Position numbers and translations under genes: made by a program
Shown here: positions 1 through 64,000 of the stretch, piece after piece
Layout of the letters: each line of letters starts with the position of its first letter
How positions within the stretch are numbered: the stretch's first letter is position 1
The notes under the pieces: generated by a model
The model's database searches: none
Told to the model about the DNA's origin: nothing
The model's input: only the letters and a program-made list of their open reading frames with translations
Assembly (NCBI GenBank): GCA_000405225.1
Contig: ASMP01000002.1
Location: 1,494 to 65,493 of the forward strand
Length of the DNA stretch: 64,000 nt
Reading direction: 5' to 3'
Origin: Nanoarchaeota archaeon SCGC AAA011-D5
GTDB lineage: Archaea; Nanobdellota; Nanobdellia; Pacearchaeales; GW2011-AR1

Positions 1-8
1 TTGTTGAA

Positions 9-278
9 ATGATTGCTAATATGAAAAATTTAGCGGCTTCAAATTTTTTGACTTGTTTATATCATTTAGAGGCAGTGGGATGGAGGTATGCCGGCTTTCA
101 AAGCGATCTTGCAGGAGGAGTGGCTATAGCAAAAAATAGAGACGGATGCTATAACACGGATTCTGGAATAAAAGGAATATTAGCAGCTATTCACTCTAGA
201 GGAAGAGATGAAACAGAGGCTATTAGGCAACCTTTCCTAGAAGACATGGGATATAAAAGAAATCCAAGAGAAGATTGA
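9..278 (+). CDS. hypothetical protein (89 aa; frame is open to the window edge, so possibly 5'-truncated)
   Basis: ORF track only. No recognisable motif. No in-frame stop between nt 3 and the ATG at 9. Confidence 0.3.
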   Translation: MIANMKNLAASNFLTCLYHLEAVGWRYAGFQSDLAGGVAIAKNRDGCYNTDSGIKGILAAIHSRGRDETEAIRQPFLEDMGYKRNPRED

Positions 279-466
279 AAACAATTTCCCTGAAAACCTG
301 CAAAACCCTACTTTTGGTGCAAATCAATTTTTTACCAAAAGGTTTTTAAACCAAAATTTGATATCTTTTATTATTGAAGAGTTATCAAAACTCTGCCTTA
401 CACTCCGCGTTTAATTTCATTACAAAATTAAATTCCCCGTCGATAAACCCCAAAACCATTAAAAAG

Positions 467-679
467 ATGCATATTCTACAGCCCAAACATACTAAACTCA
501 AAGAAAAAGAGGCAGAAGATATTCTCGAAAAACTCAATATTTCTAAGGCACAGCTGCCAAAAATCCTTTCCAGCGACCCTGCGCTTCCTGAAGGATGTTC
601 GGTGGGAGACATTATCAAGATAGAAAGAAAAGACCCTGAAAGCGAGAAGATTAACCTGTATTACAGGGTTGTCGTATAA
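467..679 (+). CDS. rpoH: DNA-directed RNA polymerase subunit H (Rpo5/Rpb5 C-domain homolog), 70 aa
   Basis: Last 70 aa of track ORF 374..679 (which starts at TTG). Sequence MHILQPKHTKLKEKEAEDILEKLNISKAQLPKILSSDPALPEG..GDIIKIERKDP..YYRVVV matches the canonical RpoH pattern. First ATG is at 467. Lies directly upstream of rpoB, as in archaeal rpoH-B-A operons. Confidence 0.85.
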   Translation: MHILQPKHTKLKEKEAEDILEKLNISKAQLPKILSSDPALPEGCSVGDIIKIERKDPESEKINLYYRVVV

Positions 680-769
680 GGTAGTCGAATAAACAGGCTA
701 AAAACCCTACAACAAACAAATGAAAGCAAATCAAAAATTTCCATTCATTTGCCATAGGAGATATGTCAA

Positions 770-3700
770 ATGAAGGCTGAAAAACATCTCATCGTGAAAA
801 AGTACCTGGAAGAGCATTCCCTCGTGGAGAGCAATATAATTTCTTTCAACAACTTCATAGAAAAGAGGATGCAGGAAATCGTCAACGAGATAGCTGAAAC
901 AATCAACAACGAAGATTTCGAGATAACCCTTGGAAGAATAGAACTCGGAAAGCCAAAAGTCATAGAAGCTGACGGAAGCTCTTCACTGATAACTCCGCAC
1001 GAGGCGAAGTTAAGAAACCTAACATATTCTGCCCCAATAACCCTTGAGTTAACGGTGAAAAAAGACGACCAGGTGGATTCGGAAACAGTAGAGATAGGAA
1101 AAATTCCAATAATGGTGAGGAGCAAGCTGTGCAATACTTATGGAATGTCCCGTGAACAGTTGATTGAGACCTATCACGATCCCTTAGACCCTGGCGGATA
1201 TTTCATAATTAAGGGTAATGAGAGAGTCATGGTCATGGCAGAAGACCTGGCGGAAAACCAGCCTTTCATAGAAACGAACTCAAAAGACGAACTCACGCTG
1301 AAGCTTTTCTCTTCCAAAGGAACCTACAGAATTCCTGTTCTCATTTCGGAAAGCAAAGAAGGAATAATAGAAGTTTCTTTCAGCAAATTCAAGGATATTC
1401 CTGCGATTGTCATCCTAAAAACCCTTGGTCTTATAAAAGAGTCTGATATTGCAAAATATATAGGAAAAGAAACAGATTCTGTAATAGTAAACCTCTACGA
1501 ATTTGCAAACATAGCCACAAAGGAAGACGCTATGCTTTACATCTCTGAAAAAACAAACCTGCAAGGCACTAAAAAAGAAATCCTCGACCGTGTCAAGCAG
1601 AGGATAGACTCTTACCTTTTTCCGCATATAAGCCAGAAAAAAGAGGACAGGCTGAAAAAAGCCATTACCCTCTGCAAGCTGATAAAGCAGTTCCTGATTG
1701 CAAAAGAAAATCCAAAACTGCGAACAGATAAAGACCATTATGCAAACAAGAGGGTGAGGCTTTCAGGAGATTTATTGGCCACGCTGTTTAGAGTCAATCT
1801 CGGAATCCTGATAAGAGACATACAGTATTCGCTGCAAAAATCGGCAAAAAGAAAAAAATTTTTCTCCATAAAGATAATAGCAAAATCCACCCTTTTCTCC
1901 CATCGTGTTGAAAGCGCAATTGCCACAGGAAGCTGGACAGGGGAACGTTCCGGAATAACACAGAACATGGACAAGACAAATTATCTGGCAATTATTTCAC
2001 AGCTTCAGAGAGTTTCCAGCATGCTTCCCAGTGACCAGGAAAATTTCGCTGCGAGAACATTGCATCCTACGCATTATGGAAGATTTTGCCCTATTGAAAC
2101 CCCTGAAGGAACAGAAATAGGGTTGCGAAAAAATCTCGCAATTTTAAGCCGAGTCTCTACCAGAACCGACTTGGATGAAGAAAAATTCCTGAAAGACCTG
2201 ATTGTCCAGGGACTTCATGGAATGGAAACCGGGGAAAAGGGCACAGAGGTTTTTTTTAACGGCATATTCATAGGCTCTATAAAAAATCCCATGGAGTTTA
2301 CGAGAAGCATAAGGGAGAAGAGGAGACGCTCAGAACTCCCTATACAGATGAATATAAGATATGACGAGAATTTTCAGATAATAACAATTTCGACAGAACC
2401 CGGCCGTGTTTTGAGGCCTTTGATAATTATTGATAACGGGATTTCTAAACTGAAAAACGAGCACCTTCTCAGGATTGAACAGGGGGAAATCGGCTGGAAA
2501 GACATTGTAAAAGAAGGAATCATAGAATATCTGGATGCTGCGGAAGAGGAAGAAGCACTTGTAGCACTATATGAAAACGAGTTAACTCCAGAACATACTC
2601 ACCTGGAAATAGATCCTACAGATGTGTTTGGGGTTGTTACTTCACTTGTTCCTTATTCAAATCATGACCAAAGCTCGAGGCTTAACCGTGGCTCAAAAAC
2701 CCAAAAACAGGCCCTTGGATTGTATGCTGCAAATTACCTGGCAAGGATTGATACAGATGTCTCTGTCCTTCAATATCCGCAGAAACCAATAGTCAGAAGT
2801 TTTATTTACGATACTCTGCAGGCATATCCTGCAGGCCAGAACCTTGTTGTTGCGGTAATGACCTATGAGGGTTATAATATGGAAGATGCTCTTGTCTTCA
2901 ATAAGGGAAGCCTTGAAAGAGGCGTGGGTCGCAGCTTTTATTTCAGGCCTTACAGCGCAATAGAGATGAATTATGCAGGCGGTCTGAAGGATGAAATAAC
3001 TATTCCAGATAAAGACGCTTCTGGTTATAAGACAGAGGCAAGTTACAGGCATCTGGAATCTGACGGAATAGTTTATCCTGAAGCAGAAATAGGGGAAGGA
3101 GAGGTAATGATAGGAAAAGTTTCTCCTCCAAAGTTCCTTTCTGAAGCCAGAGAAATATCCATAAGAACAAAGAAAGAGTCCAGCGTTTCAATGAAGCAGG
3201 AAGAGAAAGGAGTCGTTGAGGGCGTTCTCGTGACAGAAGACGATGATGGCAACAAAATAGTCCAGGTAAAAACCAGAGATCAAAGAATTCCTGAACTTGG
3301 GGACAAGTTTGCAACCTCTCACGGACAGAAAGGAGTCATAGGGCTTATTGTTGATGAGGAAGATGTTCCCTTCACTTCCAAGGGAATCAGGCCAGACGTG
3401 ATTTTTAATCCTCACGGACTTCCGAGCAGAATGACCGTAGGCTATCTTCTTGAATTGCTTGCGGGAAAAGTCGGGTGCCTAAAAGGAGAGGTAATGGACG
3501 GAACGGCTTTTTCAGGTGCTGACAAAAAAGAACTGGAAGAGCAATTGCAAGAGCTCGGATTCAGATATGATGGAAAGGAAACCATGTACTCGGGTGTAAC
3601 AGGGCAAAAAATGCAGGCAAAAATATTCGTCGGAAATCTCTATTACCTAAAGCTCAAATACATGGTTGGCAACAAGCTTCACGGAAGAGCTTCTGGTAAA

Positions 3701-4030
3701 ATTGCGCTCTTGACCAGGCAGCCTGTTGAAGGAAGGGCGAGGGGCGGAGCGTTAAGACTCGGAGAAATGGAACAGCAGGCAATAGTTGCACACGGCGCTT
3801 CCCTGCTTTTGAAAGAGAGATATGATTCGGACAAAGTTCTTCTTCATGTGTGCACGAGGTGCGGCGCTTTGGCAACAGAAGACAACATAAGAAACAAGAC
3901 CGTTTGCCCTCTCTGCAATTCAGAAGAAGTGGAAAGTGTGGAAATTTCCTATGCCTTCAAGCTCCTGATAGAAGAACTCCAGGGACTGCATATTCATACA
4001 ACCTTCGGACTAAAAAACAAATACGAATAA
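770..4030 (+). CDS. rpoB: DNA-directed RNA polymerase subunit B, unsplit (1086 aa)
   Basis: Full-length Rpo2/RpoB motifs: GRFCPIETPEG, GDKFATSHGQKGV, NPHGLPSRMTVG, GEMEQQAIVAHGA. C-terminal zinc ribbon CTRCG..CPLC. Confidence 0.97.
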   Translation: MKAEKHLIVKKYLEEHSLVESNIISFNNFIEKRMQEIVNEIAETINNEDFEITLGRIELGKPKVIEADGSSSLITPHEAKLRNLTYSAPITLELTVKKDDQVDSETVEIGKIPIMVRSKLCNTYGMSREQLIETYHDPLDPGGYFIIKGNERVMVMAEDLAENQPFIETNSKDELTLKLFSSKGTYRIPVLISESKEGIIEVSFSKFKDIPAIVILKTLGLIKESDIAKYIGKETDSVIVNLYEFANIATKEDAMLYISEKTNLQGTKKEILDRVKQRIDSYLFPHISQKKEDRLKKAITLCKLIKQFLIAKENPKLRTDKDHYANKRVRLSGDLLATLFRVNLGILIRDIQYSLQKSAKRKKFFSIKIIAKSTLFSHRVESAIATGSWTGERSGITQNMDKTNYLAIISQLQRVSSMLPSDQENFAARTLHPTHYGRFCPIETPEGTEIGLRKNLAILSRVSTRTDLDEEKFLKDLIVQGLHGMETGEKGTEVFFNGIFIGSIKNPMEFTRSIREKRRRSELPIQMNIRYDENFQIITISTEPGRVLRPLIIIDNGISKLKNEHLLRIEQGEIGWKDIVKEGIIEYLDAAEEEEALVALYENELTPEHTHLEIDPTDVFGVVTSLVPYSNHDQSSRLNRGSKTQKQALGLYAANYLARIDTDVSVLQYPQKPIVRSFIYDTLQAYPAGQNLVVAVMTYEGYNMEDALVFNKGSLERGVGRSFYFRPYSAIEMNYAGGLKDEITIPDKDASGYKTEASYRHLESDGIVYPEAEIGEGEVMIGKVSPPKFLSEAREISIRTKKESSVSMKQEEKGVVEGVLVTEDDDGNKIVQVKTRDQRIPELGDKFATSHGQKGVIGLIVDEEDVPFTSKGIRPDVIFNPHGLPSRMTVGYLLELLAGKVGCLKGEVMDGTAFSGADKKELEEQLQELGFRYDGKETMYSGVTGQKMQAKIFVGNLYYLKLKYMVGNKLHGRASGKIALLTRQPVEGRARGGALRLGEMEQQAIVAHGASLLLKERYDSDKVLLHVCTRCGALATEDNIRNKTVCPLCNSEEVESVEISYAFKLLIEELQGLHIHTTFGLKNKYE

Positions 4031-4031
4031 A

Positions 4032-4277
4032 ATGGGACAAATAAATTTAATTAATATAATAAGCAACAGATTTGATGGACGTATTAAATCTTTTACAGAA
4101 TTATGTTCAAACTGTAAGTTTTATAAAAAGATTAATGGCGAGGATAGATGCTATTGGGGAGTTGCATATAAGGTATTGGACACTATAATAACATTGTCAT
4201 TTTGCCAATTGATAAAAAAGCCAAGCCCAAGATTAGAAATATTAAACTCAAGATCTAAAGTACTTGAAAATATATAA
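4032..4277 (+). CDS. hypothetical small Cys-containing protein (81 aa) in the rpoB-rpoA spacer
   Basis: ORF starts 1 nt after the rpoB stop. Very AT-rich. Contains CSNC plus two more Cys. No recognisable family. Confidence 0.3.
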   Translation: MGQINLINIISNRFDGRIKSFTELCSNCKFYKKINGEDRCYWGVAYKVLDTIITLSFCQLIKKPSPRLEILNSRSKVLENI

Positions 4278-4303
4278 AAAATCAAAACGAAAAAAACAAG
4301 AAA

Positions 4304-7300
4304 ATGCAAAAACCGATAAGAAAAAAAATTAAGGAGATAAGCTTCTCTTTGCTTAGTCCGGAGAAGATAAAAAAGCTCTCTTTTGCAAAGATTGTAACTC
4401 CAGAGCTCTATGACATTGATGGTTATCCTGTTGATGGCGGATTGATGGATTTAAGGCTCGGAGCCATAGACCCTGGGGTGAGATGCCGTACTTGCGGTGG
4501 GCGTTTAAAGGAATGCCTTGGACACTCTGGAAGCATAGACCTCGCGCGCTCCGTAATCCATCTCAAATATGTTCCCATGATTGAACTTGGACTGAGGTGC
4601 TTCTGCCAAAAATGCGGAAAATTACTGCTTTCTGAAAAAGACGAAGGAAAATACCCGCCAAGCATGAGAATCAAGAAATCAAAGGACGTGAAAAAATGCT
4701 TTTATTGCAATACTGCCCAGGAAAAAATAAAACTGGACAAGCCAACGACCTTCTACAGGGGGAAGGCCAGAATCTCTCCGACAGAAATAAGGGACTCTCT
4801 GGTAAATATTCCCGATGAGGAACTGAAAAAGATAGGGATAAATCCGCACTATTTCAGGCCAGAATGGGCTGTGCTCACTATTCTTCTCGTTCCTCCTGTC
4901 ACAGTGAGGCCTTCTATAATTCTGGAATCAGGAGAGAGGAGCGAAGATGATTTGACGCATAAGCTTTCAGACATAATAAGGGCTAACCAAAGGCTATGGG
5001 AAAATCTCAATGCCGGAGCTCCAGAGGTCATCATAGAAGACCTTTGGGATTTACTCCAGTTCCATATAACTACTTTCTTTGACAATACTGTTACTAGAAT
5101 TCCACCTGCAAGGCACAGAAGCGGGCAGCCATTGAAAACGATCACAGAGAGGATAAAGGGCAAGGAGGGAAGGATAAGAAAAAACCTTGCCGGAAAAAGA
5201 GTGAACTATTCAGGAAGAACTGTTATTTCTCCTGATCCGGCTATGCAGATCAATGAAGTAGGAGTTCCTTACGAAATCGCAAAAGTCGTGACTGTTTCAG
5301 AAAGCGTGAATGATCTGAACATGGAAAGACTGAAAAAAATTATAGAACGCGGAGAGGAATATCCTGGAGCAAATTATGTCGTAAGGCCTGATGGGAAAAG
5401 AAAAAAAATAACTCCTGAACTCAAGGAAGAGATAATCAACGAGCTTGTTCCGGGATACAGGGTGGAAAGACATATGGAAAACGGCGACATAGTCCTTTTC
5501 AACAGGCATCCTAGCCTCCACAGGGGAAGCCTGATGGCTCACTATGTAAAAATCCTTCCTGGAAGAACTTTCAGGCTGCATCCTGCGGCTAAAACACCCT
5601 ACAATGCCGACTTCGACGGTGATGAGATGAACATTCATAGTCCGCAGACAGAAGAGGCAAGGGCTGAGGCAAAGATTCTGCTGGAAGTGAAAAAAAACCT
5701 GATTTCCCCGAAGAACAACACGAATTGGATAGGATGCATCAGTGATGCCATAACAGGGGGATATCTCCTCGGACTGGACGAATTTTCAAGGGAAGAGGCG
5801 AACCAGCTTCTTTATAGCTCAGGAGTGGACAGGGAGATTTCAAAGAAAACCGTTTCGGGAACAGAGGTTTTTTCAAAGGCGCTTCCAAAGATAGACTTCT
5901 CAGGGGAATCTGTAAAGATAAAGGAAGGGGAAATAATAAAGGGAATTCCCGATAAAAGTCTTTTCGGCGATGAAGAAGGGTTGCTGATAAAAGAGATAGA
6001 CAGGAAATTTGGAAGAAACATCGCTTTTGATACCATAAGAAAAGTGTTCAACCTCGGAAAAAATTACCTGACAAAAAGAGGGATAACTATCTCTCTTGAC
6101 GATTTCGACGTGGAGCAGAAAATCATTGATATTTCTGAAGAAATAGTGAAAAGAGCAGAGGAAAAAACAAAAGAAATAATAGAAGAATACAACAGGGGAA
6201 CTCTTGAGGTCATTCGGGGAAAAACTCCTGAAGAGTCCAGGGAAATAAAAATCCTAAAGATTCTCAATGAAGTCAGGACAAAGATAGGTGAGACTGTAAA
6301 ATCCGAATTTCCAGAGGAAAATCCTGTCACGCACATGATAAGGTCAGGCGGGGGAGGAAATATGCTCAATATAACCCAAATGGCCTGCTGTGTTGGCCAG
6401 CAGGACCTCGAGGGAAAAAGGATAGACATAGGATTCAACGATAGAACTCTTTCCTTCTTCAAAAGAGGCGATTTGAGCCCGAAGGCAAAGGGTTTCATAA
6501 GAAGTGCATTTATGAAAGGGCTTAGGCCTGAGGAATTTTTCTTCCAGGCAATAACTGGAAGATCTTCTCTGATGGACACTGCCCTGAGAACTCCCAAGTC
6601 AGGATATCTGTATAGAAGGCTGGCAAATGCGCTCCAAGACCTGAGGAGAGAATATGACGGAACGATAAGGGACAGCAACAATAACATAATCCAGTTCATT
6701 TATGGGGACGACGGAATGGACGTATCCCAATTGCACTTAGGAGGAAAACTTGAGGCCGGGGAGGCCATAGGAATAATCACTGCACAGAGTTTCGGGGAAC
6801 CTTCAACGCAGATGGTGCTTAGAACTTTCCACTTCGCGGGTGTTTCTGAGATGCAGGTTACTCAGGGACTGCCAAGACTTATCGAAATTTTTGACGCAAG
6901 AAAAAAACCAAGCTCCCCTAAAATGGAAATTTATCTGAAAAAAGAGTATAATAATGAAAAAGACGCCAAGATCTTTGCGGAAAAAATCAAAGAAATAACA
7001 GTAAAAGATATAGCCTCTGAGATAAGCATAGATTTCTCTGATAAAAAAATAGAGATAAAGATAGACAAAGAGGGTTTGCGGCAAAGCCATTCTTCCCTTA
7101 AAAAAGTGACTGACAAGTTAAAGGAACTTGGTTTTTCCAGCAGGGAAAAAACAGATTTAATATCTGTAAATGCTTCAGAGATGAGTTTTAAGGATGTCTA
7201 TAAACTAAAAGAAAAGTTAAAGAAGACGGTAATTTCGGGGGTAAAGGGAGTAAAACAGATTCTCATAGTAAAGAGGGATAATGATTATGTGGTCATTACC

Positions 7301-7792
7301 CTTGGAACAAATCTCAGGAAAATTCTCGAGATGAAGGAAGTAAATCCGCAAAAGATTATTTCAAACGATCTCCACGAGGTTACAGATGTTTTTGGCATCG
7401 AGGCCGCAAGACAGCTTATAATAGAAGAGATTCAGCAGGTTCTGAATACACAGGGGCTTGATATAGACAAGAGGCACCTGAAGCTTGTTGCAGATGCAAT
7501 GACAAATACAGGAGAAGTGAAAGGAGTTACAAGGATAGGAATAATAGCCCAAAAATCATCAATCCTCGCAAGAGCAACTTTCGAAACTCCTGTAAAACAA
7601 TTCGTGAATGCTACTATAAAAGGAAACAAAGACCAGCTTACAAGTGTTATAGAAAATGTCATTCTCAACCAGCCGGTTCCTGTGGGAACAGGTCTCCCTG
7701 GCTTGCTCGTAAAGGTTGTTGGCCCCCTTATAAAAAAAGAGTCGCAGAAAAAGCCAGCTGAAGCAAAGATTGTTGAAGAAGTAAACAGGTAA
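4304..7792 (+). CDS. rpoA: DNA-directed RNA polymerase subunit A, with A' and A'' portions in one ORF (1162 aa)
   Basis: N-terminal Zn sites CRTCGG..C.GH and CQKCG..CFYC. Catalytic NADFDGDEMN. Trigger-loop region GEPSTQMVLRTFHFAGV and LPRLIEIFDARK (normally at the start of A'') follow IQFIYGDDGMD (normally near the end of A') with no stop in between. Confidence 0.95.
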   Translation: MQKPIRKKIKEISFSLLSPEKIKKLSFAKIVTPELYDIDGYPVDGGLMDLRLGAIDPGVRCRTCGGRLKECLGHSGSIDLARSVIHLKYVPMIELGLRCFCQKCGKLLLSEKDEGKYPPSMRIKKSKDVKKCFYCNTAQEKIKLDKPTTFYRGKARISPTEIRDSLVNIPDEELKKIGINPHYFRPEWAVLTILLVPPVTVRPSIILESGERSEDDLTHKLSDIIRANQRLWENLNAGAPEVIIEDLWDLLQFHITTFFDNTVTRIPPARHRSGQPLKTITERIKGKEGRIRKNLAGKRVNYSGRTVISPDPAMQINEVGVPYEIAKVVTVSESVNDLNMERLKKIIERGEEYPGANYVVRPDGKRKKITPELKEEIINELVPGYRVERHMENGDIVLFNRHPSLHRGSLMAHYVKILPGRTFRLHPAAKTPYNADFDGDEMNIHSPQTEEARAEAKILLEVKKNLISPKNNTNWIGCISDAITGGYLLGLDEFSREEANQLLYSSGVDREISKKTVSGTEVFSKALPKIDFSGESVKIKEGEIIKGIPDKSLFGDEEGLLIKEIDRKFGRNIAFDTIRKVFNLGKNYLTKRGITISLDDFDVEQKIIDISEEIVKRAEEKTKEIIEEYNRGTLEVIRGKTPEESREIKILKILNEVRTKIGETVKSEFPEENPVTHMIRSGGGGNMLNITQMACCVGQQDLEGKRIDIGFNDRTLSFFKRGDLSPKAKGFIRSAFMKGLRPEEFFFQAITGRSSLMDTALRTPKSGYLYRRLANALQDLRREYDGTIRDSNNNIIQFIYGDDGMDVSQLHLGGKLEAGEAIGIITAQSFGEPSTQMVLRTFHFAGVSEMQVTQGLPRLIEIFDARKKPSSPKMEIYLKKEYNNEKDAKIFAEKIKEITVKDIASEISIDFSDKKIEIKIDKEGLRQSHSSLKKVTDKLKELGFSSREKTDLISVNASEMSFKDVYKLKEKLKKTVISGVKGVKQILIVKRDNDYVVITLGTNLRKILEMKEVNPQKIISNDLHEVTDVFGIEAARQLIIEEIQQVLNTQGLDIDKRHLKLVADAMTNTGEVKGVTRIGIIAQKSSILARATFETPVKQFVNATIKGNKDQLTSVIENVILNQPVPVGTGLPGLLVKVVGPLIKKESQKKPAEAKIVEEVNR

Positions 7793-7871
7793 CTCCACAA
7801 AGATAAATAAAGAAATTACATAAATTTATAAAATAATTCTAATTCGCTTCATATAATACACAACAAAGAAA

Positions 7872-8285
7872 ATGGCCAACACCATAGACATGCAGGATTT
7901 GCGTTATCTGAATTTATTCGAGACAATAATGGGGGTAAGAACCCGCTTCTGTTTTAGATACAACGACGCAATAATTTTTTCTGTGCCAAGGGAATTTGTT
8001 GCAAAATCCATCGGTGAAAATGGGAGAAATGTGAGAAAGATGTCTGAAATCCTGGGAAAAAGAATAAGGGTGATTGCATCCCCCCGTGGATTGCATGATG
8101 CAGAAAATTTCATAAGAGCCCTTGTTGCCCCCCTAACAATAAAAAGCCTTGAAATCACAGACAACGAACTCATTGTCGGCGGAGGAGCAAACAAGGCAGC
8201 TCTCATAGGCAGGAATAAGCGCAGGTTTCTGGAAATGCAGAAAATTGTGAAGGATTTTTTCGGGAAGGAGTTTAGGATTGCTTAG
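7872..8285 (+). CDS. nusA: archaeal NusA-like transcription termination factor (two KH domains), 137 aa
   Basis: KH GxxG-type motif IGENGRNVRKMSEILGKRIRVI. Size and position between rpoA and rps12 are typical of archaeal nusA. Confidence 0.8.
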   Translation: MANTIDMQDLRYLNLFETIMGVRTRFCFRYNDAIIFSVPREFVAKSIGENGRNVRKMSEILGKRIRVIASPRGLHDAENFIRALVAPLTIKSLEITDNELIVGGGANKAALIGRNKRRFLEMQKIVKDFFGKEFRIA

Positions 8286-8653
8286 GCATGTAGCTTGTCC
8301 AAATAGGTTTCAACACGTATTTCTAATTTGGTATCAAAAACAGCTCCTCCACAGTACTCTCGATTTTGCAACCTTCTTATTCCCCTATTACTAATGTATA
8401 CTGGTATTGGCGGATTGTTAAAATGCGACACAACATCCCTGCCGTCAAGACAGTCATAAGTTTGATCAGGCTCATAAACAAGCTGGACTTTAGTGTCTTT
8501 AAGAGGATCTTTGGGATGATATGTTTCAAGTTTAGAGGTAAGGGCAACTTTTTTTTCAGGCAAGCTTTCTTTAAGCAATCTTTCCAATTGCGATAATTCT
8601 TCATTTGTTATGATTAAGTGAATATCATTGTTACCTAATCTCTTAGATTTCAT
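8282..8653 (-). CDS. hypothetical protein (123 aa), opposite strand inside the rpo/r-protein cluster
   Basis: Long ORF in an otherwise non-coding gap, with a 4-nt overlap with the nusA stop. No recognisable motif. Confidence 0.4.
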   Translation of the reverse strand: MKSKRLGNNDIHLIITNEELSQLERLLKESLPEKKVALTSKLETYHPKDPLKDTKVQLVYEPDQTYDCLDGRDVVSHFNNPPIPVYISNRGIRRLQNREYCGGAVFDTKLEIRVETYLDKLHA

Positions 8654-8750
8654 AAAAAAACCAATCTAATAAGACTATATAAAATTTATCAATATTCAGG
8701 AGGTATATTTCTCTGAAAACATTTTTAAACTAATTTCAGCACTTAGTTTT

Positions 8751-8957
8751 ATGGTAAAAATAGAATTAAATTTTCCGGCAAGATTCAGCGGAGACTTAGA
8801 AAGGTATCACATATGGAATGTTAATAGTGCTATAAGAGCTTGTGTAAGAAGGCCTAATGAGTATGAGATTACGTTAATGGTTTATATGATACACCGGAAA
8901 GCTTTAGAGAGATTTGGATACGATCCAAAAAACTTGCTAAAGGAGATGAAGAATTAG
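8751..8957 (+). CDS. hypothetical protein (68 aa)
   Basis: ORF track only. No motif. Confidence 0.3.
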   Translation: MVKIELNFPARFSGDLERYHIWNVNSAIRACVRRPNEYEITLMVYMIHRKALERFGYDPKNLLKEMKN

Positions 8958-8998
8958 TAAAAGGAATAGAAAGGAGAGTTAAAGCAATTTTGAATTAA

Positions 8999-9421
8999 AT
9001 GGGACTAAAAAACGCGTTAAAGTTCAAAAAGAACAGGAAGAAATTCAGATGGAGCGACAGGAAATATAAAGCGAAAGCTCTTAACCTTTATTCCAAGTCA
9101 GACCCGCTGGAAGGAGCAAGCCAGGCCAAGGGAATTGTTCTTCAAAAAATTCAGAAAGAGGCTAAGCAGCCGAACTCTGCAATGAGAAAATGCTGCAAAG
9201 TCCAGCTGAAAAAAAACAGCAAGATAGTAACCGCCTTTATCCCTGGAAATCTCGCACAAAGATTCATAGACGAGCACGACGAGGTTTTGATTGAAAGAAT
9301 AGGGGGAAAGCAGGGAAGAACAAAAGGGGACATTCCCGGCGTCAGATTTCAGGTTATTCAGGTAAATGACCAGCCGCTTCATCTCCTGTGGCTTGGAAAG
9401 ATAGAGAAGGGTAGGAGATAA
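8999..9421 (+). CDS. rps12: 30S ribosomal protein uS12 (S12P)
   Basis: [15 protein letters not shown] and [11 protein letters not shown] motifs. 140 aa. Confidence 0.92.
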
Positions 9422-9622
9422 TGAAAGAAAAAATTGTAAACAATTTTCCTTGCGTTGGTTTTTTAACAAAAACGCACCGGAAGGGTAGAAGATGATGAAA
9501 CAAGAATTTAAATGTAAATATAATGTTCAATGATTAAAATGTTAATGTCAGTAAAATCAAATTTATTAATTATTAGCAATAGGAATTATCAGATAACTAA
9601 ATTTTGGATAATATTTTAAAAA

Positions 9623-10225
9623 ATGGAACCATTAAAATTCAAGATTTTTGATTTGTACGAAACAGAAAACATTGATGTTGAAGATCAGGGTCTGAAAAAT
9701 GTGATAAACCTTAAGTCAAGGCTGATTTTGAAAAGCCACGGAAGAAATTTTCAGAAATTCGGGCAGACAAAAATAAATCTTGTTGAAAGGCTCATAAACA
9801 GGATTGGAGTTGCAGGACACAGGGGGAAAAAGCATAAAATAATCTTAGGGACCTCTACAGGAAAATATTCAAGAAACGCGGGGATTGTTTTGGAGGCACT
9901 CGGTCTTATAGAGAAAAAAACAGGAAAAAATCCCGTAATAGCTTTTGTGAAGGCTGTTGAAAAATCGGCTCCAAGAGACGAGGTAACTGCAATTGAATAT
10001 GGCGGAGCAAGATATCCCCAGTCGGTCGATGTCTCTCCTATGAGACGTGTGAACCTTGCCATAAGAAATCTGGTGCATGGAGCTTCTGACAAGGCATTCA
10101 ACAAAAAGAAAAGCATTTCACAGGCCCTCGCAGAAGAAATAATTCTTGCCTCTGAAGGAAACGGTGAGAGCTTTGCAATAAGAAAAAAGATAGAATCCGA
10201 AAAGCAAGCTGACAGCGCGAGATAA
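9623..10225 (+). CDS. rps7: 30S ribosomal protein uS7 (S7P)
   Basis: SAPRDEVTAIEYGGARYPQSVDVSPMRRVNLAIRNL is a typical uS7 core. Follows rps12. Confidence 0.9.
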   Translation: MEPLKFKIFDLYETENIDVEDQGLKNVINLKSRLILKSHGRNFQKFGQTKINLVERLINRIGVAGHRGKKHKIILGTSTGKYSRNAGIVLEALGLIEKKTGKNPVIAFVKAVEKSAPRDEVTAIEYGGARYPQSVDVSPMRRVNLAIRNLVHGASDKAFNKKKSISQALAEEIILASEGNGESFAIRKKIESEKQADSAR

Positions 10226-10279
10226 ACTTCGCCCAAGCGTGGTCAAAGTAGAGAAACAGGCTGATTCCGCAAGATAAAT

Positions 10280-10558
10280 CTATTCTTTGACAGTTAATTG
10301 CTCTAATGTTTCCTGGTATGCCATTAAAACAGGATTTTTATCGTGAGGCTCAACAAAAATTAATGTTCCTGTGGAATATAAGAATGCAACAAATCTTGGT
10401 GTTGTTCCATCTTCCATCATAGGATAACCATCTCTCATTTCGCTGGGAAGAACATGATAAAGTGCTTTGCTAATGACTGATTCATTTAAGGAAAATCCTA
10501 ACTCATTCAGTTTTCTGATGGCCTTATTTAAATTTCCAAACTTGTGCTCTATTATCAT
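10280..10558 (-). CDS. hypothetical protein (92 aa), opposite strand between rps7 and EF-2
   Basis: ORF track only. No motif. Confidence 0.4.
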   Translation of the reverse strand: MIIEHKFGNLNKAIRKLNELGFSLNESVISKALYHVLPSEMRDGYPMMEDGTTPRFVAFLYSTGTLIFVEPHDKNPVLMAYQETLEQLTVKE

Positions 10559-10702
10559 GTCAATTTCTCTTGTTTCAGCCTTTAAATTATTTTCTGTCTT
10601 TCATCTTTCCTGCATCTCTGTATTTCCGCATTTGCACAAGAAACTTTATAAACAATTTTTTTCTTCATTAACTATTATCTTGTCTTCAAAGAAATTTTCA
10701 AA

Positions 10703-12892
10703 ATGGCGGAAAAGGAAACACAGTTCGAAAAGATAAAAAGACTGAGCAAAAACCAGAAGCATGTAAGAAACATTGCAACTAGTGCACACATTCACCACGG
10801 AAAAACAGCCCTCACAGACAACCTTCTGGCTGCATCAGGTCACATGGCTGCAAAGTCTGCAGGAAGCCTTGAGAAAGGAATGGCAACATGGCAGCACGCC
10901 GATGAGCAGGAAAGGCTGATGACAGTCGATGCCGCAAATGTTTCCATGGTTCACAATTTCCATGGCCAGGAATATCTGATTAATTTAATTGATACTCCTG
11001 GACACGTCGATTTTTCGGGGAATGTTACGAGGGCCATGAGAGCCATTGATGGGACTGTTGTTCTCGTGGATGCTGTTGAGGGAATAATGCCGCAAACAGA
11101 AACAGTGATAAAACAGGCATTGAGGGAAAGAGTCAGGCCTGTCTTGTTCATAAATAAAGTTGACAGGCTGTTCAAAGAATTAAAACTAACGCCAGAGCAA
11201 ATGCAGGAGAGATTCATAAAGATTTTTCATGAGTTCAACGATTTAATAAAAAAAATTGCAGAGGAGGAATACAAGGAAAAATGGTTTGTAGACATAAAAG
11301 ACGGAAGCGTTGCGTTTGGCTCAGCAAGGGAGAATTGGGCGCTTTCTGTGCCTTTCATGGAGAAAAAAGGAATTAAATTCAAGGACATAGCCAAGCTCTA
11401 CGAGATGAGCGAGGAGGAAAAAAAGGCATGGGTATGGAAAAATGCCCCGCTTTATGAAATTCTTCTTGACATGGTTGTAAAGCATCTTCCAAATCCGATT
11501 GAGGCCCAAAAATACAGGATTCCGAAAATCTGGCACGGAGAGCTGGATTCTGACTTAGGAAAAAGCCTGTTGCATTGCGATCCTGATGGAAAAGTTGCTT
11601 TCGTGATTACAAGAATTGTCATTGATCCGAGAAGCGGGAAAGAGATTTCAGCAGGAAGATTATTCTCTGGAACATTGAAGACAGGGATGGAAGTTTACCT
11701 CAATCTCGCAAAGAAAAAACAGAAGATACAGCAGCTCTTCGTTTACAACGGAGTAAAACCTGAGCAGATAGAAGAAATCGGGGCAGGAAATGTCATTGCG
11801 ATATCTGGCGTGACAGGAGAGGCAGGAGAAACCATAACCCTTGCTCCTGAAACAGCATTCGAGGAATTAAAGCATATATTCGAGCCTGTCATAACAAAAG
11901 CGATTGAAGTAAAAAAGACCGCAGACTTGCCGAAACTTGTTGAGATACTGAAGAAAGTCGCCAAGGAAGACCCTTCGATAAAGATAGAGATTAACGAGCA
12001 GACAGGAGAGAGTTTAATGAGCGGTATGGGTGAGCTTCATCTCGAAATCATTGAAAACAGGATAAAAACGGAAAAGGGGCTCGATGTCAAGACCTCTGAA
12101 CCGATAATAGTTTACAGGGAGACTGTGGGAAAAGAATCCCCTTCTGTAGAGGGAAGAAGTCCTAATAAGCACAATAGCTTCTACATAAAAGTCGATTCCC
12201 TTGAAGACAACGTTTACGCGGCAATAAAATCAGGGGAACTGCGCGAAGGAAGAGTAAAGAAAAAGAGCGACGAACTTTTCAATGTTCTTTCAAAACTCGG
12301 CTGGTCTGGGGATTCGGTAAGGGATGTCAGGGATATTTACAAGGGAAATGTCTTCATGGACGAAACTCGTGGTGAAGTGCATATAGGGGAAGTTCTCGAG
12401 ATGGTCTTGGATGCTTTCGAAATGGTGATAGACCGGGGACCAATGGCAAGAGAGCCATGCATGAAAATGAAAGTTTCTCTCACAGACATAAGACTTCACG
12501 AAGATGCGATTCATCGTGGCCCTGCACAAGTTTATCCTGCTGTCAGGGAAGCTATAACAGAAGCCATGAAAAAGGCAAATTCCTATCTTCTGGAACCGCT
12601 GCAGACTTATCTTTTTGAAATGCCTGACAAATTCCTCAGCGCTGTTACAAAACTCGTCGGCAGCAAGCGTGGGCAGCTTCTTGAAGTAAAGCATATAGAA
12701 GGGCATGCAGATATGAAAACTAAGCTTCCTGTAGCAGAGATGATTGGATGGTCTTCGGATTTGCGAAGCGCGACAGAAGGAAGGGGTTCAAGCTCGCTTC
12801 TTGACCAGAGCTTCGAGAGGGTTCCAGCAAGCCTTCAGAAAGATGTCATAAGAGAAATAAGAAAAAGGAAGGGATTGGCGGAAAACCAATAA
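10703..12892 (+). CDS. fusA: translation elongation factor aEF-2
   Basis: G motifs AHIHHGKT, DTPGHVDF, NKVDR. Diphthamide-loop HEDAIHRGPAQ. 729 aa. Confidence 0.96.
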   Translation: MAEKETQFEKIKRLSKNQKHVRNIATSAHIHHGKTALTDNLLAASGHMAAKSAGSLEKGMATWQHADEQERLMTVDAANVSMVHNFHGQEYLINLIDTPGHVDFSGNVTRAMRAIDGTVVLVDAVEGIMPQTETVIKQALRERVRPVLFINKVDRLFKELKLTPEQMQERFIKIFHEFNDLIKKIAEEEYKEKWFVDIKDGSVAFGSARENWALSVPFMEKKGIKFKDIAKLYEMSEEEKKAWVWKNAPLYEILLDMVVKHLPNPIEAQKYRIPKIWHGELDSDLGKSLLHCDPDGKVAFVITRIVIDPRSGKEISAGRLFSGTLKTGMEVYLNLAKKKQKIQQLFVYNGVKPEQIEEIGAGNVIAISGVTGEAGETITLAPETAFEELKHIFEPVITKAIEVKKTADLPKLVEILKKVAKEDPSIKIEINEQTGESLMSGMGELHLEIIENRIKTEKGLDVKTSEPIIVYRETVGKESPSVEGRSPNKHNSFYIKVDSLEDNVYAAIKSGELREGRVKKKSDELFNVLSKLGWSGDSVRDVRDIYKGNVFMDETRGEVHIGEVLEMVLDAFEMVIDRGPMAREPCMKMKVSLTDIRLHEDAIHRGPAQVYPAVREAITEAMKKANSYLLEPLQTYLFEMPDKFLSAVTKLVGSKRGQLLEVKHIEGHADMKTKLPVAEMIGWSSDLRSATEGRGSSSLLDQSFERVPASLQKDVIREIRKRKGLAENQ

Positions 12893-12928
12893 TTTTTGAA
12901 CATAAATTTTTAAAAAGAATTAAACTGT

Positions 12929-13432
12929 ATGAAATATATGAGATTTAGCATTGATAACAGATTTTCAAATGTCTCGCTTGGACAGTTCAGAAAAACTGCA
13001 CATAATTTAGACTCTTCTTTGAAGATAATCAGGCCTAAAATAGAAAGCGGATTATTATTGACTACTAATTGGGAGGATTATAATGGTTTTGGAAGCCTTA
13101 CAGTCTTAACTCCAGAAGTTGAAGAAGCATTAGCAAGAAGAGAAAAATTTCAATTAGTTGATTTGAATGGGAGTTTATGGACAGGGTCATTTAAAATCGA
13201 GATGTTTATTAGAGATAATTCTTCAAGTGAACCCTATATGATTTGCTTAAGTAATGAAGTTAGGGAGCCAAAAAGATTATTTTTTTATGGTCAATGCCTT
13301 GATGAACAATCCGAAAAAGTCTTTGAAAGTTTCAGAAGAGGTAGTTTGCTTCAAAGAGTGGGGGATGGTTATCATCATGAAACTTCTGGGTTTGCTTTGA
13401 GCCACGCTTTAGCAAGTTTAAAATCTCTTTAG
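12929..13432 (+). CDS. hypothetical protein (167 aa) between EF-2 and EF-1alpha
   Basis: ORF track only. No motif. Confidence 0.45.
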   Translation: MKYMRFSIDNRFSNVSLGQFRKTAHNLDSSLKIIRPKIESGLLLTTNWEDYNGFGSLTVLTPEVEEALARREKFQLVDLNGSLWTGSFKIEMFIRDNSSSEPYMICLSNEVREPKRLFFYGQCLDEQSEKVFESFRRGSLLQRVGDGYHHETSGFALSHALASLKSL

Positions 13433-13510
13433 ATAAATAATTGTTATCTTATAAACATCAACAATCTATTTAGCCTACTTAAATTATAATTTCTCTGAAG
13501 CTTGTAATAG

Positions 13511-13648
13511 TTTTCTTGCGTGTATCTTGGAATGCATTATCTCAACGACGTTGTTGCCGGCTTTATCCTGGGTTATTTTATTGGTGATTCAGGCATTTTT
13601 CTCGCTGAAAAACTCAAAAGATGGCTAAAGTTGCCGAAAGATTTTTAA
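13511..13648 (+). pseudogene. C-terminal remnant of a PAP2-family (acid phosphatase / undecaprenyl-diphosphatase-like) gene
   Basis: Hand translation gives FSCVYLGMHYLNDVVAGFILGYFIGDSGIFLAEKLKRWLKLPKDF*. It matches the PAP2 C3 motif SRxxxxxHxxxD (consensus SRVYLGVHYPSDV..G) with R replaced by C. An in-frame TAG lies immediately upstream (13508-13510), and the C1/C2 motifs and the N-terminal ~150 aa are missing. Confidence 0.45.
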
Positions 13649-13704
13649 AGCTAAATTTTCATTAATCTCTATTAAAGATTCTTCATAGAATTTTTACAAC
13701 AAGA

Positions 13705-14988
13705 ATGGCTAAAGAAAAACCAAATATGAACGTCATCTTCGTCGGGCACGTCGATGCAGGAAAATCGACAATAGTCGGAAGAATGCTTTTCGATACAGGT
13801 GCTGTTACAGAGCAGGAAATGACAAAGCTGAGGCAGGAAGCTGAAAAACACGGAAAAATTGGTTTCGAGTTTGCTTATGTCATGGACAGGATAAAAGAAG
13901 AAAGGGAGCGTGGTGTGACAATAGATCTTGCTTACAGGAAGATAATGACTCAAAAATATCAGATAACAATCATTGATGCGCCAGGGCACAGGGACTTTGT
14001 CAAGAACATGATAACAGGGGCTTCGCAGGCAGACTGCGCTTTCCTCGTAATTGCAGCCCCTGCGGGAGTTCAGCCCCAGACCACAGAGCACTTATGGCTC
14101 TTAAGGACAATGGGTGTTAAAAGCATTGCAGTAGCCATAAACAAGATGGATGCTGTTGGTTACAAAGAAGAAAAATTCAACGAAGTCAAAGGAGAAGTCG
14201 GAAAGCTTTTACAGGGAGTTGGAATAAACCCTGAAACAACTCCATTCATCGCATGCTCTGGCTTGAAAGGCGATAATGTTGCAAAGAAATCCTCAAACAT
14301 GGCTTGGTACAAGGGACCTACTGTTCTTGAGCAGTTTGACCAGTTCCCTCCATCTAAACTTCCTACAGACCTACCTATGAGAATGCCTGTACAGGATGTT
14401 TATGAAATCACAGGTATAGGAACAGTTCCTGTGGGAAAAATAGAAACAGGAATAATGAAAGTCGGACAAAAAGTAGTAGTATTGCCTGGAAGAACTGGAA
14501 AAGGAGTTGAAGGAGAAGTTAAGACAATAGAGATGCATCATGAATCTATTCCTGAGGGTATCGCAGGAGACAATGTAGGAATCAGCATAAGGGGTGTTGG
14601 AAAAAAAGACCTTGCAAGGGGAGATGTAATTTGTGATGCTGCAAGGCCATCAAATGTTGTTGAAGAATTTATAGCAACAATCACAGTCATAAATCATCAG
14701 ACGGTTCTGGCAAAAGGTTATACTCCTGTTTTCCATGTTCACACAGCACAGGTTCCTTGCCAGTTTATCGAGTTGATTGAACAGATTGACCCAAGATCTG
14801 GGGAAATAATAAAAAAAAGTCCAGACTTCCTAAAAAATGGGGATAGTGCAAAGGTTAGGATAAAGCCCCAGGGAAATCTCTGCCTGGAAACCCAGAAAGA
14901 AAATCCATACATGAGCCGTTTCGCTGTGAGGGACGCAGGCTCAACTGTAGCAGCAGGAATCTGCACTGAGATTGTGAAGAAGAAATAA
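13705..14988 (+). CDS. tuf: translation elongation factor aEF-1alpha
   Basis: GHVDAGKST, DAPGHRDF and NKMD motifs. 427 aa. Confidence 0.96.
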   Translation: MAKEKPNMNVIFVGHVDAGKSTIVGRMLFDTGAVTEQEMTKLRQEAEKHGKIGFEFAYVMDRIKEERERGVTIDLAYRKIMTQKYQITIIDAPGHRDFVKNMITGASQADCAFLVIAAPAGVQPQTTEHLWLLRTMGVKSIAVAINKMDAVGYKEEKFNEVKGEVGKLLQGVGINPETTPFIACSGLKGDNVAKKSSNMAWYKGPTVLEQFDQFPPSKLPTDLPMRMPVQDVYEITGIGTVPVGKIETGIMKVGQKVVVLPGRTGKGVEGEVKTIEMHHESIPEGIAGDNVGISIRGVGKKDLARGDVICDAARPSNVVEEFIATITVINHQTVLAKGYTPVFHVHTAQVPCQFIELIEQIDPRSGEIIKKSPDFLKNGDSAKVRIKPQGNLCLETQKENPYMSRFAVRDAGSTVAAGICTEIVKKK

Positions 14989-14992
14989 TTCT

Positions 14993-15367
14993 CTACAAAG
15001 TTAACTCTTTGCAGAGTGATTCTAATCCTGAAGAATTCTCATGAAATAAGATTATTTGTTTTTGGATAATATCCTTGCCATCGCCTGATAGTGCTTGGTA
15101 ATTATCTACTAAGCAGGCGACGCCTCCTTTAATTAGATAGACTCTAACATCATAGCCAGATTTTACATATCCAATTTCACAGGGGGATTCCCGTACTGAA
15201 TTTTGACTAATCGGATATGGCAGTTCATCATTTTTATGGCGAGCTCTTAGCCTTTCAGCTATTTTATCAAATAGTTCATCATCTAATTTAGTAGAATCTT
15301 GGGGGATATTTTCTGGAACTCTATCACTGTTAAATAGGTTTCTCCTTACAAAAGTGCGTTGGAGCAT
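14993..15367 (-). CDS. hypothetical protein (124 aa), convergent with tuf at the position usually held by rps10
   Basis: ORF track only. No motif. Confidence 0.45.
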   Translation of the reverse strand: MLQRTFVRRNLFNSDRVPENIPQDSTKLDDELFDKIAERLRARHKNDELPYPISQNSVRESPCEIGYVKSGYDVRVYLIKGGVACLVDNYQALSGDGKDIIQKQIILFHENSSGLESLCKELTL

Positions 15368-15508
15368 TTTATTATGTTTGGAAATATCTATTTAAAGTTA
15401 ATTTTAGTCTAATATAATCATTATTCTGTTCAGATAAATTAGTAATGTAACATATTTATTCCAAAATCCCACAACAATTCTTAAATACTCAAATAGATTA
15501 TTCTTTGT

Positions 15509-16084
15509 ATGCTAAGAGATACATTAAAGCCAGGGATGACAAAATCAGAGATTGAGCAGTTTCTTCAGGGCAAAGGGGATTATGTTCAAATAGATCACCT
15601 TGGCAGATTTCTGAAAGAGCCCATGGCCCTTGAGACGAAGAAGTTCGTTTTTCTGAAACTCGCTGGTCTTTACGAAAAAGCCAAGATGTTCGATGAGGCT
15701 GCTAAAATGTATGACAATGCTGCAGGACTTTCAATAGCCTTTGTGGAAAAAATAAAACATTACATGAAAGAGACAGAGTTCTATGCAAAACTCGGTGCTT
15801 TCGACAGGGTGGAGCAGGCCATGAAAAAAGCAATGACCCAGGCAAATTTCAGGGAGCAGGAAGAAATAAGAATCTCGGTAAAAATGTTTTACAAAGAGCA
15901 GGCAAAGGTTTGCGAGGCAGAATTAAGGAGAAACCAGGCAACAAGATTCTATGAAAAAATTTTGGAGATGAGAATTTCTGAGCAGGAAAGAGCGGAAATT
16001 GGGGGGAAGCTGCTCGAGCTATACAAAAGTCTTGGAAAAATCCACGAATACAGAGCTTTGGAGAAAAGTATACAAAAACTTTAA
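15509..16084 (+). CDS. hypothetical all-helical (TPR-like) protein
   Basis: 191 aa. Repeated amphipathic helices (..LAGLYEKAKMFDEAAKMYDNAA..). Architecture guess only. Confidence 0.45.
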   Translation: MLRDTLKPGMTKSEIEQFLQGKGDYVQIDHLGRFLKEPMALETKKFVFLKLAGLYEKAKMFDEAAKMYDNAAGLSIAFVEKIKHYMKETEFYAKLGAFDRVEQAMKKAMTQANFREQEEIRISVKMFYKEQAKVCEAELRRNQATRFYEKILEMRISEQERAEIGGKLLELYKSLGKIHEYRALEKSIQKL

Positions 16085-16113
16085 AACAATCTACCAAAAA
16101 ATAAGATATTCTT

Positions 16114-16917
16114 CTATTTTTTTAGTTTAGTTCTATTTTCCATGATAAATTTCCTAAGATCATAAAAGTTTGCTTGTTTGATTCCAAAGATAGATAATAG
16201 TTCTAAAGGACGCCTAAACCTATCAGGAGATATATTGAATTCCTCATAAATTTCTTTTTCTTTTTCTAAACTATAGCCTGGAATCTTTCTTAAGATTGGA
16301 AGAATTTTTTCTATTGACATGTTATTATCCATCCACACTCCTGGACACCACGTCTTTTTCTGAATGGAACTGAGTATACTTTCGGCATTGCTCTTTCTTG
16401 TGTAAGGTTCCTGAAAACGTCTAAGAAGACTTTCATCACAGCCTTGCCAGTACAGATCACTTGTTATTTCATCATTTCTATAAGCTTTTTCAAATCCCGA
16501 TAATCCTACTAAAAACGCTTTTGCTAATCCTTCTTTAGATATTGGCTTTCCGTATCTTAATGAAAATCTCATTGATGAGGGGTTATATGCATAATATGGG
16601 TCTACTCCTGAGAGACTAGAGGGACCTTTTGGATAAACAATCCGTTCTTGATCTATTTCTTCCATGAATTCGTCTATATGAAGAGCATTGAATTTTTTTG
16701 GTACCTGTGTAGCAGTTTGCACATCAAATCCAAAGCTTTCTTCATCAATAGGGAATGGATACTTATAATCTTCATAAGAATGTATTCTATGTGTATGTGC
16801 TAATCTTCCCACAACTTCGAGAGGAGTTTCTAAACAGTATCCAATATTTTCACTTATTGAATGTCCAGATCTGTTATAATCTAAAACCATTCCTTCTATT
16901 TTTATCTCGCTTGGCAT
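16114..16917 (-). CDS. hypothetical protein (267 aa)
   Basis: Long ORF. No recognisable motif. Confidence 0.5.
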   Translation of the reverse strand: MPSEIKIEGMVLDYNRSGHSISENIGYCLETPLEVVGRLAHTHRIHSYEDYKYPFPIDEESFGFDVQTATQVPKKFNALHIDEFMEEIDQERIVYPKGPSSLSGVDPYYAYNPSSMRFSLRYGKPISKEGLAKAFLVGLSGFEKAYRNDEITSDLYWQGCDESLLRRFQEPYTRKSNAESILSSIQKKTWCPGVWMDNNMSIEKILPILRKIPGYSLEKEKEIYEEFNISPDRFRRPLELLSIFGIKQANFYDLRKFIMENRTKLKK

Positions 16918-17017
16918 TTTGTTATTCCTGTAGTGATTACTACTTCAAAATAAGAACATTTCGATTATATAAATAATTGTTGTTCTAAATGGTCGACAGA
17001 TTTATATAGCAAGATAT

Positions 17018-17770
17018 GTGGGTATTAGCATGACGGCACATCCTGTAGAAAGATTAAAAGAATACGGGCTTTCGCAAAACGAAGCGATAATTTATATAGC
17101 TTTACTTAAAACAGGGGAAGCATCAGCACAGAAAATCGCAAAAAATGCCAAATTACCCCGTACAACTTCTTACCATCTGCTTGACAGTCTTTCGCAAAGG
17201 GGATTGGTGAGCTATGTAATAAAAGGTAAGGTCAAGTATTTTCAGGCAGCTTCGCCTAAAAGATTAACTGAAATTCTTGAAGAAAAGAAGAGAATGATAC
17301 AGGAATTTATTCCTGAATTGATGGGCATTGCGGAAACTATAAAAGAAAAGCCACGAGTTGTGGTATTTGAAGGATTAAATGGTATTAAAACAATCTTACA
17401 AGACGTTTTGCAAGAAAAGCGCGAGATCCTGCATTATGGAGATATAATTTCACTACAAAATGCTCTCCCTTTTATTTTTCCACAATTCATAAAAAGGCGT
17501 GTTGAAAAGAAAATTCCCATAAGAATCATTTGTAAGAGAGAGGATGCCCATAAAGAACTCCTTAGAACTGCAAAGAAAGAGTACAGACAATTTATATTTA
17601 TACCAAAAAATTACATTTTTAAGTCGAGCATATTCATTTATTCTGATAAGGTTGCCATATTGAGTTTGCAAAGCGAACCCTATTATGGGATTATTATAGA
17701 AGACAAAGATTATTATGAAACACAGAGAAATATTTTTGGAATGTTAAAGGATGCTTATGCACGGTATTAA
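17018..17770 (+). CDS. TrmB-family transcriptional regulator
   Basis: N-terminal wHTH LKEYGLSQNEAIIYIALLKTGEASAQKIAKNAKLPRTTSYHLLDSLSQRGLV. Track start is GTG; the first ATG is at 17030. Confidence 0.75.
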   Translation: MGISMTAHPVERLKEYGLSQNEAIIYIALLKTGEASAQKIAKNAKLPRTTSYHLLDSLSQRGLVSYVIKGKVKYFQAASPKRLTEILEEKKRMIQEFIPELMGIAETIKEKPRVVVFEGLNGIKTILQDVLQEKREILHYGDIISLQNALPFIFPQFIKRRVEKKIPIRIICKREDAHKELLRTAKKEYRQFIFIPKNYIFKSSIFIYSDKVAILSLQSEPYYGIIIEDKDYYETQRNIFGMLKDAYARY

Positions 17771-17955
17771 GAGCCTATATGCCCAGAAAGCCTTAAAAAC
17801 TCAAGATATCTTAAAAAAAGGTAGAAAGATATTGGGAGATAATTGTCAAAGATTATCACAATCACATTCAATTTTATTCGTTAGCATTATTGCTTAAAGA
17901 AAGAAAGCAGAAGCACAAATGTCTTCTGGATATTTTTCTATATAATTAAATAAAT

Positions 17956-19134
17956 TTGGACACAATCCAAAAGGAAAACAAAATGGCAAAAATAAGCCCT
18001 GTATCAATCAAGTATATGATACATGCGACTTTCCGTGTTGAAGGCGCTTTGGAAAAGCCAGACGTAATCGGAGCCATCTTCGGGCAGACAGAAGGCCTGC
18101 TTGGAAGCGAACTCGAAATGAGGGAGCTGCAGAAAGAGGGAAAAATTGGAAGGATTGAAGTTGAACTCGAAAGAAAAGACAAGATAACCACGGGAATGAT
18201 AAATATTCCCACAGCCCTTGATCAGTCAGAGACAACGCTAATCGCTGCAGCTGTAGAGACCATAGAAAAAATAGGTCCCTGCGACGCCCAGATTGAAGTT
18301 GAAAGGATAGAGGATGTGCGCGGAAGCAAGAGAGATTACATAATCGGGCGTGCAAAGAAGCTTATGTCTGAGCTGAAGGGAACAACCGATTCCAGAGAAA
18401 TTTCAAAGGAGATAAAGGAGTCTGCAAGAACTGCCAATGTTAAAGAGTATGGAGAGGAAAAACTTACTCACGGAGATATTTCCGGCAGTGAGATTATCGT
18501 TGTAGAAGGAAGGGCAGATGTCCTGAATTTAATGAGGGCAGGAGTAAGCAATGTAATCGCTATGAACGGTACAAAGCTTCCTGAAAGCATAAAGACCCTT
18601 TCTGAAGAAAAGGAAGTCACTTTGTTCATAGATGGGGACAGGGGCGGAAAGCTTATAGCTAAAAACGTCACAGACAATGCCAGAATAAAGTATATTGCCG
18701 TTGCCCCTGACGGAAAAGAAGTAGAAGAGCTAACAGGCAAAGAAGTCCTTATTTGCCTGAGAAAAAAAGTTCCTGCAAGAGAATTCTTGTCCAGGGACAG
18801 ATTTTCAGAAAGAGCTTCTGAATCAAGAACCGGAAGCTCTTCCTTTTCTTTTTTAAATGAAAACACAAAAAAAAGAATAAGAGAAATAGCAAACGAAAAC
18901 CAAGGCGAAGGAAAAGCCATACTTCTTGACTCTGATTTAAAGGAAATAGAGATATTTCCTGTAAAAAGCCTTTCTGCTGGCTTAAGAAAAACAAAAGAAA
19001 AACCTTACGCAGTAATTTTTGACGGCACTGCAAACCAAAATACAATAGATGACATAAAAGACTCTGGTGCAAAGATTCTGGTGGCAAAAAACTTCACCGC
19101 TACCGATACAGAGATTGAGTTAATGGGTTTTTAA
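17956..19134 (+). CDS. dnaG: archaeal DnaG primase-like protein (TOPRIM)
   Basis: Conserved archaeal DnaG N-terminus KYMIHATFRVEGALEKPDVIGAIFGQTEGLLG. TOPRIM motifs VVEGRADVLNL and DGDRGG. Confidence 0.87.
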   Translation: MDTIQKENKMAKISPVSIKYMIHATFRVEGALEKPDVIGAIFGQTEGLLGSELEMRELQKEGKIGRIEVELERKDKITTGMINIPTALDQSETTLIAAAVETIEKIGPCDAQIEVERIEDVRGSKRDYIIGRAKKLMSELKGTTDSREISKEIKESARTANVKEYGEEKLTHGDISGSEIIVVEGRADVLNLMRAGVSNVIAMNGTKLPESIKTLSEEKEVTLFIDGDRGGKLIAKNVTDNARIKYIAVAPDGKEVEELTGKEVLICLRKKVPAREFLSRDRFSERASESRTGSSSFSFLNENTKKRIREIANENQGEGKAILLDSDLKEIEIFPVKSLSAGLRKTKEKPYAVIFDGTANQNTIDDIKDSGAKILVAKNFTATDTEIELMGF

Positions 19135-19296
19135 TCAGGCATTTCTAAAAGTAAGTCTTCCAAGATTAACTCCCTGTAACTCACAGCGAGTACTATAGTA
19201 ACTCTATAATTACGACAACACCATAAAGTTTATAAATGAAATCCAAGTCAACTATTTCACAGGAAACTTCGTTTCCGGAGACAAAAAATAAATAAA

Positions 19297-20529
19297 ATGA
19301 TACACAAAATGGAAAAGAAATTTTTGGTTTCTTTCCTATTAGCGGTGAGTGTTTTGTTCCTTGCTGCTACTGTAAGCGCTACCAATTTTGCAACCATCAC
19401 AAATGTTGAAGTTGATGGCGTTGATTGGAATAGCAATCCGGCAATAGTTGTCGGGGATTCGGTAACTATAAGAGTTGACTTTAATTCTTTCGTTAGCGCA
19501 TCTGACGTTACAGTAGAAGTGGAACTTGAAAGCGACAAAAAGGATGTTAGATTAGAGACTAGGCCTTTCGATGTCGAGACAGGACAAACATACACAAGAT
19601 CCTTGAGGCTCGAAGTTCCTTTTGACCTGAAAGACACGCTTAGCGAATTTGTTACTTTAACCGTTGAAATTAGCGGAGACGGTTTCAAAACAACAGAGTT
19701 CAGGGAACTGAGACTTCAGAGAACTGCTTTCGATGCAAGCATAAAGGCGATTAGTGTTCCTCAGAGAGTCGGTGCCGGAGAAACTTTCCCGGTCGATGTT
19801 GTTCTGAAGAACATAGGTTACAACGATCTTGATGACCTTCTCGTGACTGCAAGTATGCCTGCCCTTGGCTTAGAAAGAACAGCTTTCTTCGGAGACATCG
19901 TGGCATTGGAATGTGACGATAAAGCTTCATCTGTAGAGAATTACGGTGTCGAAGGTCTAACGAGAAAGTGCGATGAAGATGACCAAGACACAGTCGCTGG
20001 AAGAGTATTCCTTCAGTTGCCGTGGGATGTTGCAGCCGGTGTCTATGCGCTGGAAGTAACTGTCGAGAACGATGACACGAGTTCAAGCAAAATCGTTCAG
20101 GTCGCTGTAGAGAACGCCTTTTCTTCAGGAAACTTTATAGTTTCCGGAAACCAGTTGCTAATAGTGAATCCTACAAACCAGGTAGTTGTCTACAGGGTTG
20201 TTCCTGAATCCACAGGTGCTGTTTCGGTCAGCGTGAGCGACAGTCTTGTCGCAGTTCCAGCTGGATCAAGCAAGACAGTTCTTGTTGACGCAACGTCAAA
20301 TGTTGCAGGAACACAGACATTTGCAGTGAATATTTTCTCTGCAGACGGTTCCCTCCTAGAAAGGGTGGAATTTGCTACATCTGGAAACGGAAAGGATAGC
20401 GGCGCCGCAAGTTCAATCGTTGTATTAACAGTCATACTGGCAATAATATTCATAGTATTGCTAATTGTTCTGATAGTACTGATTGGAAAGAAACCTGAAA
20501 AGGAAGAATTCGGAGAAAGCTATTACTAA
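19297..20529 (+). CDS. cell-surface (S-layer-like) protein: Sec signal, beta-sandwich repeats, C-terminal TM anchor
   Basis: Signal peptide FLLAVSVLFLAATVSA. Repeated beta-rich modules. C-terminal SSIVVLTVILAIIFIVLLIVLIVLIGKKPEKEE. Followed by a long T-rich terminator. Confidence 0.65.
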   Translation: MIHKMEKKFLVSFLLAVSVLFLAATVSATNFATITNVEVDGVDWNSNPAIVVGDSVTIRVDFNSFVSASDVTVEVELESDKKDVRLETRPFDVETGQTYTRSLRLEVPFDLKDTLSEFVTLTVEISGDGFKTTEFRELRLQRTAFDASIKAISVPQRVGAGETFPVDVVLKNIGYNDLDDLLVTASMPALGLERTAFFGDIVALECDDKASSVENYGVEGLTRKCDEDDQDTVAGRVFLQLPWDVAAGVYALEVTVENDDTSSSKIVQVAVENAFSSGNFIVSGNQLLIVNPTNQVVVYRVVPESTGAVSVSVSDSLVAVPAGSSKTVLVDATSNVAGTQTFAVNIFSADGSLLERVEFATSGNGKDSGAASSIVVLTVILAIIFIVLLIVLIVLIGKKPEKEEFGESYY

Positions 20530-20585
20530 ATTTTTTATTTTTAGCTTTCTTATTTTTTTTATTTTTATTATTTTTTATTTAGTCT
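20530..20585 (+). terminator. oligo-T-rich archaeal terminator region after the surface-protein gene
   Basis: Runs of T5-T8 immediately after the stop (tttttta ttttt .. tttttttt atttttatt atttttt). Confidence 0.5.
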
Positions 20586-20639
20586 TTCTTCATTCTTTAT
20601 TTAGAGGGAAAACAGATTTTAATTCAAACGAAAAGAAGA

Positions 20640-21152
20640 ATGAAAAAAATAAAACTCGGACAATTAGAAGTTGATTTAGGAGAACTGACTGATTTCATAG
20701 TTGAAGCCAAGAAAAATGGCTATGCTGCGGGCGGAGAAAAAAGAAGATGGTCAGATGGGTCAAAAACATTCACCTTCCATAATGGGAATTTTCATTACAG
20801 AGACAATTATGCTGGCTCTTATCAGGCACCAGGTAGCGAAATAGTAAGATGGAAGAAACCAGATGGCCAGAGAATATGGCAGATGTCTTATTCTGGAGGA
20901 ATACGTCCAGAGTTTTGGGGAAACTCGGAATTAAAAGATCAAACTCTTGGATTTCTTAAGGGAGCTTTACTAAAAGTAAGTCATGCTCATCCTTTTAGAG
21001 GTCCTGAAAGATATAGAGACGGGGGTTTAATATACATCTTAACAATAGATGGGGACATCAGGAAATTCCGTGGCCATGAATGTATAATAAATGAAGATTC
21101 TGATGGTGTTATATTCTCACAACATATAATTGGCTGCTTGGTTGTGCCTTAA
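20640..21152 (+). CDS. conserved hypothetical protein (resembles DUF5680 family)
   Basis: Pattern LTDFIVEAKKNGYA.GG ... YRDNY.G ... W.MSY.GG ... PFRGP recalled from DUF5680-type proteins. From memory, not searched. Confidence 0.45.
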   Translation: MKKIKLGQLEVDLGELTDFIVEAKKNGYAAGGEKRRWSDGSKTFTFHNGNFHYRDNYAGSYQAPGSEIVRWKKPDGQRIWQMSYSGGIRPEFWGNSELKDQTLGFLKGALLKVSHAHPFRGPERYRDGGLIYILTIDGDIRKFRGHECIINEDSDGVIFSQHIIGCLVVP

Positions 21153-21158
21153 AAAACA

Positions 21159-21791
21159 TCATTCCCCAATAAAAGGCACGAAGACAAATCCCGGAAGCCT
21201 TTTTATCATCTCAAATTCAGAGCTTGATTTTCTTTGGATAGCAATGATTTCTTGTTCAAAACGGGAGCCTTTTGGAGCAACAAGAATCCCTCTGTTTTTC
21301 AGCTGGCTCATTATTTCTTCAGGAATATTTCTCATGGCGGCGCTGATAATTACTGAATCAAATGGTGCTTTTTCCGGAAGGCCTTTAGAGCCGTTTTTAT
21401 TGTATACATTGATATTGTCATATTCAACAAGATTTTCCTTTGATTTTTCAGCAAGTTCTTTTACAATTTCCAGTCCGTAAACCTTGCCTTGTTCACCGAC
21501 AATTTCTGAAAGCAAAGCAAGAACATAACCGCATCCAGAGCCGATTTCAAGAACTTTCTGTCCCTTCCTTAAATCCAGAAGAGAGAGCATCACAGCAATC
21601 GTGTATGGCTGGCTTATTGTTTGGCCATGACCTATTGGAAGAGCAGTGTCCTTGTAAGCCATTGCCTTTATGTTTTTAGGAATGAAATCCTCTCTTTTGA
21701 CTGAAGAGAATGCATCAAGAATTTTTTCGGAAAATCCTTTTTCCTTAAGGCTATTTAGGAGCTCTTTCTTGTTCATTTTTAGTTGAAACAC
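21159..21791 (-). CDS. pcm: protein-L-isoaspartate O-methyltransferase
   Basis: GHGQTISQPYTIAVMLSLL and the SAM motif VLEIGSGCGY. Confidence 0.9.
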   Translation of the reverse strand: MFQLKMNKKELLNSLKEKGFSEKILDAFSSVKREDFIPKNIKAMAYKDTALPIGHGQTISQPYTIAVMLSLLDLRKGQKVLEIGSGCGYVLALLSEIVGEQGKVYGLEIVKELAEKSKENLVEYDNINVYNKNGSKGLPEKAPFDSVIISAAMRNIPEEIMSQLKNRGILVAPKGSRFEQEIIAIQRKSSSEFEMIKRLPGFVFVPFIGE

Positions 21792-21857
21792 TTCGAATTT
21801 ATATATTTTTTAAAAGACAACAATTCTTATAAAGTACCATTTTTTAGGCTTTTAACA

Positions 21858-22142
21858 ATGAAAGTAGCTATTTATTGTGAATTGCCAGGAACATATTTAG
21901 AACATGTTAGGGGAATGCTTTCTGATCTTGAAATACTCGCAACAAAAGAAATTCCACATGACGAAAGAATAAAAGCTTTGCTTACAGACCCAACAGTAAA
22001 GGAGAGAATAATAAGGGTTAGGGTTGGTTCTCCAATTTTTTATAATGTTGCAGATTATGCTCAAGATGAAATAGGGAGAGAGATATTATTAAGTAGGAAA
22101 GAATATACTTCCAAAGAATTTAGACCTACACCTTCAAGCTAA
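21858..22142 (+). CDS. hypothetical protein (94 aa from the first ATG; track ORF starts at TTG 21783)
   Basis: ORF track. 3' end overlaps the smc-like gene's 3' end by 17 nt. No motif. Confidence 0.35.
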   Translation: MKVAIYCELPGTYLEHVRGMLSDLEILATKEIPHDERIKALLTDPTVKERIIRVRVGSPIFYNVADYAQDEIGREILLSRKEYTSKEFRPTPSS

Positions 22143-24993
22143 TTATCTTTGAAACTCCCTCATGCATGCTCACACCATATAGGTTTGTGGCTCTGGAAAT
22201 GACTTCATCGTTGTGTGTTATAACTAGGTACTGTCCTTTCTGCATGTACTTATTAAGAAGGCCTGCAAGCCTTTCTGAATTCCTTTTGTCGAGGGCAGCA
22301 TCTATTTCATCCAGAAGGTAGAAATAGTAAGGTCTATATTCCTGGATTGCAAAAATTAGAGACAGGGCAACAAGAGTCTGCTCTCCTCCTGAAAGTGACT
22401 TTACATCGAAGTATCTTCCATGCCCTGTCTTTACAGTTATTTGGACTCCTGTTCCTGGTTCAAAGGGCTCTTTTGGATTTTCAAGCTCAAGATAAACATG
22501 TCCTTTTGGGCTTAGCTCGGAGAAATTTCTGGAGAACAGTTCATTGAGTGTTTTCAGCGTTTGCAGGAACACTTTTTTCTTTTTTGTGTCTATCTCTTCT
22601 ATTATTTTCAGGACTCCCTGTTTTTCTTTTTCTATGATTTCTGCTTTTTCTTTTATCAAGTCATATTCTTTCTTTATTGAGTCATAGACCTCAAGAGAGC
22701 GGAGGTTTACAGAACCGATAGTTAAAAAAGCCTCTTGGGATTTTACAAGCCTTTCGGTTAATGCCTCCCTGTTGCCTCTTATTAAATCTGCTTCACCAAA
22801 ACCAGAGAGTTCTGTCTGGAGATTTTCTGCTTCTGCGTCTGTTCTTGCTTTTTCTATTTTCAGCTCATTGGTTTGCTGCTCTACATTATATATTTCCTGC
22901 TGTTTTTTTGAGATTTCAAGCTTTAGGTCATTGGTTTTTCTCTGTGCACTGTCTCGCTCAGAAATAAGCTCTTTGAATTTTTTTGAAAGCTGCTCTTCCT
23001 GAAGCCTTTTTTTCTGCAGTATCTTTTCTTTTTCTTCAATATTCTTTGTTAAGGATGAAAGCTCCTCACTTAGTTCTTCTTCATTCCTTAAAGCCTGCTT
23101 TATCTGCACTTTAAGACGTTCAATTTCGCTTTCCTTGAAAGAGACCTCTGAATCAACATTTTCCCTTGTTCTTATTGAGACTTCCTCTACTTCTATTCTT
23201 AGTACTTCATATTTCTCCTCTATTCTTTGATTGGCCCCGACTTCTTCCTCAACTTTCTTTCTTTTTTTCATGACAGACGAAATTTCCTCCTTGATAGCAT
23301 CTGCCTTTTTCTGAAGGTTTTTGATTTGTTCTTTCTTTTCTTCTATAGAGGAAAGCTTTCCCAGATCCGAGCCTGTTTTTGATATTTCGCCAGAAATCTG
23401 CTCTGTTTCCTTGGAGAGCAACTCTTTTTTTTCGCGGATTTCTTTAAGCTCTCTGTTTGAAGATTCAATATCTTTTTTCAGAAAGTCTATTCTTGGAAAA
23501 ATTTCTTTTTTTATTATTTCCATATGCTCCCTGGTGATTTTACTTTTGCAGACAGGGCATACGTCCATTTTTGAGATTTTTTCGAGCATTTTGTTGTGGT
23601 TTTCTATTTCAGACTCGTTTGCATAGCTTATTCTCTCAAGTTCATTTTCTCTTTTTGATAACGAATTCGAGGCCTCATTTTTCTCTGCAAGACCATGCCT
23701 TAATTTGCTCATTTTTTCTCTTGATGATCTTTTATCAAAGAGTGCTGCGGAAATATTTTCTATCTGCTTAAGAAGAAAATCGGATTCGCCGATGTAGCTC
23801 TGGAAGAGGTTGTTTTTGTCTTGAAGAATTTCCTTTAAGCTTTTCAATTCTGATTTTGCCATGTAGAACTTTTTTCTTAGAGCATCAAGCTTTTCCAGCT
23901 CTAGTTTTTTCCTTTCAACTTCCCTGAGTTTGGTCTCAGAACTAAACCCTGTTTTTTTCAGACTTTTAACAACTTCACCAATAACCTTTAGTGTTTCCTG
24001 GAATTCTTTTTTCTGCCCTGATAACTCTGAGATTTTTGATGCGTGGTTTTCTTTTCTTACATTCAATGCAGCAAGGTCTGCTCTTAGATTGGCTATTTCG
24101 GAGTTCAAAGCCTCTTGTTCAAGTCCGGTTGATTCCTGAATCTGCCTGTTTATTCCAGATATTTTCAATTCCAGATTTTTTATTTCTGTCTCAAAGCCAA
24201 GCACCGCTTTTCTTACCGAGCTTATTTCTTTGTTTTTTTCAGATATTTTTGAGTTTATCGTCTCTGCCCCTCTTTTCTTTTCCGACAAAGACAGGTTTAT
24301 TATGCTGGCCTTCAGTTTCCTGATTTCTGCCTCAAGTTTCTTGTATTTGAGTGCTTGCTGCCTTTCTTTCTCTAAGTTGTTCAAATATGCCGTCCTTTCC
24401 CTCAGCACAAAATGAACTTCCTTCAATTTTTCCTCTGTTTTTTCAAGTTCGTGCATTGACTTTTCCTTTCTTGTTTCGTATACTGAGATTCCAGAAACCT
24501 CTTCAATTACCGAGCGCCTCTCCTCTGTCTGCATTCTCACAAAATTTTGAATCTCTCCTTGGAGTATTATGTTGAATCCCTGGGGGTCTATGCCTGCCTG
24601 CGCGAGCAAAGAGAGAACCTCCTGCCTTGTTTTCGTTTCGCCGTTAATTTTGTAAATGCTTTGTCCGTTTTTTCTCACTATTCTTTTTATCATGATCTCC
24701 TGTTTTTCTATAGAGAAGATTTTCCCGGAATTATCAAAGACTATTTCTACAGATGCTTCTTTCGCAGGAGCCATATCCTTTCCTCCGAGAAAGATTAGAT
24801 TGCCTGCCCTGGCAGCCCTTAAAGATTTCATGCTCATCCTTCCTAGGACAAAGCAGATAGCGTCAGAGATGTTTGATTTTCCAGAGCCGTTTGGCCCAAG
24901 AACCACATTTATTCCCGGGGTAAATGGGATTTCAGTTTTTCTTGGAAAGCTTTTAAAGCCCTGCATTATCAGCTTTTTTATATACATTTTCAA
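22126..24993 (-). CDS. smc: SMC-family ATPase with SMC-type heads, no hinge domain, and a central CPVC zinc-hook-like motif (955 aa)
   Basis: Walker A GPNGSGKSN. SMC-specific QGEIQNFVRMQTEERRSVIEEVSGISVYETRKEK. Signature LSGGEQTLVALSLIFAIQ. Walker B/D-loop YLLDEIDAALD. Continuous coiled-coil sequence in between. MDVCPVCKSKITREH at residues ~476-490 of 955. Confidence 0.85.
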   Translation of the reverse strand: MKMYIKKLIMQGFKSFPRKTEIPFTPGINVVLGPNGSGKSNISDAICFVLGRMSMKSLRAARAGNLIFLGGKDMAPAKEASVEIVFDNSGKIFSIEKQEIMIKRIVRKNGQSIYKINGETKTRQEVLSLLAQAGIDPQGFNIILQGEIQNFVRMQTEERRSVIEEVSGISVYETRKEKSMHELEKTEEKLKEVHFVLRERTAYLNNLEKERQQALKYKKLEAEIRKLKASIINLSLSEKKRGAETINSKISEKNKEISSVRKAVLGFETEIKNLELKISGINRQIQESTGLEQEALNSEIANLRADLAALNVRKENHASKISELSGQKKEFQETLKVIGEVVKSLKKTGFSSETKLREVERKKLELEKLDALRKKFYMAKSELKSLKEILQDKNNLFQSYIGESDFLLKQIENISAALFDKRSSREKMSKLRHGLAEKNEASNSLSKRENELERISYANESEIENHNKMLEKISKMDVCPVCKSKITREHMEIIKKEIFPRIDFLKKDIESSNRELKEIREKKELLSKETEQISGEISKTGSDLGKLSSIEEKKEQIKNLQKKADAIKEEISSVMKKRKKVEEEVGANQRIEEKYEVLRIEVEEVSIRTRENVDSEVSFKESEIERLKVQIKQALRNEEELSEELSSLTKNIEEKEKILQKKRLQEEQLSKKFKELISERDSAQRKTNDLKLEISKKQQEIYNVEQQTNELKIEKARTDAEAENLQTELSGFGEADLIRGNREALTERLVKSQEAFLTIGSVNLRSLEVYDSIKKEYDLIKEKAEIIEKEKQGVLKIIEEIDTKKKKVFLQTLKTLNELFSRNFSELSPKGHVYLELENPKEPFEPGTGVQITVKTGHGRYFDVKSLSGGEQTLVALSLIFAIQEYRPYYFYLLDEIDAALDKRNSERLAGLLNKYMQKGQYLVITHNDEVISRATNLYGVSMHEGVSKIISLKV

Positions 24994-25021
24994 TTCAACA
25001 TATATGGTCTTTTAATTATTT

Positions 25022-26008
25022 TTATATTTGAGGATATGCTCCAGGATAATAATCTAATTTATCTTCATTAATTACCACAACGAAGTCGTAATGCTTAATT
25101 GTATCTGAAAACTTATCTCTCAGATCCAACATTATTTTATGAAATTTATTAAAATTTTCAATTTCAAAATCAAGTTCAATATCCCAGGAACCTATTACAT
25201 TGATTATATAAGTAAGATTTTTTAAATTATTGCAATAACTAAAAAATTCTTCATATTTTTCTTTTGTTTGACTTTTGAATTTTATTAAAGCCTTGCAATA
25301 AATCCAATCAAGTTTATTAAGGTTAAGAAAGATTCTACTTATTAAAATTATCTTTTCTTTTTTTAAGTTTTTTATTCTATAATTTACAATTCTTGGGGTG
25401 GTTTTTAGCCTATAAGCAATTTCAGTTATTGGCATTCTTGCATTATTAACCAATAATTTAATAATTTCTTCATCTATTTTATCAATCTTTAAGTTTCCTA
25501 TTTGTTCTCCTTGATAAACCACAGGATAACGTCTTTTTTCTTCCAAGAGGTAGTCTTTTCTCCAGTGGGGAACACCTAAACTGATAGACGTTTCCCTAGA
25601 AGAAATATATTGACTGAATTTTTCATCTAATTCTTTTATTGCTTCGTCAAATTCATACACATCTTTCACGAGATATCCCACTATAAGATCCCATTTTCCA
25701 GAGCAGGTTGCTATCCATTCTGTTTTTTTGTGTGCTTTAAGAAACTCTGTGATTTCATTTATTTTTTGTTTATCTGCATTCTCAAAAGAAAGATAAATTT
25801 TGTATTTTGATAAACCTAATTTATATGTATCAATAACAGTGGCAAATCTTGAAATATACTTTTCTTTGATTAGTCTTTTTATCCTATAAGCAACTGTTTG
25901 TTTTGATAAGGCCACTTTTTTACCTATCTCCGAATCTGTCTGTCTGGAATCTATATCTAACTGATAAAGTATTTTTCTATCTTTTAAATCTAAAATATCT
26001 TTAATCAT
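25022..26008 (-). CDS. tandem-duplicated Lrp/AsnC-like transcriptional regulator (2 x wHTH + effector-like domain)
   Basis: Two copies of the pattern LD..D.KIL..L..(D/N)(S/A)R....EI(G/A)....(S/T)...V.YRIK.L: residues ~5-50 and ~175-215. Confidence 0.65.
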   Translation of the reverse strand: MIKDILDLKDRKILYQLDIDSRQTDSEIGKKVALSKQTVAYRIKRLIKEKYISRFATVIDTYKLGLSKYKIYLSFENADKQKINEITEFLKAHKKTEWIATCSGKWDLIVGYLVKDVYEFDEAIKELDEKFSQYISSRETSISLGVPHWRKDYLLEEKRRYPVVYQGEQIGNLKIDKIDEEIIKLLVNNARMPITEIAYRLKTTPRIVNYRIKNLKKEKIILISRIFLNLNKLDWIYCKALIKFKSQTKEKYEEFFSYCNNLKNLTYIINVIGSWDIELDFEIENFNKFHKIMLDLRDKFSDTIKHYDFVVVINEDKLDYYPGAYPQI

Positions 26009-26128
26009 ATTTTACTTATATTCAAATTATTTATAAACTTTGTTATTTTGACAAAAAAATATATAGAATATTATATATACTTATTGTTATTTAATAATAG
26101 TAACTAAATAAGGAATAATAAGGTAAAA

Positions 26129-26950
26129 ATGAAAAGCAATCATTCAACAGGAACAGAAATTCCCATGTGGAAAAAATGGGAAAGATTTGATGGAAGAAGT
26201 TATCTACGAGACGGTGTCTTGCGGGCCATTAGAGAAAAAAAGTTTGAAACTGCCTTGGGTTTAGTTTGTATGTATGAAAATCATATGCATCTTCATTCAG
26301 GCATTCCGTATGGAAAAAATCCCCATATTAATGAAACAATTTCTGCTCTGGAAAACAGAATTAAAACTTCACTAATATGCTCTAGAATTTTAGGAGAAAC
26401 ATATAACCCTTTTTGTCACAATGTTTTTAACGATGTTTATGACAGGGCTGTAGATAATCTCTTAAGATTGTGTAAAACTATAGAAGGTAGACTTGAATAT
26501 AATTTAGAAAGAGGAAGAAAAGACCTAAAGGAAGCAAGAGGATATATTTTTAATTTTAGCCAAGAGACTGATGAAGCTATTGAACTTGCTAAAAAAGGAT
26601 CAAAGTGGTCAAATGCTTTAAATCGTATTAGAAAACCTAGTCGTAAAAACGCAGAAGAGATGAAGAAAAGGGGGGTTTATTCGTATGCTCACTCTGCGAT
26701 TCCTGATAGAATTTTTAGTGATGAGTTAAAGAGGGAAAAAGAAATTGAATCTTACAGAGATTTTTTCTCCCAAAAACTTGAAGAAGCTCAAAGATTGAAA
26801 GAAGAACGTCATCAGAAACATCTGGAATTGAAAAAAGAAAATGAGAGACTAAACCAAGAAAGAAAATCTAAAGACACACAAATTAAAACAAATGAAGTTT
26901 TTGTAAAACCCAATTTTATTTCAAGGCTTAAGAGAATATTTTTTAATTAA
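26129..26950 (+). CDS. hypothetical protein with C-terminal coiled coil (273 aa)
   Basis: ORF track. Charged heptad-like C-terminus. No motif. Confidence 0.45.
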   Translation: MKSNHSTGTEIPMWKKWERFDGRSYLRDGVLRAIREKKFETALGLVCMYENHMHLHSGIPYGKNPHINETISALENRIKTSLICSRILGETYNPFCHNVFNDVYDRAVDNLLRLCKTIEGRLEYNLERGRKDLKEARGYIFNFSQETDEAIELAKKGSKWSNALNRIRKPSRKNAEEMKKRGVYSYAHSAIPDRIFSDELKREKEIESYRDFFSQKLEEAQRLKEERHQKHLELKKENERLNQERKSKDTQIKTNEVFVKPNFISRLKRIFFN

Positions 26951-27034
26951 CAAGTTTTTAAAGAATTCGGGGGTTTTAATTAACCATATTGTTTTACCTC
27001 ACTTTAATAGTCAAAGCAATACAAAGATAAGATT

Positions 27035-27334
27035 TTATGGCAAGTTAACATAGATACTAAGTCCGCCTTCTTCTTCACCATGATAAATACCACTAGTACT
27101 CACATCAGTCAATCCTTGTGATTCTAGATATCTAATTAATTCGCCATATGCAGGGTGTTGCATTAATTCCTCTTTTGTCATAGGTCTTCTAACATGGTTT
27201 AAGAATAAAAGTTCATACCAAGGCAGACCTTTTCTTGCTGCTTCTTCAAGTTTCTGAGGTAGAGTAGAAATAAGTGCCCTCACTTTAACCCTTTCAGATT
27301 CTATAAAATTGTTTTGTCTGGTTCTATCTTCCAA
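27035..27334 (-). CDS. hypothetical protein (99 aa)
   Basis: ORF track only. Confidence 0.4.
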   Translation of the reverse strand: MEDRTRQNNFIESERVKVRALISTLPQKLEEAARKGLPWYELLFLNHVRRPMTKEELMQHPAYGELIRYLESQGLTDVSTSGIYHGEEEGGLSIYVNLP

Positions 27335-27486
27335 TTCACTTTGTCTATTTGCCTCTTCACGCAGTTGTTTAAGTTTAAGAAGATCAATATCCTTCTAAGG
27401 GGTTGTCGATTCTAATACCATAACTTTTTATGGAAATCAACGTTTTTAAATCTTTCTATTTTGTTGTTCTTTTATAGAAGTAACAT

Positions 27487-28173
27487 TCAGAATAACTTTT
27501 TCTGTCCTGCGTCATGACTGGCTTTTTTCCAGGTTTTCCAGCTCTTCCTGAAAATTCCTTTATGTTCCAGCTTTTTTATGTTTTTCTGCAGGAACTTTGC
27601 CGTTCTTTGGTCTGAAGAATATCCTGAACCGATGTGGTCTCCATATTTCTTTCTTAAAATATCCATTTCCCTTTCCCTTTCTTCTTTTGCCAGGACAGAT
27701 GCAGCGGAAACAGCTACATGATTTACATCTGCTTTATGTTCGCAGAGTATCACAAGGTTAGAAAGGTTTTCTATTTTTGTCTGCACGGTGTCTCTCCATT
27801 TAGCCCTGTTTGTAGACGGGCAGTCTATCACGACTTTTATTTTCATGCCGGCGACACTAGGAGCCTTGTTTATTTCATTGATAATTTTGGCAGCCATTTG
27901 TGCTTCTAAATCATTCAAATTTACTCCGAAATGGTCCTTCCCATCTATTTCTGGGGGGTGCTTCACCTGAATCGCGAATGCTTCTGCCTTTTCCTTTATG
28001 TGTGATTCTAAAAAAGCCCTTCTTTTTTTAGTCAGTTGCTTACTGTCTTTCACGCCGAGCCTTTTCAGCTCTTTTTCTGTGTCTTCTGTGATAAGGCAAC
28101 CGGCAAGAACCATCGGACCTATCACGGGGCCACGCCCAGCATCATCAATCCCAAGAATAAGTTTTCTCTCCAT
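27487..28173 (-). CDS. rnhB: ribonuclease HII
   Basis: LGIDDAGRGPVIGPMVLAG active-site motif. DSKQLT. 228 aa. Confidence 0.9.
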   Translation of the reverse strand: MERKLILGIDDAGRGPVIGPMVLAGCLITEDTEKELKRLGVKDSKQLTKKRRAFLESHIKEKAEAFAIQVKHPPEIDGKDHFGVNLNDLEAQMAAKIINEINKAPSVAGMKIKVVIDCPSTNRAKWRDTVQTKIENLSNLVILCEHKADVNHVAVSAASVLAKEEREREMDILRKKYGDHIGSGYSSDQRTAKFLQKNIKKLEHKGIFRKSWKTWKKASHDAGQKKLF

Positions 28174-28211
28174 GCAGGAAAAAAATGCTTGTTTGTTTTT
28201 AAAACTTTATA

Positions 28212-29123
28212 TTATTCTATCTGGGATTTTAATCTGAATAGATTTGGGTAAAGCTCATGTCCTCTTTCTCTAAAGTTCTTAACCCATTTTCCATGATCTT
28301 TATCTCTAACAAGAAGAACAGGGAAAGGACTGATTTCTTTTTTATTCATCGTTATGCCTCTTGGAAACCTTAGTTTCAATATATTATAATTATCAGGATC
28401 CAAACCAAACCCAGAAAGCGTTTTTTCAGGATATGCCAGCATTGCATTTAGACCAGACGAAAAGAATTTTGAATGATGCTCCCATTTTTCTCCTTCATAT
28501 CTGGAAGCGTGCTCAAATGAATGGTCTTTGGCTTTTTCGTGTACAGCAACAATAAAACTAAAAGGAAGAGATAACATAAATCTCGTGCTTGAGGATAAGG
28601 CATTTACAATTTCCTCCAAGGACTTATCTTTGTAATTTTTTACCAATCTCCTTACGCCATGTCTAAAAACCTCAAAGATTATCTTTGGGGGATTTTCAAA
28701 ATAATTTCCTAGTTGCAGGCAAGCATACTTTGCCAATTGTTCGTCCCTAATTTCTAAACTTTCTCCGGGAGAAACCGCCTTTGATTCGCGCAAACAGGAT
28801 TTTTCATAAAAAACCACATCCAGCTCGCTTGCTAAAATATTATTGTTAAAAGGTTTATCAGATTCATGATGGTTATTTGATAATTGACGACTCCCTTTCA
28901 GCACTCCTCCATAAATTCCTTGGGTCAGAAGTTCAAAGTAATAACCGAGCCTAACTCTTAGTCCATATTTGAGAAGACTTCCTTCAAGACCATCTAAGCT
29001 TAACTGAAGAGGGTATTGAATCTGCCTGTTACTGGTTCTTAATTCATCTGCCTCCAAATAATCATAAAGCCCTTTAAACGGGTTTTCAGCCCTGACAAAC
29101 CTAAACCTCTTTTCCATAAACAA
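28212..29123 (-). CDS. hypothetical protein (303 aa), possible PD-(D/E)xK nuclease fold
   Basis: Long ORF 38 nt upstream of rnhB on the same strand. The segment ELDVVFYEKSCLRESK could be a D...ExK motif. Weak. Confidence 0.5.
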   Translation of the reverse strand: MFMEKRFRFVRAENPFKGLYDYLEADELRTSNRQIQYPLQLSLDGLEGSLLKYGLRVRLGYYFELLTQGIYGGVLKGSRQLSNNHHESDKPFNNNILASELDVVFYEKSCLRESKAVSPGESLEIRDEQLAKYACLQLGNYFENPPKIIFEVFRHGVRRLVKNYKDKSLEEIVNALSSSTRFMLSLPFSFIVAVHEKAKDHSFEHASRYEGEKWEHHSKFFSSGLNAMLAYPEKTLSGFGLDPDNYNILKLRFPRGITMNKKEISPFPVLLVRDKDHGKWVKNFRERGHELYPNLFRLKSQIE

Positions 29124-29224
29124 AAAAAAGAGGTGTTCTTTAAAAAAATTTAGAGGATTAACAATATATCTGACTTTGTGTAAAAGAATATATCCTAAAG
29201 GATATACTTTGTGACAGTTTAATT

Positions 29225-29539
29225 TTAAGCTGCAGTTTTTTGTTCATAAAATCTGATGTTAATTCTATAAACATAAAGAGGCTGTGCCTTTATTCCAAAT
29301 GCTTTAATAAATCGCGTAACTGCTTCTAATCCCTCTTCCATCAAAGCTTGTAGTTCTGGATGAGCACAATCATTTATTGCTTCTCTAAATCTTTTATCAC
29401 TATCTTGGTTAAATTTAGAAGGATCGTAACTAAAATTATCCGCAAGATGTAGAATATCTTTAAGAGGTCCTTCTGGAGATCTATCTGAGAAACAATAACT
29501 TATATCTTTATTTGTTCTAGAGCGAATTGATACTTCCAT
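29225..29539 (-). CDS. hypothetical protein (104 aa)
   Basis: ORF track only. Confidence 0.4.
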   Translation of the reverse strand: MEVSIRSRTNKDISYCFSDRSPEGPLKDILHLADNFSYDPSKFNQDSDKRFREAINDCAHPELQALMEEGLEAVTRFIKAFGIKAQPLYVYRINIRFYEQKTAA

Positions 29540-29716
29540 AAAAATTCTATTAAAATACCTTATTTAAATCTTTTTATTGTTTGACGAGAACAAATTTTAG
29601 CGAGTATATCCTTTTAGCTAAGTTTTGTGTAAACAAGTAAACCATTATTCAGGCTTTATACACAAAAGTCTTTGTAAAAGCAAGCTTTAAAAGCAAATAG
29701 ACTTATCAGTTCTTAG

Positions 29717-29791
29717 AGCAGCGTAGAGGAGTCTGGAGTCCTCGCAGGGCCCATAACCCTGAGATCAATGGTTCAAATCCATTCGCTGCTA
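29717..29791 (+). tRNA. initiator tRNA-Met (anticodon CAT)
   Basis: Hand-folded cloverleaf. Acceptor AGCAGCG/CGCTGCT with A1:U72. Anticodon stem CAGGG/CCCTG (three G:C pairs) with loop CCCATAA. T arm AATGG-TTCAAAT-CCATT. No encoded CCA. CTTTAAAAGC box ~30 nt upstream, and T6 directly downstream. Confidence 0.85.
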
Positions 29792-29924
29792 TTTTTTGAT
29801 AAGAAATTTAAAGTTATAGGAAAAGAAGAATATGAGAAATTGATGAATAAAAAGAAGAATTGAATTTACAATATTTAATATAATAATAACTTTTTTAAGC
29901 AGTTAATTCTCAATAGTTAGTATA

Positions 29925-30062
29925 GCCCATGTCGCATAGTGGTATTGCAGCGGATTGCTAACAGGAAGAACCAAGGTTCTTCTATGATGACATCTCCTTT
30001 TTGGAGAAAAGACAAACATCCGCGCCCTTCGGGGTTCGCAGGTTCGATTCCTGCCGTGGGCG
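29925..30062 (+). tRNA. tRNA-Ser (anticodon GCT) with a ~57-nt intron 3' of anticodon-loop position 37
   Basis: Acceptor GCCCATG/CGTGGGC. Anticodon stem GCGGA...TCCGC with loop TTGCTAA interrupted at ~29961-30017. Long variable arm GCCCTTCGGGGTTC. T arm GCAGG-TTCGATT-CCTGC. Discriminator G. TTTTTTAAGC box ~34 nt upstream, and T5 downstream. Confidence 0.8.
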
Positions 30063-30151
30063 TTTTTATAATGAAAAAATATTATATCTCTAAATCTCGT
30101 TTTGGTAAATGAGTATTTGCTTCTAGAAATGTAAAAAGAGGGGAATTGATT

Positions 30152-30301
30152 ATGAAGTTTAAAGGAAAGATTATTTCTGGTGATCAATTAGACAAAATAA
30201 CAAAGGCAGGAAGAAATACTTTGCTTGGAATTTTTGGTGGAGGGCTTGGAACCCTTGCTTACGGGATTGTTATAGGAATTGTTGCCTGGAAGAAAAAATA
30301 A
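30152..30301 (+). CDS. possible small membrane protein (49 aa)
   Basis: Hand translation MKFKGKIISGDQLDKITKAGRNTLLGIFGGGLGTLAYGIVIGIVAWKKK. Preceded by an AAAGAGGGG SD-like sequence. Below the track size cutoff. Confidence 0.3.
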   Translation: MKFKGKIISGDQLDKITKAGRNTLLGIFGGGLGTLAYGIVIGIVAWKKK

Positions 30302-31099
30302 TCACTTGCTTATATCGCTCGTTTTTCTGTAATTTAGGTAAAGCTTGTCCAGTATAGAAATCACTCTTTGTCTCTGCTCTGAATTTCCAAGGCCTTTCCA
30401 ATCCAAAAGAACAAAATCAATTTCTTCCTCTGTTTTTTTCACTGCTTCTGCAATCATTTCCTCTGACAGAGGAAATGCATATTGGGGGATTATATGAGAA
30501 ATTGCTACATTTGACTTCATCTGGATTTTATTGAAACTGGGGCAATAATGGGGACCGCCAATTGCAACCGCGATTTCGGTGTAAGGATTTTCTTTGAACT
30601 CGCTGATGGCTTCGCTTATTGTCTTTGCGACGACAAATCCTGCCCTGCTATTAGTCCATTCTGTTTCTGTCGAGCCTATCTCAATAAAGAGACATGGTTT
30701 GTCAATCAAAGGGCCATGATGGGTGGCTTCCATTGTGACTTTGAATTCCTTCAAGTAGTTTTTTTCTACATTTTCACCAAGCTTTTCAAAAACATGTTTC
30801 ATGAAAAGCGCAGATGTCTTGCAGACCTTGTTTTTTTCTCCTCCGAGCTCTGCCAATCGCCAGTTCCCGGGAGCATGCACAGAAAGCGTCTTTTCCTTAC
30901 TTTCTGATTTGTGCTTAGAAGCAAAAATAACAAAATCGTAGGAATTCACTTTTTCAAGGTCAAGGTTTTCTGTATAAATTATTTCCTTGTCAACAAGATA
31001 GAACTTAAATTCTCCAAACTGGCTTAACTGCGTTGTGATGTTTATTCCGGCCTTGTCAAGCTTCGAGGCAACTATGAGGAATTTTTGATATTTTGGCAT
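30302..31099 (-). CDS. dtdA: D-aminoacyl-tRNA deacylase, archaeal type (DTD2)
   Basis: Archaeal DtdA pattern: N-terminal FLIVASKLDKAGINI, HAPGNW, MEATHHGP. 265 aa. Confidence 0.82.
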   Translation of the reverse strand: MPKYQKFLIVASKLDKAGINITTQLSQFGEFKFYLVDKEIIYTENLDLEKVNSYDFVIFASKHKSESKEKTLSVHAPGNWRLAELGGEKNKVCKTSALFMKHVFEKLGENVEKNYLKEFKVTMEATHHGPLIDKPCLFIEIGSTETEWTNSRAGFVVAKTISEAISEFKENPYTEIAVAIGGPHYCPSFNKIQMKSNVAISHIIPQYAFPLSEEMIAEAVKKTEEEIDFVLLDWKGLGNSEQRQRVISILDKLYLNYRKTSDISK

Positions 31100-31172
31100 G
31101 ATGTTAAATGGAACGAATTTTTAAATATTTTAACCCGAATAATTTATTAATCAGCCCATTATTAATATTTCT

Positions 31173-31415
31173 ATGATAGAACTTATTAAGCTTATTATCG
31201 GGGTTTTTGTCCTTATCTTAGGAATTCCCATAGGAAACTGGCTTTCAAGGGCCACGAAAGAAGAACTTGGACAAGGCCAAAAATGGTTTAAGCGCGTTGT
31301 TCTTATAAGCTTAATCGGGGTTTTAGTTGGCTTGATATTGAGAAATGATGTTTTGCTTTTCAGTTTTGCTTTTATTGCTATTGTTACCAGCAGAAGTCTG
31401 AAAAGGAGAGGGTAA
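31173..31415 (+). CDS. small integral membrane protein (80 aa, 3 predicted TM)
   Basis: Hydrophobic segments. Its stop lies 1 nt before the dphB start, suggesting translational coupling. Confidence 0.45.
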   Translation: MIELIKLIIGVFVLILGIPIGNWLSRATKEELGQGQKWFKRVVLISLIGVLVGLILRNDVLLFSFAFIAIVTSRSLKRRG

Positions 31416-31416
31416 A

Positions 31417-32118
31417 ATGTTATATCTTATAGGATTGGGATTGAACAGCAAAGGATACAGCAGAGAAGCATATGATGCAATTAAAAATGCAGACAAGGTA
31501 TATGTTGACACATATACTATTGAATTTCCCTATGATTTTTCAGAGATTACTAGCCAGTTCAGAAACAAGAAGTTCATTCCTGCAGGCCGGGAATTTGTAG
31601 AGGGACTGGGTTTTTTAGAAGAGGCAAAAAACAAAGACATTGTTCTTCTGGTTTATGGAAGTCCTTTAGTTGCCACAACACACAGCGTGATAATCAAGGA
31701 AGCAATGGGGAAGAAACTAAAGATAAAGATAATTCATGCCGGTTCAATACTCGATGCTGTTGCGGAAACAGGCTTGCAGCCATACAAATTCGGGAAAACA
31801 ACAAGCCTGCCTAACTTTCCTGCAGACAGCTATATTGATATTGTAAGGGAAAATCTAAAATTGGGGAGCCATACATTAGTTCTCGTTGATATAGGACTTA
31901 AGTTTGAAGACGCTTTAAACAAGCTGGTTAAAGACAGCAAGAACAAAAAAGTAAAAATGAATAAGGTGGTTGTCTGCGAAAGGCTTGGCTTGAAAGATTC
32001 ACACATTTACCATAGCAGTATTAAAAATCTTAAATCCATGAAAGTCACAGCTCCTTTCTGCATCATAATTCCTGGTAAGCTGCATTTCGTTGAGAAAGAG
32101 TTTTTAAATTCCATTTAG
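31417..32118 (+). CDS. dphB: diphthine synthase
   Basis: MLYLIGLGL N-terminus and tetrapyrrole-methylase-like pattern. Consistent with the diphthamide loop in aEF-2. Confidence 0.88.
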   Translation: MLYLIGLGLNSKGYSREAYDAIKNADKVYVDTYTIEFPYDFSEITSQFRNKKFIPAGREFVEGLGFLEEAKNKDIVLLVYGSPLVATTHSVIIKEAMGKKLKIKIIHAGSILDAVAETGLQPYKFGKTTSLPNFPADSYIDIVRENLKLGSHTLVLVDIGLKFEDALNKLVKDSKNKKVKMNKVVVCERLGLKDSHIYHSSIKNLKSMKVTAPFCIIIPGKLHFVEKEFLNSI

Positions 32119-32129
32119 CTCTTTATAAA

Positions 32130-34970
32130 ATGCACGATTTCAAGAAAGTTGAGGAAGAAGTTCTAAAGTTTTGGAAAGAAAAAAAGATATTCAAAAAACT
32201 GGTCAAGAAAAACAAAGGAAATAAAAGATGGAGTTTTATTGATGGACCAATTACAGCTAATAATCCAATGGGTGTTCATCACGCCTGGGGAAGAACTTAC
32301 AAGGACCTTTTTCACAGATTTAAATCGATGCAGGGTTTTGAAACAAGGTTCCAAAATGGCTTTGATTGTCAAGGGCTTTGGGTTGAGAGAGAAGAAGAAA
32401 AAGACCTTGGACTGAAAGACAAAAAAGACATTGAAAAATTTGGGGTTTTGAAATTTGTGGAAGCATGCAGAAGACGTGTTGAAAAATTCTCCAAAATTCA
32501 GACAGAGCAGTCAATAAGGCTTGGGCAATGGATGGACTGGGATAATTCTTATTATACCATGTCGGATAAGAATCAGTTACATAACTGGCATTTAATAAAG
32601 GTTTATCATAACAAAGGCTGGCTATATAAAGGAAAAGATTCTGTACCATGGTGCTGGCGTTGTGGCACGGCAAGTTCAAAGCACGATATCATAACAGAAG
32701 GCTACAAGGAAGTGACTCATCCTGCATTATTTATGAAATTCCCTGTTAAAGGAAAAAAGAATGAATACTTCCTGATATTCACGACAACACCCTGGACAGT
32801 TCCGGCAAATGTCGCAATTGCAGTAAACAAAGATGTAATGTATGTAAAGGCGGAACTGGAGGGAAAACATTACTGGATTGCTGAAAAAAGGTTAAGTGAG
32901 TTGAAAGGAAATTATAAAATCATTGAAAAGAAAAAGGGTGGAGACCTTGAGGGAATTGGTTATGAAATGCCGTATAAGAATTTTGACGGCCAGGCAGAGT
33001 CTCAGCATAAAGTTGTTTTGTGGGAACTAGCTTCTGAAGAAGAGGGAACAGGGATAGTGCATATTGCTCCTGGATGTGGCGCAGAAGATTATGGACTAGG
33101 GAAAAAATTTCATTTGAATGTTATTTCCCCTCTTGATGAAGCAGGGGTTTACCTCGAAGGATTTGGAAGATTTTCAGGGAAAAAATATTCTGAAGTCAAT
33201 AAAGAGGTTCTGGAGGATATGGAAAAAAGGGGCTTTGCTTACAAAGTTATTCCTTACAAACATAGGTACCCTCATTGCTGGAGATGCGGAAACGAACTTG
33301 TGTTTAGGCTTGTTTCAGAATGGTATATAAAATGCGATGAAATAAAGAAAAAACTGATTGAAGAAAACAGAAAAGTAAAATGGTATCCAGAATACGGAAA
33401 AATAAGGCAAGAAGAATGGTTCAAGAACATGGGAGATTGGCTTATCTCGCGAGAGAGATATTGGGGACTGGCCTTACCAATCTGGGAATGTAATTGTGGA
33501 GAGATATTTGTTGCGGGAAGTTTAGAGGAGTTAAGAAGAGTTGCAGTAGACAAGAATAAAGTTGATAATCTCAAAGAAATGCATAGACCATGGATAGATG
33601 AAATAAGAATAAAATGCAAAAAATGTGGAAATGAGGCAGAAAGAATTAAAGATGTTGGAGATGCTTGGCTTGATGCAGGAATTGTTCCTTTTTCAACGCT
33701 GAATTACCTGGAAGATAAAAAATATTGGAAGAAATGGTTTCCTGCTGACTTTATCTCAGAGAATATGCCTGGGCAGGCCCGTGGCTGGTTCAATGCATTG
33801 ATGTGGGCAAGCGTTGCAATAACTGGAAAAATTCCATTCAGATCTCTCTTAGGATATGAAACTCTTAAAGATGAAAAAGGAGAAGAAATGCACAAAAGCA
33901 AAGGAAACATGATAGTCTTTGATGCTGCCGCTGATAAAATCGGCGCAGATTCTATGAGGCTTCTTTACTGTTTGCAAGACCCAGGTCAAGATTTAAGATT
34001 TGGTTTTCACATTGCAAAGGAGCCAAGAAATAACCTAAATATTTTTTATAATCTAAAAAACCTTGTGGAAAATTCAAAAGAGAGCAAGATAGAGAAGATA
34101 GAAGACAAGTGGATAATATCGAGATTAAATTCCCTGATATTAAAAGTAACAGAAGAGATTGAAAATCTTCATCCACATCTGGCAACAAGAGCCTTGCAGA
34201 ACTTCTGGCTTAATGATTTCAGCAGGGGGTATATACAATTTGTGAGAGACAGGATTTCAGCAGAAGATGGGGATGCAATTTTTGTTGTCAAAGAGGTTTA
34301 TTTAAACCTACTTAAGCTCCTTGCACCCATTTGCCCTTTTTCAACAGAAACAATCTGGCAAGACCTAAAAAAGAAGGGCATTGTCAAAGAAGAAAGCGTT
34401 CACCTGTCTAAATGGCCAAAGGTTGACAAGAAAAAGATAAACAAGAAACTTGAAGAAAGATTTGATGTTGTTTTAAGGATAATAGAAAAAGGCCTTGCGG
34501 AAAGAGACAAGGCAAGAATTGGATTGAGGTGGCCTCTTCGGGAAATAAGAATTTTTAGCAAAGAAAACCTCAAAGATTTTAATGAAATAATCAAAAGTCA
34601 GCTTAACATAAAGGTTGTAAAATTTGAATCTCCTGTTTCAAAAGAAAAAGAACTGGGAATAGAGCTGGAAACAAAAACAACTCCAGAACTGGAAGCAGAG
34701 GGCTATGCCCGCGAGATTTCCAGGCAAATCCAGGATTTCAGGAAAAAACTCGGATTGCAGAAAAAGGACTTGATAGAGCTTTTCATAATCACCGACGGCG
34801 AGTTCCAGAAAATTCTGGAATCCCAGAAAGAGTTCATAAAGGAGAGGACAAATTCAAGAAAAATTGAGATTTTTACCCACGATAAAGTAGGTATTAAAGA
34901 AAGATTTAAAAACAAAACTAACTTTTCAATAAAAGATAAAAGAGGCGAGATAGCAGTGATAATTGCCTGA
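32130..34970 (+). CDS. ileS: isoleucyl-tRNA synthetase (class Ia)
   Basis: DGPITANNPMGVHHAWGRT (HIGH variant). Editing-domain TTTPWTVPANVAIAV. WLISRERYWG. MHKSKGN (KMSKS variant). The Ile vs Val/Leu assignment is by motif memory. Confidence 0.8.
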   Translation: MHDFKKVEEEVLKFWKEKKIFKKLVKKNKGNKRWSFIDGPITANNPMGVHHAWGRTYKDLFHRFKSMQGFETRFQNGFDCQGLWVEREEEKDLGLKDKKDIEKFGVLKFVEACRRRVEKFSKIQTEQSIRLGQWMDWDNSYYTMSDKNQLHNWHLIKVYHNKGWLYKGKDSVPWCWRCGTASSKHDIITEGYKEVTHPALFMKFPVKGKKNEYFLIFTTTPWTVPANVAIAVNKDVMYVKAELEGKHYWIAEKRLSELKGNYKIIEKKKGGDLEGIGYEMPYKNFDGQAESQHKVVLWELASEEEGTGIVHIAPGCGAEDYGLGKKFHLNVISPLDEAGVYLEGFGRFSGKKYSEVNKEVLEDMEKRGFAYKVIPYKHRYPHCWRCGNELVFRLVSEWYIKCDEIKKKLIEENRKVKWYPEYGKIRQEEWFKNMGDWLISRERYWGLALPIWECNCGEIFVAGSLEELRRVAVDKNKVDNLKEMHRPWIDEIRIKCKKCGNEAERIKDVGDAWLDAGIVPFSTLNYLEDKKYWKKWFPADFISENMPGQARGWFNALMWASVAITGKIPFRSLLGYETLKDEKGEEMHKSKGNMIVFDAAADKIGADSMRLLYCLQDPGQDLRFGFHIAKEPRNNLNIFYNLKNLVENSKESKIEKIEDKWIISRLNSLILKVTEEIENLHPHLATRALQNFWLNDFSRGYIQFVRDRISAEDGDAIFVVKEVYLNLLKLLAPICPFSTETIWQDLKKKGIVKEESVHLSKWPKVDKKKINKKLEERFDVVLRIIEKGLAERDKARIGLRWPLREIRIFSKENLKDFNEIIKSQLNIKVVKFESPVSKEKELGIELETKTTPELEAEGYAREISRQIQDFRKKLGLQKKDLIELFIITDGEFQKILESQKEFIKERTNSRKIEIFTHDKVGIKERFKNKTNFSIKDKRGEIAVIIA

Positions 34971-35074
34971 GAGGTGATTTCCTGCAGTAATCGTTACTAA
35001 GCGGTGATTTCATAAGGGTTACTCTTTTATCATAACAATATTTAAAAATCAGTATAGTATCAAAAGGTGATAAA

Positions 35075-35881
35075 ATGATAGTAAAAGATGAATTTCTGGG
35101 CAGGCTAAGAAAGATTTTTGACCTGAATTTATACGAGGTAAAGGTTTGGGCCGCTCTTCTTTCCAGGGGAACTTCGACTGCCGGAGAACTGAGCAGCATT
35201 TCTGATGTGCCGAGATCAAGGACTTATGATATTCTCGAGAGCCTCGAAAAAAAAGGATTTATAATAATGAAGCTAGGAAAGCCGATAAAGTTTATAGCTT
35301 TAAAGCCTGCAGAAGTTGTTGAGCGCGTTAAGAAAAATATGATGACGGATGCAAAAGAAAAATCAAAGAGGCTTGAATCTCTTAGAGGTGATGAGGTGCT
35401 CGATGAACTGAATGCTCTTTTCACGAAAGGAGTTAAATTTGTTGAGCCTTCTGATTTGTCAGGAAGCATCAAAGGCAGACAGAATATTTACAATCATCTG
35501 GACATGATGGTAAGGGAGGCGGAAAAGACAGTTACCATAGCGACAACTGAGGAAGGTTTGAACAGGAAATTCGAGGCTTTGATGCCTAGCTTTGAAAAAT
35601 GCAGAAAAAGAGGTGTTAGGGTAAGGATTGCTGCACCGATAACAAAAAATAACATAAAGATTGCAAAGGAAATCAGGAAAGTTGCAGAGGTCAGGAACCT
35701 TGAAAAGTTTAAGGCAAGGATGACAATTGTGGACGGAAATCAGATGATGTTCATGCTCTTAGATGATGAAAAATTCCACCCGAATTATGATGTTGGTGTT
35801 TGGATAAACACAGAGTTCTTTGCCCATGCCCTCGAGCAATTTTTCGAACTCGCATGGAAAGACATGAAGCCCGTCAGGTGA
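35075..35881 (+). CDS. TrmB-family transcriptional regulator
   Basis: wHTH YEVKVWAALLSRGTSTAGELSSISDVPRSRTYDILESLEKKGFI plus a C-terminal TrmB-like domain. Confidence 0.75.
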   Translation: MIVKDEFLGRLRKIFDLNLYEVKVWAALLSRGTSTAGELSSISDVPRSRTYDILESLEKKGFIIMKLGKPIKFIALKPAEVVERVKKNMMTDAKEKSKRLESLRGDEVLDELNALFTKGVKFVEPSDLSGSIKGRQNIYNHLDMMVREAEKTVTIATTEEGLNRKFEALMPSFEKCRKRGVRVRIAAPITKNNIKIAKEIRKVAEVRNLEKFKARMTIVDGNQMMFMLLDDEKFHPNYDVGVWINTEFFAHALEQFFELAWKDMKPVR

Positions 35882-36029
35882 CGGGTGATTTTACCCGGGA
35901 TTTTATAAGAGAATTTAACAAGAAAGGTTTTTATATAAAATAGAAAATGGTAACTATGGGGCTGGAAATTTCACAATAAACCAAGGTATCTTCTCTAAAA
36001 TTTGATAAATAAAAAAATAAAATAAATAG

Positions 36030-36365
36030 TTAATTTTTTGCCAGTGCGAATACGTTCTTAACAGCCACAATTACTGTAGCTGGAACGAAAATCACAAGTA
36101 ATGCGTCAAGGATAGAGCCTATGTAAGGCAATCCACCAATTAAGCTTCCGCCGAGAGCACTTGCAATTATTAAAACCACACCAGACATTAAGAAAGCCGA
36201 GACTTCTTTAGCACCAACATTGAGCAATCCAACAATAAGTCCTATAACCACCAGAACCATAGCCCATGTGCCTGATGCGGCTCCAAGAAATCCTAGGACT
36301 ACAGCAAGGATTACGCCAATAAGGAACGCCCATCTTCCCAGCATATCTGTTCCTGATTTTGCCAT
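36030..36365 (-). CDS. small Gly/Ala/Val-rich integral membrane protein (111 aa)
   Basis: Three or four hydrophobic helices. Locally higher GC. Confidence 0.55.
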   Translation of the reverse strand: MAKSGTDMLGRWAFLIGVILAVVLGFLGAASGTWAMVLVVIGLIVGLLNVGAKEVSAFLMSGVVLIIASALGGSLIGGLPYIGSILDALLVIFVPATVIVAVKNVFALAKN

Positions 36366-36453
36366 TTCAACCTCCTTTTATTTGTATTTTATTAAGTGCA
36401 AAATGGTTTAAATACCTTACTCTGTATTGAGCTGTAAAGTAACCACATCAAAA

Positions 36454-38148
36454 TCACATTTCTTCTAAAGTTTCAATTCCCAGCAAAGCCAATGAATTTT
36501 TCAGAGCATGCATGAATGAATCAACAAGAGCCAGTCTAAAGGACTCTTCATGAGAACCTAAGACTTGACATGAGTGATAAAACTCATTGAAAATTTGGGC
36601 TAGTTGATAAGAATAATTTGCAATTAAAGAAGGGTTTAAAGTTATAAAGGTGTCGTAGGCAACTCTTGGAAACTGGGAGATTTTTTTTATTAACTCAATT
36701 TCCTTGTCAGAAAGGTCCGGAATTTCAATTTTAGAGATTTGAAGTTTAGAGTTTAGCTTTGCTTTTTTCGATTTTTTTAATATTGAATTTGCACGGGCAT
36801 AGCTGTAAAGTATGTACGGGCCCGTATCGCCATCAAAACTAAGTGCTTCGTTGGCATCAAAGTTAATGATTTTATTCGGTGAATTTTTCAGAATTTTGTA
36901 TTTTAATGCTGCGATTGCCACGGTTTCCGGGTTTCCTTTAGTTTTTCTCGCCTTTATTTCCTTCTTTGCTTTTGCTACCAAGTCGTCAAAAAAATCCTCG
37001 AGAAGAACAACGTCGCCTTTTCTCGTTGACATTTTCTTTGCGCCTTTTTTTGTGTTGAGCAAGATAAAAGAGTAATGGATGACTTCCGGAGAATCAAAGC
37101 CAAGCAATTTTAAAGTTTCTTTCAACTGCAAAAAGTAAAGTTTTTGGTCTTCGCCAAGAACAATTATGTTTTTCTTTGACAAACTTATCTTGTAAATTGT
37201 ATAGGCCAAATCTCTCAACGGATAAAGTCCTGTGCCGTCTGAGCGCGTTAACACGAGAACAGGGGATTTCATCATGCCTTTTAATTGCGTATCTGATTGA
37301 TCCAGGTAAAGCCTTCCATTTTTATCTTTCTTTAGCTTTCCTTTGGATTGAAGCTTTTTAAGAACATCCCTGGCTTCGTCTATGTAAGAAGACTCAAAAT
37401 CAAAGACATCATAACTTATTCCTATTTTTTTGAGAATTTCTGTCTGTCCTTTCAGGCAGGTTTTTGTAATTTTTTCGAATTTTTTAAGTGCTTCTTTATC
37501 TCCATTTTCAAATTTTTGCAATTCCAAAAAAACTTTCTTTTCAAGGGTTTTGGATTTTTCAACTTTTTTCGCAATCTCGATATATTTGTTAAGCATCTCA
37601 TCAAAACTTAAACGTTCGGCGCCTGCCACAACAAGCATTGCTATCTGTTTTGAAACATCATTAACGTAATAGTGTATTTCCGGCTTAAATCCAAAAAACT
37701 TCATAAGATTAACAATGCTGTCCCCAATTACTGCATTTCTCGCTCTTCCAACATGCGGAGAAGCATTTGGGTTTATTGACGTATGCTCAATAACTACCTT
37801 TTTCCCTTTTCCAAGGTTAACGCTTCCGAAACCATCTTTTTCCTTTGCAATGTCGGCTATAATTTGCCTTGCCAGATTGTTTCTGTTTATAAAAAAATTG
37901 ATGTATGGGCCTTTTGTTTGTATGTCTTCGAACATTTCAGGAGGAGATCCAATTTCCTCTCTTAATTCAATGGCAATTTGGGCCGCCTCATCGTGTAATC
38001 TTTCAGCAAGAAAAAAACATGGAAAAGCATAATCACCGAGTTCTGCCGAGGGCGGAATCTCTACAAAACTTGCAATTTCCTCCTCTGGCAAATCAACTTT
38101 CTTCTGCTTCAGGGCTTTTTTTAGCAGTTTTGCAATAGCATCTTTCAT
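36454..38148 (-). CDS. argS: arginyl-tRNA synthetase
   Basis: HTSINPNASPHVGRARNAVIGD. C-terminal anticodon-binding domain ending in the conserved terminal Met (..LGIETLEEM). Confidence 0.92.
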   Translation of the reverse strand: MKDAIAKLLKKALKQKKVDLPEEEIASFVEIPPSAELGDYAFPCFFLAERLHDEAAQIAIELREEIGSPPEMFEDIQTKGPYINFFINRNNLARQIIADIAKEKDGFGSVNLGKGKKVVIEHTSINPNASPHVGRARNAVIGDSIVNLMKFFGFKPEIHYYVNDVSKQIAMLVVAGAERLSFDEMLNKYIEIAKKVEKSKTLEKKVFLELQKFENGDKEALKKFEKITKTCLKGQTEILKKIGISYDVFDFESSYIDEARDVLKKLQSKGKLKKDKNGRLYLDQSDTQLKGMMKSPVLVLTRSDGTGLYPLRDLAYTIYKISLSKKNIIVLGEDQKLYFLQLKETLKLLGFDSPEVIHYSFILLNTKKGAKKMSTRKGDVVLLEDFFDDLVAKAKKEIKARKTKGNPETVAIAALKYKILKNSPNKIINFDANEALSFDGDTGPYILYSYARANSILKKSKKAKLNSKLQISKIEIPDLSDKEIELIKKISQFPRVAYDTFITLNPSLIANYSYQLAQIFNEFYHSCQVLGSHEESFRLALVDSFMHALKNSLALLGIETLEEM

Positions 38149-38261
38149 TCTTCAAAGAAGGAAAATAACTTAATAAAGATTTCTTGGAGGTGCGGAATCT
38201 TTGGTTCTGCTTTGGAAATAAGAAGTTTTTTAAGCCATGTGCCTTTTATTTTTTGCATGAG

Positions 38262-38345
38262 GGGGAGTGCTAGAGTGGCCAAATAGGCAGGACTTAAGAT
38301 CCTGTGGCTTAGTGCCTGCGCAGGTTCGAATCCTGTCTCCCCCAT
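38262..38345 (+). tRNA. tRNA-Leu (anticodon TAA)
   Basis: Acceptor GGGGGAG/CTCCCCC. Anticodon stem CAGGA/TCCTG with loop CTTAAGA. Long variable arm. T arm GCAGG-TTCGAAT-CCTGT. Discriminator A. GTTTTTTAAGCC box ~35 nt upstream, and T5 downstream. Coordinates +/-1. Confidence 0.85.
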
Positions 38346-38349
38346 TTTT

Positions 38350-39066
38350 ATGGGAAAAAACAGAGATGTCAGTGTATTGGCCATACTCCTTGTCTTATTA
38401 TTTATCATAAATTATCCGTTTTTGAACCGGCAGTTGGAGAATTTTCTTAATACAGACGAGGAAGTTCTCGTGGAAAGGATTATCGACGGAGACACCATAA
38501 AGGCAGAAAACAGAAACGAAAGCATAAGGCTCCTGGGAATCAACACGCCGGAGCGCGGGGAGATTTATTATGAAGAGGCCAGGCAATTTCTTGCTGGCGT
38601 TGTTTTAAACAAAACCGTGACATTGAAATTTGGAAAAGAAAGATACGATAAATACGGCAGAGCCCTTGCATATGTCTTCCTCAACGGAAAAAACATAAAT
38701 CTTGGGCTCGTGGAAAACGGATTTGCAAACTATTATTTTCCCTCCGGCAGGGATGCCTATTATAAAGAGTTTGCCGAAGCCTGGAGAGCATGTCTTGATA
38801 AGAATGTAAATCTGTGCGAGAAATCAGAGGACGTATGTTCCCGGTGCATAGAACTAAAAAATTTTAGCGCATTAAAAAATATCTGCTCTTTCTCTTGCGA
38901 TATAAATGGCTGGAAAATAAAGGCAGAGGGAAGAAACTACACCGAGTTTTTCACAACGCTTAGAAGTCAGGAAGAAACTCCATTCATCTTGGAACTAACC
39001 CCCGAAGGCGATACTGTTTTTCTCAGGGATGATAACGGGAAACTTGTTTTTTGGGAGGGATATTAA
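38350..39066 (+). CDS. membrane-anchored thermonuclease (staphylococcal nuclease fold) with a C-terminal Cys-containing beta-domain
   Basis: N-terminal TM VLAILLVLLFIINYPF. SNase motifs DGDTIK..IRLLGINTPE..YGRALAYV. The C-terminal ~90 aa is lamin-tail-like (guess). Confidence 0.8.
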   Translation: MGKNRDVSVLAILLVLLFIINYPFLNRQLENFLNTDEEVLVERIIDGDTIKAENRNESIRLLGINTPERGEIYYEEARQFLAGVVLNKTVTLKFGKERYDKYGRALAYVFLNGKNINLGLVENGFANYYFPSGRDAYYKEFAEAWRACLDKNVNLCEKSEDVCSRCIELKNFSALKNICSFSCDINGWKIKAEGRNYTEFFTTLRSQEETPFILELTPEGDTVFLRDDNGKLVFWEGY

Positions 39067-39228
39067 AGAAATCCTGTTGCGTAGCTTTAAATACAGTGAA
39101 AACCATCTTTTTTTATTGATAATTGTTGGAAATAGAGCTTGGAAACCAAGCCAGGCACACTATTTCTTCAACTCGGCTACGCTTAGACGAGTTCATCGGA
39201 CGAGTTAAATATAAGTTGACAAAACCAA

Positions 39229-40653
39229 ATGGAAAGTTTTAGAAAGTTAGGCTTGAGCGAACAGTTTTTAAAATTACTGGAAGAAGCCGGCTTCAGGAAA
39301 CCAAGTGAAATACAGGAGAAAGTAATCCCTTTGGTCTTAAATGGAAAAGACGTAATAGGGGGGAGTGCCACAGGCTCAGGAAAGACGCTTGCATTCGGAG
39401 CAGGCATCATAGAAAGAATCCGGAAAGATAAGGGATTGCAAGTCCTTATTCTGACTCCTACAAGAGAACTGGCAGAACAGGTTGGAGGCGTGTTTGCCAG
39501 ATTTTCCAGGTACAAGCAGCTGAATGTGGCAATTGTTTATGGAGGGGTAAACATAAAGCACCAGATAATAGATTTAAGAAATTCGGAAATTGTCGTAGGA
39601 ACTCCAGGAAGAATAATTGACCATATGGAAAGAGGAACTATAAATCTCTCGGATTTGAAGATCCTTGTCCTGGATGAAGCAGACAGAATGCTAGACATGG
39701 GTTTTGTGCACGATGTTGAAAAAATAATAAGGAATTGTCCAAAGGAAAGGCAAACCCTGTTGTTTTCTGCGACAATCTCCGGTGAAATAGGGCATATAGC
39801 AGGAAGGCACATGAAAAATCCAGAGACCATTTCCGTGGATTCCTATGTTGATCCCTCAAAGCTAAGGCAGGTTTATTATGATGTGCCAAAAAACCTGAAA
39901 TTTTCTCTCCTTGTGCACCTGCTCAAAAGAGAAAAACATGGCCTTGTTATGGTTTTCTGCAACACGAGGCATAATACAGATTTCATAGGAAGGAATCTTG
40001 AAAATCTTGGGATAGATGTTTTGGCAATACATGGCGGCCTGACACAACAGAAAAGAAACAGGATTATGGAGAAGTTCAACAAAAATAAAGTTTATGTCCT
40101 CGTATGCACAGACATTGCGGCCCGCGGCCTTGACATCAGTGGAATTTCCCATATTTACAACTATGACATTCCAAAAACAAGCAAGGATTACATTCACCGC
40201 ATTGGCCGCACGGCAAGAGCGGGAAAAGACGGCATTGCCATAAATATTCTTTCAGAAATGGATTATGACAACTTCGGCAATGTCCTTAAAGATCCTTCGC
40301 TGAACATAGAAAAAGCAGAAACCCCTGAGACTGAAACAGTAAGGATGATGCTTCCCAATCAACGTTTTCAGAAAAGGCAGAGATGGGATTCAGATGACTG
40401 GAAAAGCAGAAAATTCCACAGAGAACACCATGCCAGAAACCGTGAATGGACTGATGAAGGGCAGAGAGGGGAAAAGCAGAAAAGGGATGATCAAGGGAAT
40501 TTCATGGGCGGCAAAAGAAATTTCGGAAACAGGAGTGGCAGGGGAAATTTCGGTGGCAGGAGAGGAATACCCCAGCGAAGCGGAAATTTCAGAAGCCAGG
40601 GAAGGCGTCAGGGAAACCGTGCCAAGAGTTTTTCCAGACGGGGAAGGTTTTAG
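39229..40653 (+). CDS. DEAD-box RNA helicase with an Arg/Gly-rich C-terminal tail
   Basis: Q-motif region, GSATGSGKT, PTRELA, VLDEADRMLDMGF, SAT, HRIGRTARAG. Tail GNRSGRGNFGGRRG.. Confidence 0.92.
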   Translation: MESFRKLGLSEQFLKLLEEAGFRKPSEIQEKVIPLVLNGKDVIGGSATGSGKTLAFGAGIIERIRKDKGLQVLILTPTRELAEQVGGVFARFSRYKQLNVAIVYGGVNIKHQIIDLRNSEIVVGTPGRIIDHMERGTINLSDLKILVLDEADRMLDMGFVHDVEKIIRNCPKERQTLLFSATISGEIGHIAGRHMKNPETISVDSYVDPSKLRQVYYDVPKNLKFSLLVHLLKREKHGLVMVFCNTRHNTDFIGRNLENLGIDVLAIHGGLTQQKRNRIMEKFNKNKVYVLVCTDIAARGLDISGISHIYNYDIPKTSKDYIHRIGRTARAGKDGIAINILSEMDYDNFGNVLKDPSLNIEKAETPETETVRMMLPNQRFQKRQRWDSDDWKSRKFHREHHARNREWTDEGQRGEKQKRDDQGNFMGGKRNFGNRSGRGNFGGRRGIPQRSGNFRSQGRRQGNRAKSFSRRGRF

Positions 40654-40701
40654 AAAAAATCCTTAAAAGATTTTTAAATATGGAATTCTAAGTCTTAATT
40701 T

Positions 40702-42750
40702 ATGGGGAAACTAGAGTTTGACAGTAATGGGAAATTAATTAGGATTGATAAGGTTAGAAACTTAAAAATTGGAGACTATACTCTCAACAAAAAACAATAT
40801 CATGCCATTAAGAAAGAATTGAAAGATTCTTCATCTCTAGAGTTCCTAAAAGAAGATACCGGGCCAGGTGATATTCTTTCCAAAGATTATTGGAGCCTAT
40901 ATTTAGGAGAGCAAAGACTTGAGCCATTAAAATTTACGAATAAGAAAACTCAAGAAGATGTTGTAAGAGAGGTTGTAGAACTTTCAAAAGAGCATAAGGT
41001 TATTTTTATCCATGGAACTTGCGGTTCTGGAAAAAGCGCTATTGCATTGAACATCGGAAGAGTTTTAGGTAAATCTTCCATAGTTGTTCCTGTAAAGGCC
41101 TTGCAAAAACAGTATGAAGAAGACTACATAACAAAAAAATATCTTCGCAAAGCAGACGGAAAAAGAATGAAAATCGCCATGATAACCGGTAGAGATAACC
41201 ATGATTCAATAATTAATCCAGGCAAATCCTGTGCAGACCCCTTTCTTCCTGAAAACATAAAGATAACTGAAAAAAACTCTGAAAAAATTTTAGAATATGT
41301 TAAAGAAAATCCTTTTATTAACAACCCTGAGAATTTAACTTTAGAAAACGTAAGAAGGGTGACGATTGCAGTAGCTAATCCCTATTGGAGCCCTATTCTT
41401 CCTGCAAATTTTGAATTAAAATCTCTGACAGATGCCAAAAGAAGAAGATATAAGGGAGTAAATGGTCAAGAACATGTTTTTTATCATAGAAGAATGGGTT
41501 GCTCTTACTATGATCAGTATTTAGCTTATATGGATGCTGACGTCATAATGTTTAATTCTGCTAAATATAGGGCGGAGATGTCCTTAGGAAGAAAGCCCTT
41601 GACAGATGTAGATATCATTGATGAGGCAGATGAATTTTTAGATGAGTTTTTTCAGCAAGATGAATTAAATCTTACAAGATTGCTGGCTTCCTCAAGAGGT
41701 TTTTATCCTGAATCAGTTCACTCAAAAAAATCCCTGGAAAAGATAAAAAAATTGATTGAATTAGAAGAACAGAATAAGAAAGCTTTAGGAATTAAAGAGG
41801 ATCATGTTTTTCATATATCTGAAACAAAAATAAAAGACGTTTTGGAGGAGTTTAATTCAAGTTTGGATTTAGAATCTGAGATTACTTTAGATGAATTGAA
41901 TTATTTGAATAAAGCTGTTGAAACTGCCAGAACCTTTCAGCATTCATTAGACAAACTATACCTTACTTATAGGAAAGACGAAGAAGGCAATCTCCTGATA
42001 AAATTAGTTAGCACAGATATTTCAGGGAAATTTAAAGATCTTCTGGATAAAACCAATGTTTTGGTTTTTATGTCTGGAACATTGCATTCTGACAATATAA
42101 TAAAAAATATATTCGGGATACAGGATTTTAAGGTTGTTCAGGCAGAAGAATTAAATTTTGGCTCTACAGAAATTATTGCAACCGGAAGAGAATTTGACTG
42201 CAAATATTCAAATTTTTCTTCAAATAAACATTCCAGGAAAGATTATTTGATTGCCCTTTCAAAGTGCATGGAAACGGCAGAAAACCCTGTTTTAGTTCAC
42301 GTTAATGCGTTCAAAGACCTGCCATCAGAAGAAGAAATAAATTCTTTTGGGATAACTAACTTGGCAAGCTCTGAAAAACTGAAGAATGATCAGAGAGAGG
42401 ACAAAGAAGGTTTAGCTATCTCTAATTTTAAAAAAGGTTTCTCAAAATCATTATTTACCACGAAGTGCAGCAGGGGCATTGACTTTCCAGGAGAAATGTG
42501 CAATTCAATTGTCTTCACTAAATATCCCAATCCAAATGTTAGTGATACCTTCTGGAAAGTCCTCCAAAAAACCCATCCTGATTATTACTGGGAGTTTTAC
42601 AGGGACAAAGCCTGGCGGGGATTTCTCCAGAGGATTTACCGTGCTTTGCGTTCCCCCAACGACCATGTAAAAATCCTCTCTCCCGACATAAGAGTCTTGG
42701 ATTGCGCAAGAAAACTGCAGGGAGCAGAGATTGGCCTTATAGGATTTTAG
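40702..42750 (+). CDS. SF2 helicase of the XPD/Rad3/DinG type, lacking the 4-Cys Fe-S domain
   Basis: Walker A HGTCGSGKSA, DEAD-like IIDEADEFLD, FMSGTL, TKCSRGIDFPGE..IVFTKYPNP, RIYRALRSPND. Only one Cys lies between motifs Ia and II. Confidence 0.65.
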   Translation: MGKLEFDSNGKLIRIDKVRNLKIGDYTLNKKQYHAIKKELKDSSSLEFLKEDTGPGDILSKDYWSLYLGEQRLEPLKFTNKKTQEDVVREVVELSKEHKVIFIHGTCGSGKSAIALNIGRVLGKSSIVVPVKALQKQYEEDYITKKYLRKADGKRMKIAMITGRDNHDSIINPGKSCADPFLPENIKITEKNSEKILEYVKENPFINNPENLTLENVRRVTIAVANPYWSPILPANFELKSLTDAKRRRYKGVNGQEHVFYHRRMGCSYYDQYLAYMDADVIMFNSAKYRAEMSLGRKPLTDVDIIDEADEFLDEFFQQDELNLTRLLASSRGFYPESVHSKKSLEKIKKLIELEEQNKKALGIKEDHVFHISETKIKDVLEEFNSSLDLESEITLDELNYLNKAVETARTFQHSLDKLYLTYRKDEEGNLLIKLVSTDISGKFKDLLDKTNVLVFMSGTLHSDNIIKNIFGIQDFKVVQAEELNFGSTEIIATGREFDCKYSNFSSNKHSRKDYLIALSKCMETAENPVLVHVNAFKDLPSEEEINSFGITNLASSEKLKNDQREDKEGLAISNFKKGFSKSLFTTKCSRGIDFPGEMCNSIVFTKYPNPNVSDTFWKVLQKTHPDYYWEFYRDKAWRGFLQRIYRALRSPNDHVKILSPDIRVLDCARKLQGAEIGLIGF

Positions 42751-42773
42751 GAGGGGATTAACTATGGCTGTTT

Positions 42774-43172
42774 CTATACGAGTTCTTTTTTTATAGCTTC
42801 TGCCAATGGATAAAAACATGCATTTACAATAGATATGGCATCTTCTGCTTCTGCTTTTGAGGGTATATACCCATAATAATTGATATTATGGCGAATTTTT
42901 CTTAGCGTATCTATAAGTTTAATTGGTCTTTCTGTTTTTACCGGAATTGTTTCAAGTTCTCTTATCTGCTCAATGTGGTCTTTTGAGATAACTCCTTTTG
43001 CAACTAACTGGGCATCCCCAAGCATACGAAAACATTCATAGATATTCCTTATGATAGTAAAAGCGGATTCTTCATTAACTTCTAATCCCAAAGTATAACT
43101 AAGTTCGCGTTCTGCTGCGGTAATAATGCTTAGAGCATTCTTTTTATCCGGGCGTTTTGTATATTCGGTCAT
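42774..43172 (-). CDS. HEPN-domain protein (putative toxin of a HEPN/MNT pair)
   Basis: 132 aa helical protein with LRKIRHNINYYG (HEPN R..N..Y-type motif). 4-nt overlap with the upstream MNT gene. Confidence 0.7.
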   Translation of the reverse strand: MTEYTKRPDKKNALSIITAAERELSYTLGLEVNEESAFTIIRNIYECFRMLGDAQLVAKGVISKDHIEQIRELETIPVKTERPIKLIDTLRKIRHNINYYGYIPSKAEAEDAISIVNACFYPLAEAIKKELV

Positions 43173-43759
43173 GGCCTTACCTCTAAGAATCCATCAAGAA
43201 CAATGCCATTGGCGATATTTGCAAATAAATTCAGATCAATTTTATTCCTGGAAAATATATGCAAATTCACAGGGACATTTTTTCTATATCCCAATTGTTC
43301 AACAATCCCTAATTTTAATATTTTGATTTCGTGATTGTCTAAAGTTTCTACCGCAATGTCAATATCACTTTCATCAGTATCATCACCCCAACGATAACTT
43401 CCAAAAAGGATAGTTGCGCGTGCTTGTGGCACTGCCTTATGGACTGCATCTAAAATCCCTGATTCATAGATCATCTCAAGGTTGTAAGAAATTTTTTTTC
43501 GTATAAATAAAATATTTTTTAAATTGACTGATAGAATCCAAGCTCTCCCAATAATCTCTCTAAAAAGGATGTCTTGCGGTAACAAAGCCTCTACTGCCTG
43601 TTTTGTTGCTGTTTTAGATGAATTAATTGAATAGGCCAATTCTGTAAGTCCTATCTTAGTTCTCGGGAAAGCAGAGAACCATAATAAGCACTTTTGATAT
43701 GCCCGCTCAAGTTCTTCTCTCTTTGCTCCTCTTAATTTTTCTTTCATGTTATTGAACAT
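43169..43759 (-). CDS. minimal nucleotidyltransferase (MNT) with an N-terminal wHTH-like extension
   Basis: ILFGSYRWGDDTDESDIDIAVE (GSx10-ish DxD NTase motif). ~90-aa N-terminal extension. Confidence 0.75.
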   Translation of the reverse strand: MFNNMKEKLRGAKREELERAYQKCLLWFSAFPRTKIGLTELAYSINSSKTATKQAVEALLPQDILFREIIGRAWILSVNLKNILFIRKKISYNLEMIYESGILDAVHKAVPQARATILFGSYRWGDDTDESDIDIAVETLDNHEIKILKLGIVEQLGYRKNVPVNLHIFSRNKIDLNLFANIANGIVLDGFLEVRP

Positions 43760-43833
43760 TTTTAGAACTATTTAAACTTTTCTATTACCATAAAGATTTA
43801 TAAAAGTTCGTTTGAACTATTTTAGAACCATAT
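43752..43833. promoter_or_regulatory. two ~22-nt direct-repeat units (TTGAACWWTTTTAGAACYAT) flanking the TATA-like region of the MNT-HEPN operon
   Basis: ttgaacatttttagaactattt at 43752-43773 (overlaps the MNT start codon) and ttgaactattttagaaccatat at 43812-43833. AT-rich TTTATAAAAG lies between them. Confidence 0.4.
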
Positions 43834-44193
43834 AAGGGAAACCGTGCAAGGAGCTTTTCCAGAAGGAGATTGTTTTAGGAAAGGATTGCTGGTTCTATGT
43901 GAGAAGATATGGTTTTTTATAAAAAACCTTTTAAACCCCTCTTGTTAATTTCACCTATGGAAAAAAAGATGTGATAGAGAGGGCTTTCGTTGCAGGGGTA
44001 TCAACTGCCTTAAGCTACAAAGAAAGGCATCCGAATTCCAATGAATCGGAAGTCATGTCGCATGCCACGAAACAAATGAAAAAAATTATCAGGGAAATTC
44101 AGGAAGACAGCTAAGCAGCTGAGATTGTTTATCCTTGCTTTTTTTTCTTTTTTTCTCGACGACAAGGTATTTTATTTCTCTATTTTTGTGTAA

Positions 44194-44308
44194 GTTCATT
44201 GATTTTAAGTAATGACAAAGAGGGGTTTTTACCGACGATAATCTTTTTCTTCACTTAAAATAAGTAATGACAAAAACTATTTTCTCGACGACAACAATTC
44301 TTTTAAAA
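44194..44308 (+). promoter_or_regulatory. envelope-island promoter/operator cassette, copy 1 (distal + proximal units + TATA-like box)
   Basis: AATGACAAA(44211)-N13-CGACGATAAT, then AATGACAAA(44266)-N11-CGACGACAAC-N4-CTTTTAAA(44300). ATG of the LmbE gene is at 44344. An extra partial CTCGACGACAAGG lies at ~44154. Confidence 0.6.
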
Positions 44309-44343
44309 TCTCAATTCTTCAGTGATAATAAATTTAAGGTGAA

Positions 44344-44973
44344 ATGAAACAAAATATATTAGCTGTGGGAGCGCATCCTGATGATATTGAGCTTGGATGC
44401 GGGGGAACTGTTGCAAAGCATCTAGAGCTAGGAGACAGCATTTATGTGATAATTATGACCAATGGGGAAAACGGAAATCACCCTTCAGATAAATCAGAAT
44501 GCTTGAAGTCGCTTAAAAAGATGGGGATAAAAAAAGAGAATATTATTTTTGGAAATTTTCCTGACGGAGATTTAAGCGATGATAACGGAACTGTAAGCTT
44601 TATCGAAAACCAAATAAAAAAATTTAATATAACAAAGGTTTACACACATAATCCAAATGATAGGCACCAGGATCATAGAAACTGCAGCAATGCCGTGTCC
44701 TCTGCAGCAAGAGATATACCTGAAATTTTATTTTTTGAAGGGCCTTCAACAAAGGTTTCTTTTGAGCCACACTATTTTGTTGAAATATCTGAAAAAAATC
44801 TAAAGAAAAAAATAGATTCGTTGAAGGCTTATAAAACTCAGCTTGCAAAAAATAGCATATTGAATTTAGAATGGGTAAAAAATCTTGCAAAAGTTAATGG
44901 AATGAGATGCAATTCTAAATATTCCGAGGCTTTTGAAATAAATCATATTCTCAAAGAAGGGAAAAATGTCTGA
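44344..44973 (+). CDS. PIG-L/LmbE-family N-acetylglucosaminyl deacetylase
   Basis: AVGAHPDDIELGCGGT and HQDHRN metal-site motifs. Confidence 0.85.
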   Translation: MKQNILAVGAHPDDIELGCGGTVAKHLELGDSIYVIIMTNGENGNHPSDKSECLKSLKKMGIKKENIIFGNFPDGDLSDDNGTVSFIENQIKKFNITKVYTHNPNDRHQDHRNCSNAVSSAARDIPEILFFEGPSTKVSFEPHYFVEISEKNLKKKIDSLKAYKTQLAKNSILNLEWVKNLAKVNGMRCNSKYSEAFEINHILKEGKNV

Positions 44974-45721
44974 AGTAGTAATATCTGCCCATCAACCTAA
45001 TTTTATTCCGTATCTTGGATTTTTTGACAAAATGAAAAAATCAGACATATTTGTTATAAGGGACGATGTGCTATTTTCTTCCGGCAGCGATAGTTTTCAG
45101 CATAGGAACAAAATAAGAATTAACGGGAACAACAACCTTGAAAGTCCGCAATGGAAATGGCTGACATTGCCTATAGAAAAAAAAGGCGATTTAATAAAAA
45201 ATATCAGAATTAAAAGAAATACCCTAAAAAAAAAGGATGACTACAGAAATTCTAAATTTTTCAATGAATATTTCCCTGTATTTGAGCGTATTTTTGACAA
45301 TAGCGATGAGACTCTTTTATCATTGAATATGAAGATTATCAATTTTTTAAAAAAGATTTTTGGGATTGACACAAAAATTGTTTTCGCAAGCTCTTTAGAA
45401 TTGAAATATGGTAAAGATGAAGAAAAAAATGCGTCTGAAGATTTAGCCAAAATATGTGAAGCGTTGGGGGGAAATGTATATCTTTCTGGCTCTGGTGCCA
45501 AGAATTACTTGGATATTGAACCTTTTAGAATGAGAGGAATCAAAGTAATTTTTCAAGATTACAAGCATCCGGTTTATAAACAAAATTATCCCAGATTTTT
45601 ACCAAATTTATCCTCCATTGATGGGCTATTTTGTGCCGGAAGAAAGATTTTGGCGGATATAAATAGATACAAAGAAGAAATCACGAATAAATACAAAGAA
45701 GAAATACTTGTAGGAGCTTAA
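44966..45721 (+). CDS. WbqC-family protein (polysaccharide-locus protein of unknown function)
   Basis: ISAHQPNFIPYLGFFDKMKKSDIFVIRDDV N-terminal signature. 8-nt overlap with the upstream gene. Confidence 0.72.
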   Translation: MSEVVISAHQPNFIPYLGFFDKMKKSDIFVIRDDVLFSSGSDSFQHRNKIRINGNNNLESPQWKWLTLPIEKKGDLIKNIRIKRNTLKKKDDYRNSKFFNEYFPVFERIFDNSDETLLSLNMKIINFLKKIFGIDTKIVFASSLELKYGKDEEKNASEDLAKICEALGGNVYLSGSGAKNYLDIEPFRMRGIKVIFQDYKHPVYKQNYPRFLPNLSSIDGLFCAGRKILADINRYKEEITNKYKEEILVGA

Positions 45722-45727
45722 TTTAAA

Positions 45728-48697
45728 ATGATGAAAATAAAAAAAGGGGCTATATTTTTATTTGTTATTATACTTGGGATTTTATTCTCTTCAACTGTGT
45801 ACTCACAAACAACTGGAAATTATTTTACTGATTTTGAATCTGATCAGGGATGGACTGCGGCCGGATTTGGGCAGGGTAAATTTGAGATAGGGATTCCCGA
45901 AAATTTTTCAAGAAGCAAAGAATGTCAAACAACTTGTTTAGGTACTGGAACATCTCAAGACCATACTCCTGGCGGAACAAAAGCAACGTGTACCAATTTA
46001 AATGGGCATCAGGCAAAATTCGAAAATGTTAATACCAATAATTTGACTTCACCTGTTTATGATTTTAGCGAAAAAACAAATATTTCCTTAGAATTGTGGA
46101 GATTTATGGAAATCGAGGGAGACAATTATGATTTTTGTTATTATCAGTATAAAAATAGTCAAAATGGCAGTTGGCTGAACTTGCAGAAATATGGTAAATC
46201 AAGAATAGATGACGACGCCTGGAAAAGATACACAAAAAATTTAACATCTATGGCTGCTGGAAAAAATTATTTCCAGTTAAGGTTTTATTGCACGACAGAT
46301 TATGGAATTGAGGGTTCTGGTTTGTGCATAGATGATGTTAATATTTCTTGGAATTCTATTATACAAACGCCTAAAATCTGCGGAGATGGAATTGTAAATC
46401 TTCCGGGTGAACAATGTGATGACGGAAACAACGTTAATGGTGACGGATGCAGCAGTATTTGTAAGAATGAAACAACAGAAATATATTTTGTACCTTATAT
46501 GGGAGATATTGACGGGAATATTGACCCGACTTGGTTCTTTTTTTACGAGAAACTAAGAAAATGGCATGATGACCAGAACATCCCTGTTGGTTTAAGTTTT
46601 TATCCTAATACTATGAATAACAATCAATTCAATCAAATTATTGCTGATATGTATAACAGCAAGAATATAGAGCTTTTACTTAAAGGGGAGAGCACAGGAA
46701 CGCCTTTGGACCAGATGAATTACTTTGAAGTAAAGGCGACAATTGAATCGCAACAAAACAAATTTATAAATGAGTTAGAAAAATTAGGTTACAGCAATGT
46801 TCAACCCATTATTTCTTACAATCAGCTTTATGGCAAATTTACTGAGACAATCAGAGATGCTGTGCATGATTTGGGATTTAAAATATATCTCGAGCAGTAT
46901 GTAAGTGAGCATGGTTACATTGATGGTTTACCTGATTTTGATATAACCCAGTATAGTGTGGCTCTTACAAAAAGCGGATTGCCAGGACCTACAGAAACTT
47001 TCAAACAACCGGAAGAGGTTCTCCAAGAATTAATTGAATTTAATCACCCACAATTAATTTATATTAATAATGTTAAAGTTGTTCCGTTATTAGTTCATCA
47101 ACAAGATTTTATGATAGATGAATCTGGTTCAGAGTTGAATCAAACAAAATGGGAGATTTATACAAACTTGTTACTTATGACAAAAGATGATTCCAGAATT
47201 AAAATGATTTTACCTGAAGAAGTTTATGATTTAAGACACCCAACACAGCCAATATTAACTAACTACTCTGTTGAAATTTGCGACTGGCAGGATTGTTATG
47301 TTGGGGCGACTTCTGTTTCAATTGACGATAGTTATAATTCTTGCAGAGAAGAATTAAATAAAAACGGGTTTAAAGGAACTTATTACCTATCTGGAACAAA
47401 TAAATTCACTAATTCTGACTGGAACATGTGGAATAGTATTTATCAAGAAGGACATGAACTTGGACCGCATACTCAAACTCACAAGTGCAATGGTTACAGC
47501 GACTCATTATTAAACAGCGAATTGGGCTCAAATTATAATGACATTTTGACCAATATTAGTGGTATATCCAGCAATGAAATTGTTTCCTTTGCATGGCCCT
47601 GTGGCATTACCAGCCCTTCTATGGAAAGCGTGGCAAGCAATTACGCTCTTTCTTCCAGAGGATACTTTATCAATCAGTTAGAGGATAAAAATCCTGCAAA
47701 TTTTATGAATCTAAAAAGTTTTAACACCCCTCATTATAATGAACCTCGAGACCTTCCTCCAAATTACAAAACTGTTGTAGACTCTGCCGAGTCACAAGGA
47801 AAATGGGCTAATTTAGTCTTTCATAACGAATGCCAAGATGACGGTTCTATTGATTATCTTAAAACAAAAAATGTATGGGTTGCTCCAATAGGGACAGTTG
47901 TTAAGTATATAAAAGAAAGGCAAAACACCCAAATTGTTAATCTTACAGTAAATGGTTCTGTAATAAAATTTAATATTGTTAATAATTTGAACCATAATCT
48001 GTTCAATAAAGAATTATCTTTGAGAATTAATATATCAAAAAAAGTTGAGTTTATAAAAATAAATGGGACTAATAAAAATTTTAATAATGAAAATGGCTCT
48101 GTTATCTTTAATCTGGTTCCTAGTGGAAATGATTTAATTGAAATAAAAACTAATGAAAACGACACAGCACCAATAATTATTTGCGGGAACGGCATTGTTG
48201 AACAGGGGGAACAGTGCGATGATGGAAATGCTGTAAATGGGGATGGGTGCAGTTCCCAATGCAAAATAGAAAATAGCTTATGTCAGTATGCTTCATCAGC
48301 TTCAGGCACATCTCAAAATACCCTTGGCTCTTTGGCCCAATATGCTACAGGAGCTCCGAATGCTCCTTTTGTTGGACAATGTTCTACTTGGAGTGGTTAT
48401 GGTTACGCTTGGAGCCCGAGCAACTGGAATATTAAAGCTAATTTAACTTTGAATTATGCAACTCCTGTTTATGCAAAAAATCTCACAATATTTGGAGATT
48501 TTGATATGTGCTGGAATAGAATAACATTGGCAAACTCGCAAACAGGTCAAAAATTTCAAGTCCTTAATGGGATTCAAAACAGCTGCATTTACACGCAAAC
48601 ATTAGGTGGAAGTTTCCTGGCAGATCAAGTTATTTTAGAGACGTGTGGGTGGGGCTGGAGCTCGACAGATGCTGTTCAGCTGTGCGGAGAAACTTAG
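45728..48697 (+). CDS. secreted multidomain protein: MAM-like domain, two Cys-rich CGDG..E.CDDGN..NGDGCS repeats, NodB/CE4 polysaccharide-deacetylase-like domain, C-terminal Cys-rich beta domain
   Basis: Signal peptide. ..GSGLCIDDVNISW. CGDGIVNLPGEQCDDGNNVNGDGCSSICK and CGNGIVEQGEQCDDGNAVNGDGCSSQCK. NodB motifs SIDDS and GHELGPHTQTH. Confidence 0.7.
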   Translation: MMKIKKGAIFLFVIILGILFSSTVYSQTTGNYFTDFESDQGWTAAGFGQGKFEIGIPENFSRSKECQTTCLGTGTSQDHTPGGTKATCTNLNGHQAKFENVNTNNLTSPVYDFSEKTNISLELWRFMEIEGDNYDFCYYQYKNSQNGSWLNLQKYGKSRIDDDAWKRYTKNLTSMAAGKNYFQLRFYCTTDYGIEGSGLCIDDVNISWNSIIQTPKICGDGIVNLPGEQCDDGNNVNGDGCSSICKNETTEIYFVPYMGDIDGNIDPTWFFFYEKLRKWHDDQNIPVGLSFYPNTMNNNQFNQIIADMYNSKNIELLLKGESTGTPLDQMNYFEVKATIESQQNKFINELEKLGYSNVQPIISYNQLYGKFTETIRDAVHDLGFKIYLEQYVSEHGYIDGLPDFDITQYSVALTKSGLPGPTETFKQPEEVLQELIEFNHPQLIYINNVKVVPLLVHQQDFMIDESGSELNQTKWEIYTNLLLMTKDDSRIKMILPEEVYDLRHPTQPILTNYSVEICDWQDCYVGATSVSIDDSYNSCREELNKNGFKGTYYLSGTNKFTNSDWNMWNSIYQEGHELGPHTQTHKCNGYSDSLLNSELGSNYNDILTNISGISSNEIVSFAWPCGITSPSMESVASNYALSSRGYFINQLEDKNPANFMNLKSFNTPHYNEPRDLPPNYKTVVDSAESQGKWANLVFHNECQDDGSIDYLKTKNVWVAPIGTVVKYIKERQNTQIVNLTVNGSVIKFNIVNNLNHNLFNKELSLRINISKKVEFIKINGTNKNFNNENGSVIFNLVPSGNDLIEIKTNENDTAPIIICGNGIVEQGEQCDDGNAVNGDGCSSQCKIENSLCQYASSASGTSQNTLGSLAQYATGAPNAPFVGQCSTWSGYGYAWSPSNWNIKANLTLNYATPVYAKNLTIFGDFDMCWNRITLANSQTGQKFQVLNGIQNSCIYTQTLGGSFLADQVILETCGWGWSSTDAVQLCGET

Positions 48698-48721
48698 AGC
48701 GTATTTAAGATAACCATAAAG

Positions 48722-48742
48722 AATGAAAATCTTTTTGTCATT
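48722..48742. promoter_or_regulatory. imperfect palindrome built from the cassette half-site (AATGAAAAT-N3-TTTGTCATT) upstream of the GT2 gene
   Basis: gAATGAAAATctTTTTGTCATTttataataaaaacatttaaata. TTTGTCATT is the reverse complement of AATGACAAA. Confidence 0.4.
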
Positions 48743-48774
48743 TTATAATAAAAACATTTAAATATCAAAACCTT

Positions 48775-49986
48775 TTGGGAAATTGCATGAAAGGTCCATT
48801 TTCAATTTGGCCATTTTTTGGTTTAACGCTTTGGATTGATGTGTTTACTCACTTATTGAATACAAATAAAGAAAAAAGAATAAATCCATACAATCCTGTT
48901 AGGGAGATTTCTGTTTTGATTCCATTCCACAAAGAACCTGGGGAATCTGTAAAGAGAACTATTAAGTCTATTTATAAAGAAAAATATCCTGTAAAAAACA
49001 TAATTATCTGTGGAGATTCAGAATCAAGCATAAATGAAGACTCTCTGAAAAAAACTTTTAATCATAAAAATCTGTATTACTTAAAAGTTCCTCATTATTC
49101 GAAGGCAAAAAAAATAAATTATGTTGTCGAAAAATTCTCAAAGAATCTTGGAGAGTTCATTTATACTATAGATTGTGGCGCCAAAATAGAGGAAGGATGC
49201 ATAGAAAAAATGATTTCCTATTTTAGCAATGGTAAGGTTGCTGCCGTCACATCATATGGTAGAGTTAGCGTGCCAAAGAATTTTTTATCCCGCTCTTACT
49301 TCTATGGAAAAGCTTGGATAAATGAGATAGGAAGATTTCGTAAAGGTGCCCAGGAAAAGAGGGGGGCATTATTTGTTATTTGTGGTGCATCTACAATATA
49401 CCGAAAAGAAGTATTAAAAAAAATTCCAATCCCGTATAAAAGTAAAACAGAAGATACTTACTACACTTGGCTGTTGCAACGTAATGGTTTTACAATAAGA
49501 GTTGCTGATGATGCTACTGTCTCTGCTCCTGAAGTTGATGGAAGTGGATTAAAAGGAATCGAAGGTCAGATAAAACAATCATATCGTTGGAGTTCAGGAA
49601 CATTGCAATGTCTTAGTTTAGAAGGCAAAATGATATTCAAAAATAAAAAACTGGCTTATAGTACGCTTTTGCCTGGTTTTATTGAGGCAATTATGTATTC
49701 TGTTCCTTTATTTTTTCTTCCCTTACTTTTTTTTGTTTTTCCTGCATTTGCTCTTGGTTTTTTGATTGGTGATACTGTTTTTTCATTAATTGGAACACTT
49801 ATCTTCATACCAGAGAAGTTCGGAAAAACTTTGCTTCATTATCCCCAGGTTATGTTCTTCAAATATCTAAATGCCGCAATATTTTTCTTTGCAATGATGG
49901 TTGTTGGTTTTCAGGCCATTTTTGGAATGAAAGATAAATGGAATAATGAATGGGTTTCGCCTGATATAATGAGAATCGAAATGTAA
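48775..49986 (+). CDS. processive family-2 beta-glycosyltransferase (NodC/PgaC/chitin-cellulose-synthase-like), multi-TM
   Basis: GT2 motifs VLIPFHKE, IDCGAKI, TEDTYYT, QIKQSYRWSSG (QxxRW). One N-terminal and ~4 C-terminal TM segments. The likely true start is ATG 48787 (track start is TTG). Confidence 0.8.
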   Translation: MGNCMKGPFSIWPFFGLTLWIDVFTHLLNTNKEKRINPYNPVREISVLIPFHKEPGESVKRTIKSIYKEKYPVKNIIICGDSESSINEDSLKKTFNHKNLYYLKVPHYSKAKKINYVVEKFSKNLGEFIYTIDCGAKIEEGCIEKMISYFSNGKVAAVTSYGRVSVPKNFLSRSYFYGKAWINEIGRFRKGAQEKRGALFVICGASTIYRKEVLKKIPIPYKSKTEDTYYTWLLQRNGFTIRVADDATVSAPEVDGSGLKGIEGQIKQSYRWSSGTLQCLSLEGKMIFKNKKLAYSTLLPGFIEAIMYSVPLFFLPLLFFVFPAFALGFLIGDTVFSLIGTLIFIPEKFGKTLLHYPQVMFFKYLNAAIFFFAMMVVGFQAIFGMKDKWNNEWVSPDIMRIEM

Positions 49987-51066
49987 TTATAAATAACTTA
50001 CAGAACTTATTAAGGATTTTTTTATGTAATCAACTTCCTCATTTGTAAGCGAAGGATAAATTGGAATCGAAAGATTTGTATTTTGGGCATGTTCTGTATT
50101 TTTAAAAGTCTTGGGATTTAATCCCAAACATCTGTGCAAGGGCTTGAATACTGGTTGAGATACTATTATTCCTTTTTTTTGTAATTTTTCTTTAAGCGCC
50201 TTAAGCTGGGTGGAATTTTTTGTTCTTATAACATACCTGAATTTTATTTCCCCGTTTATTTTTTTAGGCAGGCCTAAACCGATTCTTGAAAAAGCTTTGT
50301 CATATTCCTTTGCAATTTCCTGCCTCCTTTTTAAGAAATACTCAAGTCTTAATAATTGGCTTAATCCCAATGCTGATTGAATGTCTGTCAGGTCATAATT
50401 ATATGCAATGTTATATTTTTCTTTGTTGTCGTATTGCGTTAAATTATCCAAATTTTTTTTTAATGGCTTTGAATTTGTCAGAACCATGCCCCCGTGTCCT
50501 GTTGAGATGACTTTTGTTGCATAAAATGAGAAGATGCTGAGATTTCCAAAACTTCCAAGCATTTTTCCTTTGTAACTTGCTCCAAGAGACTGCGCGCAAT
50601 CTTCTATGATTGGGATTTTTTTTGAGATTTTTTTTATTTCATGTATGTTTGCAGGAACTCCAAAAAGATGTATGACAATTATTGCCTTCGTTTTTTTTGT
50701 TATAAGAGGTTTTATTGTTTTAGCTGAAATGTTAAAGCCATTGTTTTCAAAATCAGAATCAATATTTGCTAATACTGGCTTTGCGCCGGTGTAATTCACC
50801 GCGCTTAAAACTGATTCACAAACATAACTTGGAAGTATGACTTCATCTCCTTTGCCAACCCCTAAAGAGAGTAAAGCCAAATGCAAGGCAGCTGTGCCCG
50901 AGTTTGTTGCTTTCGCATATTTAACTCCAATAAATTTGCACATTTTATTTTCAAATTTTTTTGTCTTTGGACCTGTGGCATGCATGCCTGATGCTACTTG
51001 TTCTTTAACTGCTAAAATGTCTTCTGCAGAAACAGTTGGTTTTGAATGTGAAATAATTTTAGGCAT
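49987..51066 (-). CDS. DegT/DnrJ/EryC1/StrS-family PLP-dependent sugar aminotransferase
   Basis: NSGTAALHLAL, EDCAQSLGASYKGK, FSFYATKVISTGHGG (PLP Lys). Confidence 0.88.
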   Translation of the reverse strand: MPKIISHSKPTVSAEDILAVKEQVASGMHATGPKTKKFENKMCKFIGVKYAKATNSGTAALHLALLSLGVGKGDEVILPSYVCESVLSAVNYTGAKPVLANIDSDFENNGFNISAKTIKPLITKKTKAIIVIHLFGVPANIHEIKKISKKIPIIEDCAQSLGASYKGKMLGSFGNLSIFSFYATKVISTGHGGMVLTNSKPLKKNLDNLTQYDNKEKYNIAYNYDLTDIQSALGLSQLLRLEYFLKRRQEIAKEYDKAFSRIGLGLPKKINGEIKFRYVIRTKNSTQLKALKEKLQKKGIIVSQPVFKPLHRCLGLNPKTFKNTEHAQNTNLSIPIYPSLTNEEVDYIKKSLISSVSYL

Positions 51067-51095
51067 TTTAGATATTTTGAACGTTTTATATGTTT

Positions 51096-51599
51096 TTACA
51101 CGTTTTGAATTACATCCATAATTCTTGTATTATAAAAATAACTTGCAACGCCATCTTTGCGCGAGTAATCCAATTCTCCTTTCGGAACAAATCCAAGTTT
51201 TGCATAGAACCATACAGCGGGGTTGTCAGCGCGAACCCTGAACATAACGCGTTCAATTCCTTTTTTCAGACTCTTATTAAGAAATGCTCTTAAAAGGCCC
51301 CTCCCAGCAGATTTTACTCTTTTTTCTCTGTCAACAATAATTTTGTTAAGGAAAGCGTGCCCTTCTTTGATTGAACCTATTTGATAACCAATAACACCTC
51401 TGTGATTTAATGCTATATGACTTAATTCCCATTTTCCAGGCAATTCATACATAAGGTTTCCAAGATTCCAGGGCTCATCGCCTATCTCTGTCCAGTTATG
51501 TTCTAATTTCAGTATAGACACTGCTTGATGTAAAGCCATCTGTTTTGTTAAAGGAACTATTTGTAAATCTTCTGGGGTTTGTAAAATTGTATCTACCAT
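51096..51599 (-). CDS. GNAT-family N-acetyltransferase
   Basis: Motif A-like IIVDREKRVKSAGRGLLRAFL and ..FYAKLGF. Confidence 0.72.
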   Translation of the reverse strand: MVDTILQTPEDLQIVPLTKQMALHQAVSILKLEHNWTEIGDEPWNLGNLMYELPGKWELSHIALNHRGVIGYQIGSIKEGHAFLNKIIVDREKRVKSAGRGLLRAFLNKSLKKGIERVMFRVRADNPAVWFYAKLGFVPKGELDYSRKDGVASYFYNTRIMDVIQNV

Positions 51600-51681
51600 G
51601 TAATTTTGGCATAATCCCAGTTTATAATATTTATGATATTGAAGATATTAGATAAAAAACAGAAATCTTTATAACGAAGTT

Positions 51682-52662
51682 TTGATGAAGAACAGGATGA
51701 ATAATAAATCATTGAGTTTAAGAATAATAACAGGCACCTTTATAATTTTGCTTTTGGCTTTTGTGCTGATATTTTTATCAAAATCGTTTTCAAAAGATTC
51801 CACTGAAGATTTCAAAGAAAACTACAAAGAAACAATTACAAGGCCTCTTTTAAACCTGGAAAAAAGCAACGGCATTGTCACAAATATCTGGCTTGAAAAT
51901 GAAGAGCAACTTGAGAAATTTACCCAAGAGGACATAAAATACCTCTTTGTTGACGTAGGAGGCCTGGATTCTCAAGGAAAAATAACAACGCCGGAAAACG
52001 AAATAACGAATTTTCTTTCATTGATAAAAAATTTTGAGGGAAAAAAAGGCCACGACTTCGTTGTTTTGCCTTATACCGAGATTATTATCAATAAGGATTA
52101 CAGCCTTGATTCAGGTATTTTTACAGATAATCTTGTCAAAGAGCATTCAAGACTTGTTGACTTGGGTTTTGACGGAGTTCATATTGATGTCGAGGCAGTT
52201 CCTTTTTCGCAAAGAGATGAATATCTTGAATTTCTAGAAAAGCTGGACAAGTCAATCGGCAATGAAAAATTAATAACTGTTTACGCGGGCTCATATAACG
52301 AAAATCCGAATATATGGGAGTGGGAGCCGGAATTTTACAGAAATGTTGCAAATCGTGTCGACCTTATAACTATTCCCGGTTATGATTTTGGGTTGGAAGA
52401 CGAAGAACAATACAAAAATTATGTCAAAAACCAGATTGAGTTTATTGAAAATAAGGAATGGAACTCAAAATTTATGTTTGCAATTCCGACACATAAAAAA
52501 GAGCCAGAAACAATAGATAATGCATTAGATGCTTTTTCTGATATCAAACTTTCAGAAACTGAAAGCAGGTTTATTGGAATTGCTATTTTTGCGGAATGGA
52601 CTACAGATGAAAAAGAATGGGAAATTTTTGAAAATTATCTTAAAGATGCTCGGAAGATTTAA
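51682..52662 (+). CDS. membrane-anchored protein with a GH18-like (chitinase-like TIM barrel) motif
   Basis: N-terminal TM. FDGVHIDVE resembles the GH18 DxxDxDxE motif, with His at the second Asp position. Confidence 0.45.
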   Translation: MMKNRMNNKSLSLRIITGTFIILLLAFVLIFLSKSFSKDSTEDFKENYKETITRPLLNLEKSNGIVTNIWLENEEQLEKFTQEDIKYLFVDVGGLDSQGKITTPENEITNFLSLIKNFEGKKGHDFVVLPYTEIIINKDYSLDSGIFTDNLVKEHSRLVDLGFDGVHIDVEAVPFSQRDEYLEFLEKLDKSIGNEKLITVYAGSYNENPNIWEWEPEFYRNVANRVDLITIPGYDFGLEDEEQYKNYVKNQIEFIENKEWNSKFMFAIPTHKKEPETIDNALDAFSDIKLSETESRFIGIAIFAEWTTDEKEWEIFENYLKDARKI

Positions 52663-52715
52663 TTTTTTTAAAAAACTATAAGAAAATACCAAAAATTTAA
52701 CCTTTTTTAAGAAAA

Positions 52716-52830
52716 GTTCATTGATTTTAAGTAATGACAAAAAGCCATTTTTATCGACGGTAATTATTCCTTTTCACCAAACGAAAGGAATGACAAAAAC
52801 TATTTTCTCTACGACAATAATACTTTTAAA
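52716..52830 (+). promoter_or_regulatory. envelope-island promoter/operator cassette, copy 2
   Basis: The 26-mer gttcattgattttaagtaatgacaaa is identical to copy 1. AATGACAAA(52733)-N13-CGACGGTAAT, then AATGACAAA(52789)-N11-CTACGACAAT-N4-CTTTTAAA(52823). Confidence 0.6.
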
Positions 52831-53034
52831 GAAAATACTTTTAATCATTTCATGATTATTCATAAGAGAGTAGTGACTGATAAAAGAGCAGCAAACATCT
52901 CTCTGTCAAATTCAAAAGAAACCTCACCAATTCATAGTTATGCATTAAATGTGTATAACACCCGGCAGAGTGAAATTCTCACTCAGCTCAACTTTGTTGG
53001 GTGCCTTGAAGTACTGAAAGGAGGTTATATATAA

Positions 53035-54132
53035 ATGAAAAGCTTATTTACACTATCGGTAATGGCTTTATTAGTGTTAGCTGTCATGCCCGCAGTTCTT
53101 GCTGTAAGTGTCGGAAGCGGTATAACTCCAGACATTACAACAGAAGACTTCGCTCCATTGGTTTGGATGTGTGATTCTAGAGTTGTCTACGATGATGCAA
53201 CTGAACCTGGAAGAATCTCTGGTGATGGTGAGGTACTTAAAGAAAGAATAAACAACTATGCTTTCGAAGGAGAGCAGATAACGTGGAGAGTTCTTGTAAT
53301 GGACAAAAACGGAGTTGAGAAAATTGAAGATGTTTTTGCCACAATAGGAGACTCCCAAGGTGAAGGAAACGACATAGAAGTAAACTGTCAGGAAGTATGG
53401 GTTGGAAATGACATAGACGAGACATGTAATGCAAGAATCCTTGAAGAAGACTTAGATGACTTCGATGGAGATGTAATGAAGTACTATGACTGTACTCTTA
53501 CAGTTGAAACACCTGAGAGCATGAGTGGCGAGAAATGGGTAACTGTTGAAGCTGTTGACCTAGATGGCTTGTCCGGAACAATGGATGAGAATGAATTTTG
53601 GTTCCTTAACCCTGATATAGCGTTAAGTATTGACGGAATACTAACGTTTGATGATGTGAGGCCTGGAACACAGAGTTACTCAAATACATTGTTAGTTGGA
53701 AACGACGCTGAACTTGGTTCAGGAGTTCTACTTGATATGTTTATATCAGGTACTGACTTTTATGATACATCAAGCAGCGGAGCAATGTGTCCAACAACAA
53801 ACCAGTTAACTTTGGACAATTTCAGATACTATGTCACAAACGGCGCTTACAACTCTGCACTAGATGCAGGGGCTGACTCTGTTGATTCCGACAGAGCTAC
53901 TGACGTAGAGGGATATACAAATATAGAATATGGTATAGGATTCAATAATCCAGCCCCATTCTATGACAATGCAGAAATATTACAAGCAGGACCTTCTATT
54001 GGCCCATACTACACTGCTAACATCTTGGCACCAGGTTCTGAAATGGCATTAACCTTCAAGTTAAGTTTGCCAGAGCCATGTAACGGTGACTTCGACTCGG
54101 GAAGCATATTCTTCTGGGGAGAAGCTATCTAA
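53035..54132 (+). CDS. secreted beta-rich protein (365 aa), distant paralog of the 58766/59224 subunit domain
   Basis: Sec signal ..VLAVMPAVLAV. LTFDDVRPGT motif shared with VDFGTRVPGT and LNFGSLSPGT. The 28-nt ribosome-binding/start region is identical to that of 58766. Confidence 0.6.
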   Translation: MKSLFTLSVMALLVLAVMPAVLAVSVGSGITPDITTEDFAPLVWMCDSRVVYDDATEPGRISGDGEVLKERINNYAFEGEQITWRVLVMDKNGVEKIEDVFATIGDSQGEGNDIEVNCQEVWVGNDIDETCNARILEEDLDDFDGDVMKYYDCTLTVETPESMSGEKWVTVEAVDLDGLSGTMDENEFWFLNPDIALSIDGILTFDDVRPGTQSYSNTLLVGNDAELGSGVLLDMFISGTDFYDTSSSGAMCPTTNQLTLDNFRYYVTNGAYNSALDAGADSVDSDRATDVEGYTNIEYGIGFNNPAPFYDNAEILQAGPSIGPYYTANILAPGSEMALTFKLSLPEPCNGDFDSGSIFFWGEAI

Positions 54133-54138
54133 CTGAAC

Positions 54139-54170
54139 TATTTTTTATTTTTTATTTTTTATTTTTTATA
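54139..54170 (+). terminator. tandem oligo-T terminator, (ATTTTTT)x4
   Basis: ctattttttattttttattttttattttttat directly after the stop of 53035..54132. Confidence 0.6.
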
Positions 54171-54272
54171 AGACGTGGAGGCCCGACCTCAACGGGCTTC
54201 TTCATATTCGTTAATGTAAAACAAAGAAATCACAAATAAAGCATACTCGCGCGAAATATTCAAGAAACAAAA

Positions 54273-55532
54273 ATGTTAATAAAAAAAAACATGGCAACAC
54301 TTGGAATCTTAATTGTAGCATTTGCCGTAGTCTTGGCATCAGCAGTTTATGCTACGCATATTCCTGTGCAGTGCAATGATGGCGCTGATAATGACTTAGA
54401 CGAAAAAATAGACTTTCCTACAGATAATGGGTGCTCAAGTGCATTAGATAACACTGAAAGTATAACATTAGGATATGCACATGGGTGTCTTACTAATGGA
54501 GATGAATTAAAAGATGTTTTTGGAAATACAAATTACCAATGTAATGCTAATTCTTGCATAGCATGTGTTTTGATGACTGAAGCAGGGAATTGGACAACAC
54601 TTCTAAGTAAATGTAATAATTTGCCTCCTTGTGGATTCAATGATGGCAATGGGGGAGTCGGCGGAAACACGACAATAGATTCACAACCACCTAACCTAAC
54701 AATAAACAATCCAATAGAAGGGAGGATTTACAACTCCAGGACGGTTTTGCTTGATCTGAAAGTAGATGAAAAATCAGATATTTATTACACCGATTTAGTC
54801 AACGGGCGCGGAAGATGGACAAGGGTCTGCTCTGATTGTCTTGGATATAAAAGGACAAGGTCTTTCGGAGAGGGGCTTAACAGCATACAATTCAAAGCGT
54901 CAGATGTTATCGGAAATACTGCCTATAAAAACATCTCGTTTTTTATAGATAGCATGAAACCAAGAATACTAAGAGAAGAGCCAAAAGACGGATTCACAAG
55001 CGGGGATTTCTCAATACAATTTAGTGAAGATAATCCTGAAAGATTATTCATGACGTATGGGGACGTTAATCCAGGATTTAATGTTCATGAAATAGACATA
55101 GATAATGAGTGCCAGTTAGAGAGAGGGAGATATTACTGCGACACCCATATTAACCTATCTGGGTATGATGGGCATGAAATATTGTACTGGGTGACTCTCA
55201 CAGACATTGCAGGCACACAGACTGATTCCAAAAAACATAACGGATTGGATGTTGATACAACTTCCCCTGTTATAAATAGTTTAACCAATACAATTAACAA
55301 AAGGTATGTTAATTTTGTAGTCAACGTCACGGAAGAAAACTTTGACGAAGCAAATTATTCTTACATAGACACCAATGGAAGAACAAGAGAAGGGAGACTG
55401 TGCTCCAGATTAAAAGACGGAATTTGCGAGAAAAAATTAAGTTTCAGACCAGGGCATTTTGATGTTTCAATTCAGGTTTTAGACAAGGCTGGAAACAGCG
55501 TTGGGCAAGTAACCAGCTTTGATGTTGTCTAA
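54273..55532 (+). CDS. secreted protein with a C.DG.DND-type Cys/Asp-rich N-terminal motif and Cys-pair Ig-like modules
   Basis: Signal peptide. CNDGADNDLDEKIDFPTDNGC. Modules containing RWTRVCSDC, FFIDSMKPRI, DVDTTSPVI, LDKAGNS. Confidence 0.6.
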   Translation: MLIKKNMATLGILIVAFAVVLASAVYATHIPVQCNDGADNDLDEKIDFPTDNGCSSALDNTESITLGYAHGCLTNGDELKDVFGNTNYQCNANSCIACVLMTEAGNWTTLLSKCNNLPPCGFNDGNGGVGGNTTIDSQPPNLTINNPIEGRIYNSRTVLLDLKVDEKSDIYYTDLVNGRGRWTRVCSDCLGYKRTRSFGEGLNSIQFKASDVIGNTAYKNISFFIDSMKPRILREEPKDGFTSGDFSIQFSEDNPERLFMTYGDVNPGFNVHEIDIDNECQLERGRYYCDTHINLSGYDGHEILYWVTLTDIAGTQTDSKKHNGLDVDTTSPVINSLTNTINKRYVNFVVNVTEENFDEANYSYIDTNGRTREGRLCSRLKDGICEKKLSFRPGHFDVSIQVLDKAGNSVGQVTSFDVV

Positions 55533-55595
55533 ATTTACCAAATCAGAGTAACAATATAAAATATTTAAATGAGAAGGCACTTAAAATAATGGAAT

Positions 55596-58592
55596 ATGAA
55601 AAAAGAAATCTTGATAATAGCATTAACGATTACACTAACTGTTTTTTTGGCTAGTTTTCTTTCTGCGGCAACGTTTTTTGTTGACAATACCGTTTCTTGT
55701 GATGATAATACTTTAAATTCATCGGCAACGCCTTATTGTGAGATTCAAGAAGCTGTTGATGACGCTTCAAATGGGGATACTATTAATGTTGTTGCTGGGA
55801 CGTATGACGAACAGGTTGTGATTGACAGCAAGAGCTTAACACTTCAAGGTGCTGGAGATACAACAATCATAAAACCATCTTCGGCTAGTTTATTGACAAC
55901 TTTTTATACATACCCAATCGGAGTTTTGCCGGCGTGGGTTGGACTTAAACTTGCTGGTTCGATTTTAGTTAAAAATAACTCTAATGTAACAGTAAAAAAT
56001 TTGAAAGTTGACGGAATAGATGTTTCAAGTTTGCCTGTTGGAGCAGATAGACTCGCCGGAATAATATATGGGGAAGCTGGAGGACTAATCTCAAATGTAA
56101 CTGTTAACAATATCAAGACTCCTGGTTACTCAATAAGAGGATATGCAATTGATACTAGTTCAGTTACAGCTCCCTTAAACATAGAAATTAAAGACAGCAG
56201 AGTTAATGATTTTGCCCGCACAGCAATTCAAGCACAGAGTGCAAATCTTACAGCCAATATTCATGATAATGTAATTGTCGGACCTGGTTCAATTGGCCCT
56301 GCGAATGTGCCAAACGGTATAGTTTTAATTGCCGGAGCAAAAGGAAATGCAACTAATAACAAAATTAGTGCTAATCATTATACTGGCGTCACTTTTTTAG
56401 GTTCGGGGGTATTGTTATTCCAGGCAGGAGATGGAATCTTAATATCAAACAACGAGATTTTTGATGTTGATGATGCAATAATTCTTGCTGGAACAGATTT
56501 GTCCAATGTTCAAAATAATAATCTTCATAATAATGTTAAAGGAGTTAGAATTGAAGACGTTAGCGGGGATGGTTCTGCAAGTAACAGCCTAACAGATAAT
56601 ATAATTAAAGATAACACATTATTTGGAATAGACATCGGAAGTTCTTCTGGGGGAAGCAATTCTGCAAATAAAAACAGCATTACTGGAAATTCTGTAGGAG
56701 TAAATAACGGGGGTGCATTCAGTTTCAATGCAACATATAACTGGTGGGGGGATTGCTCTGGGCCAGATGTTGATGGACTGGGAAACCCTGGAACAGGAGA
56801 CAGAATTGTAAATGCATCTGGACCTGTTCTTTTTAATCCATGGGTTGGAGTTTGCATAACAGATAAAATTAATGTTCAATGTGCAGAGCAATCAAAAGAT
56901 GTAATGCTTAGTGCAAATGTTAGCTCTTTCATAGGAACTCCGGCTTTAGACGATGTTTGGTTTTCATATACAATAAATGGAACAAATTACAACAAAACCG
57001 GACTAAATACTTTCGGCGACGTTTATAATGCCACAATAAATTCCTCAGAATTGGTTGGTGGGCAAAGTGTAAGTTGGAATGTTTATGCAAATGATACTTC
57101 AGGCGTTGTTGTTGGAAATGGGCTTCAGACATTTTATGTGCGCAATGCGACGAGGCTTGGAATTGTGCCCTTTCCTGCAGACGGGTTAAATGGCTGGTGG
57201 GTTACAGAGCCGGTATTTTCATTAACGCCAGATGCAGCAAGTGCTGGAAATGATTCATGGTATCAATGGGATGCCGATGATATCTTCAAATATACGGGAC
57301 CTTTTGACTTGGATGATATTCCAAATGCCCCCCCTATAGAATCTGCAGGAACTCTTGGATTAAACTGGTGGACAACTTTTGGAATTTGCGGAAATGAAAC
57401 TGTTCAAAGTCAGACTTTATTTATTGATTTAAAAAATCCGCTGATCACAGATCTTCAGCCAGCTGATGGCTCAACAGTTTTCAATAATTTAAGTCCGACG
57501 ATAAGTGCACTTCTAGATGAGGTTTACCAAAGTAATTCAGGAATTAATCAAAGCAGTGTTTCAATGAGGCTTGATGGTGTGTCTGTTAGCGCAAATGTAA
57601 CTCCTTCTGGAGATTTGGATGCTATTGTGAATTTTACTCCTAGCTTTAATTTATCTCTTGGAAACCATCAAGTTTATGTAAATGTAACAGACAACGCAGG
57701 AAGATTTTCACAGAAAACATGGAACTTCACAATAAATACAACTGGTGTGTTTAATATGACTGTTCATTCACCGAAAAACATAACATATAGCACAAGAAAA
57801 ATTCCATTTAACATAAGCTTAACTGGAGAGGTTGAAAAACTAGAATACATTAATTACAATGAAAGAATTCCTCGTTGGAGAATATTATGCAGAGACTGCA
57901 ATCAATCTGGATTTGACAAACAAAAAAACAAAACACTGCTTGAAGGAGAAAATTTAATAGGAATAAAGGCAACCGATTTCCTTGGACAGATGAATCAGCA
58001 AAATATAAGCTTGTTCATTGATACCAAATCTCCTAAAATACTTAAAACAGAACCTGCCAAAAACAAGGTAACAAACGGAAGCTTTTCAATAAAATACACT
58101 GAAGATAATGTAAAGGAAGTCTTGTTAAGCTGGAATCCAACTGTAAATTTAACGAGCCAGTGCAATACGCCTGGAAAAAACGTTGTCTGCGACGTGCAAA
58201 TTAACAATAATCTCTCTAACTTTTCAGCTTATGACGGACAGAATATAATGTATTGGATTAACATGACAGATGTTGCTAACCATACGGCCAGCACAAAACC
58301 AACGAAGGTTTTTGTAGACACGACAGCACCAGTAATAAATTTCTTTAATCATTCTATATCAGGAAAAACCGTTGAATTTGTTATTCTTATTACTGAAGCT
58401 AATTTTGATGAGATAAATTACTTTGATTTAAGCCAAAGTAATCCAAAAAAAGTGCAATTATGTTCAAAAATTAGTGGTGGGCTTTGCAACAAGAAAAAAA
58501 CCTTTAAAACCGGCGCACATAACTTAACAATTAATGTTCTTGACGACGCTGGAAATGCTGCAATGCAAAATTTGAACTTCATAATCTCATAG
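55596..58592 (+). CDS. large secreted adhesin-like protein: right-handed beta-helix region + Ig-like modules (998 aa)
   Basis: PYCEIQEAVDDASNGDTINVVAGTYDE followed by repeated N..I/V.GN-type beta-helix turns. >30 N-x-S/T sequons. C-terminal modules paralogous to 54273 and 61062. Confidence 0.7.
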   Translation: MKKEILIIALTITLTVFLASFLSAATFFVDNTVSCDDNTLNSSATPYCEIQEAVDDASNGDTINVVAGTYDEQVVIDSKSLTLQGAGDTTIIKPSSASLLTTFYTYPIGVLPAWVGLKLAGSILVKNNSNVTVKNLKVDGIDVSSLPVGADRLAGIIYGEAGGLISNVTVNNIKTPGYSIRGYAIDTSSVTAPLNIEIKDSRVNDFARTAIQAQSANLTANIHDNVIVGPGSIGPANVPNGIVLIAGAKGNATNNKISANHYTGVTFLGSGVLLFQAGDGILISNNEIFDVDDAIILAGTDLSNVQNNNLHNNVKGVRIEDVSGDGSASNSLTDNIIKDNTLFGIDIGSSSGGSNSANKNSITGNSVGVNNGGAFSFNATYNWWGDCSGPDVDGLGNPGTGDRIVNASGPVLFNPWVGVCITDKINVQCAEQSKDVMLSANVSSFIGTPALDDVWFSYTINGTNYNKTGLNTFGDVYNATINSSELVGGQSVSWNVYANDTSGVVVGNGLQTFYVRNATRLGIVPFPADGLNGWWVTEPVFSLTPDAASAGNDSWYQWDADDIFKYTGPFDLDDIPNAPPIESAGTLGLNWWTTFGICGNETVQSQTLFIDLKNPLITDLQPADGSTVFNNLSPTISALLDEVYQSNSGINQSSVSMRLDGVSVSANVTPSGDLDAIVNFTPSFNLSLGNHQVYVNVTDNAGRFSQKTWNFTINTTGVFNMTVHSPKNITYSTRKIPFNISLTGEVEKLEYINYNERIPRWRILCRDCNQSGFDKQKNKTLLEGENLIGIKATDFLGQMNQQNISLFIDTKSPKILKTEPAKNKVTNGSFSIKYTEDNVKEVLLSWNPTVNLTSQCNTPGKNVVCDVQINNNLSNFSAYDGQNIMYWINMTDVANHTASTKPTKVFVDTTAPVINFFNHSISGKTVEFVILITEANFDEINYFDLSQSNPKKVQLCSKISGGLCNKKKTFKTGAHNLTINVLDDAGNAAMQNLNFIIS

Positions 58593-58707
58593 TTCATTAG
58601 ACAGGAGTAATGATAAAAAGCCATTTTTGTTGACGGTAATTGTTCCTTTTCATTGAACAAAAGGAATGACAAAAACTATTTTGTCGATGACAATAATGCT
58701 TTTAAAG
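58592..58707 (+). promoter_or_regulatory. envelope-island promoter/operator cassette, copy 3
   Basis: AATGATAAA(58609)-N13-TGACGGTAAT, then AATGACAAA(58665)-N11-CGATGACAAT-N4-CTTTTAAA(58699). ATG is at 58766. Confidence 0.6.
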
Positions 58708-58765
58708 AAACGGGTTTTGAAGAGTCTAGGTGATAATAAGAGAGCTGAAAGGAGGTTATATATAA

Positions 58766-59218
58766 ATGAAAAAACTTTTACTTTTTTGGGTGATGTTTGG
58801 TGTTCTTATTAGTATGTCAAGTTCTGTTCTTGCTGTTAATCAGGGGCTGAATGTAACAATTGGTGAAGACATTCATCTTTTGATTAATCCTGATACAGTT
58901 GATTTCGGAACAAGAGTACCTGGAACTGGTTATTCTGCATTAAACGGACCCATAACATTTGATGCTACCGGAAGTAATGTTGATGTAACTGTAACAGTTT
59001 CAGCTGTAACAGGATTCCCTTTTGATAGCGCTACATTGCTTTTAGATGGAGATAGTACTCCAGTAGGAAAATCTTGGCTTTTAGTATGTGAAACTCCCCT
59101 TACAGTATGCACATATGATGTTGCAAGCACTGTGCCAACATTAGATATTCCAACAGGAGCTTCACAAGGAAACCATGTAGGAACAATAACATACACAGTA
59201 ACAGGCCCATCGCCATAA
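58766..59218 (+). CDS. small secreted beta-rich protein (150 aa), candidate filament/major subunit
   Basis: Sec signal ..MSSSVLAV. The mature ~125 aa is ~50% identical by eye to the C-terminal domain of the next gene. Conserved Cys pair. Ends TITYTVTGPSP. Confidence 0.6.
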   Translation: MKKLLLFWVMFGVLISMSSSVLAVNQGLNVTIGEDIHLLINPDTVDFGTRVPGTGYSALNGPITFDATGSNVDVTVTVSAVTGFPFDSATLLLDGDSTPVGKSWLLVCETPLTVCTYDVASTVPTLDIPTGASQGNHVGTITYTVTGPSP

Positions 59219-59223
59219 TTAAA

Positions 59224-60321
59224 ATGGAATATAAAAAGTTCCTTATCTTTTTTGCGGTATTTGTAATATCGGTTGGACTTGTGTCTGCTGCCGTTACCGT
59301 AACATCGAAAAGCAGATCGTCCACTGGAGCAGCGTTCACAGAAATTTCTACGGAAAATGATGTTTCCATTCCAAATTCCTTAAGATTATTTGCAAGTGAA
59401 ATAACAAGTTTTCCTCCAACAAATGAGGCAAGATTTAGGGTAAATTTTGCTTCAGGAACAAAATTATCCGACTTGGAAAGTGTTTCTTGGATGCAGTTTG
59501 TTGATCATGGATACATTTCCCATGTTGATGTTTTGCTTGATATCAACGGAAATGGAGTTTATGATGGAACTGCTGGAGGCGACGATGCATTAGTTTTCGA
59601 ATATGCCAAGGTTAAGCCTAGTTTAGGGTGTGACGATGTAGATGATTACCCTCTTGGAAGTGTTGATACATTTGGAGACAAAGGAATCGTAGATAATGAT
59701 GCTTGGGCTTGGTTAACTTCAGGACCTGCAGGAGGATGTGCATCACCAGCAACAGAATTTTTCTGGCATGTTTTAAGTGCTTGGAAAGCAGGCGTACCTC
59801 CTTCAGAGGCTAATGGAAAAACCATTAATGGAAACACAAAAGTCGTTGCATTAGAAATAGAAGTAGACGGATGGATAGCAGAATCAGAGGCATTTATAGA
59901 CGATGTTAAAATAAATAATGCGTTGGTTGAAAATTTTGACGGCGCGCAGGTAGTGGAAGTTGAAATTGTCGCCCTTACACTTGTAAGCATCGCTCCTACG
60001 AGCTTGAACTTTGGCTCACTCTCACCAGGAACAACAGACAATGCCGCATTAAATGGGCCCATCTTGTTTGATGCTACTGGCAGCAATACAAATGTTAACA
60101 TAGAAGTTGCATCTGTTACTGGTTTTCCTTTTGCAGATGGTCTAGAATTTGATGGATTTAATCCAGTAGGACAAGATTGGGACTTTATTTGTGTAGTAGT
60201 TAATAATGTTTGCACATATCCGGTTCAATCAACAGAGCCCACCTTAAGCATACCAGCAGGAGCAGTTATTGGAGAGCATATAGGAACTGTAACATATACT
60301 GTGACAGGATCTCCACCATGA
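59224..60321 (+). CDS. secreted two-domain protein: N-terminal jelly-roll/lectin-like domain + C-terminal subunit-like domain
   Basis: Signal peptide. N-domain ends ..EIEVDGWIAESEAFIDDVKINN. C-domain LNFGSLSPGT..NGPILFDATGSN..VTGFPF..VCTYPV..GTVTYTVTGSPP parallels the 58766 product. Confidence 0.6.
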   Translation: MEYKKFLIFFAVFVISVGLVSAAVTVTSKSRSSTGAAFTEISTENDVSIPNSLRLFASEITSFPPTNEARFRVNFASGTKLSDLESVSWMQFVDHGYISHVDVLLDINGNGVYDGTAGGDDALVFEYAKVKPSLGCDDVDDYPLGSVDTFGDKGIVDNDAWAWLTSGPAGGCASPATEFFWHVLSAWKAGVPPSEANGKTINGNTKVVALEIEVDGWIAESEAFIDDVKINNALVENFDGAQVVEVEIVALTLVSIAPTSLNFGSLSPGTTDNAALNGPILFDATGSNTNVNIEVASVTGFPFADGLEFDGFNPVGQDWDFICVVVNNVCTYPVQSTEPTLSIPAGAVIGEHIGTVTYTVTGSPP

Positions 60322-60325
60322 GAAA

Positions 60326-61060
60326 ATGAAAATTAAGTTTTTTTTATTATTTATAACTTTAACTTTATTCGTGTTGAACGCGATTCAGGCTGTCGGCTTT
60401 TCGCCGAGCAGCTTGACCTTTGATCTAGGAAAAAATCAGGAAGAATGTAAAATGATAACAATAGAATCAGATTCAGAAAAAATAACAGTTTCAGATAGCT
60501 GGGCAGAGAATGAAAGTGTTGAATGGAAAGTCAGTTCATTTAACACAAGTTCAAGTGAGCATGAAATTACAATAACCTATGACAATGAACTTTCTATTGA
60601 TGAAAGAGAGGTTGAAGTTTGCCTTTCTGGAAGCAAACTTGGAGAATATCATGGAGTTTGGTTATTTCAAGAAGAACAGCAAGGAAATTCTGTTGTTCAA
60701 TTTGGAGTTTGGCTCAAAGTTTTAATAAATGAGCAACCAGTAGCTGCCAGTAGCTCAGGTGGAGGTGGAGGCTCTGGAGGTGGAGGCGGAATCATTGCTC
60801 CGAAAAATACTACGAATACGACAAATAATTCTATAAAATTTGAAAATACAGCTAATGCACAATCTGAAACAGAAGCGGGAACTGAGTCAGCAGGAACAGA
60901 AGGAGAAACAGAAGATTCTTTTTCCAGAATAACAGGCAGAGCTATTTGGGGAAATATAAATGCCAGAAACTTAATTGCGCCTGCCGCGGTAATCGTCCTT
61001 GCGATTGTTGCATTAATAATTTATAAAAGAAAAAATAACTTGCGGCAAAGGGGATATTAA
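60326..61060 (+). CDS. signal peptide + single beta-sandwich + Gly-rich/acidic linker + C-terminal TM anchor protein
   Basis: ..AVGFSPSSLTFDLGKNQEECKMITIES.., GEYHGVWLF, SSSGGGGGSGGGGG, LIAPAAVIVLAIVALIIYKRKNN. Confidence 0.55.
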   Translation: MKIKFFLLFITLTLFVLNAIQAVGFSPSSLTFDLGKNQEECKMITIESDSEKITVSDSWAENESVEWKVSSFNTSSSEHEITITYDNELSIDEREVEVCLSGSKLGEYHGVWLFQEEQQGNSVVQFGVWLKVLINEQPVAASSSGGGGGSGGGGGIIAPKNTTNTTNNSIKFENTANAQSETEAGTESAGTEGETEDSFSRITGRAIWGNINARNLIAPAAVIVLAIVALIIYKRKNNLRQRGY

Positions 61061-61061
61061 C

Positions 61062-61985
61062 ATGAAAAAAAGAGGTTTTTTATTTTTAGGGATTTTATTA
61101 GTTGGAACAGTGTTTGCTTTTACCATGGAGCAGGGTTTAAAGGTGACTATTTTAACAGGAGATATAAATATTATTTCCCCTATGCAGGATAATATTTATG
61201 ATGACAGAAGAATTCCTGTCATAATTTTGCTTAGCGAAGAAGCCGAGTATTTAAAAGTTAGCGATAACGGCGGAAGATTTAGAAATCTTTGCAGAAACTG
61301 CGATAGTTTAGGCTTTTGGTCAACTAGGATAATGGGCTTTGATGAAGGATTCCATGAACTGGAATTCGTGGCCGTATTTAGTGATAGAACTGTGTCACAA
61401 AACGTGTCTTTCTTTATAGATAGTAAAGATCCAACAATAACTAAAACAACGCCAGCAAGAAATCAGGTAACAAACGGATCTGACTTTTCTGTTAAATACA
61501 CAGAGAGTAATGTAAAAGAAATCTTATTGATCTGGAATCCAACTATTAATCTTACTGGACAATGTGCTTCTGGAGAAGACGTAATCTGCAATGTGCCCCA
61601 AGTTGACTTAACAGCTTTTGATGGGCAGGAAATTGAATACTGGTTTAATGTAACAGACATTGCCGACAACACAGATAGTTCTATTCCAACAAAAGTCCTG
61701 GTTGATACAACTTCCCCCTTGCTGACTGTGAATGCTCCTGTAAATACCGCTTATGGAAGAAGAGTTCCTTTTAATCTAAGTGTTAGCGAAGATGTTACCT
61801 TGGATTTAATAGACAACTCTGATTTAAGTCCAACATGGAAAAGAATATGCTCAAATTGTAATTCTTATGGATTAACCAGCTTAAGAACAAAGTCATTCAA
61901 AACAGGAATGCACGACATTGTAATCAGGGCAACAGACAAGGCAGGCAACAGCGACAGCGAAGCTGTAAGTCTTGATGTTGCCTAA
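61062..61985 (+). CDS. secreted protein made of three Cys-pair Ig-like modules (paralog of the 54273 and 55596 C-termini)
   Basis: RFRNLCRNC, FFIDSKDPTI, VTNGSDFSVKYTESNVKEILLIWNPTINLTGQC, VDTTSPLL, WKRICSNC, TDKAGNS. Confidence 0.6.
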   Translation: MKKRGFLFLGILLVGTVFAFTMEQGLKVTILTGDINIISPMQDNIYDDRRIPVIILLSEEAEYLKVSDNGGRFRNLCRNCDSLGFWSTRIMGFDEGFHELEFVAVFSDRTVSQNVSFFIDSKDPTITKTTPARNQVTNGSDFSVKYTESNVKEILLIWNPTINLTGQCASGEDVICNVPQVDLTAFDGQEIEYWFNVTDIADNTDSSIPTKVLVDTTSPLLTVNAPVNTAYGRRVPFNLSVSEDVTLDLIDNSDLSPTWKRICSNCNSYGLTSLRTKSFKTGMHDIVIRATDKAGNSDSEAVSLDVA

Positions 61986-62056
61986 ATGCCAGATTAATTT
62001 CAAATTTTTAATTTCGGCCTTTTTTTCCTTTGTTTTCTTTATTTTCACCAAAAAGA

Positions 62057-62101
62057 AGTAATGACAAAAACTATTTTCTCGACGACAGCAATACTTAAAA
62101 A
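62057..62101 (+). promoter_or_regulatory. envelope-island promoter/operator cassette, copy 4 (proximal unit only)
   Basis: AATGACAAA(62060)-N11-CGACGACAGC-N4-CTTAAAAA(62094). ATG is at 62125. Confidence 0.55.
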
Positions 62102-62124
62102 GGGTAACTACTCTGGAATTACTA

Positions 62125-62766
62125 ATGATTAAAAGATTAGGCGTTATGGTGGTAATTTTATTCATTGTGCTGGTTAGCGTGGGGGCTGTCAGCGCCATTA
62201 CAGGAGCCATGGGAAACGCAAGGATGATACTTTATCCAGAGGTAAACGGACTGACATATACTGAAATTGAAAAAAGTCTCCTGATAAAGAACGTGAATAA
62301 TGAGTCCATCAACATCACTCTTCAAATTGATGAAGAAACAGGAAAATTCATTGAACTGATTGATGAAAGCTTTATTTTGGAACCAAAAACTGAAAAAAAA
62401 GCGCAATTTATTGTTAAGGTAAAAGAAGAAGGAACTTACAAAGGAAAAATAGCTGTTTTTTTCTCTGGTTTGGGAAAGCAAAAAGCAGGGGTTGCTTTGT
62501 CCTCTGAAGTTATTGTAATAGCAAGAAAGGACCAAGGAAGCAGAGGCGGAGGCGGTGATTCCGGAGGGGTTGGGCAGGAAGACACAGGAGGAGTAATTAG
62601 CGACGAAAGTGGAGAAAAGAAGAGCTCTTTAACAACTTCAGGATTGCTGATTGTCCCTGTTCTTGTCTTGTCAATTATTCTTGTAGCTTTGATGATTATC
62701 ATGATGAAAAAAAGAAAAAAAGGCGATAAAAGGAGGAAGAAAGTAAATGCAAGGAGAAAAAAATGA
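62125..62766 (+). CDS. signal peptide + single beta-sandwich + Gly-rich linker + C-terminal TM anchor with a highly basic tail
   Basis: ..LIKNVNNESINITLQID.., GTYKGKIAVFF, GSRGGGGDSGG, LLIVPVLVLSIILVALMIIMMKKRKKGDKRRKK. Same architecture as 60326..61060. Confidence 0.55.
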   Translation: MIKRLGVMVVILFIVLVSVGAVSAITGAMGNARMILYPEVNGLTYTEIEKSLLIKNVNNESINITLQIDEETGKFIELIDESFILEPKTEKKAQFIVKVKEEGTYKGKIAVFFSGLGKQKAGVALSSEVIVIARKDQGSRGGGGDSGGVGQEDTGGVISDESGEKKSSLTTSGLLIVPVLVLSIILVALMIIMMKKRKKGDKRRKKVNARRKK

Positions 62767-64000
62767 AGAAATTTGTGCTGGTGGCTTTAACCGCCTTTTT
62801 GACGATTTTTCTGATTAATTCTGCATTAGCAGCAGATGTAGCATATATTGTGAAAAGCAGTGCTAATCCTTTTTTAACAAGTGAATTAAGGAATAATGGC
62901 TTAACATATGATATCATTCGTGAATCAAATTTAACATCAACGAATTTTTCAAAATACAGGATGCTTTTAGTTGGAAATGATAATTTTGATGATTTTACAA
63001 AAATTCCTGCTGAAAAATATAATTCTTTGATTATCAATGAGTATAATTCCCAGTGGGGATGGAGTTTTAGAAGGGGCTCAATTTCAAGTCCGACAAGCAT
63101 AAGATTTAGTACTCTCAACACAACGCTGTCAGATGGAATTCCAGAAGTTTTCAAAGGATACTTTCTTCACGACATAAATGTTAACACATATTACCTGTCT
63201 GGAAAAAAAGCAACGGGAATTAAGTTTATAGCAAATATTGATGGAAGGCCATCTTATGACTCTGTTCTTGCGGTTGCATATCCTGGAGCAGAATATTTAA
63301 ACGGTAAAATCGGGGAGAAAAGAAGTTTATTTTTTGGTATTGTTGAGACAAAATACTGGAGCATTGACTCCAGACAACTTTTCAGAAATTCCCTTGACTG
63401 GGTTTTGATTGGAGAAGACAATGACAATGATGGATTTTACAGCGACGATGACTGTGATGATGCAAATGCCGGGATAAACCCTGATGGAGAGGAAGTGGCT
63501 TATGATGAAATTGACCAAGACTGCAATGGCTATGACCTGGCAGACGTTGACTTTGATAGTTACTGCAAGGAAGGATATTCGATAAAAAATGCTTCATTCC
63601 AATGCCCAAAAGAATCAGGCGCATCAGGAACCGATTGCGACGATGAAGATTCGGATTTTAATCCGGGAAGCCAGAAGCTTCCATTAAACTGCAGGAACGA
63701 TGCACCAACAATTTCAAGTATTCCTAATTTCATTGTCAGAGAATCTCAACTTGTCAAGTTAATTATATCTGCAAGCGATCCTGAAAATGATTCATTGACA
63801 TATAACATAAATGACACCAAATTCACGCAGACAGGCACAAATACTTTCCAATGGCAAACAAGTTATTATGATGCAGGCAATCATAGTTTCATGGTTAGTG
63901 TAAGCGATGGACAATTAAATGCTACAAAAAACTTTAAAGTAGAGGTCAAGGAAGAAAATCAGGCTCCTGAATTAAATGCAACAATTCCCGATCAATCATG
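62763..64000 (+). CDS. secreted multidomain surface protein, 3'-truncated by the window edge
   Basis: Not in the ORF track because there is no stop in the window. Hand translation MKKFVLVALTAFLTIFLINSALAADVAYIVK... The ATG overlaps the upstream TGA (ATGA). Contains DNDNDGFYSDDDCDDANAGINPDGEEVAYDEIDQDCNG (Cys/Asp metal-binding-type motif) and a PENDSLTY Ig-like repeat. Confidence 0.6.
   Translation, partial: MKKFVLVALTAFLTIFLINSALAADVAYIVKSSANPFLTSELRNNGLTYDIIRESNLTSTNFSKYRMLLVGNDNFDDFTKIPAEKYNSLIINEYNSQWGWSFRRGSISSPTSIRFSTLNTTLSDGIPEVFKGYFLHDINVNTYYLSGKKATGIKFIANIDGRPSYDSVLAVAYPGAEYLNGKIGEKRSLFFGIVETKYWSIDSRQLFRNSLDWVLIGEDNDNDGFYSDDDCDDANAGINPDGEEVAYDEIDQDCNGYDLADVDFDSYCKEGYSIKNASFQCPKESGASGTDCDDEDSDFNPGSQKLPLNCRNDAPTISSIPNFIVRESQLVKLIISASDPENDSLTYNINDTKFTQTGTNTFQWQTSYYDAGNHSFMVSVSDGQLNATKNFKVEVKEENQAPELNATIPDQS

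What the first reader, a model, noticed from the sequence alone, without database searches (positions are those of the whole stretch)
22126..24993. SMC-type head domains joined by a coiled coil whose apex is a Rad50-type CPVC zinc hook instead of a hinge
Seen in sequence:
- The N- and C-terminal head halves are SMC-like rather than Rad50-like. Evidence is FKSF..GPNGSGKSNISDAICFVLG, QGEIQNFVRMQTEERRSVIEEVSGISVYETRKEK, IGSVNLRSLEVYD, LSGGEQTLVALSLIFAIQ and LLDEIDAALD.
- The protein is only 955 aa.
- It has no ~150-aa globular hinge.
- It carries MDVCPVCKSKITREH at residues ~476-490, the midpoint of the sequence (Cys codons at nt 23548-23559).

Established knowledge: canonical SMC proteins dimerise through a hinge domain. 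Rad50/SbcC proteins dimerise through a CxxC zinc hook; the P. furiosus hook reads approximately CPVCGRELT.EH (from memory).

Inference: this is a hybrid architecture in which an SMC/condensin-like ATPase dimerises through a zinc hook. No Mre11, ScpA or ScpB gene is adjacent in this window.
Basis: partly seen in the sequence, partly recalled or inferred. Interest (0 to 1): 0.7.

Follow-up and report, generated by a model that had tools for sequence, protein, structure and literature searches.

The report
Archaeal SMC with zinc-hook apex
The chromosome-organising SMC protein of a large group of tiny DPANN archaea has lost the 'hinge' domain normally used to pair two SMC molecules and carries a Rad50-style zinc-hook motif in its place. 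This looks like a natural version of a domain swap so far only made in the laboratory.

Summary
ORF 22126-24993(-) encodes a 955-aa protein (probably 953 aa from the ATG at 24987). Its ATPase head halves are canonical SMC: Pyrococcus Smc E=6e-105, Rad50 about 1e-13; TIGR02169 521 bits, Rad50 117, ASRP 127. It has two ~305-residue helical arms and no hinge. A 12-residue turn with CPVC sits at the exact midpoint.

The apex profile's three best PDB hits are the three Rad50 zinc-hook crystal structures. 18 of 24 diverse apexes hit Pfam Rad50_zn_hook.

The protein belongs to a conserved family of at least 213 GTDB species genomes of Pacearchaeota/Nanoarchaeota. In a head-domain tree the family forms one clan (bootstrap 0.93) and everything outside it is hinge-type. 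The gene occupies the same locus (RNase HII upstream) as the hinge-type SMC of Woesearchaeota. It is therefore most likely the orthologous SMC with hinge swapped for hook, not a Rad50, ASRP or defence paralogue.

Zinc binding, dimerisation and a kleisin partner are inferred or unresolved.

Engineered Smc(Zh) chimeras, hook-bearing ASRPs and CXXC-less hinge-less actinobacterial SMCs are published. I found no description of a natural hook-bearing SMC. Some sublineages have also lost the hook.

The parts
22126..24993 (-). smc gene, hook type: 955 aa from TTG at 24993; the likely true start is ATG at 24987, giving 953 aa; stop codon at 22126-22128
24469..24993 (-). N-terminal half of the SMC ABC-ATPase head (residues 1-175), including Walker A GPNGSGKS (nt 24874-24897) and the Q-loop LQGE at residue 144
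23569..24468 (-). Ascending coiled-coil arm (residues 176-475, about 300 aa; helix breaks at 348-351 and 417-424). Aligns to SMC_prok_A model positions up to 481
23524..23565 (-). Rad50-type zinc-hook motif DVCPVCKSKITREH (residues 477-490). CPVC is at nt 23548-23559. C479, P480, C482, T487 and H490 are invariant in the close family. It lies within the non-helical turn at residues 476-487
22627..23532 (-). Descending coiled-coil arm (residues 488-789, about 302 aa; breaks at 588-590, 607-612, 731-741 and 759-764)
22129..22626 (-). C-terminal half of the SMC head (residues 790-955): signature LSGGE at 867-871, Walker B/D-loop FYLLDEIDAALD at 891-902 (nt 22288-22395), H-loop ITHN at 925-928
27487..28173 (-). 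RNase HII gene, the conserved upstream same-strand neighbour of the SMC gene. It is present in 69 of 86 hook-family loci and also upstream of the Woesearchaeota hinge-type SMC. It is used here as a marker of positional orthology, not as a functional partner
21159..21791 (-). Protein-L-isoaspartate O-methyltransferase (PCMT) gene, a recurrent downstream neighbour (49 of 86 loci, downstream in 43). Synteny marker only

Best explanation
This is the chromosomal SMC (condensin-type Smc) of a Pacearchaeota/Nanoarchaeota (DPANN) archaeon. In the ancestor of this clade the ~150-residue hinge, plus about 25 residues of each adjacent arm, was replaced by a ~26-residue Rad50-type zinc hook.

Proposed mechanism. 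Each polypeptide folds back on itself into a ~300-residue antiparallel coiled coil. This brings the Walker A half and the signature/Walker B half together into one ABC-ATPase head. At the far end, two protomers each contribute the two cysteines of CPxC to one tetrahedrally bound Zn2+, giving a constitutive homodimer. ATP then engages and releases the two heads, as in any Smc.

Shown here: the architecture, the SMC identity of the heads, the absence of a hinge, the Rad50-hook-like sequence and hairpin fold of the apex, conservation of the family, its monophyly, and its positional orthology with hinge-type SMC.

Inferred: zinc binding, hook-mediated dimerisation, retention of the chromosome-organising function, and origin of the hook by capture from an archaeal Rad50 rather than by convergence.
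For: - Heads. Pfam SMC_N scores 2.3e-56. TIGR02169 and TIGR02168 score 521 and 512 bits, with the N-terminal stretch 4-475 aligned to model positions 1-481. ASRP scores 127 bits and Rad50 117 bits. The best PDB hits are all Smc heads (5xei, 6e-105); Rad50 is at about 1e-13. All ATPase motifs are intact.
- No hinge.. Alignment with Woesearchaeota SMCs shows about 152 hinge columns replaced by about 26 residues, with both arms still aligned.
- Structure. The full-length AF2 model has helices 170-475 and 488-730 joined by a turn at 476-487. The apex model has pLDDT 94.3 and pTM 0.70. Among Foldseek targets that contain an apex, the Rad50 Zn hooks match: 1L8D with TM 0.72 (normalised to the target) and 23% identity, plus 5GOX and 7ZQY.
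- Hook. The apex profile hits 1L8D at 5.7e-9, 6ZFF at 3.9e-8 and 5GOX at 4.6e-5; everything else is at 1e-3 or worse. 18 of 24 diverse apexes hit PF04423, best 1.6e-7. About 20 of the 39 bits come from the 14-residue core, and shuffled sequences score about 0.
- Family. All 120 closest homologues carry the motif. It is conserved to about 39% identity. 213 confirmed loci were found in GTDB species genomes. The inter-head span is fixed at 614-617 residues in most members.
- Orthology. Hook proteins form a clan with bootstrap 0.925 (together with four hookless derivatives), and everything outside it is hinge-type. The nearest hinge-type relatives are Woesearchaeota/Nanoarchaeia. They share the locus: RNase HII upstream, and CN_hydrolase, ATP-grasp, DUF5680 and a surface protein downstream.
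- Plausibility. B. subtilis Smc with the P. furiosus Rad50 hook in place of its hinge supports normal growth (PMC5344682). Hook and hinge are interchangeable in S. pombe Rad50 (PMC6969161).
Against: - No direct evidence for Zn binding or dimerisation.
- The window protein's own PF04423 score is below Pfam's gathering threshold: 17.3 bits full-length and 22.2 bits for the apex alone, against 24.3.
- No kleisin or ScpB was found in the window, in nine annotated loci with up to 10 kb of flank, or in about 1 Mb of loci scanned with a bacterial ScpA profile of low sensitivity. So a complete Smc-ScpAB-type ring is unproven.
- I could not check whether the same genomes also encode a hinge-type SMC or a Rad50.
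- The tree is NJ on 338 columns. It is unrooted or midpoint-rooted, with weak support for the exact sister group.
- Some members of the clan have lost the hook altogether, so apex dimerisation may be less critical than assumed.
Confidence: 0.75

Rival explanations
1. It is a divergent Rad50/SbcC: a double-strand-break repair ATPase working with Mre11, whose heads merely look SMC-like.
For: It has a CPxC hook with Rad50-like flanks. The NCBIfam Rad50 model PRK03918 aligns end to end in a single stretch, residues 3-950 to model positions 1-875 of 878. Its length of about 950 aa is Rad50-like.
Against: The Rad50 model scores 117 bits against a cut-off of 700, while SMC models score 521 and 512 bits. 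PDB Smc heads score about 90 orders of magnitude better than Rad50 heads. The arms align with SMC arms on both sides of the missing hinge. The family is nested among hinge-type SMCs and shares their locus. No Mre11 was seen in the window or in the annotated neighbourhoods.
Confidence: 0.03
2. It is an extra SMC-related paralogue, like ASRP/ClsN/Sph or a defence-system SMC-like ATPase such as Lamassu LmuB, Wadjet JetC or MADS. It would coexist with a canonical SMC elsewhere in the genome and have a different job.
For: ASRPs are archaeal SMC-related proteins with zinc hooks (PMC9389158). PADLOC gives mad3 at 177 bits and LmuB at 99 bits. I could not survey whole genomes. One MAG holds two hook-type copies that are 56% identical.
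Against: ASRP scores 127 bits against a cut-off of 300 and ASRPs are about 590 aa. The PADLOC scores are far below the SMC scores and cover only generic head regions. The gene sits in a housekeeping locus that is syntenic with the hinge-type SMC of the sister lineage. No defence genes are adjacent. The closest relatives by sequence are canonical DPANN SMCs. These genomes are very small, with near-complete contigs of about 0.6 Mb.
Confidence: 0.1
3. The SMC is orthologous, but the CPxC is not an intermolecular zinc hook. It could be a redox-sensitive or structural turn. Dimerisation would then occur elsewhere, for example by arm-arm packing or head engagement only, or the protein would act without a stable apex dimer.
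For: Hookless derivatives with no apex Cys/His motif exist inside the same clan at the same locus. Hinge-less, CXXC-less SMCs exist in marine Actinobacteria (PMC12153180). There is no experimental or multimer-model evidence for Zn.
Against: C, P and C are invariant across the hook-type members down to about 39% identity, while nearly all flanking residues vary. The similarity to real Rad50 hooks extends beyond CxxC to the downstream hydrophobic-T-x-E-H positions. The only described role of the apical CxxC in Rad50 is intermolecular Zn(Cys)4 coordination, which is established knowledge (Hopfner 2002, cited in PMC5344682).
Confidence: 0.1
4. Artefact: a mis-assembled or chimeric gene, or a truncated or pseudogenised SMC that lost its hinge by deletion in one MAG.
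For: The sequence is from an uncultured organism.
Against: There are hundreds of independent sequences from NCBI, JGI, ENA and Logan assemblies, on contigs up to 0.89 Mb. They share the same architecture and a fixed inter-head length. Purifying selection is strong: mean column identity is 74%, with invariant catalytic and hook residues.
Confidence: 0.01

Closest known systems
Canonical prokaryotic Smc (Smc-ScpAB condensin; TIGR02169/TIGR02168), e.g. Pyrococcus and B. subtilis Smc
   Same: The head sequence and all ATPase motifs are shared. Arm length is about 300 residues per strand. The arms align up to the hinge boundary. The chromosomal locus matches that of the sister lineage's SMC, and the heads group phylogenetically with archaeal SMC.
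   Different: The hinge domain (PF06470) is missing entirely and a ~26-residue CPxC hook stands in its place. The protein therefore falls below the equivalog cut-offs (521 vs 729 bits). Partner subunits ScpA/ScpB were not found.
Engineered B. subtilis Smc(Zh) chimera (Smc hinge replaced by the P. furiosus Rad50 zinc hook; Burmann et al. 2017, PMC5344682)
   Same: The architecture is essentially identical: Smc heads and arms with a Rad50-type hook at the apex. The chimera supported normal growth and kept the dependence on arm length. The very tight arm length of the natural family echoes that constraint.
   Different: The chimera is a laboratory construct in a bacterium. This one is a natural, ancient variant fixed across a clade of archaea, and its function has not been tested.
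Rad50/SbcC zinc hook (PF04423; PDB 1L8D, 6ZFF, 5GOX)
   Same: An apical CPxC in a short turn between antiparallel helices. The archaeal-type continuation is shared: CPVCGRELTDEH in P. furiosus against CPVCKSKITREH here. Profile E-values are 5.7e-9 to 4.6e-5.
   Different: Here it is attached to SMC-type heads and arms rather than Rad50-type ones. No Mre11 is nearby. The window protein's own Pfam score is just below threshold.
Archaea-specific SMC-related proteins (ASRP: ClsN/coalescin, Sph1/Sph2; NF045487; Yoshinaga et al. 2022, PMC9389158)
   Same: Archaeal proteins of the SMC superfamily with a coiled coil and a zinc-hook motif instead of a hinge.
   Different: ASRPs are a separate family of about 590 aa with divergent heads. 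This protein scores 127 bits against a cut-off of 300 on the ASRP model and 521 bits on the SMC model, and it groups with canonical SMC.
'Hinge-less' SMC variants of marine Actinobacteria (Environ Microbiome 2025, PMC12153180)
   Same: Bona fide SMC-type heads and arms with no hinge domain. They resemble the hookless ~800-aa derivatives seen inside this archaeal clan.
   Different: They are bacterial and explicitly lack a CXXC motif. The present family is archaeal and has an invariant Rad50-type CPxC.

Membership tests
Canonical SMC (prokaryotic Smc, TIGR02169/TIGR02168) | Split ABC-ATPase head of SMC type: Walker A at the N-terminus, signature, Walker B, D-loop and H-loop at the C-terminus | tested here: met
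   SMC_N 2.3e-56. PDB Smc heads down to 6e-105. Motifs located.
Canonical SMC (prokaryotic Smc, TIGR02169/TIGR02168) | Long intramolecular antiparallel coiled-coil arm, about 300 residues per strand | tested here: met
   AF2 helices 170-475 and 488-730+. Apex model pLDDT 94. Arms of 303 and 307 residues. N-terminal stretch (head plus arm, residues 4-475) aligns to SMC_prok_A positions 1-481.
Canonical SMC (prokaryotic Smc, TIGR02169/TIGR02168) | Central globular hinge dimerisation domain (PF06470) | tested here: not met
   No PF06470 hit, while relatives score 1e-31 to 1e-35. Local hinge HMM negative. About 152 hinge columns absent. AF2 shows no globular apex.
Canonical SMC (prokaryotic Smc, TIGR02169/TIGR02168) | Score above the curated equivalog cut-off | tested here: not met
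   520.8 bits against 729.4 (TIGR02169) and 512.2 against 567.35 (TIGR02168). The shortfall is consistent with the missing hinge.
Canonical SMC (prokaryotic Smc, TIGR02169/TIGR02168) | Orthology with SMC of related organisms, by phylogeny and genomic position | tested here: met
   The hook proteins form a clan with bootstrap 0.925 and everything outside it is hinge-type SMC. The nearest relatives are Woesearchaeota/Nanoarchaeia SMC. Shared RNase HII-SMC locus and downstream genes. Caveat: NJ tree, no formal outgroup.
Canonical SMC (prokaryotic Smc, TIGR02169/TIGR02168) | Kleisin (ScpA) and KITE (ScpB) partner subunits | tested here: inconclusive
   None in the window, none in nine annotated loci with up to 10 kb of flank, and none in about 1 Mb of loci with a bacterial ScpA HMM. 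Hinge-type DPANN SMC loci also lack an adjacent ScpA. Whole genomes could not be searched.
Rad50/SbcC | CxxC zinc-hook motif at the coiled-coil apex | tested here: met
   CPVC at the midpoint turn. Family profile against Rad50 hook structures: 5.7e-9, 3.9e-8 and 4.6e-5. PF04423 hit in 18 of 24 apexes. The window protein itself is sub-threshold at 17.3 and 22.2 bits against 24.3.
Rad50/SbcC | Rad50-type ATPase head, scoring above the family cut-off | tested here: not met
   The best Rad50 model scores 117 bits against a cut-off of 700. PDB Rad50 heads are at about 1e-13 against Smc at 1e-105.
Rad50/SbcC | Mre11/SbcD nuclease partner, usually encoded adjacently | tested here: not met
   No Mre11-type phosphoesterase in the window or in the annotated neighbourhoods. 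Presence elsewhere in the genome was not testable.
Rad50/SbcC | Zn2+-dependent intermolecular dimerisation through four cysteines | not testable with these tools
   Only monomer AF2 without ligands was available. This needs AF-Multimer/AF3 with Zn, or biochemistry.
ASRP (ClsN/Sph; NF045487) | Score above the ASRP equivalog cut-off, with the short (~590 aa) architecture | tested here: not met
   126.6 bits against a cut-off of 300, in three partial stretches. The protein is 955 aa with full-length SMC arms.
ASRP (ClsN/Sph; NF045487) | Zinc-hook motif in place of a hinge | tested here: met
   This feature is shared with ASRPs according to PMC9389158.
Defence-system SMC-like ATPases (Lamassu LmuB, Wadjet JetC, MADS mad3) | Best match to a defence-family model, and location in a defence operon | tested here: not met
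   mad3 at 177 bits (C-terminal head only), LmuB at 99 bits, JetC at 31 bits, against SMC at 521 bits. The neighbours are housekeeping genes.

The most novel reading that the evidence does not exclude
The only SMC of a large archaeal clade (Pacearchaeota and relatives, at least 213 species-level genomes) naturally exchanged its hinge for a zinc hook, probably captured from an archaeal Rad50. Several sublineages then shortened the arms and discarded even the hook. If so, neither the hinge's DNA-binding or gate functions nor, in some lineages, any dedicated apex dimerisation module is required for a native SMC to work. These reduced genomes may also run the SMC without a recognisable kleisin, or use one hook-bearing protein for both chromosome folding and Rad50-like DNA tethering.
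Probability: 0.45. Interest if true: 0.78.

Novelty: new variant of a known kind. Interest (0 to 1): 0.66.

Why it matters
The hinge is treated as a defining feature of true SMC proteins. It has been assigned roles in dimerisation, DNA binding and DNA entry. Laboratory chimeras showed that a Rad50 hook can replace it in B. subtilis (PMC5344682).

This family suggests evolution made the same swap and kept it across a whole, widespread archaeal lineage, with arm length held almost invariant. That gives a natural system for three questions:
- Which hinge functions are dispensable?
- How do arm length and geometry constrain SMC action?
- How do modules move between SMC-superfamily members (SMC, Rad50, ASRP)?

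The hookless derivatives extend the series hinge, then hook, then nothing within one orthologous gene.

There is also a practical point. The family falls below the SMC equivalog cut-offs, so it gets only generic names in public annotation ('chromosome segregation SMC family protein', sometimes 'AAA family ATPase' or 'hypothetical protein'). Surveys that define SMC by its hinge, or Rad50 by CXXC, will misclassify it.

Tried and rejected
- A single-sequence phmmer search of the 65-aa apex against the PDB found only noise. A family profile was needed.
A tighter alignment, A4, worked.
- Kleisin hunt. I checked ten annotated loci with up to 10 kb of flank (one on a contig of only 3.2 kb): six from the hook/hookless clan and four carrying hinge-type DPANN SMCs. 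None had an adjacent ScpA. Local ScpA N- and C-domain HMMs against 2,868 ORFs from 1.03 Mb of loci gave nothing below E=0.1. The profile is bacterial and has low sensitivity.
- Agnostic neighbour clustering over 86 loci found RNase HII, PCMT, a surface protein, a DnaG-like Toprim protein and Dtd, but no conserved candidate partner.
- Co-occurrence test. I searched with the hinge of the nearest hinge-type SMC, hoping to match contig-length fingerprints of hook-bearing contigs. It returned only 19 short fragments and was uninformative.
- Literature searches for SMC + zinc hook + DPANN, Pacearchaeota or Nanoarchaeota found nothing that describes this family. The closest prior art is hinge-less, CXXC-less actinobacterial SMC.
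- Rad50, ASRP, defence-system and artefact readings were considered and rejected (see the rival explanations).
- Foldseek on the apex model is only supportive. Most hits are generic antiparallel coiled coils, and only one reaches E=0.001.

Full report
**1. The observation**

The ORF at 22126-24993 on the minus strand is real and encodes 955 aa from a TTG. An ATG two codons downstream (nt 24987) gives 953 aa, the length of the closest homologues, and is probably the true start.

- GPNGSGKS at residues 33-40.
- LQGE at residue 144.
- LSGGE at residues 867-871.
- FYLLDEIDAALD at residues 891-902.
- ITHN at residues 925-928.
- DVCPVCKSKITREH at residues 477-490, with CPVC encoded at nt 23548-23559.

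The protein has only three cysteines: C47 and the two in CPVC.

**2. What the parts are**

*Heads.* The whole protein matches Pfam SMC_N at 2.3e-56. NCBIfam scores:

| Model | Bits |
|---|---|
| SMC_prok_A | 520.8 |
| SMC_prok_B | 512.2 |
| ASRP | 126.6 |
| Best Rad50 model | 117.3 |

In the SMC_prok_A match, residues 4-475 align to model positions 1-481. Against solved structures, the best 45 or so hits are all SMC heads, led by Pyrococcus 5xei at 6e-105. Rad50 heads appear only at about 1e-13. The heads are therefore canonical SMC, not Rad50 and not ASRP.

*No hinge.* Pfam finds no SMC_hinge domain here. It finds one at E=1e-31 to 1e-35 in the nearest hinge-bearing relatives. A local hinge HMM detects 103 of 160 sampled relatives and none of the hook proteins.

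*Predicted structure.* A full-length AlphaFold2 model (pLDDT 74; the heads are poorly modelled because the alignment is shallow) shows helices 170-475 and 488-730, with short breaks, joined by a non-helical turn at 476-487. A model of residues 380-580 is confident (pLDDT 94.3, pTM 0.70). It is an antiparallel helical hairpin with a 13-residue turn carrying CPVC. The arms are 303 and 307 residues long, so the motif sits at the geometric apex.

**3. Is the apex a Rad50-type hook?**

- A profile of 24 diverse 95-residue apex segments, searched against all PDB sequences, returned three top hits. They are exactly the three Rad50 zinc-hook crystal structures: P. furiosus 1L8D (5.7e-9), P. furiosus 6ZFF (3.9e-8) and human 5GOX (4.6e-5). 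The full-length human RAD50 chain follows at 1.3e-3. All non-Rad50 hits are coiled-coil noise at 1e-3 or worse.
- The alignment places D-x-CPlCkskitkeh against KgKCPVCGRELTDEH. The resemblance therefore extends past CxxC to the hydrophobic, T, E and H positions.
- 18 of 24 apex segments individually hit Pfam Rad50_zn_hook (best 1.6e-7), and no other family is hit by more than two.
- The window protein's own score is just below Pfam's threshold: 17.3 bits full-length and 22.2 bits for the apex alone, against 24.3.
- A control decomposition shows the score is not a composition effect:

| Target version | Bits |
|---|---|
| Full P. furiosus hook segment | 39.1 |
| 14-residue core kept, flanks shuffled | 19.9 +/- 3.8 |
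| Core changed to Ala | 8.3 |
| Everything shuffled | about 0 |

- Foldseek on the apex model gives mostly generic coiled-coil hairpins. Those with a real apex are Rad50 hooks: 1L8D with TM 0.72 (normalised to the target) and 23% identity, plus 5GOX and 7ZQY. This is supportive only.

**4. The family**

- All 120 closest database clusters (62-96% identity, 935-960 aa apart from one intein-bearing member of 1,465 aa; MAGs labelled Pacearchaeota, Nanoarchaeota or Nanoarchaeia) carry D-x-C-P-x-C-K-x-x-[IV]-T-x-x-H at the midpoint.
- An exhaustive search of 1.84 billion cluster representatives shows hook-type proteins down to about 39% identity, still with CPxC.
- In 231 family members the hook lies at relative position 0.501 +/- 0.007.
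- The distance between the head halves is 614-617 residues in most members. That is a striking constraint, given that arm length is functionally tuned in B. subtilis Smc (PMC5344682).
- A scan of one genome per GTDB species with the apex pattern found 213 confirmed loci. The best 80 are essentially all DPANN MAGs.

**5. Orthologue or paralogue?**

*Phylogeny.* I built a bootstrapped NJ tree on 338 head columns from 137 sequences. The 29 hook proteins plus four ~800-aa hookless proteins form one clan (bootstrap 0.925). Every sequence outside the clan is hinge-type. The most similar hinge-type proteins are from Woesearchaeota/Nanoarchaeia, and Euryarchaeota are further away.

*What was replaced.* Aligned against those relatives, the hook proteins lack about 152 columns, which is the entire hinge. 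About 26 residues stand in its place, and the arms align on both sides.

*Synteny.*
- RNase HII lies immediately upstream on the same strand in 69 of 86 hook-family loci.
- This includes the deepest-branching members.
- The same RNase HII-SMC arrangement flanks the Woesearchaeota hinge-type SMC. There it is followed by CN_hydrolase and ATP-grasp/RimK, as in locus L003, and by DUF5680 and a ~410-430-aa surface protein, as in this window.

*Local context.* The window itself is core chromosome: rpoB, rpoA, EF-2, EF-1alpha, aminoacyl-tRNA synthetases and an intron-containing tRNA. PADLOC defence models score far below SMC models.

Together this supports in-situ replacement of the hinge in the orthologous SMC gene. 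I could not search whole genomes, so a coexisting hinge-type SMC or a Rad50 is not formally excluded. The attempt was uninformative.

**6. Partners**

No ScpA, ScpB, Mre11 or Rad50 was recognised:
- in the window;
- in the annotated flanks of family members or of hinge-type DPANN relatives;
- in about 1 Mb of loci scanned with a low-sensitivity bacterial ScpA profile.

Hinge-type DPANN SMC genes also lack an adjacent scpA, so this says little about whether a kleisin exists elsewhere in the genome.

**7. Mechanism**

- *Shown:* an intact SMC ATPase head, full-length SMC arms and a hook-like apex.
- *Inferred from established Rad50 knowledge:* two protomers each donate the CPxC cysteines to one Zn2+, giving a constitutive dimer that stands in for hinge dimerisation.
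- *Inferred from the chimera experiments (PMC5344682; PMC6969161):* such a molecule can perform normal Smc functions.
- *Origin of the hook:* the closer match to the archaeal Rad50 hook than to the human one is consistent with capture of the module from an archaeal Rad50. Convergence is not excluded.

**8. Comparison with what is known**

Published cases that come close:
- Engineered Smc(Zh) chimeras.
- ASRP/ClsN, a separate, shorter hook-bearing family (PMC9389158).
- Hinge-less SMC variants in marine Actinobacteria, which explicitly lack CXXC (PMC12153180).

I found no description of a natural bona fide SMC with a zinc hook. The library does not cover most subscription journals. Public annotation calls these proteins simply 'chromosome segregation SMC family protein'.

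I therefore rate this a new variant of a known kind.

**9. Side finding**

Inside the hook clan there is a group of about 26 clusters of 750-810-aa proteins with no hinge, no CxxC and no conserved apex motif. Their inter-head span is about 150-170 residues shorter. They sit at the same RNase HII-SMC locus. This suggests secondary loss of the hook together with the distal arms.

**Verdict**

The best explanation (confidence 0.75) is an orthologous SMC whose hinge was replaced by a Rad50-type zinc hook. Interest is 0.66.

Noticed in passing
Related proteins P0140/P0275/P0277 (804 aa), P0142, P0144, P0145, P0294-P0374; locus L011 10001-12415: Inside the hook-SMC clan there is a group of about 26 clusters of 750-810-aa SMCs with neither a hinge nor a CxxC, and no conserved apex motif. 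They lack the hook plus about 55-80 residues of each distal arm. They sit at the same RNase HII-SMC locus, on contigs up to 171 kb. They resemble the CXXC-less 'hinge-less' actinobacterial SMCs reported in 2025.
   Followed up: partly
Related proteins P0076, P0122, P0127 (hook type); P0152, P0171, P0175, P0178, P0182, P0190 (hinge type); P0309: Many DPANN SMC genes of both hook and hinge types are 1,335-1,800 aa. They carry an insertion of about 500-580 aa around the Walker A motif. The insertion has Pfam LAGLIDADG/intein domains wherever Pfam annotation was available (P0076, P0309), so it is most likely an intein in the P-loop.
   Followed up: no
Hook family as a whole: The distance between the N- and C-head halves is fixed at 614-617 residues in most hook-type members. 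Hinge-type relatives fall into distinct length classes: about 760-850, about 600-630 and about 460-500 residues. Short-arm hinge-type SMCs include P0150 (943 aa), P0160 (963 aa) and several of about 800-850 aa. This suggests quantised arm lengths.
   Followed up: partly
window 4304-7792 (+): The RNA polymerase largest subunit is a single 1,162-aa ORF containing Rpb1 domains 1-5. In most archaea this subunit is split into A' and A''. It may be fused here.
   Followed up: no
window 29925-30062 (+): Rfam's tRNA model matches a 138-nt stretch (43 bits) that ARAGORN did not call. This is consistent with an intron-containing archaeal tRNA.
   Followed up: no
window 25022-26008 (-): Immediately upstream of smc is a 328-aa protein with two tandem AsnC/Lrp-type HTH modules. 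This gene and ORF 26129-26950 lie between RNase HII and smc only in this genome. In most relatives RNase HII is directly adjacent.
   Followed up: no
L017 and L065 (MAG CAZGUQ01); L074 and L075 (MAG CAZOAN01): Two GTDB MAGs each hold two hook-SMC loci. L074 and L075 are identical duplicate contigs. L017 and L065 are only 56% identical, which means either a mixed bin or a genuine pair of paralogues.
   Followed up: partly
window 19297-20529 (+) and 20640-21152 (+): A ~410-aa protein with a signal peptide and a C-terminal TM anchor, and no Pfam hit, recurs convergently downstream of smc in 52 of 86 loci. It is probably a surface protein. Next to it in the window is a DUF5680 protein, which is also present near the Woesearchaeota hinge-type SMC.
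   Followed up: partly
window 22126-24993 (-), residues 686-954: The PADLOC model mad3 (MADS defence system) matches the C-terminal head at 177 bits. This probably reflects an SMC-derived component in that system, not a defence role here.
   Followed up: no
P0042/L057 ('Patescibacteria group bacterium'), L086 ('Bacillota bacterium'), P0176 ('Nitrospiraceae bacterium'), L047 ('Iainarchaeum'): Several public MAG records that carry these archaeal SMC genes are labelled as bacteria or as other archaeal phyla. This is probably mis-binning or loose taxonomy.
   Followed up: no

Follow-up and report, generated by a model that had tools for sequence, protein, structure and literature searches.

Four transcription units in the 64,000-nt stretch of the Pacearchaeales genome SCGC AAA011-D5 analysed here (the window) are each preceded, on the + strand, by a copy of the same promoter cassette. 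The first unit (44344..48697, +) encodes a PIG-L deacetylase, a WbqC-like protein and a 989-aa secreted polysaccharide-deacetylase/DUF4215 protein (Pfam). The second copy lies 5' of the gene for a 365-aa secreted protein (53035..54132, +), predicted to be all-beta with a tandem Ig-like fold (AlphaFold2 pLDDT 78.5; weak Foldseek matches to surface-adhesin domains), which has >1200 homologues, the best 120 at 64-86% identity; 3' of this gene is a T-rich run that resembles a terminator (54137-54168). In the third unit (58766..61985, +), four closely spaced genes encode proteins with signal peptides (150, 365, 244 and 307 aa), of which the 307-aa one has a Big_13 domain. The fourth (62125..64000, +) contains a gene (62125-62766) for a secreted, membrane-anchored protein of 213 aa, followed by the beginning of a gene for a surface protein of 1299 aa that carries MopE, LTD, Big_9 and He_PIG domains; this second gene continues past the window end to 66662 in L001-extended coordinates. 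Across the units, the products include signal-peptide proteins, domains of the Big_13, beta-helix and LTD types, and the enzymes PIG-L, WbqC and deacetylase.

Direct reading of the sequence revealed seven cassette units, all intergenic and on the + strand, arranged as three distal and proximal pairs and one lone proximal unit, at 44211/44266, 52733/52789, 58609/58665 and 62060, exactly where the sequence-only reading had placed them. In their full extent, copy 1 comprises a distal unit (GTTCATTGATTTTAAGTAATGACAAAGAGGGGTTTTTACCGACGATAAT, 44194..44242; 44/49 identical in the close relative L092) and a proximal unit (44249..44309; nhmmer 51.8 bits) built of box 1 CTTCAC, box 2 AGTAATGACAAAAACTATTTT, box 3 CTCGACGACAACAAT and a TATA-like CTTTTAAA (44300-44307). 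Copy 2 has a distal unit at 52716..52764 (23.5 bits) and a proximal unit at 52772..52831 (51.0 bits; CTTTTAAA at 52823-52830), and copy 3 a distal unit at 58592..58640, the first base of which is the last base of the upstream stop codon, and a proximal unit at 58648..58707 (54.7 bits; CTTTTAAA at 58699-58706). The proximal unit of copy 4 (62043..62101; 52.6 bits; CTTAAAAA at 62094-62101) had been described as standing alone; it is the only intact unit there, but alignment shows that a decayed distal unit survives at about 62003..62042, with the T-run and the TTTTCAC spacer alone recognisable. The four copies are homologous across ~115 bp, including the spacer TTTTCAC..AAG, and a TTCAY box opens every unit.

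Most finer details of that reading also held: the distal-to-proximal distance, given as ~55-57 bp, is 55, 56 and 56 bp; the identical 26-mer common to copies 1 and 2 extends to a 28-mer; a TATA-like CTTTTAAA or CTTAAAAA follows every proximal unit (44300, 52823, 58699 and 62094); and the GACAA direct repeats are present, 21 bp apart. The proposed motif, searched literally as AATGAYAAA-N9-15-YGAYGRYAAY, fits five of the seven units (0.00 expected in shuffles), those at 52789 (CTACGACAAT) and 62060 (CGACGACAGC) each being off by one base. A "palindromic version" at 48722-48742, before the GT2 synthase gene, was not supported: it depends on one reverse AATGACAAA, a 9-mer present nine times in the window where 2.0 are expected; three of these occurrences lie outside cassettes, so that the site is within chance.

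The TATA-like boxes lie 20-35 nt from the ATG in copies 1, 2 (ATG 52852) and 4, where ATG 62125 is at leaderless distance; the generic promoters of this genome are leaderless as well, with similar TATA-to-start distances. The start at 53035, which had been assigned to copy 2, lies 203 nt beyond its TATA, and it is the ATG at 52852 that is at leaderless distance. Copy 2 feeds a ~180-nt leader or small ORF and not the 53035 start directly. The region 52832..53034 (+) would be a leader preceding the 365-aa gene, or it may hold a leaderless ORF of 60 aa (52852-53034), which gene callers placed there (L131 and L132 gene calls), and it may act through a peptide or as an RNA element; it contains a hairpin GTTATGCAT..GTGTATAAC (fold z-score -2.68) and, by alignment, a conserved Shine-Dalgarno context TGAAAGGAGGTTA. 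Copies 2 and 3 have their ribosome-binding site in common.

Position-weight and nhmmer scans of the window plus L001 (70.5 kb) found no further units. The seven units fall within 18 kb and none in the remaining 52 kb, which carries the RNAP, EF-2, EF-1alpha and aminoacyl-tRNA synthetase genes; no cassette block was found at housekeeping promoters of the same ~70 kb. A 718-kb negative control topped out at 17 bits, against 37-65 bits for true copies. The scans also returned two extra matches, a BRE/TATA look-alike at 21805 and, as a weak nhmmer match, a box-3 remnant (TTTTCTCGACGACAA, 44151..44165, +) 5' of copy 1, which is 15/15 identical to 44280-44294 and is probably the relic of a third, more distal unit. 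Each of the 18 strong nhmmer matches, which amount to about a dozen distinct promoters after merging of duplicate assemblies, is in sense orientation and ends in a TATA-like box (assigned by sequence only) 20-60 nt before a start codon or leader.

This placement bears on the idea that the repeat is a transcribed RNA element (leader, sRNA or riboswitch), a micro-ORF or a MITE, which would fit its repetition and the fact that the window units contain ATGACAAAAACT..., readable as MTKTIFSTT. The repeat is always in sense and directly 5' of TATA and gene, and the block lies upstream of the TATA box; cassette folds are not significant (z-scores -0.36, -2.1 and +0.06), Rfam gave no match at E<=1, and orthologues lack the ATG and carry a 1-nt indel. 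Against a dispersed repeat or MITE, one of the outcomes that the sequence-only reading had named as overturning it, terminal inverted repeats are absent, no inverted repeats consistently flank the copies, and in the stretches scanned orientation and position are strictly promoter-like. We regard this whole group of explanations as having next to no likelihood.

The consensus of the block, ~60 bp long, is TTCAY-N8-AGTAAY.AC(A)AAAAACTATTTT.TCGACGACAAYAAT.CTTTTAAA. Its final ~17 bp (ACAAYAAT, one base, CTTTTAAA) are the predicted ordinary A-rich BRE and TATA of this genome: ACAAYAAT plus TATA occurs without the rest of the block at the ordinary promoters at 21805, 15509 and 35075, and generic promoters are A-rich at -3 to -7, without the G+C-rich TCGACG box. 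The cassette-specific part is the ~40 bp immediately 5' of this generic BRE/TATA, with three boxes, TTCAY, AGTAAY.AC(A)AAAAACTATTTT and.TCGACG. The block is without clear dyad symmetry, unlike the sites that most archaeal wHTH dimers use; all that it has are ACAA-type direct repeats with a spacing of 21-22 bp, and an A-tract/T-tract.

In scans covering ~70 kb of this genome and ~20-40 kb per relative, the block was present in six further genomes, in front of genes orthologous to three of the four operons. It lies 5' of the 365-aa orthologue, its most consistent partner across genomes, in L132, L133, L138/139, L140 and L143/144, 5' of a 212-aa orthologue (the counterpart of the copy 4 gene) in L133 (17843-17902), and 5' of PIG-L-WbqC genes in an independent genome, L147/L148; a degenerate cassette in L143 (14532-14725) occupies the position orthologous to copy 3. 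From box 2 through TATA the orthologous promoters are 79-83% identical to the window, compared with 50-71% at fourfold sites and 70-79% for the proteins, and the information content is 1.5-1.7 bits per column inside the block versus ~0.5 in both flanks. In close relatives the proximal unit is identical at 61/61 positions (copy 1, L092) and 58/59 (copy 4, L002) against a third-position identity of 0.70, the adjacent PIG-L gene in L092 being 70% identical at third codon positions. The TTCAY, AGTAAY and TCGACG boxes are conserved base by base, and box 3 is the most invariant portion. Conservation of the block exceeds the neutral expectation: in related genomes, where the sequence-only reading had proposed to look for co-occurrence, the cassette recurs before the same gene families at identity far above that of synonymous sites. 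Several relatives carry degenerate versions or none (L141, L145; L134; L149 for PIG-L), and the element is therefore dispensable in some lineages; in L141, the PIG-L and WbqC genes lie in one gene string with a 369-aa gene.

Within the genome, the copies are also similar to each other (copy 1 vs 2, 83% over 117 nt; copy 2 vs 3, 89% over 105 nt; copy 1 vs 4, 88.5% over 61 nt; copy 2 vs 4, 85% over 61 nt). Promoter reuse through putative mobile promoters was reportedly described by Matus-Garcia et al. in 2012. The operational threshold for these is at least 80% identity over at least 50 nt between upstream regions (PMC3575422), and the cassettes resemble them in that five of the six copy pairs reach it within one genome, before genes that are not paralogous (no BLASTP match among the PIG-L, 365-aa, 150-aa and 213-aa first genes). 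Recent spread of a mobile promoter, or of a gene-conversion tract, that is functionless beyond the core promoter, with recent copying as the only source of similarity, would explain why copies are 77-89% identical across 61-117 nt before such genes and why copies 2 and 3 also share a ribosome-binding site. Within-genome identity is indeed partly due to common descent or gene conversion (e.g., copy 2 vs 3, 89%). However, unlike putative mobile promoters, cassette copies are also conserved at orthologous positions across genomes, where synonymous sites are saturated, and are perfectly conserved in close relatives while their flanks diverge, so propagation may account for their origin but not for their maintenance. 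Because of this conservation at orthologous positions, we conclude that the cassettes are maintained by selection, whereas recent mobility may only be conjectured; a copying origin without function beyond the core promoter is already disfavoured and seems highly improbable.

The same conservation supports the earlier proposal of a shared cis-regulatory element that reaches well beyond BRE/TATA and links glycan-modification and secreted-protein operons, as it is found at orthologous promoters in six genomes. Since related genomes kept the block almost unchanged, the cassette is most likely a docking site of a putative regulator that would co-control the cell surface; that it is an operator for one transcription factor, as first proposed, is what we infer. 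It has three characteristics of an upstream-activator-type element: it adjoins the predicted BRE/TATA in fixed orientation, occurs at several promoters of functionally related genes (four in the window, and the same families in L133, L143 and L147), and is under purifying selection beyond the core promoter. We favour, with a probability of roughly 0.6, an upstream activator-binding element that defines a cell-surface/glycan regulon. The lack of clear dyad symmetry and the loss or decay of the element in several relatives count against this reading, and further copies may lie before unrelated genes beyond the stretches scanned. Each copy would be an extended archaeal promoter whose generic BRE/TATA would place the transcription start ~22-25 nt further 3', so that the mRNAs would be leaderless or have short leaders, while boxes 1-3 (~40 bp 5' of the BRE) would be bound by a sequence-specific transcription factor that most likely acts as an activator, helping to recruit TBP/TFB. 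The regulon would be small, with the major conserved secreted Ig-like protein and two further secreted-protein operons, joined in some lineages by the PIG-L/WbqC glycan-modification operon.

A constitutive strong-promoter module could do without a dedicated regulator, the block then intrinsically enhancing the recruitment of basal factors, whether as curved A-tract/T-tract DNA, as an "UP-like" element or as a second, weak site for TBP/TFB, and being conserved only because surface genes need very high expression. Box 2 with its T-run (GACAAAAACTATTTT) matches box 3 plus TATA (GACAACAATTCTTTTAAA) at 12/18 positions, A5-6/T4-6 tracts lie in phase, and the 365-aa gene seems highly expressed and monocistronic, its strong Shine-Dalgarno sequence being conserved and an oligo-T terminator following it. 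Yet EF-1alpha, EF-2 and the RNAP operon, presumably highly expressed and in the window, lack the block, extreme expression is not expected for PIG-L/WbqC enzymes, and curvature alone does not require base-by-base conservation of TCGACG, TTCAY and AGTAAY; archaeal RNAP is also not known to use an UP-like mechanism. This explanation is unlikely. Some archaea have multiple TFB/TBP pairs with promoter preferences, and the invariant TCGACGACAAYAAT beside the TATA could instead be an extended BRE specific to a TFB or TBP paralogue, as box 3, the most invariant part, abuts BRE/TATA. Conservation, however, reaches about -85, past any TFB/TBP footprint, the available sequences showed no gene for TFB or TBP, and DPANN genomes usually have few basal-factor paralogues, which makes a paralogue-specific promoter class very unlikely.

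The activator role is preferred over that of a repressor because the element sits upstream of the BRE. A repressor at box 3 and the distal unit could occlude the BRE or loop the DNA, so that the surface operons stay silent until there is a signal: box 3 directly adjoins the BRE, looping could occur between two sites ~56 bp apart, and an inverted box-2-like sequence covers the predicted TSS of copy 2 (52827-52849). Most of the block, however, is upstream of the BRE, whereas archaeal repressors typically overlap TATA or TSS (PMC4158304); the inverted element is not conserved in orthologues, and the single-unit genomes L133, L138, L140 and L147 lack the second site, so that we consider repression rather improbable. 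For the activator-binding element, the distal unit is best read as a tandem ~56-bp duplicate with a decayed TATA and weaker constraint than the proximal unit, probably serving as an auxiliary, cooperative binding site.

Small regulons with a shared upstream sequence adjoining BRE/TATA are known from Halobacterium, namely the Bat/bop regulon and the GvpE sites of gas-vesicle promoters, in which the activator is known and encoded within the regulon. The cassette likewise joins few promoters of functionally linked genes through a sequence beside BRE/TATA, but in a different phylum and with a different sequence. Archaeal factors that bind upstream of BRE/TATA and activate transcription include TrmBL1/Tgr, Ptr2 and TFB-RF1 (PMC4158304), and EarA is an activating factor bound upstream at the archaellum operon (PMC10665913). 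Like the sites of Ptr2 (Methanocaldococcus) and TFB-RF1 (Pyrococcus) and the upstream TGM (TrmBL1/Tgr), the cassette lies directly upstream of BRE/TATA at several promoters, with a primary promoter-near site and an optional distal auxiliary one (PMC4158304); unlike them, it is unrelated in sequence, longer (~40 bp, three boxes), without a palindrome such as TGM or TACT-N3-AGTA, hosted by a DPANN archaeon and predicted, from its sequence, to bind a factor. EarA sites of euryarchaeal archaellum (fla/arl) promoters are similarly repeated short boxes upstream of the BRE of a surface-structure operon, but they are TACATA repeats before other genes (PMC10665913), and the displayed cassette sequences contain no TACATA repeats.

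A candidate for the regulator, on synteny alone, is the TrmB-family transcription factor gene at 35075..35881 (+; Pfam PF01978, PF11495); a TrmB-family gene also lies 7-9 kb 5' of the first cassette in L133, L138, L140 and L147, beside IleRS where the locus extends there. TrmB-family palindromes are TACT-N3-AGTA, the TGM TATCAC-N5-GTGATA and TACT-N7-8-GAGTA (PMC4158304). The displayed cassette sequences hold none of these operators, only an AGTA/GAGTA half-site in box 2 without a TACT partner at N3 or N7-8, and no TGM; a TrmB paralogue with different specificity may be the regulator.

Pacearchaeota and similar DPANN archaea are uncultivated, their tiny genomes encode few regulators, and they are thought to depend on cell-surface contact with hosts; the literature searched yielded no paper describing a cis-regulatory element in them. 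Here, the secreted protein that is most conserved and the associated surface and glycan operons have promoters marked by a ~60-bp element that hardly varies between genomes. Its profile could be used to define the regulon in any MAG, its sequence as bait for the regulator (DAP-seq, EMSA, phylogenetic profiling), and the cassette itself may serve later genetic tools as a strong or regulated promoter. It also illustrates one route of regulon growth, through tandem and dispersed duplication of a promoter module that is then maintained by selection. More speculatively, and as a tentative possibility that we would not expect to hold, the cassette could bind a master regulator particular to the lineage, or a dedicated variant of a basal factor, through which the entire exposed surface of Pacearchaeota is switched together, from the major Ig-like surface protein to accessory adhesin-like proteins and their glycan tailoring; host-cell contact might be the trigger. 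If so, regulon members would be gained and lost by copying the ~56-bp unit before new operons, and no transcriptional regulon would have been defined in DPANN before this one, which would offer a way into the control of attachment by these episymbionts.

Direct reading of the window at the promoters of the genes at 44344, 53035, 58766 and 62125 (cassette copies 1–4, with proximal units at 44249-44309, 52772-52831, 58648-58707 and 62043-62101) matched the repeated cassette described in the sequence-only reading. The literal pattern AATGAYAAA-N9-15-YGAYGRYAAY recovered five units (0.00 expected), those at 52789 and 62060 each being one base off, and when the window and its 6.5-kb extension (L001) were scanned by position weights and by nhmmer, only the seven units claimed came up, all on the + strand and intergenic. 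These scans also matched a box-3 remnant (44151-44165) and a BRE/TATA look-alike (21805). A repeat finder recovered the four-copy family (~105 nt) in the window, and the alignment showed copies 1–4 to be homologous across ~115 bp, inter-unit spacer included, with a decayed distal unit still present in copy 4. Each unit spans ~56 bp and consists of TTCAY (box 1), 9–10 nt, AGTAATGACAAAAA, CTATTTT and.TCGACGACAAYAAT, the latter being followed in proximal units by CTTTTAAA. The palindromic half-site proposed at 48722 before the GT2 gene did not hold: it was based on a single reverse 9-mer that is found nine times in the window (2.0 expected), including three times outside the cassettes, and is thus indistinguishable from chance.

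Other readings of the repeat were considered and rejected. A structured RNA was not indicated by the fold z-scores (−0.36, −2.1 and +0.06, not significant) or by Rfam (nothing at E ≤ 1). A MITE was dismissed since the copies lack terminal inverted repeats and are positioned strictly as promoters are; as to the dispersed repeat without positional bias that the sequence-only reading had set against a promoter, the units were sense-only and directly upstream of genes. The micro-ORF MTKTIFSTT in the window's units has an ATG specific to the window's lineage, and its orthologs lack the ATG and carry a frame-shifting 1-nt indel. The block is not a generic strong promoter, as those of EF-1alpha, EF-2 and RNAP lack it. 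At generic promoters in the window, TTTAAA, TTTTAA or TTATAA comes after an A-rich stretch and lies ~28–33 nt 5′ of the start codon, a distance implying that mRNAs are mostly leaderless. ACAAYAAT plus TATA alone occurs at ordinary promoters, namely at 21805-21834, preceding a 94-aa cytoplasmic-looking protein, and ahead of the genes at 15509 and 35075, so the 3′ end of the unit is the BRE of this genome. The proposed conservation beyond BRE/TATA stands for the ~40 bp upstream of the BRE, which is the cassette-specific portion, and not for the generic 3′ end.

We fetched loci encoding orthologs of the 365-aa secreted protein downstream of copy 2 (53035-54132) and of the PIG-L deacetylase downstream of copy 1. 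The 365-aa orthologs were 70–79% identical in amino acids (global alignment). In the comparison with related genomes that the sequence-only reading had proposed, the motif accompanied the same gene families: the block was found upstream of the 365-aa ortholog (loci L132, L133, L138/139, L140 and L143/144), of the 212-aa ortholog (L133) and of PIG-L-WbqC (L147/148). Distal and proximal pairs were present in L132 and L143 and single units in L133, L138, L140 and L147; in L141 and L145, nothing beyond box 1 and a portion of box 2 was retained. Ordinary promoters without the block were found at L134 (from a Woesearchaeota-labeled genome) and, in the genome that L133 comes from, before the PIG-L operon (L149). 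A degenerate block interrupted by two hairpins precedes a 158-aa gene in L143, at a position orthologous to copy 3. Both hairpins (L143 14585-14670; CCACACACTTTAGTGTGTGG and CCGCACCTTTTAAGGTGCGG) are perfect and may be an inserted small element or sRNA.

Across 11 non-redundant copies, the information content was 1.5–1.7 bits per column from box 2 to TATA, ~0.9 around box 1 and ~0.5 in both flanks. Box 2 through TATA was 79–83% identical to window copy 2 in five genomes whose fourfold-degenerate sites in adjacent genes were 50–71% identical to those of the window. The only exact cassette match in the genome collection was the MAG 'Nanoarchaeota archaeon H32-bin010' (L002), a close relative in which the copy-4 proximal unit was identical at 58/59 positions and the 213-aa coding sequence was 86% identical. 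A second orthologous fragment, from a Hainich H43 groundwater assembly (L092) and likewise of a close relative, matched copy 1 at 61/61 positions of the proximal unit, 44/49 of the distal unit and 28/34 of the TATA-to-ATG spacer, with 70% identity at the adjoining third codon positions. All significant nhmmer matches in 384 kb of related DNA were sense-oriented and directly upstream of a gene, and unrelated control contigs (718 kb), chosen beforehand because they matched the motif in a loose form, gave at most 17 bits versus 37–65 bits for true copies. The degenerate pattern of a metagenome scan, which allowed two gaps of variable length, was too loose to discriminate, and 119 of the 120 returned loci were chance matches, L092 being the only real one. 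Three scans of viral contigs with cassette cores gave no relevant match, with eight 18-mer matches below the nhmmer threshold. In independent assemblies of short reads from the same organism, Logan contigs SRR3927433_61 and _62 break at window 62058-62085, exactly within a proximal unit, which shows that MAG assemblies become fragmented by the repeat at the promoters of these surface genes.

The best-supported reading is that the cassette is an extended promoter, in which an ordinary BRE/TATA is preceded by a conserved tripartite element at about −40 to −85. This element is too long and sequence-specific to be accounted for by TBP/TFB contacts. The distal unit is a tandem duplicate under weaker constraint whose TATA has decayed, and is plausibly an auxiliary site. 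Archaeal factors that bind upstream of BRE/TATA activate, and those that bind over the TATA or TSS repress, examples being TrmBL1/Tgr, H. salinarum TrmB, Ptr2 and TFB-RF1 (PMC4158304) and, at an appendage operon, EarA (PMC10665913). Based on this rule, we favor a predicted activator site in the upstream element, with a repressor or dual role for the factor as the main variant. The block could also be an intrinsic, factor-independent enhancer: it contains direct ACAA-type repeats 21–22 bp apart, and its in-phase A-tract/T-tract and the lack of clear dyad symmetry leave room for this explanation. The functional core of the finding, factor binding and co-regulation, is inferred. A TrmB-family gene lies at 35075-35881, and in five genomes one precedes the first cassette by 7–9 kb. 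Given that it is part of a general synteny block with IleRS and ArgRS and that no known TrmB motifs were found in the cassette, it is only a candidate regulator. A supposedly conserved AGTAA palindrome in TrmB gene promoters was present in the window and absent from L133, L138 and L140, and was discarded as over-reading.

The genes downstream of copy 1 encode the PIG-L deacetylase, WbqC and a 989-aa secreted polysaccharide deacetylase, those of copy 3 four tightly packed signal-peptide proteins, and those of copy 4 a membrane-anchored protein (213 aa) and a second, 1299-aa protein that has MopE, LTD and Big_9 domains; the copy-2 gene for the 365-aa protein is followed by a long oligo-T run. 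No paralogy was detected among the first genes of the four units. The 365-aa protein has >1200 homologs across Pacearchaeota- and Woesearchaeota-labeled genomes, the best 120 of which are 64–86% identical, and this conservation is unusually high for a surface protein. It had no sequence match in Pfam, NCBIfam or PDB (the latter by phmmer). Its AlphaFold2 model (pLDDT 78.5) is all-beta, with weak Foldseek matches (TM 0.2–0.3) to bacterial surface adhesins in their tandem Ig-like domains, and the protein may be the major envelope protein of the lineage. Given this model and the secreted or surface annotations, the 'cell-envelope' label of the sequence-only reading is fair. In L141 (10001-13740), PIG-L and WbqC genes directly follow genes for 369-aa and 379-aa surface proteins in one gene string, an independent link between glycan tailoring and surface protein.

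The pairing of copy 2 with the 53035 start, which lies 203 nt from the TATA, requires that either a long leader or a small ORF come in between. An ATG at 52852, 20 nt 3′ of the copy-2 TATA-like box, opens a called 60-aa ORF; this ORF is called in two assemblies, and L143 does not conserve its reading frame. The 365-aa gene has a leader of 150–420 nt (window 52832-53034; L132 9556-9975; L133 9852-10000; equivalents in L140 and L143). The leader has a semi-conserved AAAGAGTAGTRAC ~30–45 nt past the predicted TSS and ends in the near-invariant Shine-Dalgarno context TGAAAGGAGGTTA. A GTTATAC..GTATAAC-type hairpin was found in this leader in four genomes only, and RNAalifold gave no consensus structure across seven genomes. 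An inverted box-2-like element, AATGATTAAAAGTATTTTCTTTA, lies just 3′ of the copy-2 TATA (52827-52849, − strand); it is 83% complementary to 52789-52811, overlaps the predicted TSS and is not conserved in orthologs.

The window is archaeal, encoding RNAP B and A subunits, EF-2, EF-1alpha, aminoacyl-tRNA synthetases and an intron-containing tRNA, and homologs of the downstream genes are labeled Pacearchaeota, Woesearchaeota or Nanoarchaeia. The tRNA gene (29925-30062, 138 nt overall) has a long intron and is detected by Rfam and not by ARAGORN. RNA polymerase subunit A appears as a single 1162-aa ORF with Rpb1 domains 1–5 (4304-7792); in archaea this subunit is usually divided into A′ and A″. 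Between rpoB and rpoA lies an 81-aa ORF (4032-4277). The window also encodes a double AsnC-type HTH protein (25022-26008). Just upstream of copy 1, a 48-nt direct repeat (40610-40657 and 43835-43882; 83% identical) that copies the 3′ end of a DEAD-box helicase gene brackets a 3.2-kb segment carrying another helicase, a nucleotidyltransferase and a 132-aa ORF; either an insertion or the duplication of a gene end could account for this.

Putative mobile promoters have been defined operationally by ≥80% identity over ≥50 nt before non-paralogous genes (PMC3575422), and five of the six cassette pairs fall within this definition. The 89% identity between copies 2 and 3, which have even their RBS context in common, suggests that they arose by duplication or gene conversion. 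The presence of copies at orthologous promoters in diverged genomes indicates that propagation accounts for the build-up of the regulon and not for the persistence of the sequence. No cis-regulatory elements of Pacearchaeota or Woesearchaeota were found in the literature searched. An upstream activating site with BRE/TATA defining a small regulon is an already well-known kind of element; what appears to be new is this instance, how deeply it is conserved and the lineage that hosts it, and the finding, though unsurprising in principle, is solid and useful.

Follow-up and report, generated by a model that had tools for sequence, protein, structure and literature searches.

Several well described systems place a membrane GT2 synthase beside enzymes that process its product. 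The PNAG systems PgaABCD and IcaADBC combine such a synthase with a CE4 de-N-acetylase and with hydrolase activity. Fungi and oomycetes pair chitin synthase with chitin deacetylase, and rhizobia use NodC and NodB. Among the membrane GT2 synthases are also the hyaluronan synthases (HAS) and the cellulose synthase BcsA, and the channel of BcsA and HAS needs about six membrane helices. A minimal, archaeal version of this "cellulose-synthase-like" fold, with three membrane helices, is found in PcManGT of Pyrobaculum calidifontis (PDB 6yv7), which is reportedly a mannosyltransferase that depends on dolichol phosphate and has a "half tunnel". The DPANN archaea, most of them uncultured, are ultra-small cells that in many cases depend on a host, and their surface composition and mode of attachment are largely unknown. 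To our knowledge, a gene set for a chitin-like coat has not been described for these organisms.

We have analysed a stretch of 64,000 nucleotides from contig ASMP01000002.1 of Nanoarchaeota archaeon SCGC AAA011-D5 (the window). The locus described here (Table 1) resembles the systems above in its logic and departs from them in several components. We give about an even chance to the reading that it is a conserved module by which DPANN archaea make a chitin-like, HexNAc-based surface glycan in a synthase-dependent manner.

Results and Discussion

All seven genes that a sequence-only reading had listed lie where it placed them, and every family call was borne out by Pfam/HMM, motif and fold checks. 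Among the seven products, hydrophobic segments are confined to the CE4 protein, the GH18-like protein and the GT2.

Table 1. Features of the locus, in positions of the window
Feature	Positions	Strand	Size and identifying evidence
Control region 5' of the LmbE-WbqC-CE4-GT2 unit	44140-44343	+	repeat units and TATA-like box
LmbE/PIG-L zinc deacetylase	44344-44973	+	209 aa; Pfam PIG-L and zinc motifs
WbqC-family protein	44966-45721	+	251 aa; Pfam WbqC
Secreted/anchored multidomain CE4 protein	45728-48697	+	989 aa; Polysacc_deac_1
CE4 catalytic domain	47258-47950	+	SIDDS, HTQTH, R644-G-Y646, LVFH
Membrane GT2, synthase type	48775-49986	+	403 aa; TED, QxxRW
DegT/PseC-like PLP sugar aminotransferase	49987-51066	-	359 aa; Pfam
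GNAT N-acetyltransferase	51096-51599	-	167 aa; Pfam Acetyltransf_1
Divergent intergenic region between GNAT-DegT (-) and the GH18-like gene (+)	51600-51681		82 bp, A+T-rich
GH18-like N-terminally membrane-anchored protein	51682-52662	+	326 aa; FDGVHIDVE

Conservation of the module

The neighbourhoods of the GT2 orthologue were compared at 21 loci, each from a species representative, in Pace-, Woese-, Nano- and Aenigmatarchaeota. A CE4 gene lies near GT2 in 18 of the 21 loci, DegT in 16, GNAT in 15, LmbE in 14, and WbqC and the GH18-like gene in 12 each; the order of the genes differs among the loci, and a search for further conserved neighbours around GT2 in the DPANN loci returned none. Since the gene set recurs beside the GT2 orthologue in most of these loci, the association is far beyond chance. 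Several members are also fused to one another: GNAT precedes DegT in a single protein in loci L001 and L003, GNAT forms the C-terminus of GT2 in P0078, P0079 and L021, and in L021, which carries a canonical GH18 as well, the CE4 and GH18-like proteins are joined. Synteny and fusions support a single functional module, far more strongly than the sequence-only reading could know.

The synthase-type GT2

Homologues of the GT2 begin at MKGPFS, and its true start is therefore probably the ATG at 48787. The characteristic motifs are IDCGAK (aa 132-137), KTEDT (aa 224-228) and QSYRW (aa 268-272), with D81, D133, E226-D227 of the TED and Q268, R271 and W272 of QSYRW as key residues. D133, E226, D227, R271 and W272 are invariant in 91 sequences, and D81 and Q268 are conserved or invariant in the alignment. 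The processive motif set proposed earlier is hence present in its TED and QxxRW elements, but the DxD-like motif keeps only the first Asp. The second is G in the window protein, G, N, R or K across the DPANN clade, and D only in relatives of 35% identity; this loss distinguishes the DPANN clade from HAS and BcsA.

The best curated HMM for the GT2 is PgaC/IcaA, followed by the XrtG-associated GT2 and then by NodC and CelA, and none of the HMMs compared reached a curated equivalog threshold (82.7 bits for the PgaC/IcaA equivalog TIGR03937 against a cutoff of 422.3). PgaC/IcaA is likewise the best curated model for all nearer and farther relatives (60-193 bits), above NodC and CelA, and dolichol-phosphate glycosyltransferase models match the GT2 and its relatives weakly. 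The nearest bacterial outgroups are fusions in which an N-terminal CE4 domain precedes a GT2 with chitin-synthase Pfam matches. The AF2 model of the GT2 (pLDDT 93.3, pTM 0.91) has hyaluronan synthases (CvHAS, XlHAS1) and BcsA as its top 20 Foldseek matches (E 2e-15 to 1e-12, TM about 0.6), so that by E-value its overall fold, with the interfacial helix bearing QxxRW, is nearest to known processive synthases; Chs1 structures are also among the matches (E 2e-11). A grouping with DPM1/AglD-type enzymes, which would have spoken against the sequence-only reading, was not found: the best HMM is PgaC/IcaA, and the best structural E-values belong to HAS and cellulose synthases. By its sequence and predicted fold, the GT2 has an active site of the HAS/BcsA/NodC/PgaC type.

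There is a clear difference to HAS and BcsA in the membrane region. The GT2 has fewer membrane helices, a predicted total of 3-4 with one at the N-terminus and 2-3 at the C-terminal end (among segments 291-313, 315-344 and 356-382), and it has neither a PilZ nor a c-di-GMP module. The fusion of GNAT to the GT2 C-terminus implies that this end is cytoplasmic, which would leave just two helices to cross the membrane on the C-terminal side of the catalytic domain. A PgaD/IcaD-like or other conserved membrane partner was not found near GT2 in the related loci, and the ORFs of 85-90 aa that follow GT2 in L001 and L003 encode soluble, mutually unrelated proteins.

The low number of helices also suits a non-processive, lipid-directed GT2 that would transfer one or a few HexNAc residues onto polyprenyl or dolichyl phosphate or onto a membrane lipid, similar to PcManGT, HpnI or ceramide glucosyltransferase. 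In this case LmbE would de-N-acetylate the lipid-linked GlcNAc according to PIG-L/HpnK logic, and WbqC, DegT and GNAT would elaborate it into a glycolipid or into a precursor of an N-glycan or anchor. The highest TM-score of the GT2 model indeed goes to PcManGT (0.65 query-normalised, 0.75 target-normalised), Pfam Glyco_transf_21 matches at threshold in the window protein and most homologues, and a ceramide glucosyltransferase profile matches residues 11-179 (E 1e-8). It also fits that LmbE is nearest to deacetylases of small GlcNAc conjugates and that the GT2::GNAT fusion locates the subsequent modification on the cytoplasmic side of the membrane. However, the sequence matches to PcManGT, DPMS and ceramide glucosyltransferase are confined to the N-terminal, nucleotide-binding half of the GT2, and only BcsA aligns through the TED, the QxxRW and the membrane region (residues 41-347). 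The DPANN GT2 differs from PcManGT in keeping QxxRW and in its linkage to extracellular HexNAc-processing enzymes. Lipid-directed transfer would leave unexplained why the gene is almost obligatorily linked to a large extracellular CE4 protein, a GH18-like hydrolase and, in one locus, a canonical GH18, and the best Foldseek E-values belong to processive synthases. We therefore regard this explanation as unlikely and favour a synthase that makes a polymer.

The extracellular proteins

The 989-aa protein starts with a hydrophobic signal or anchor segment (aa 1-28), followed by a jelly-roll domain resembling "choice-of-anchor J" (aa ~30-210). Two Cys-rich DUF4215 repeats (aa 215-246 and 819-850) enclose an uncharacterised domain A with the motifs GDIDG and HQQDF (aa 251-510), the CE4 deacetylase (aa 511-740) and a beta-sandwich that reaches to about residue 810; a Cys-rich CGWGW domain (aa 851-989) forms the C-terminus. 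Polysacc_deac_1 scores 31.2 bits against a Pfam cutoff of 23.1. The CE4 motifs are SIDDS (aa 531-535, with D533/D534), HTQTH (aa 581-585, with H581/H585), R644-G-Y646 and LVFH with H699. An alignment of 17 loci (A6) shows no variation at D533, H581, H585, R644, Y646 and H699, and D534 is kept in at least 90% of the sequences; the metal and catalytic residues on which the earlier assignment depended are thus retained.

The GH18-like protein likely starts at 51685 and carries the motif FDGVHIDVE at aa 163-171. A membrane-anchored protein with such a motif had been recognised before, and its GH18-like character is supported by the fold: the AF2 model (pLDDT 93) is a (beta/alpha)8 barrel with GH18 structures as top Foldseek matches. 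D169-x-E171, Y234-D235 and W306 are invariant in the family alignment. The first Asp residues of the DxxDxDxE motif are not conserved, and the middle Asp, which is a His in the window protein, is variable in the family. Pfam GH18 gives no match above threshold for the window protein; PF00704 is matched by two members of the family, and the family profile matches the GH18 proteins YdhD, SleL and YaaH (E 5e-6). GH18 enzymes require a 2-acetamido group in their substrate.

The pairing of an extracellular CE4 with a GH18-like protein mirrors the PgaB, BcsZ and chitin deacetylase partners of other systems, and the CE4::GH18-like fusion of L021 recalls PgaB, which combines a CE4 domain with a hydrolase. 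In contrast to PNAG systems, however, the DPANN hydrolase is GH18-like and belongs to neither GH153 nor GH20, the module is without a PgaD/IcaD-like small membrane partner and without a porin, and it has four additional cytoplasmic tailoring enzymes. The GH18-type partners and the canonical GH18 in one variant locus point to a beta-1,4-linked, chitin-like product rather than to beta-1,6-linked PNAG. The analogy to PgaC/PgaB drawn in the sequence-only reading consequently holds for the logic of the system, but not for its chemistry. Chitin synthase with chitin deacetylase and NodC with NodB share with the DPANN module a GT2 with ED/TED and QxxRW motifs, a deacetylase and GH18-type partners. Sequence identity of these synthases to the DPANN GT2 is, however, only around 15%, and the DPANN GT2 is far smaller than Chs.

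The tailoring enzymes

LmbE scores 84.3 bits with Pfam PIG-L (cutoff 28.2), has the zinc motifs AHPDD (aa 10-14) and HQDH (aa 108-111), and was found to be without a hydrophobic segment, as for a cytoplasmic protein. Its nearest PDB entries are BshB-type GlcNAc-malate deacetylases (E 3e-12), followed by archaeal diacetylchitobiose deacetylases (E 4e-7), and its scores stay below the equivalog cutoffs for BshB1, BshB2 and MshB. The second of these matches could suggest catabolism or attack, with the secreted CE4 and GH18-like proteins degrading environmental chitin or a GlcNAc-containing host wall and LmbE acting as a diacetylchitobiose-type deacetylase (Dac) as in the Thermococcus chitin pathway. 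The relationship of the GH18-like protein to the cortex-lytic SleL/YaaH/YdhD group and the canonical GH18 of L021 would agree with this. Yet LmbE is nearer to the BshB type than to Dac, a transporter, a kinase, a glucosaminidase and a deaminase are absent from the module, and GT2, DegT, GNAT and WbqC are of biosynthetic types and are its most tightly linked or fused members. A degradative role is, in our view, very improbable, and synthesis of a glycan remains the better account.

WbqC, also cytoplasmic, is assigned by Pfam (PF08889, 182.5 bits against a cutoff of 21.3); a PDB search yielded no relative, and the literature offers no function or activity for the family. DegT scores 292 bits in Pfam, and its best NCBIfam models are PseC (230 bits), LegC-like (211) and ArnB (204), all below their cutoffs; the PLP lysine likely lies in SFYATK (aa 180-185). 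In bacteria, WbqC genes adjoin DegT, GNAT and PIG-L genes. All four are adjacent on plasmid pHS18-1 of B. thuringiensis in the order DegT-GNAT-WbqC-PIG-L, Mariluticola has PIG-L and WbqC inside a pseB-pseC-pseF-pseG cluster, and Rhizobium pRL3b1 has the order DegT-WbqC...GNAT. From this recurrence in bacterial glycan loci, we conclude that LmbE, WbqC, DegT and GNAT, which the sequence-only reading had listed but not built into its model, form an amino-sugar tailoring cassette. The DPANN version shares with the bacterial ones the adjacency of the four families, and its DegT is most PseC-like. The bacterial loci, however, have a dehydratase/dehydrogenase (plus PseG/I/F) that is absent from the DPANN module, and they use GT4 or Wzx-type machinery rather than a synthase-type GT2. 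A dehydratase/dehydrogenase supplying a keto-sugar to DegT was found neither in the cluster nor among the conserved neighbours. Since the cassette recurs in Pse-type and other glycan loci, the sugar of the module probably differs from plain GlcNAc.

An obligatory cytoplasmic deacetylase together with acyl-handling enzymes also brings Nod factors to mind. The GT2 would then make short chito-oligosaccharides, LmbE in the role of NodB would free an amine, and WbqC and GNAT in the role of NodA would re-acylate it, giving a signal or an anchor glycan. NodC resembles the GT2 in size and helix count (an N-terminal helix and about three C-terminal ones) and is among its best HMMs, and the PIG-L and WbqC genes inside the bacterial pseudaminic acid cluster suggest a similar logic of deacetylation and reacylation. 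With the NodC model, however, the GT2 reaches just 33 bits where 550 are required, the cytoplasmic deacetylase is LmbE and not a NodB-type CE4, and the module lacks a NodA-like gene. An extracellular CE4 and a GH18-like protein with carbohydrate-binding-type modules fit a cell-surface polymer better, and we consider a Nod-factor-like product quite improbable.

A possible pathway

For the surface polymer, we envisage the following order of events. DegT and GNAT would convert a keto-sugar, supplied from elsewhere in the genome, into an acetamido sugar, LmbE would strip an N-acetyl group inside the cell, and WbqC would probably add another N-substituent; the joint product of the four enzymes would be a nucleotide sugar or a primer carrying these modifications. 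The minimal membrane GT2, a putative processive enzyme, would polymerise UDP-HexNAc at the membrane and pass the chain outward. There, the anchored multidomain CE4 protein would remove N-acetyl groups from part of the exported chain, and the anchored GH18-like hydrolase would cut or trim this chain. The partially de-N-acetylated GlcNAc-type exopolymer of the sequence-only reading is thus supported in part, by the synthase-type GT2 fold, the intact CE4 and the synteny and fusions, but a PNAG chemistry and a plain GlcNAc composition are less likely, and the glycan is probably N-modified. A matrix or attachment role is something we purely infer.

The wider proposal, that Pace-, Woese-, Nano- and Aenigmatarchaeota build a partly de-N-acetylated, N-modified chitin/chitosan-like wall or attachment layer with a minimal synthase of 3-4 helices and a dedicated extracellular CE4/GH18-like complex, is tentative, and we place it somewhat below an even chance. 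If true, this would be the first synthase-dependent system for a chitin-type polymer in Archaea and its product might be what keeps these ultra-small cells attached to their hosts. The seven-gene module predicts a concrete surface polymer in several DPANN lineages and names the enzymes to assay. With its GT2, nature provides a pared-down synthase in which the smallest number of membrane helices compatible with polymer export could be explored, and the WbqC family gains a defined genetic context with DegT, GNAT and LmbE in bacteria and archaea.

The control region

The region upstream of LmbE contains repeated AAGTAATGACAAA / TTTTCTCGACGACAA units, with a TATA-like box (TTTTAAA) about 40 nt 5' of the LmbE ATG. 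The window contains exactly four copies of the 21-mer AATGACAAAAACTATTTT[C/G]TC (44266, 52789, 58665 and 62060) against 0.03 expected, each lying 5' of a unit on the plus strand, and zero copies were found in the 30 related loci searched. The control block of the LmbE-WbqC-CE4-GT2 unit is common to three surface-protein units, which bears out the earlier suggestion of a cassette operator shared with the surface-protein operons. Because the operon and the neighbouring surface-protein operons have this upstream cassette in common, the operon is probably expressed within a cell-surface regulon in this genome. The intergenic region between GNAT and the GH18-like gene presumably carries two promoters.

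Gene content and conservation of the module

All seven open reading frames listed by an earlier, sequence-only reading of this DNA were found, and each motif that it had quoted was confirmed at its position. The features are collected in the table. In Pfam, the Polysacc_deac_1 (CE4) match of the 989-aa protein scores 31.2 bits, above the gathering score of 23.1 bits. The 326-aa protein lacks a Pfam match and its GH18 similarity is faint, and the best NCBIfam equivalog models of the DegT aminotransferase are PseC, LegC-like and ArnB, every score lying below the cutoff. Hydrophobic segments are present solely in the 989-aa protein, the 326-aa protein and GT2, and none is found in LmbE, WbqC, DegT or GNAT. 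The module thus comprises four enzymes in the cytoplasm, one in the membrane and two anchored proteins outside the cell. The rest of the window carries archaeal housekeeping genes (aEF-1alpha, an archaeal-type D-aminoacyl-tRNA deacylase, ArgRS and TrmB), and close homologues all come from Pacearchaeota, Nanoarchaeota or Woesearchaeota MAGs. The source organism had been described as a reduced archaeon, and "reduced DPANN-type archaeon" is therefore justified.

Features of the locus, its flanks and related loci (window positions unless a locus is named)
Feature	Position	Strand	Residues, assignment or content
Seven-gene module	44344-52662
LmbE/PIG-L deacetylase			Pfam, 84 bits
WbqC-family protein			Pfam, 182 bits
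989-aa protein	45728-48697	+	Pfam/NCBIfam: two DUF4215 Cys-rich repeats, N-terminal "choice-of-anchor J"-like domain, Polysacc_deac_1 (CE4)
Jelly-roll of 989-aa protein	45818-46360		~aa 30-210
Domain A of 989-aa protein	46478-47257		aa 251-510; shared with 750-aa orthologues
CE4 domain and beta-sandwich of 989-aa protein			aa 511-810; shared with 750-aa orthologues
Cys-rich "CGWGW" domain of 989-aa protein	48278-48697		aa 851-989; shared with 750-aa orthologues
GT2			Pfam: Glycos_transf_2, Glyco_trans_2_3, Glyco_tranf_2_3, Glyco_transf_21
DegT aminotransferase		-	292 bits
GNAT		-	Pfam
326-aa GH18-like protein	51682-52662	+
~110-nt shared block, four copies	44140-44343, 52690-52880, 58593-58768, 61986-62127		ahead of + strand units
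Exact 21-mer, four copies	44266, 52789, 58665, 62060
Nucleotidyltransferase gene and overlapping 132-aa gene	42774-43759	-	Polbeta/NTP_transf_2
tRNA match, 138 nt	29925-30062		Rfam
Cys-rich domains in a related locus	L007:784-1203, 2077-2496
GT2 paralogue in a related locus	L020:6478-7659
Module in a Desulfobacterales bin	L021:897-9339

The conservation of the seven-gene set is the main new result of the analysis. We searched 21 species-representative loci, found via GT2, by tblastn with the window proteins and detected CE4 near GT2 in 18 of the 21, DegT in 16, GNAT in 15, LmbE in 14, and WbqC and the GH18-like gene in 12 each; several of the missing partners are accounted for by contig ends. 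The MAGs are labelled Pacearchaeota, Woesearchaeota, Nanoarchaeota/Nanoarchaeia and Aenigmatarchaeota, and two further loci with Desulfobacterales and Methanosarcinales labels may be mis-binned. The association holds down to 33% GT2 identity and the order is shuffled. Most relatives have a co-directional LmbE-WbqC-GNAT::DegT-CE4-(GH18-like)-GT2 arrangement; in the window GNAT-DegT is inverted and lies downstream of GT2. The parts of the module are tied together by fusions among its members, namely GNAT::DegT, GT2::GNAT and CE4::GH18-like, the last a single 711-aa ORF in locus L021. The same enzymes, the GH18-like protein among them, could also serve catabolism or an attack on a host wall, a reading that is very improbable and fits poorly with the biosynthetic members and the fusions. 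Clustering all ORFs of 19 neighbourhoods gave no further conserved member, and no dehydratase, dehydrogenase, transporter or PgaD-like/small membrane protein is conserved there.

In locus L021, from the Desulfobacterales bin, GT2::GNAT, DegT, CE4::GH18-like and LmbE are accompanied by a canonical GH18 of 469 aa (126 bits in Pfam) and by domain A as a protein of its own. Its contig may be mis-binned DPANN DNA or the result of horizontal transfer.

The GT2 enzyme

The nearest homologues of GT2 form 74 protein clusters (49-88% identity), every one of them drawn from DPANN-type MAGs or metagenomes. The next five clusters, at 34-40% identity, include two with a C-terminal GNAT fusion, and bacterial relatives follow at 22-28% identity with chitin-synthase Pfam matches and, in several cases, an N-terminal CE4 fusion. 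No substitution occurs across 91 sequences at K110, N115, D133, E226, D227, R271 or W272, and hardly any at Q268; the catalytic (T)ED and QxxRW motifs are therefore intact. The proposed DxD-like motif survives in its first Asp (D133) but not in its second, which is Gly in the window and Asn, Arg or Lys elsewhere in the DPANN clade; Asp at this position is restricted to the 35%-identity relatives and bacteria. Against curated models the window GT2 scores highest with PgaC/IcaA (82.7 bits), followed by the XrtG-associated GT2 (40.7), NodC (33.1) and CelA (26.8). PgaC/IcaA is also the top model for every relative tested (60-193 bits), and its cutoff of 422 bits is reached by neither the window GT2 nor any of these relatives. 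A NodC/NodB/NodA-like route to short N-modified chito-oligosaccharides, a rival reading for which the NodC match would speak, appears quite improbable.

BcsA is the sole PDB sequence that aligns over GT2 residues 41-347, through TED and QxxRW and into the membrane part, whereas the matches to chondroitin synthase, ceramide glucosyltransferase, PcManGT and DPMS are confined to the N-terminal nucleotide-binding half. From the alignment of 91 sequences AlphaFold gave a confident model (pLDDT 93.3, pTM 0.91). In Foldseek, its first 20 matches are the hyaluronan synthases of Chlorella virus and Xenopus together with BcsA (E 2e-15 to 1e-12, TM ~0.6), and chitin synthases come next. A grouping with DPM1/AglD-type enzymes, which the sequence-only reading had named as evidence against a processive synthase, was not found. 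However, the highest TM-scores (0.65 and 0.75) belong to PcManGT, an archaeal mannosyltransferase that depends on Dol-P and has a three-helix "half tunnel", and this calls for caution with the synthase reading. We regard it as unlikely that GT2 is a non-processive, lipid-directed enzyme whose product is a GlcN-type glycolipid or glycan precursor; the PcManGT scores point that way, and the BcsA alignment, which reaches into the membrane part, argues for a synthase.

A second reason for caution is the helix count: according to the model and to hydrophobicity, the membrane helices of the DPANN GT2 are only an N-terminal helix and residues 291-313, 315-344 and 356-382. The GT2::GNAT fusions imply a cytoplasmic C-terminus, so that probably no more than two of these helices cross the membrane. 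No PgaD/IcaD-like partner is conserved in the neighbourhoods examined. The catalytic type of GT2 is established by sequence and fold, whereas its processivity and export are predicted.

A second GT2 paralogue (35% identity) is found in locus L020, in the same Nanoarchaeia MAG as locus L012 with its full module. There, the partner genes are all absent and the paralogue adjoins an MgtE transporter. The GT2 clade therefore includes stand-alone members.

The extracellular proteins

In an alignment of 17 loci, D533, H576, H581, H585, R644, G645, Y646, W693, H699 and several cysteines of the CE4 domain are invariant, and at least 90% of the sequences share D534. The catalytic and metal-binding set on which the proposed deacetylase depends is complete, with a catalytic base, an Asp-His-His triad for the metal, the Arg of motif 3 and the His of motif 5 all present. 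A lack of these residues, which the sequence-only reading had named as its other possible refutation, is therefore not seen.

Domain A spans about 260 aa, in which the GDIDG and HQQDF motifs are invariant. Single-sequence and profile searches of the PDB gave nothing significant, and Pfam gave just marginal Polysacc_deac_1 matches in 3 of 16 members. When 1.84 billion representatives were scanned exhaustively with HMMER, only 73 clusters were recovered, and domain A is fused to CE4 in 21 of 41 representatives scanned. It is a candidate for a new carbohydrate-active domain, either catalytic or binding. The DUF2334 matches in homologues fall in another region.

The Cys-rich domain, about 140 aa long, has CGWGW...C at its end, and each orthologue carries one to four copies. 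Its position shifts between lineages, and in relatives it is internal and sometimes duplicated, for example in locus L007. It could be assigned to no family and is a candidate carbohydrate-binding module. Some homologues of the 989-aa protein (P0140-P0147, P0141 included) have an AhpC/redoxin or thioredoxin domain at the N-terminus together with a dockerin, which suggests extracellular disulfide chemistry or scaffold attachment in this Cys-rich CE4 family. The N-terminal jelly-roll, with a DFCYYQYK motif, also occurs fused to a canonical GH18 in the metagenomic protein P0164, a fusion that hints at binding of the same glycan as the GH18 partner. The C-terminal Cys-rich domain was ruled out as the basis of the P0164 match.

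The 326-aa family is DPANN-restricted, with 38 clusters of which two reach Pfam GH18, and its profile matches the YdhD/SleL/YaaH GH18 group (E 5e-6). In the AlphaFold model (pLDDT 93.2) an N-terminal membrane helix is followed by an eight-stranded alpha/beta barrel, and GH18 enzymes are the top Foldseek matches. D169-x-E171, Y234-D235 and W306 are invariant in the family. The first two line up with the GH18 DxE and YD motifs; conservation does not extend to the preceding Asp residues of DxxDxDxE.

The cytoplasmic tailoring cassette

The WbqC family has no characterised member in the literature and no PDB relative. A tblastn search of WbqC against plasmids revealed its bacterial partners. On a B. 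thuringiensis plasmid the genes for a sugar dehydrogenase, DegT, an epimerase/dehydratase, DegT, GNAT, WbqC and PIG-L are consecutive; a Mariluticola plasmid has PIG-L and WbqC inside pseB-pseC-pseF-pseG-(pseI-like); and a Rhizobium plasmid carries DegT-WbqC...GNAT-methyltransferase-GT. Since WbqC has the same partners on bacterial plasmids, the four cytoplasmic proteins LmbE, WbqC, DegT and GNAT constitute a recurrent cassette for amino-sugar tailoring. BshB-type enzymes match LmbE better (E 3e-12) than archaeal diacetylchitobiose deacetylases do (E 4e-7). DegT and GNAT would convert a keto-sugar nucleotide, the source of which lies outside the module, into an acetamido sugar, LmbE would take off an N-acetyl group, and WbqC would act on the freed amine or at a neighbouring step. 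The wbq genes of E. coli O121 are presumably linked to an N-acetylglycyl amino sugar, which plays no part in this argument.

Proposed product and comparison with known systems

The best-supported model, to which we give about an even chance, is that the module makes a synthase-dependent, chitin-like HexNAc glycan that is deacetylated by CE4 and trimmed by the GH18-like enzyme at the surface. GT2 would assemble the glycan at the membrane, and the tailored amino sugar would probably be contained in it or prime it. On the cell surface the CE4 protein would partly de-N-acetylate the glycan and the GH18-like enzyme would trim it. Whatever is said of function here, apart from families, folds and conserved residues, is prediction. 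GH18 chemistry requires a 2-acetamido group and its typical substrate is beta-1,4 GlcNAc linkages. Because of this chemistry and the canonical GH18 in L021, a chitin/chitosan-like product is favoured over a PNAG-like one. This preference stands despite PgaC/IcaA being the top model.

The module works like the bacterial synthase-dependent exopolysaccharide systems Pga/Ica and Bcs and like chitin synthase and deacetylase pairs, and it is a member of no curated equivalog family. Unlike these systems, it has a minimal synthase without a co-subunit, a GH18-like hydrolase, a processing protein that unites domain A, the Cys-rich domain and CE4, and an obligatory DegT/GNAT/LmbE/WbqC cassette. No earlier description of the module in DPANN was found in the searchable literature.

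The upstream region

The region upstream of the operon contains AATGACAAAAACTATTTTCTC inside a conserved block of about 110 nt, with a half-repeat upstream and a TTTTAAA box downstream. The exact 21-mer AATGACAAAAACTATTTT[C/G]TC occurs four times in the window against 0.03 expected copies, with half-repeats AAGTAATGACAAA about 55 nt upstream and a TTTTAAA box after it, and each copy precedes a + strand transcription unit. The products of the remaining three units are of secreted or surface type (beta-helix, Big_13 and similar), and the sharing with surface-protein operons that had been claimed is borne out. None of the 30 related loci has the block, which therefore looks like the operator or promoter of a surface regulon specific to this genome, the operator function being putative.

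Directly upstream of the operon, a Polbeta/NTP_transf_2 nucleotidyltransferase gene overlaps a 132-aa gene, and the two resemble a pair of the nucleotidyltransferase/HEPN type in minimal form; the related locus L001 also has a similar Polbeta gene close to the module. Elsewhere in the window, the Rfam tRNA match, which was not called by ARAGORN, is consistent with an intron-containing archaeal tRNA.
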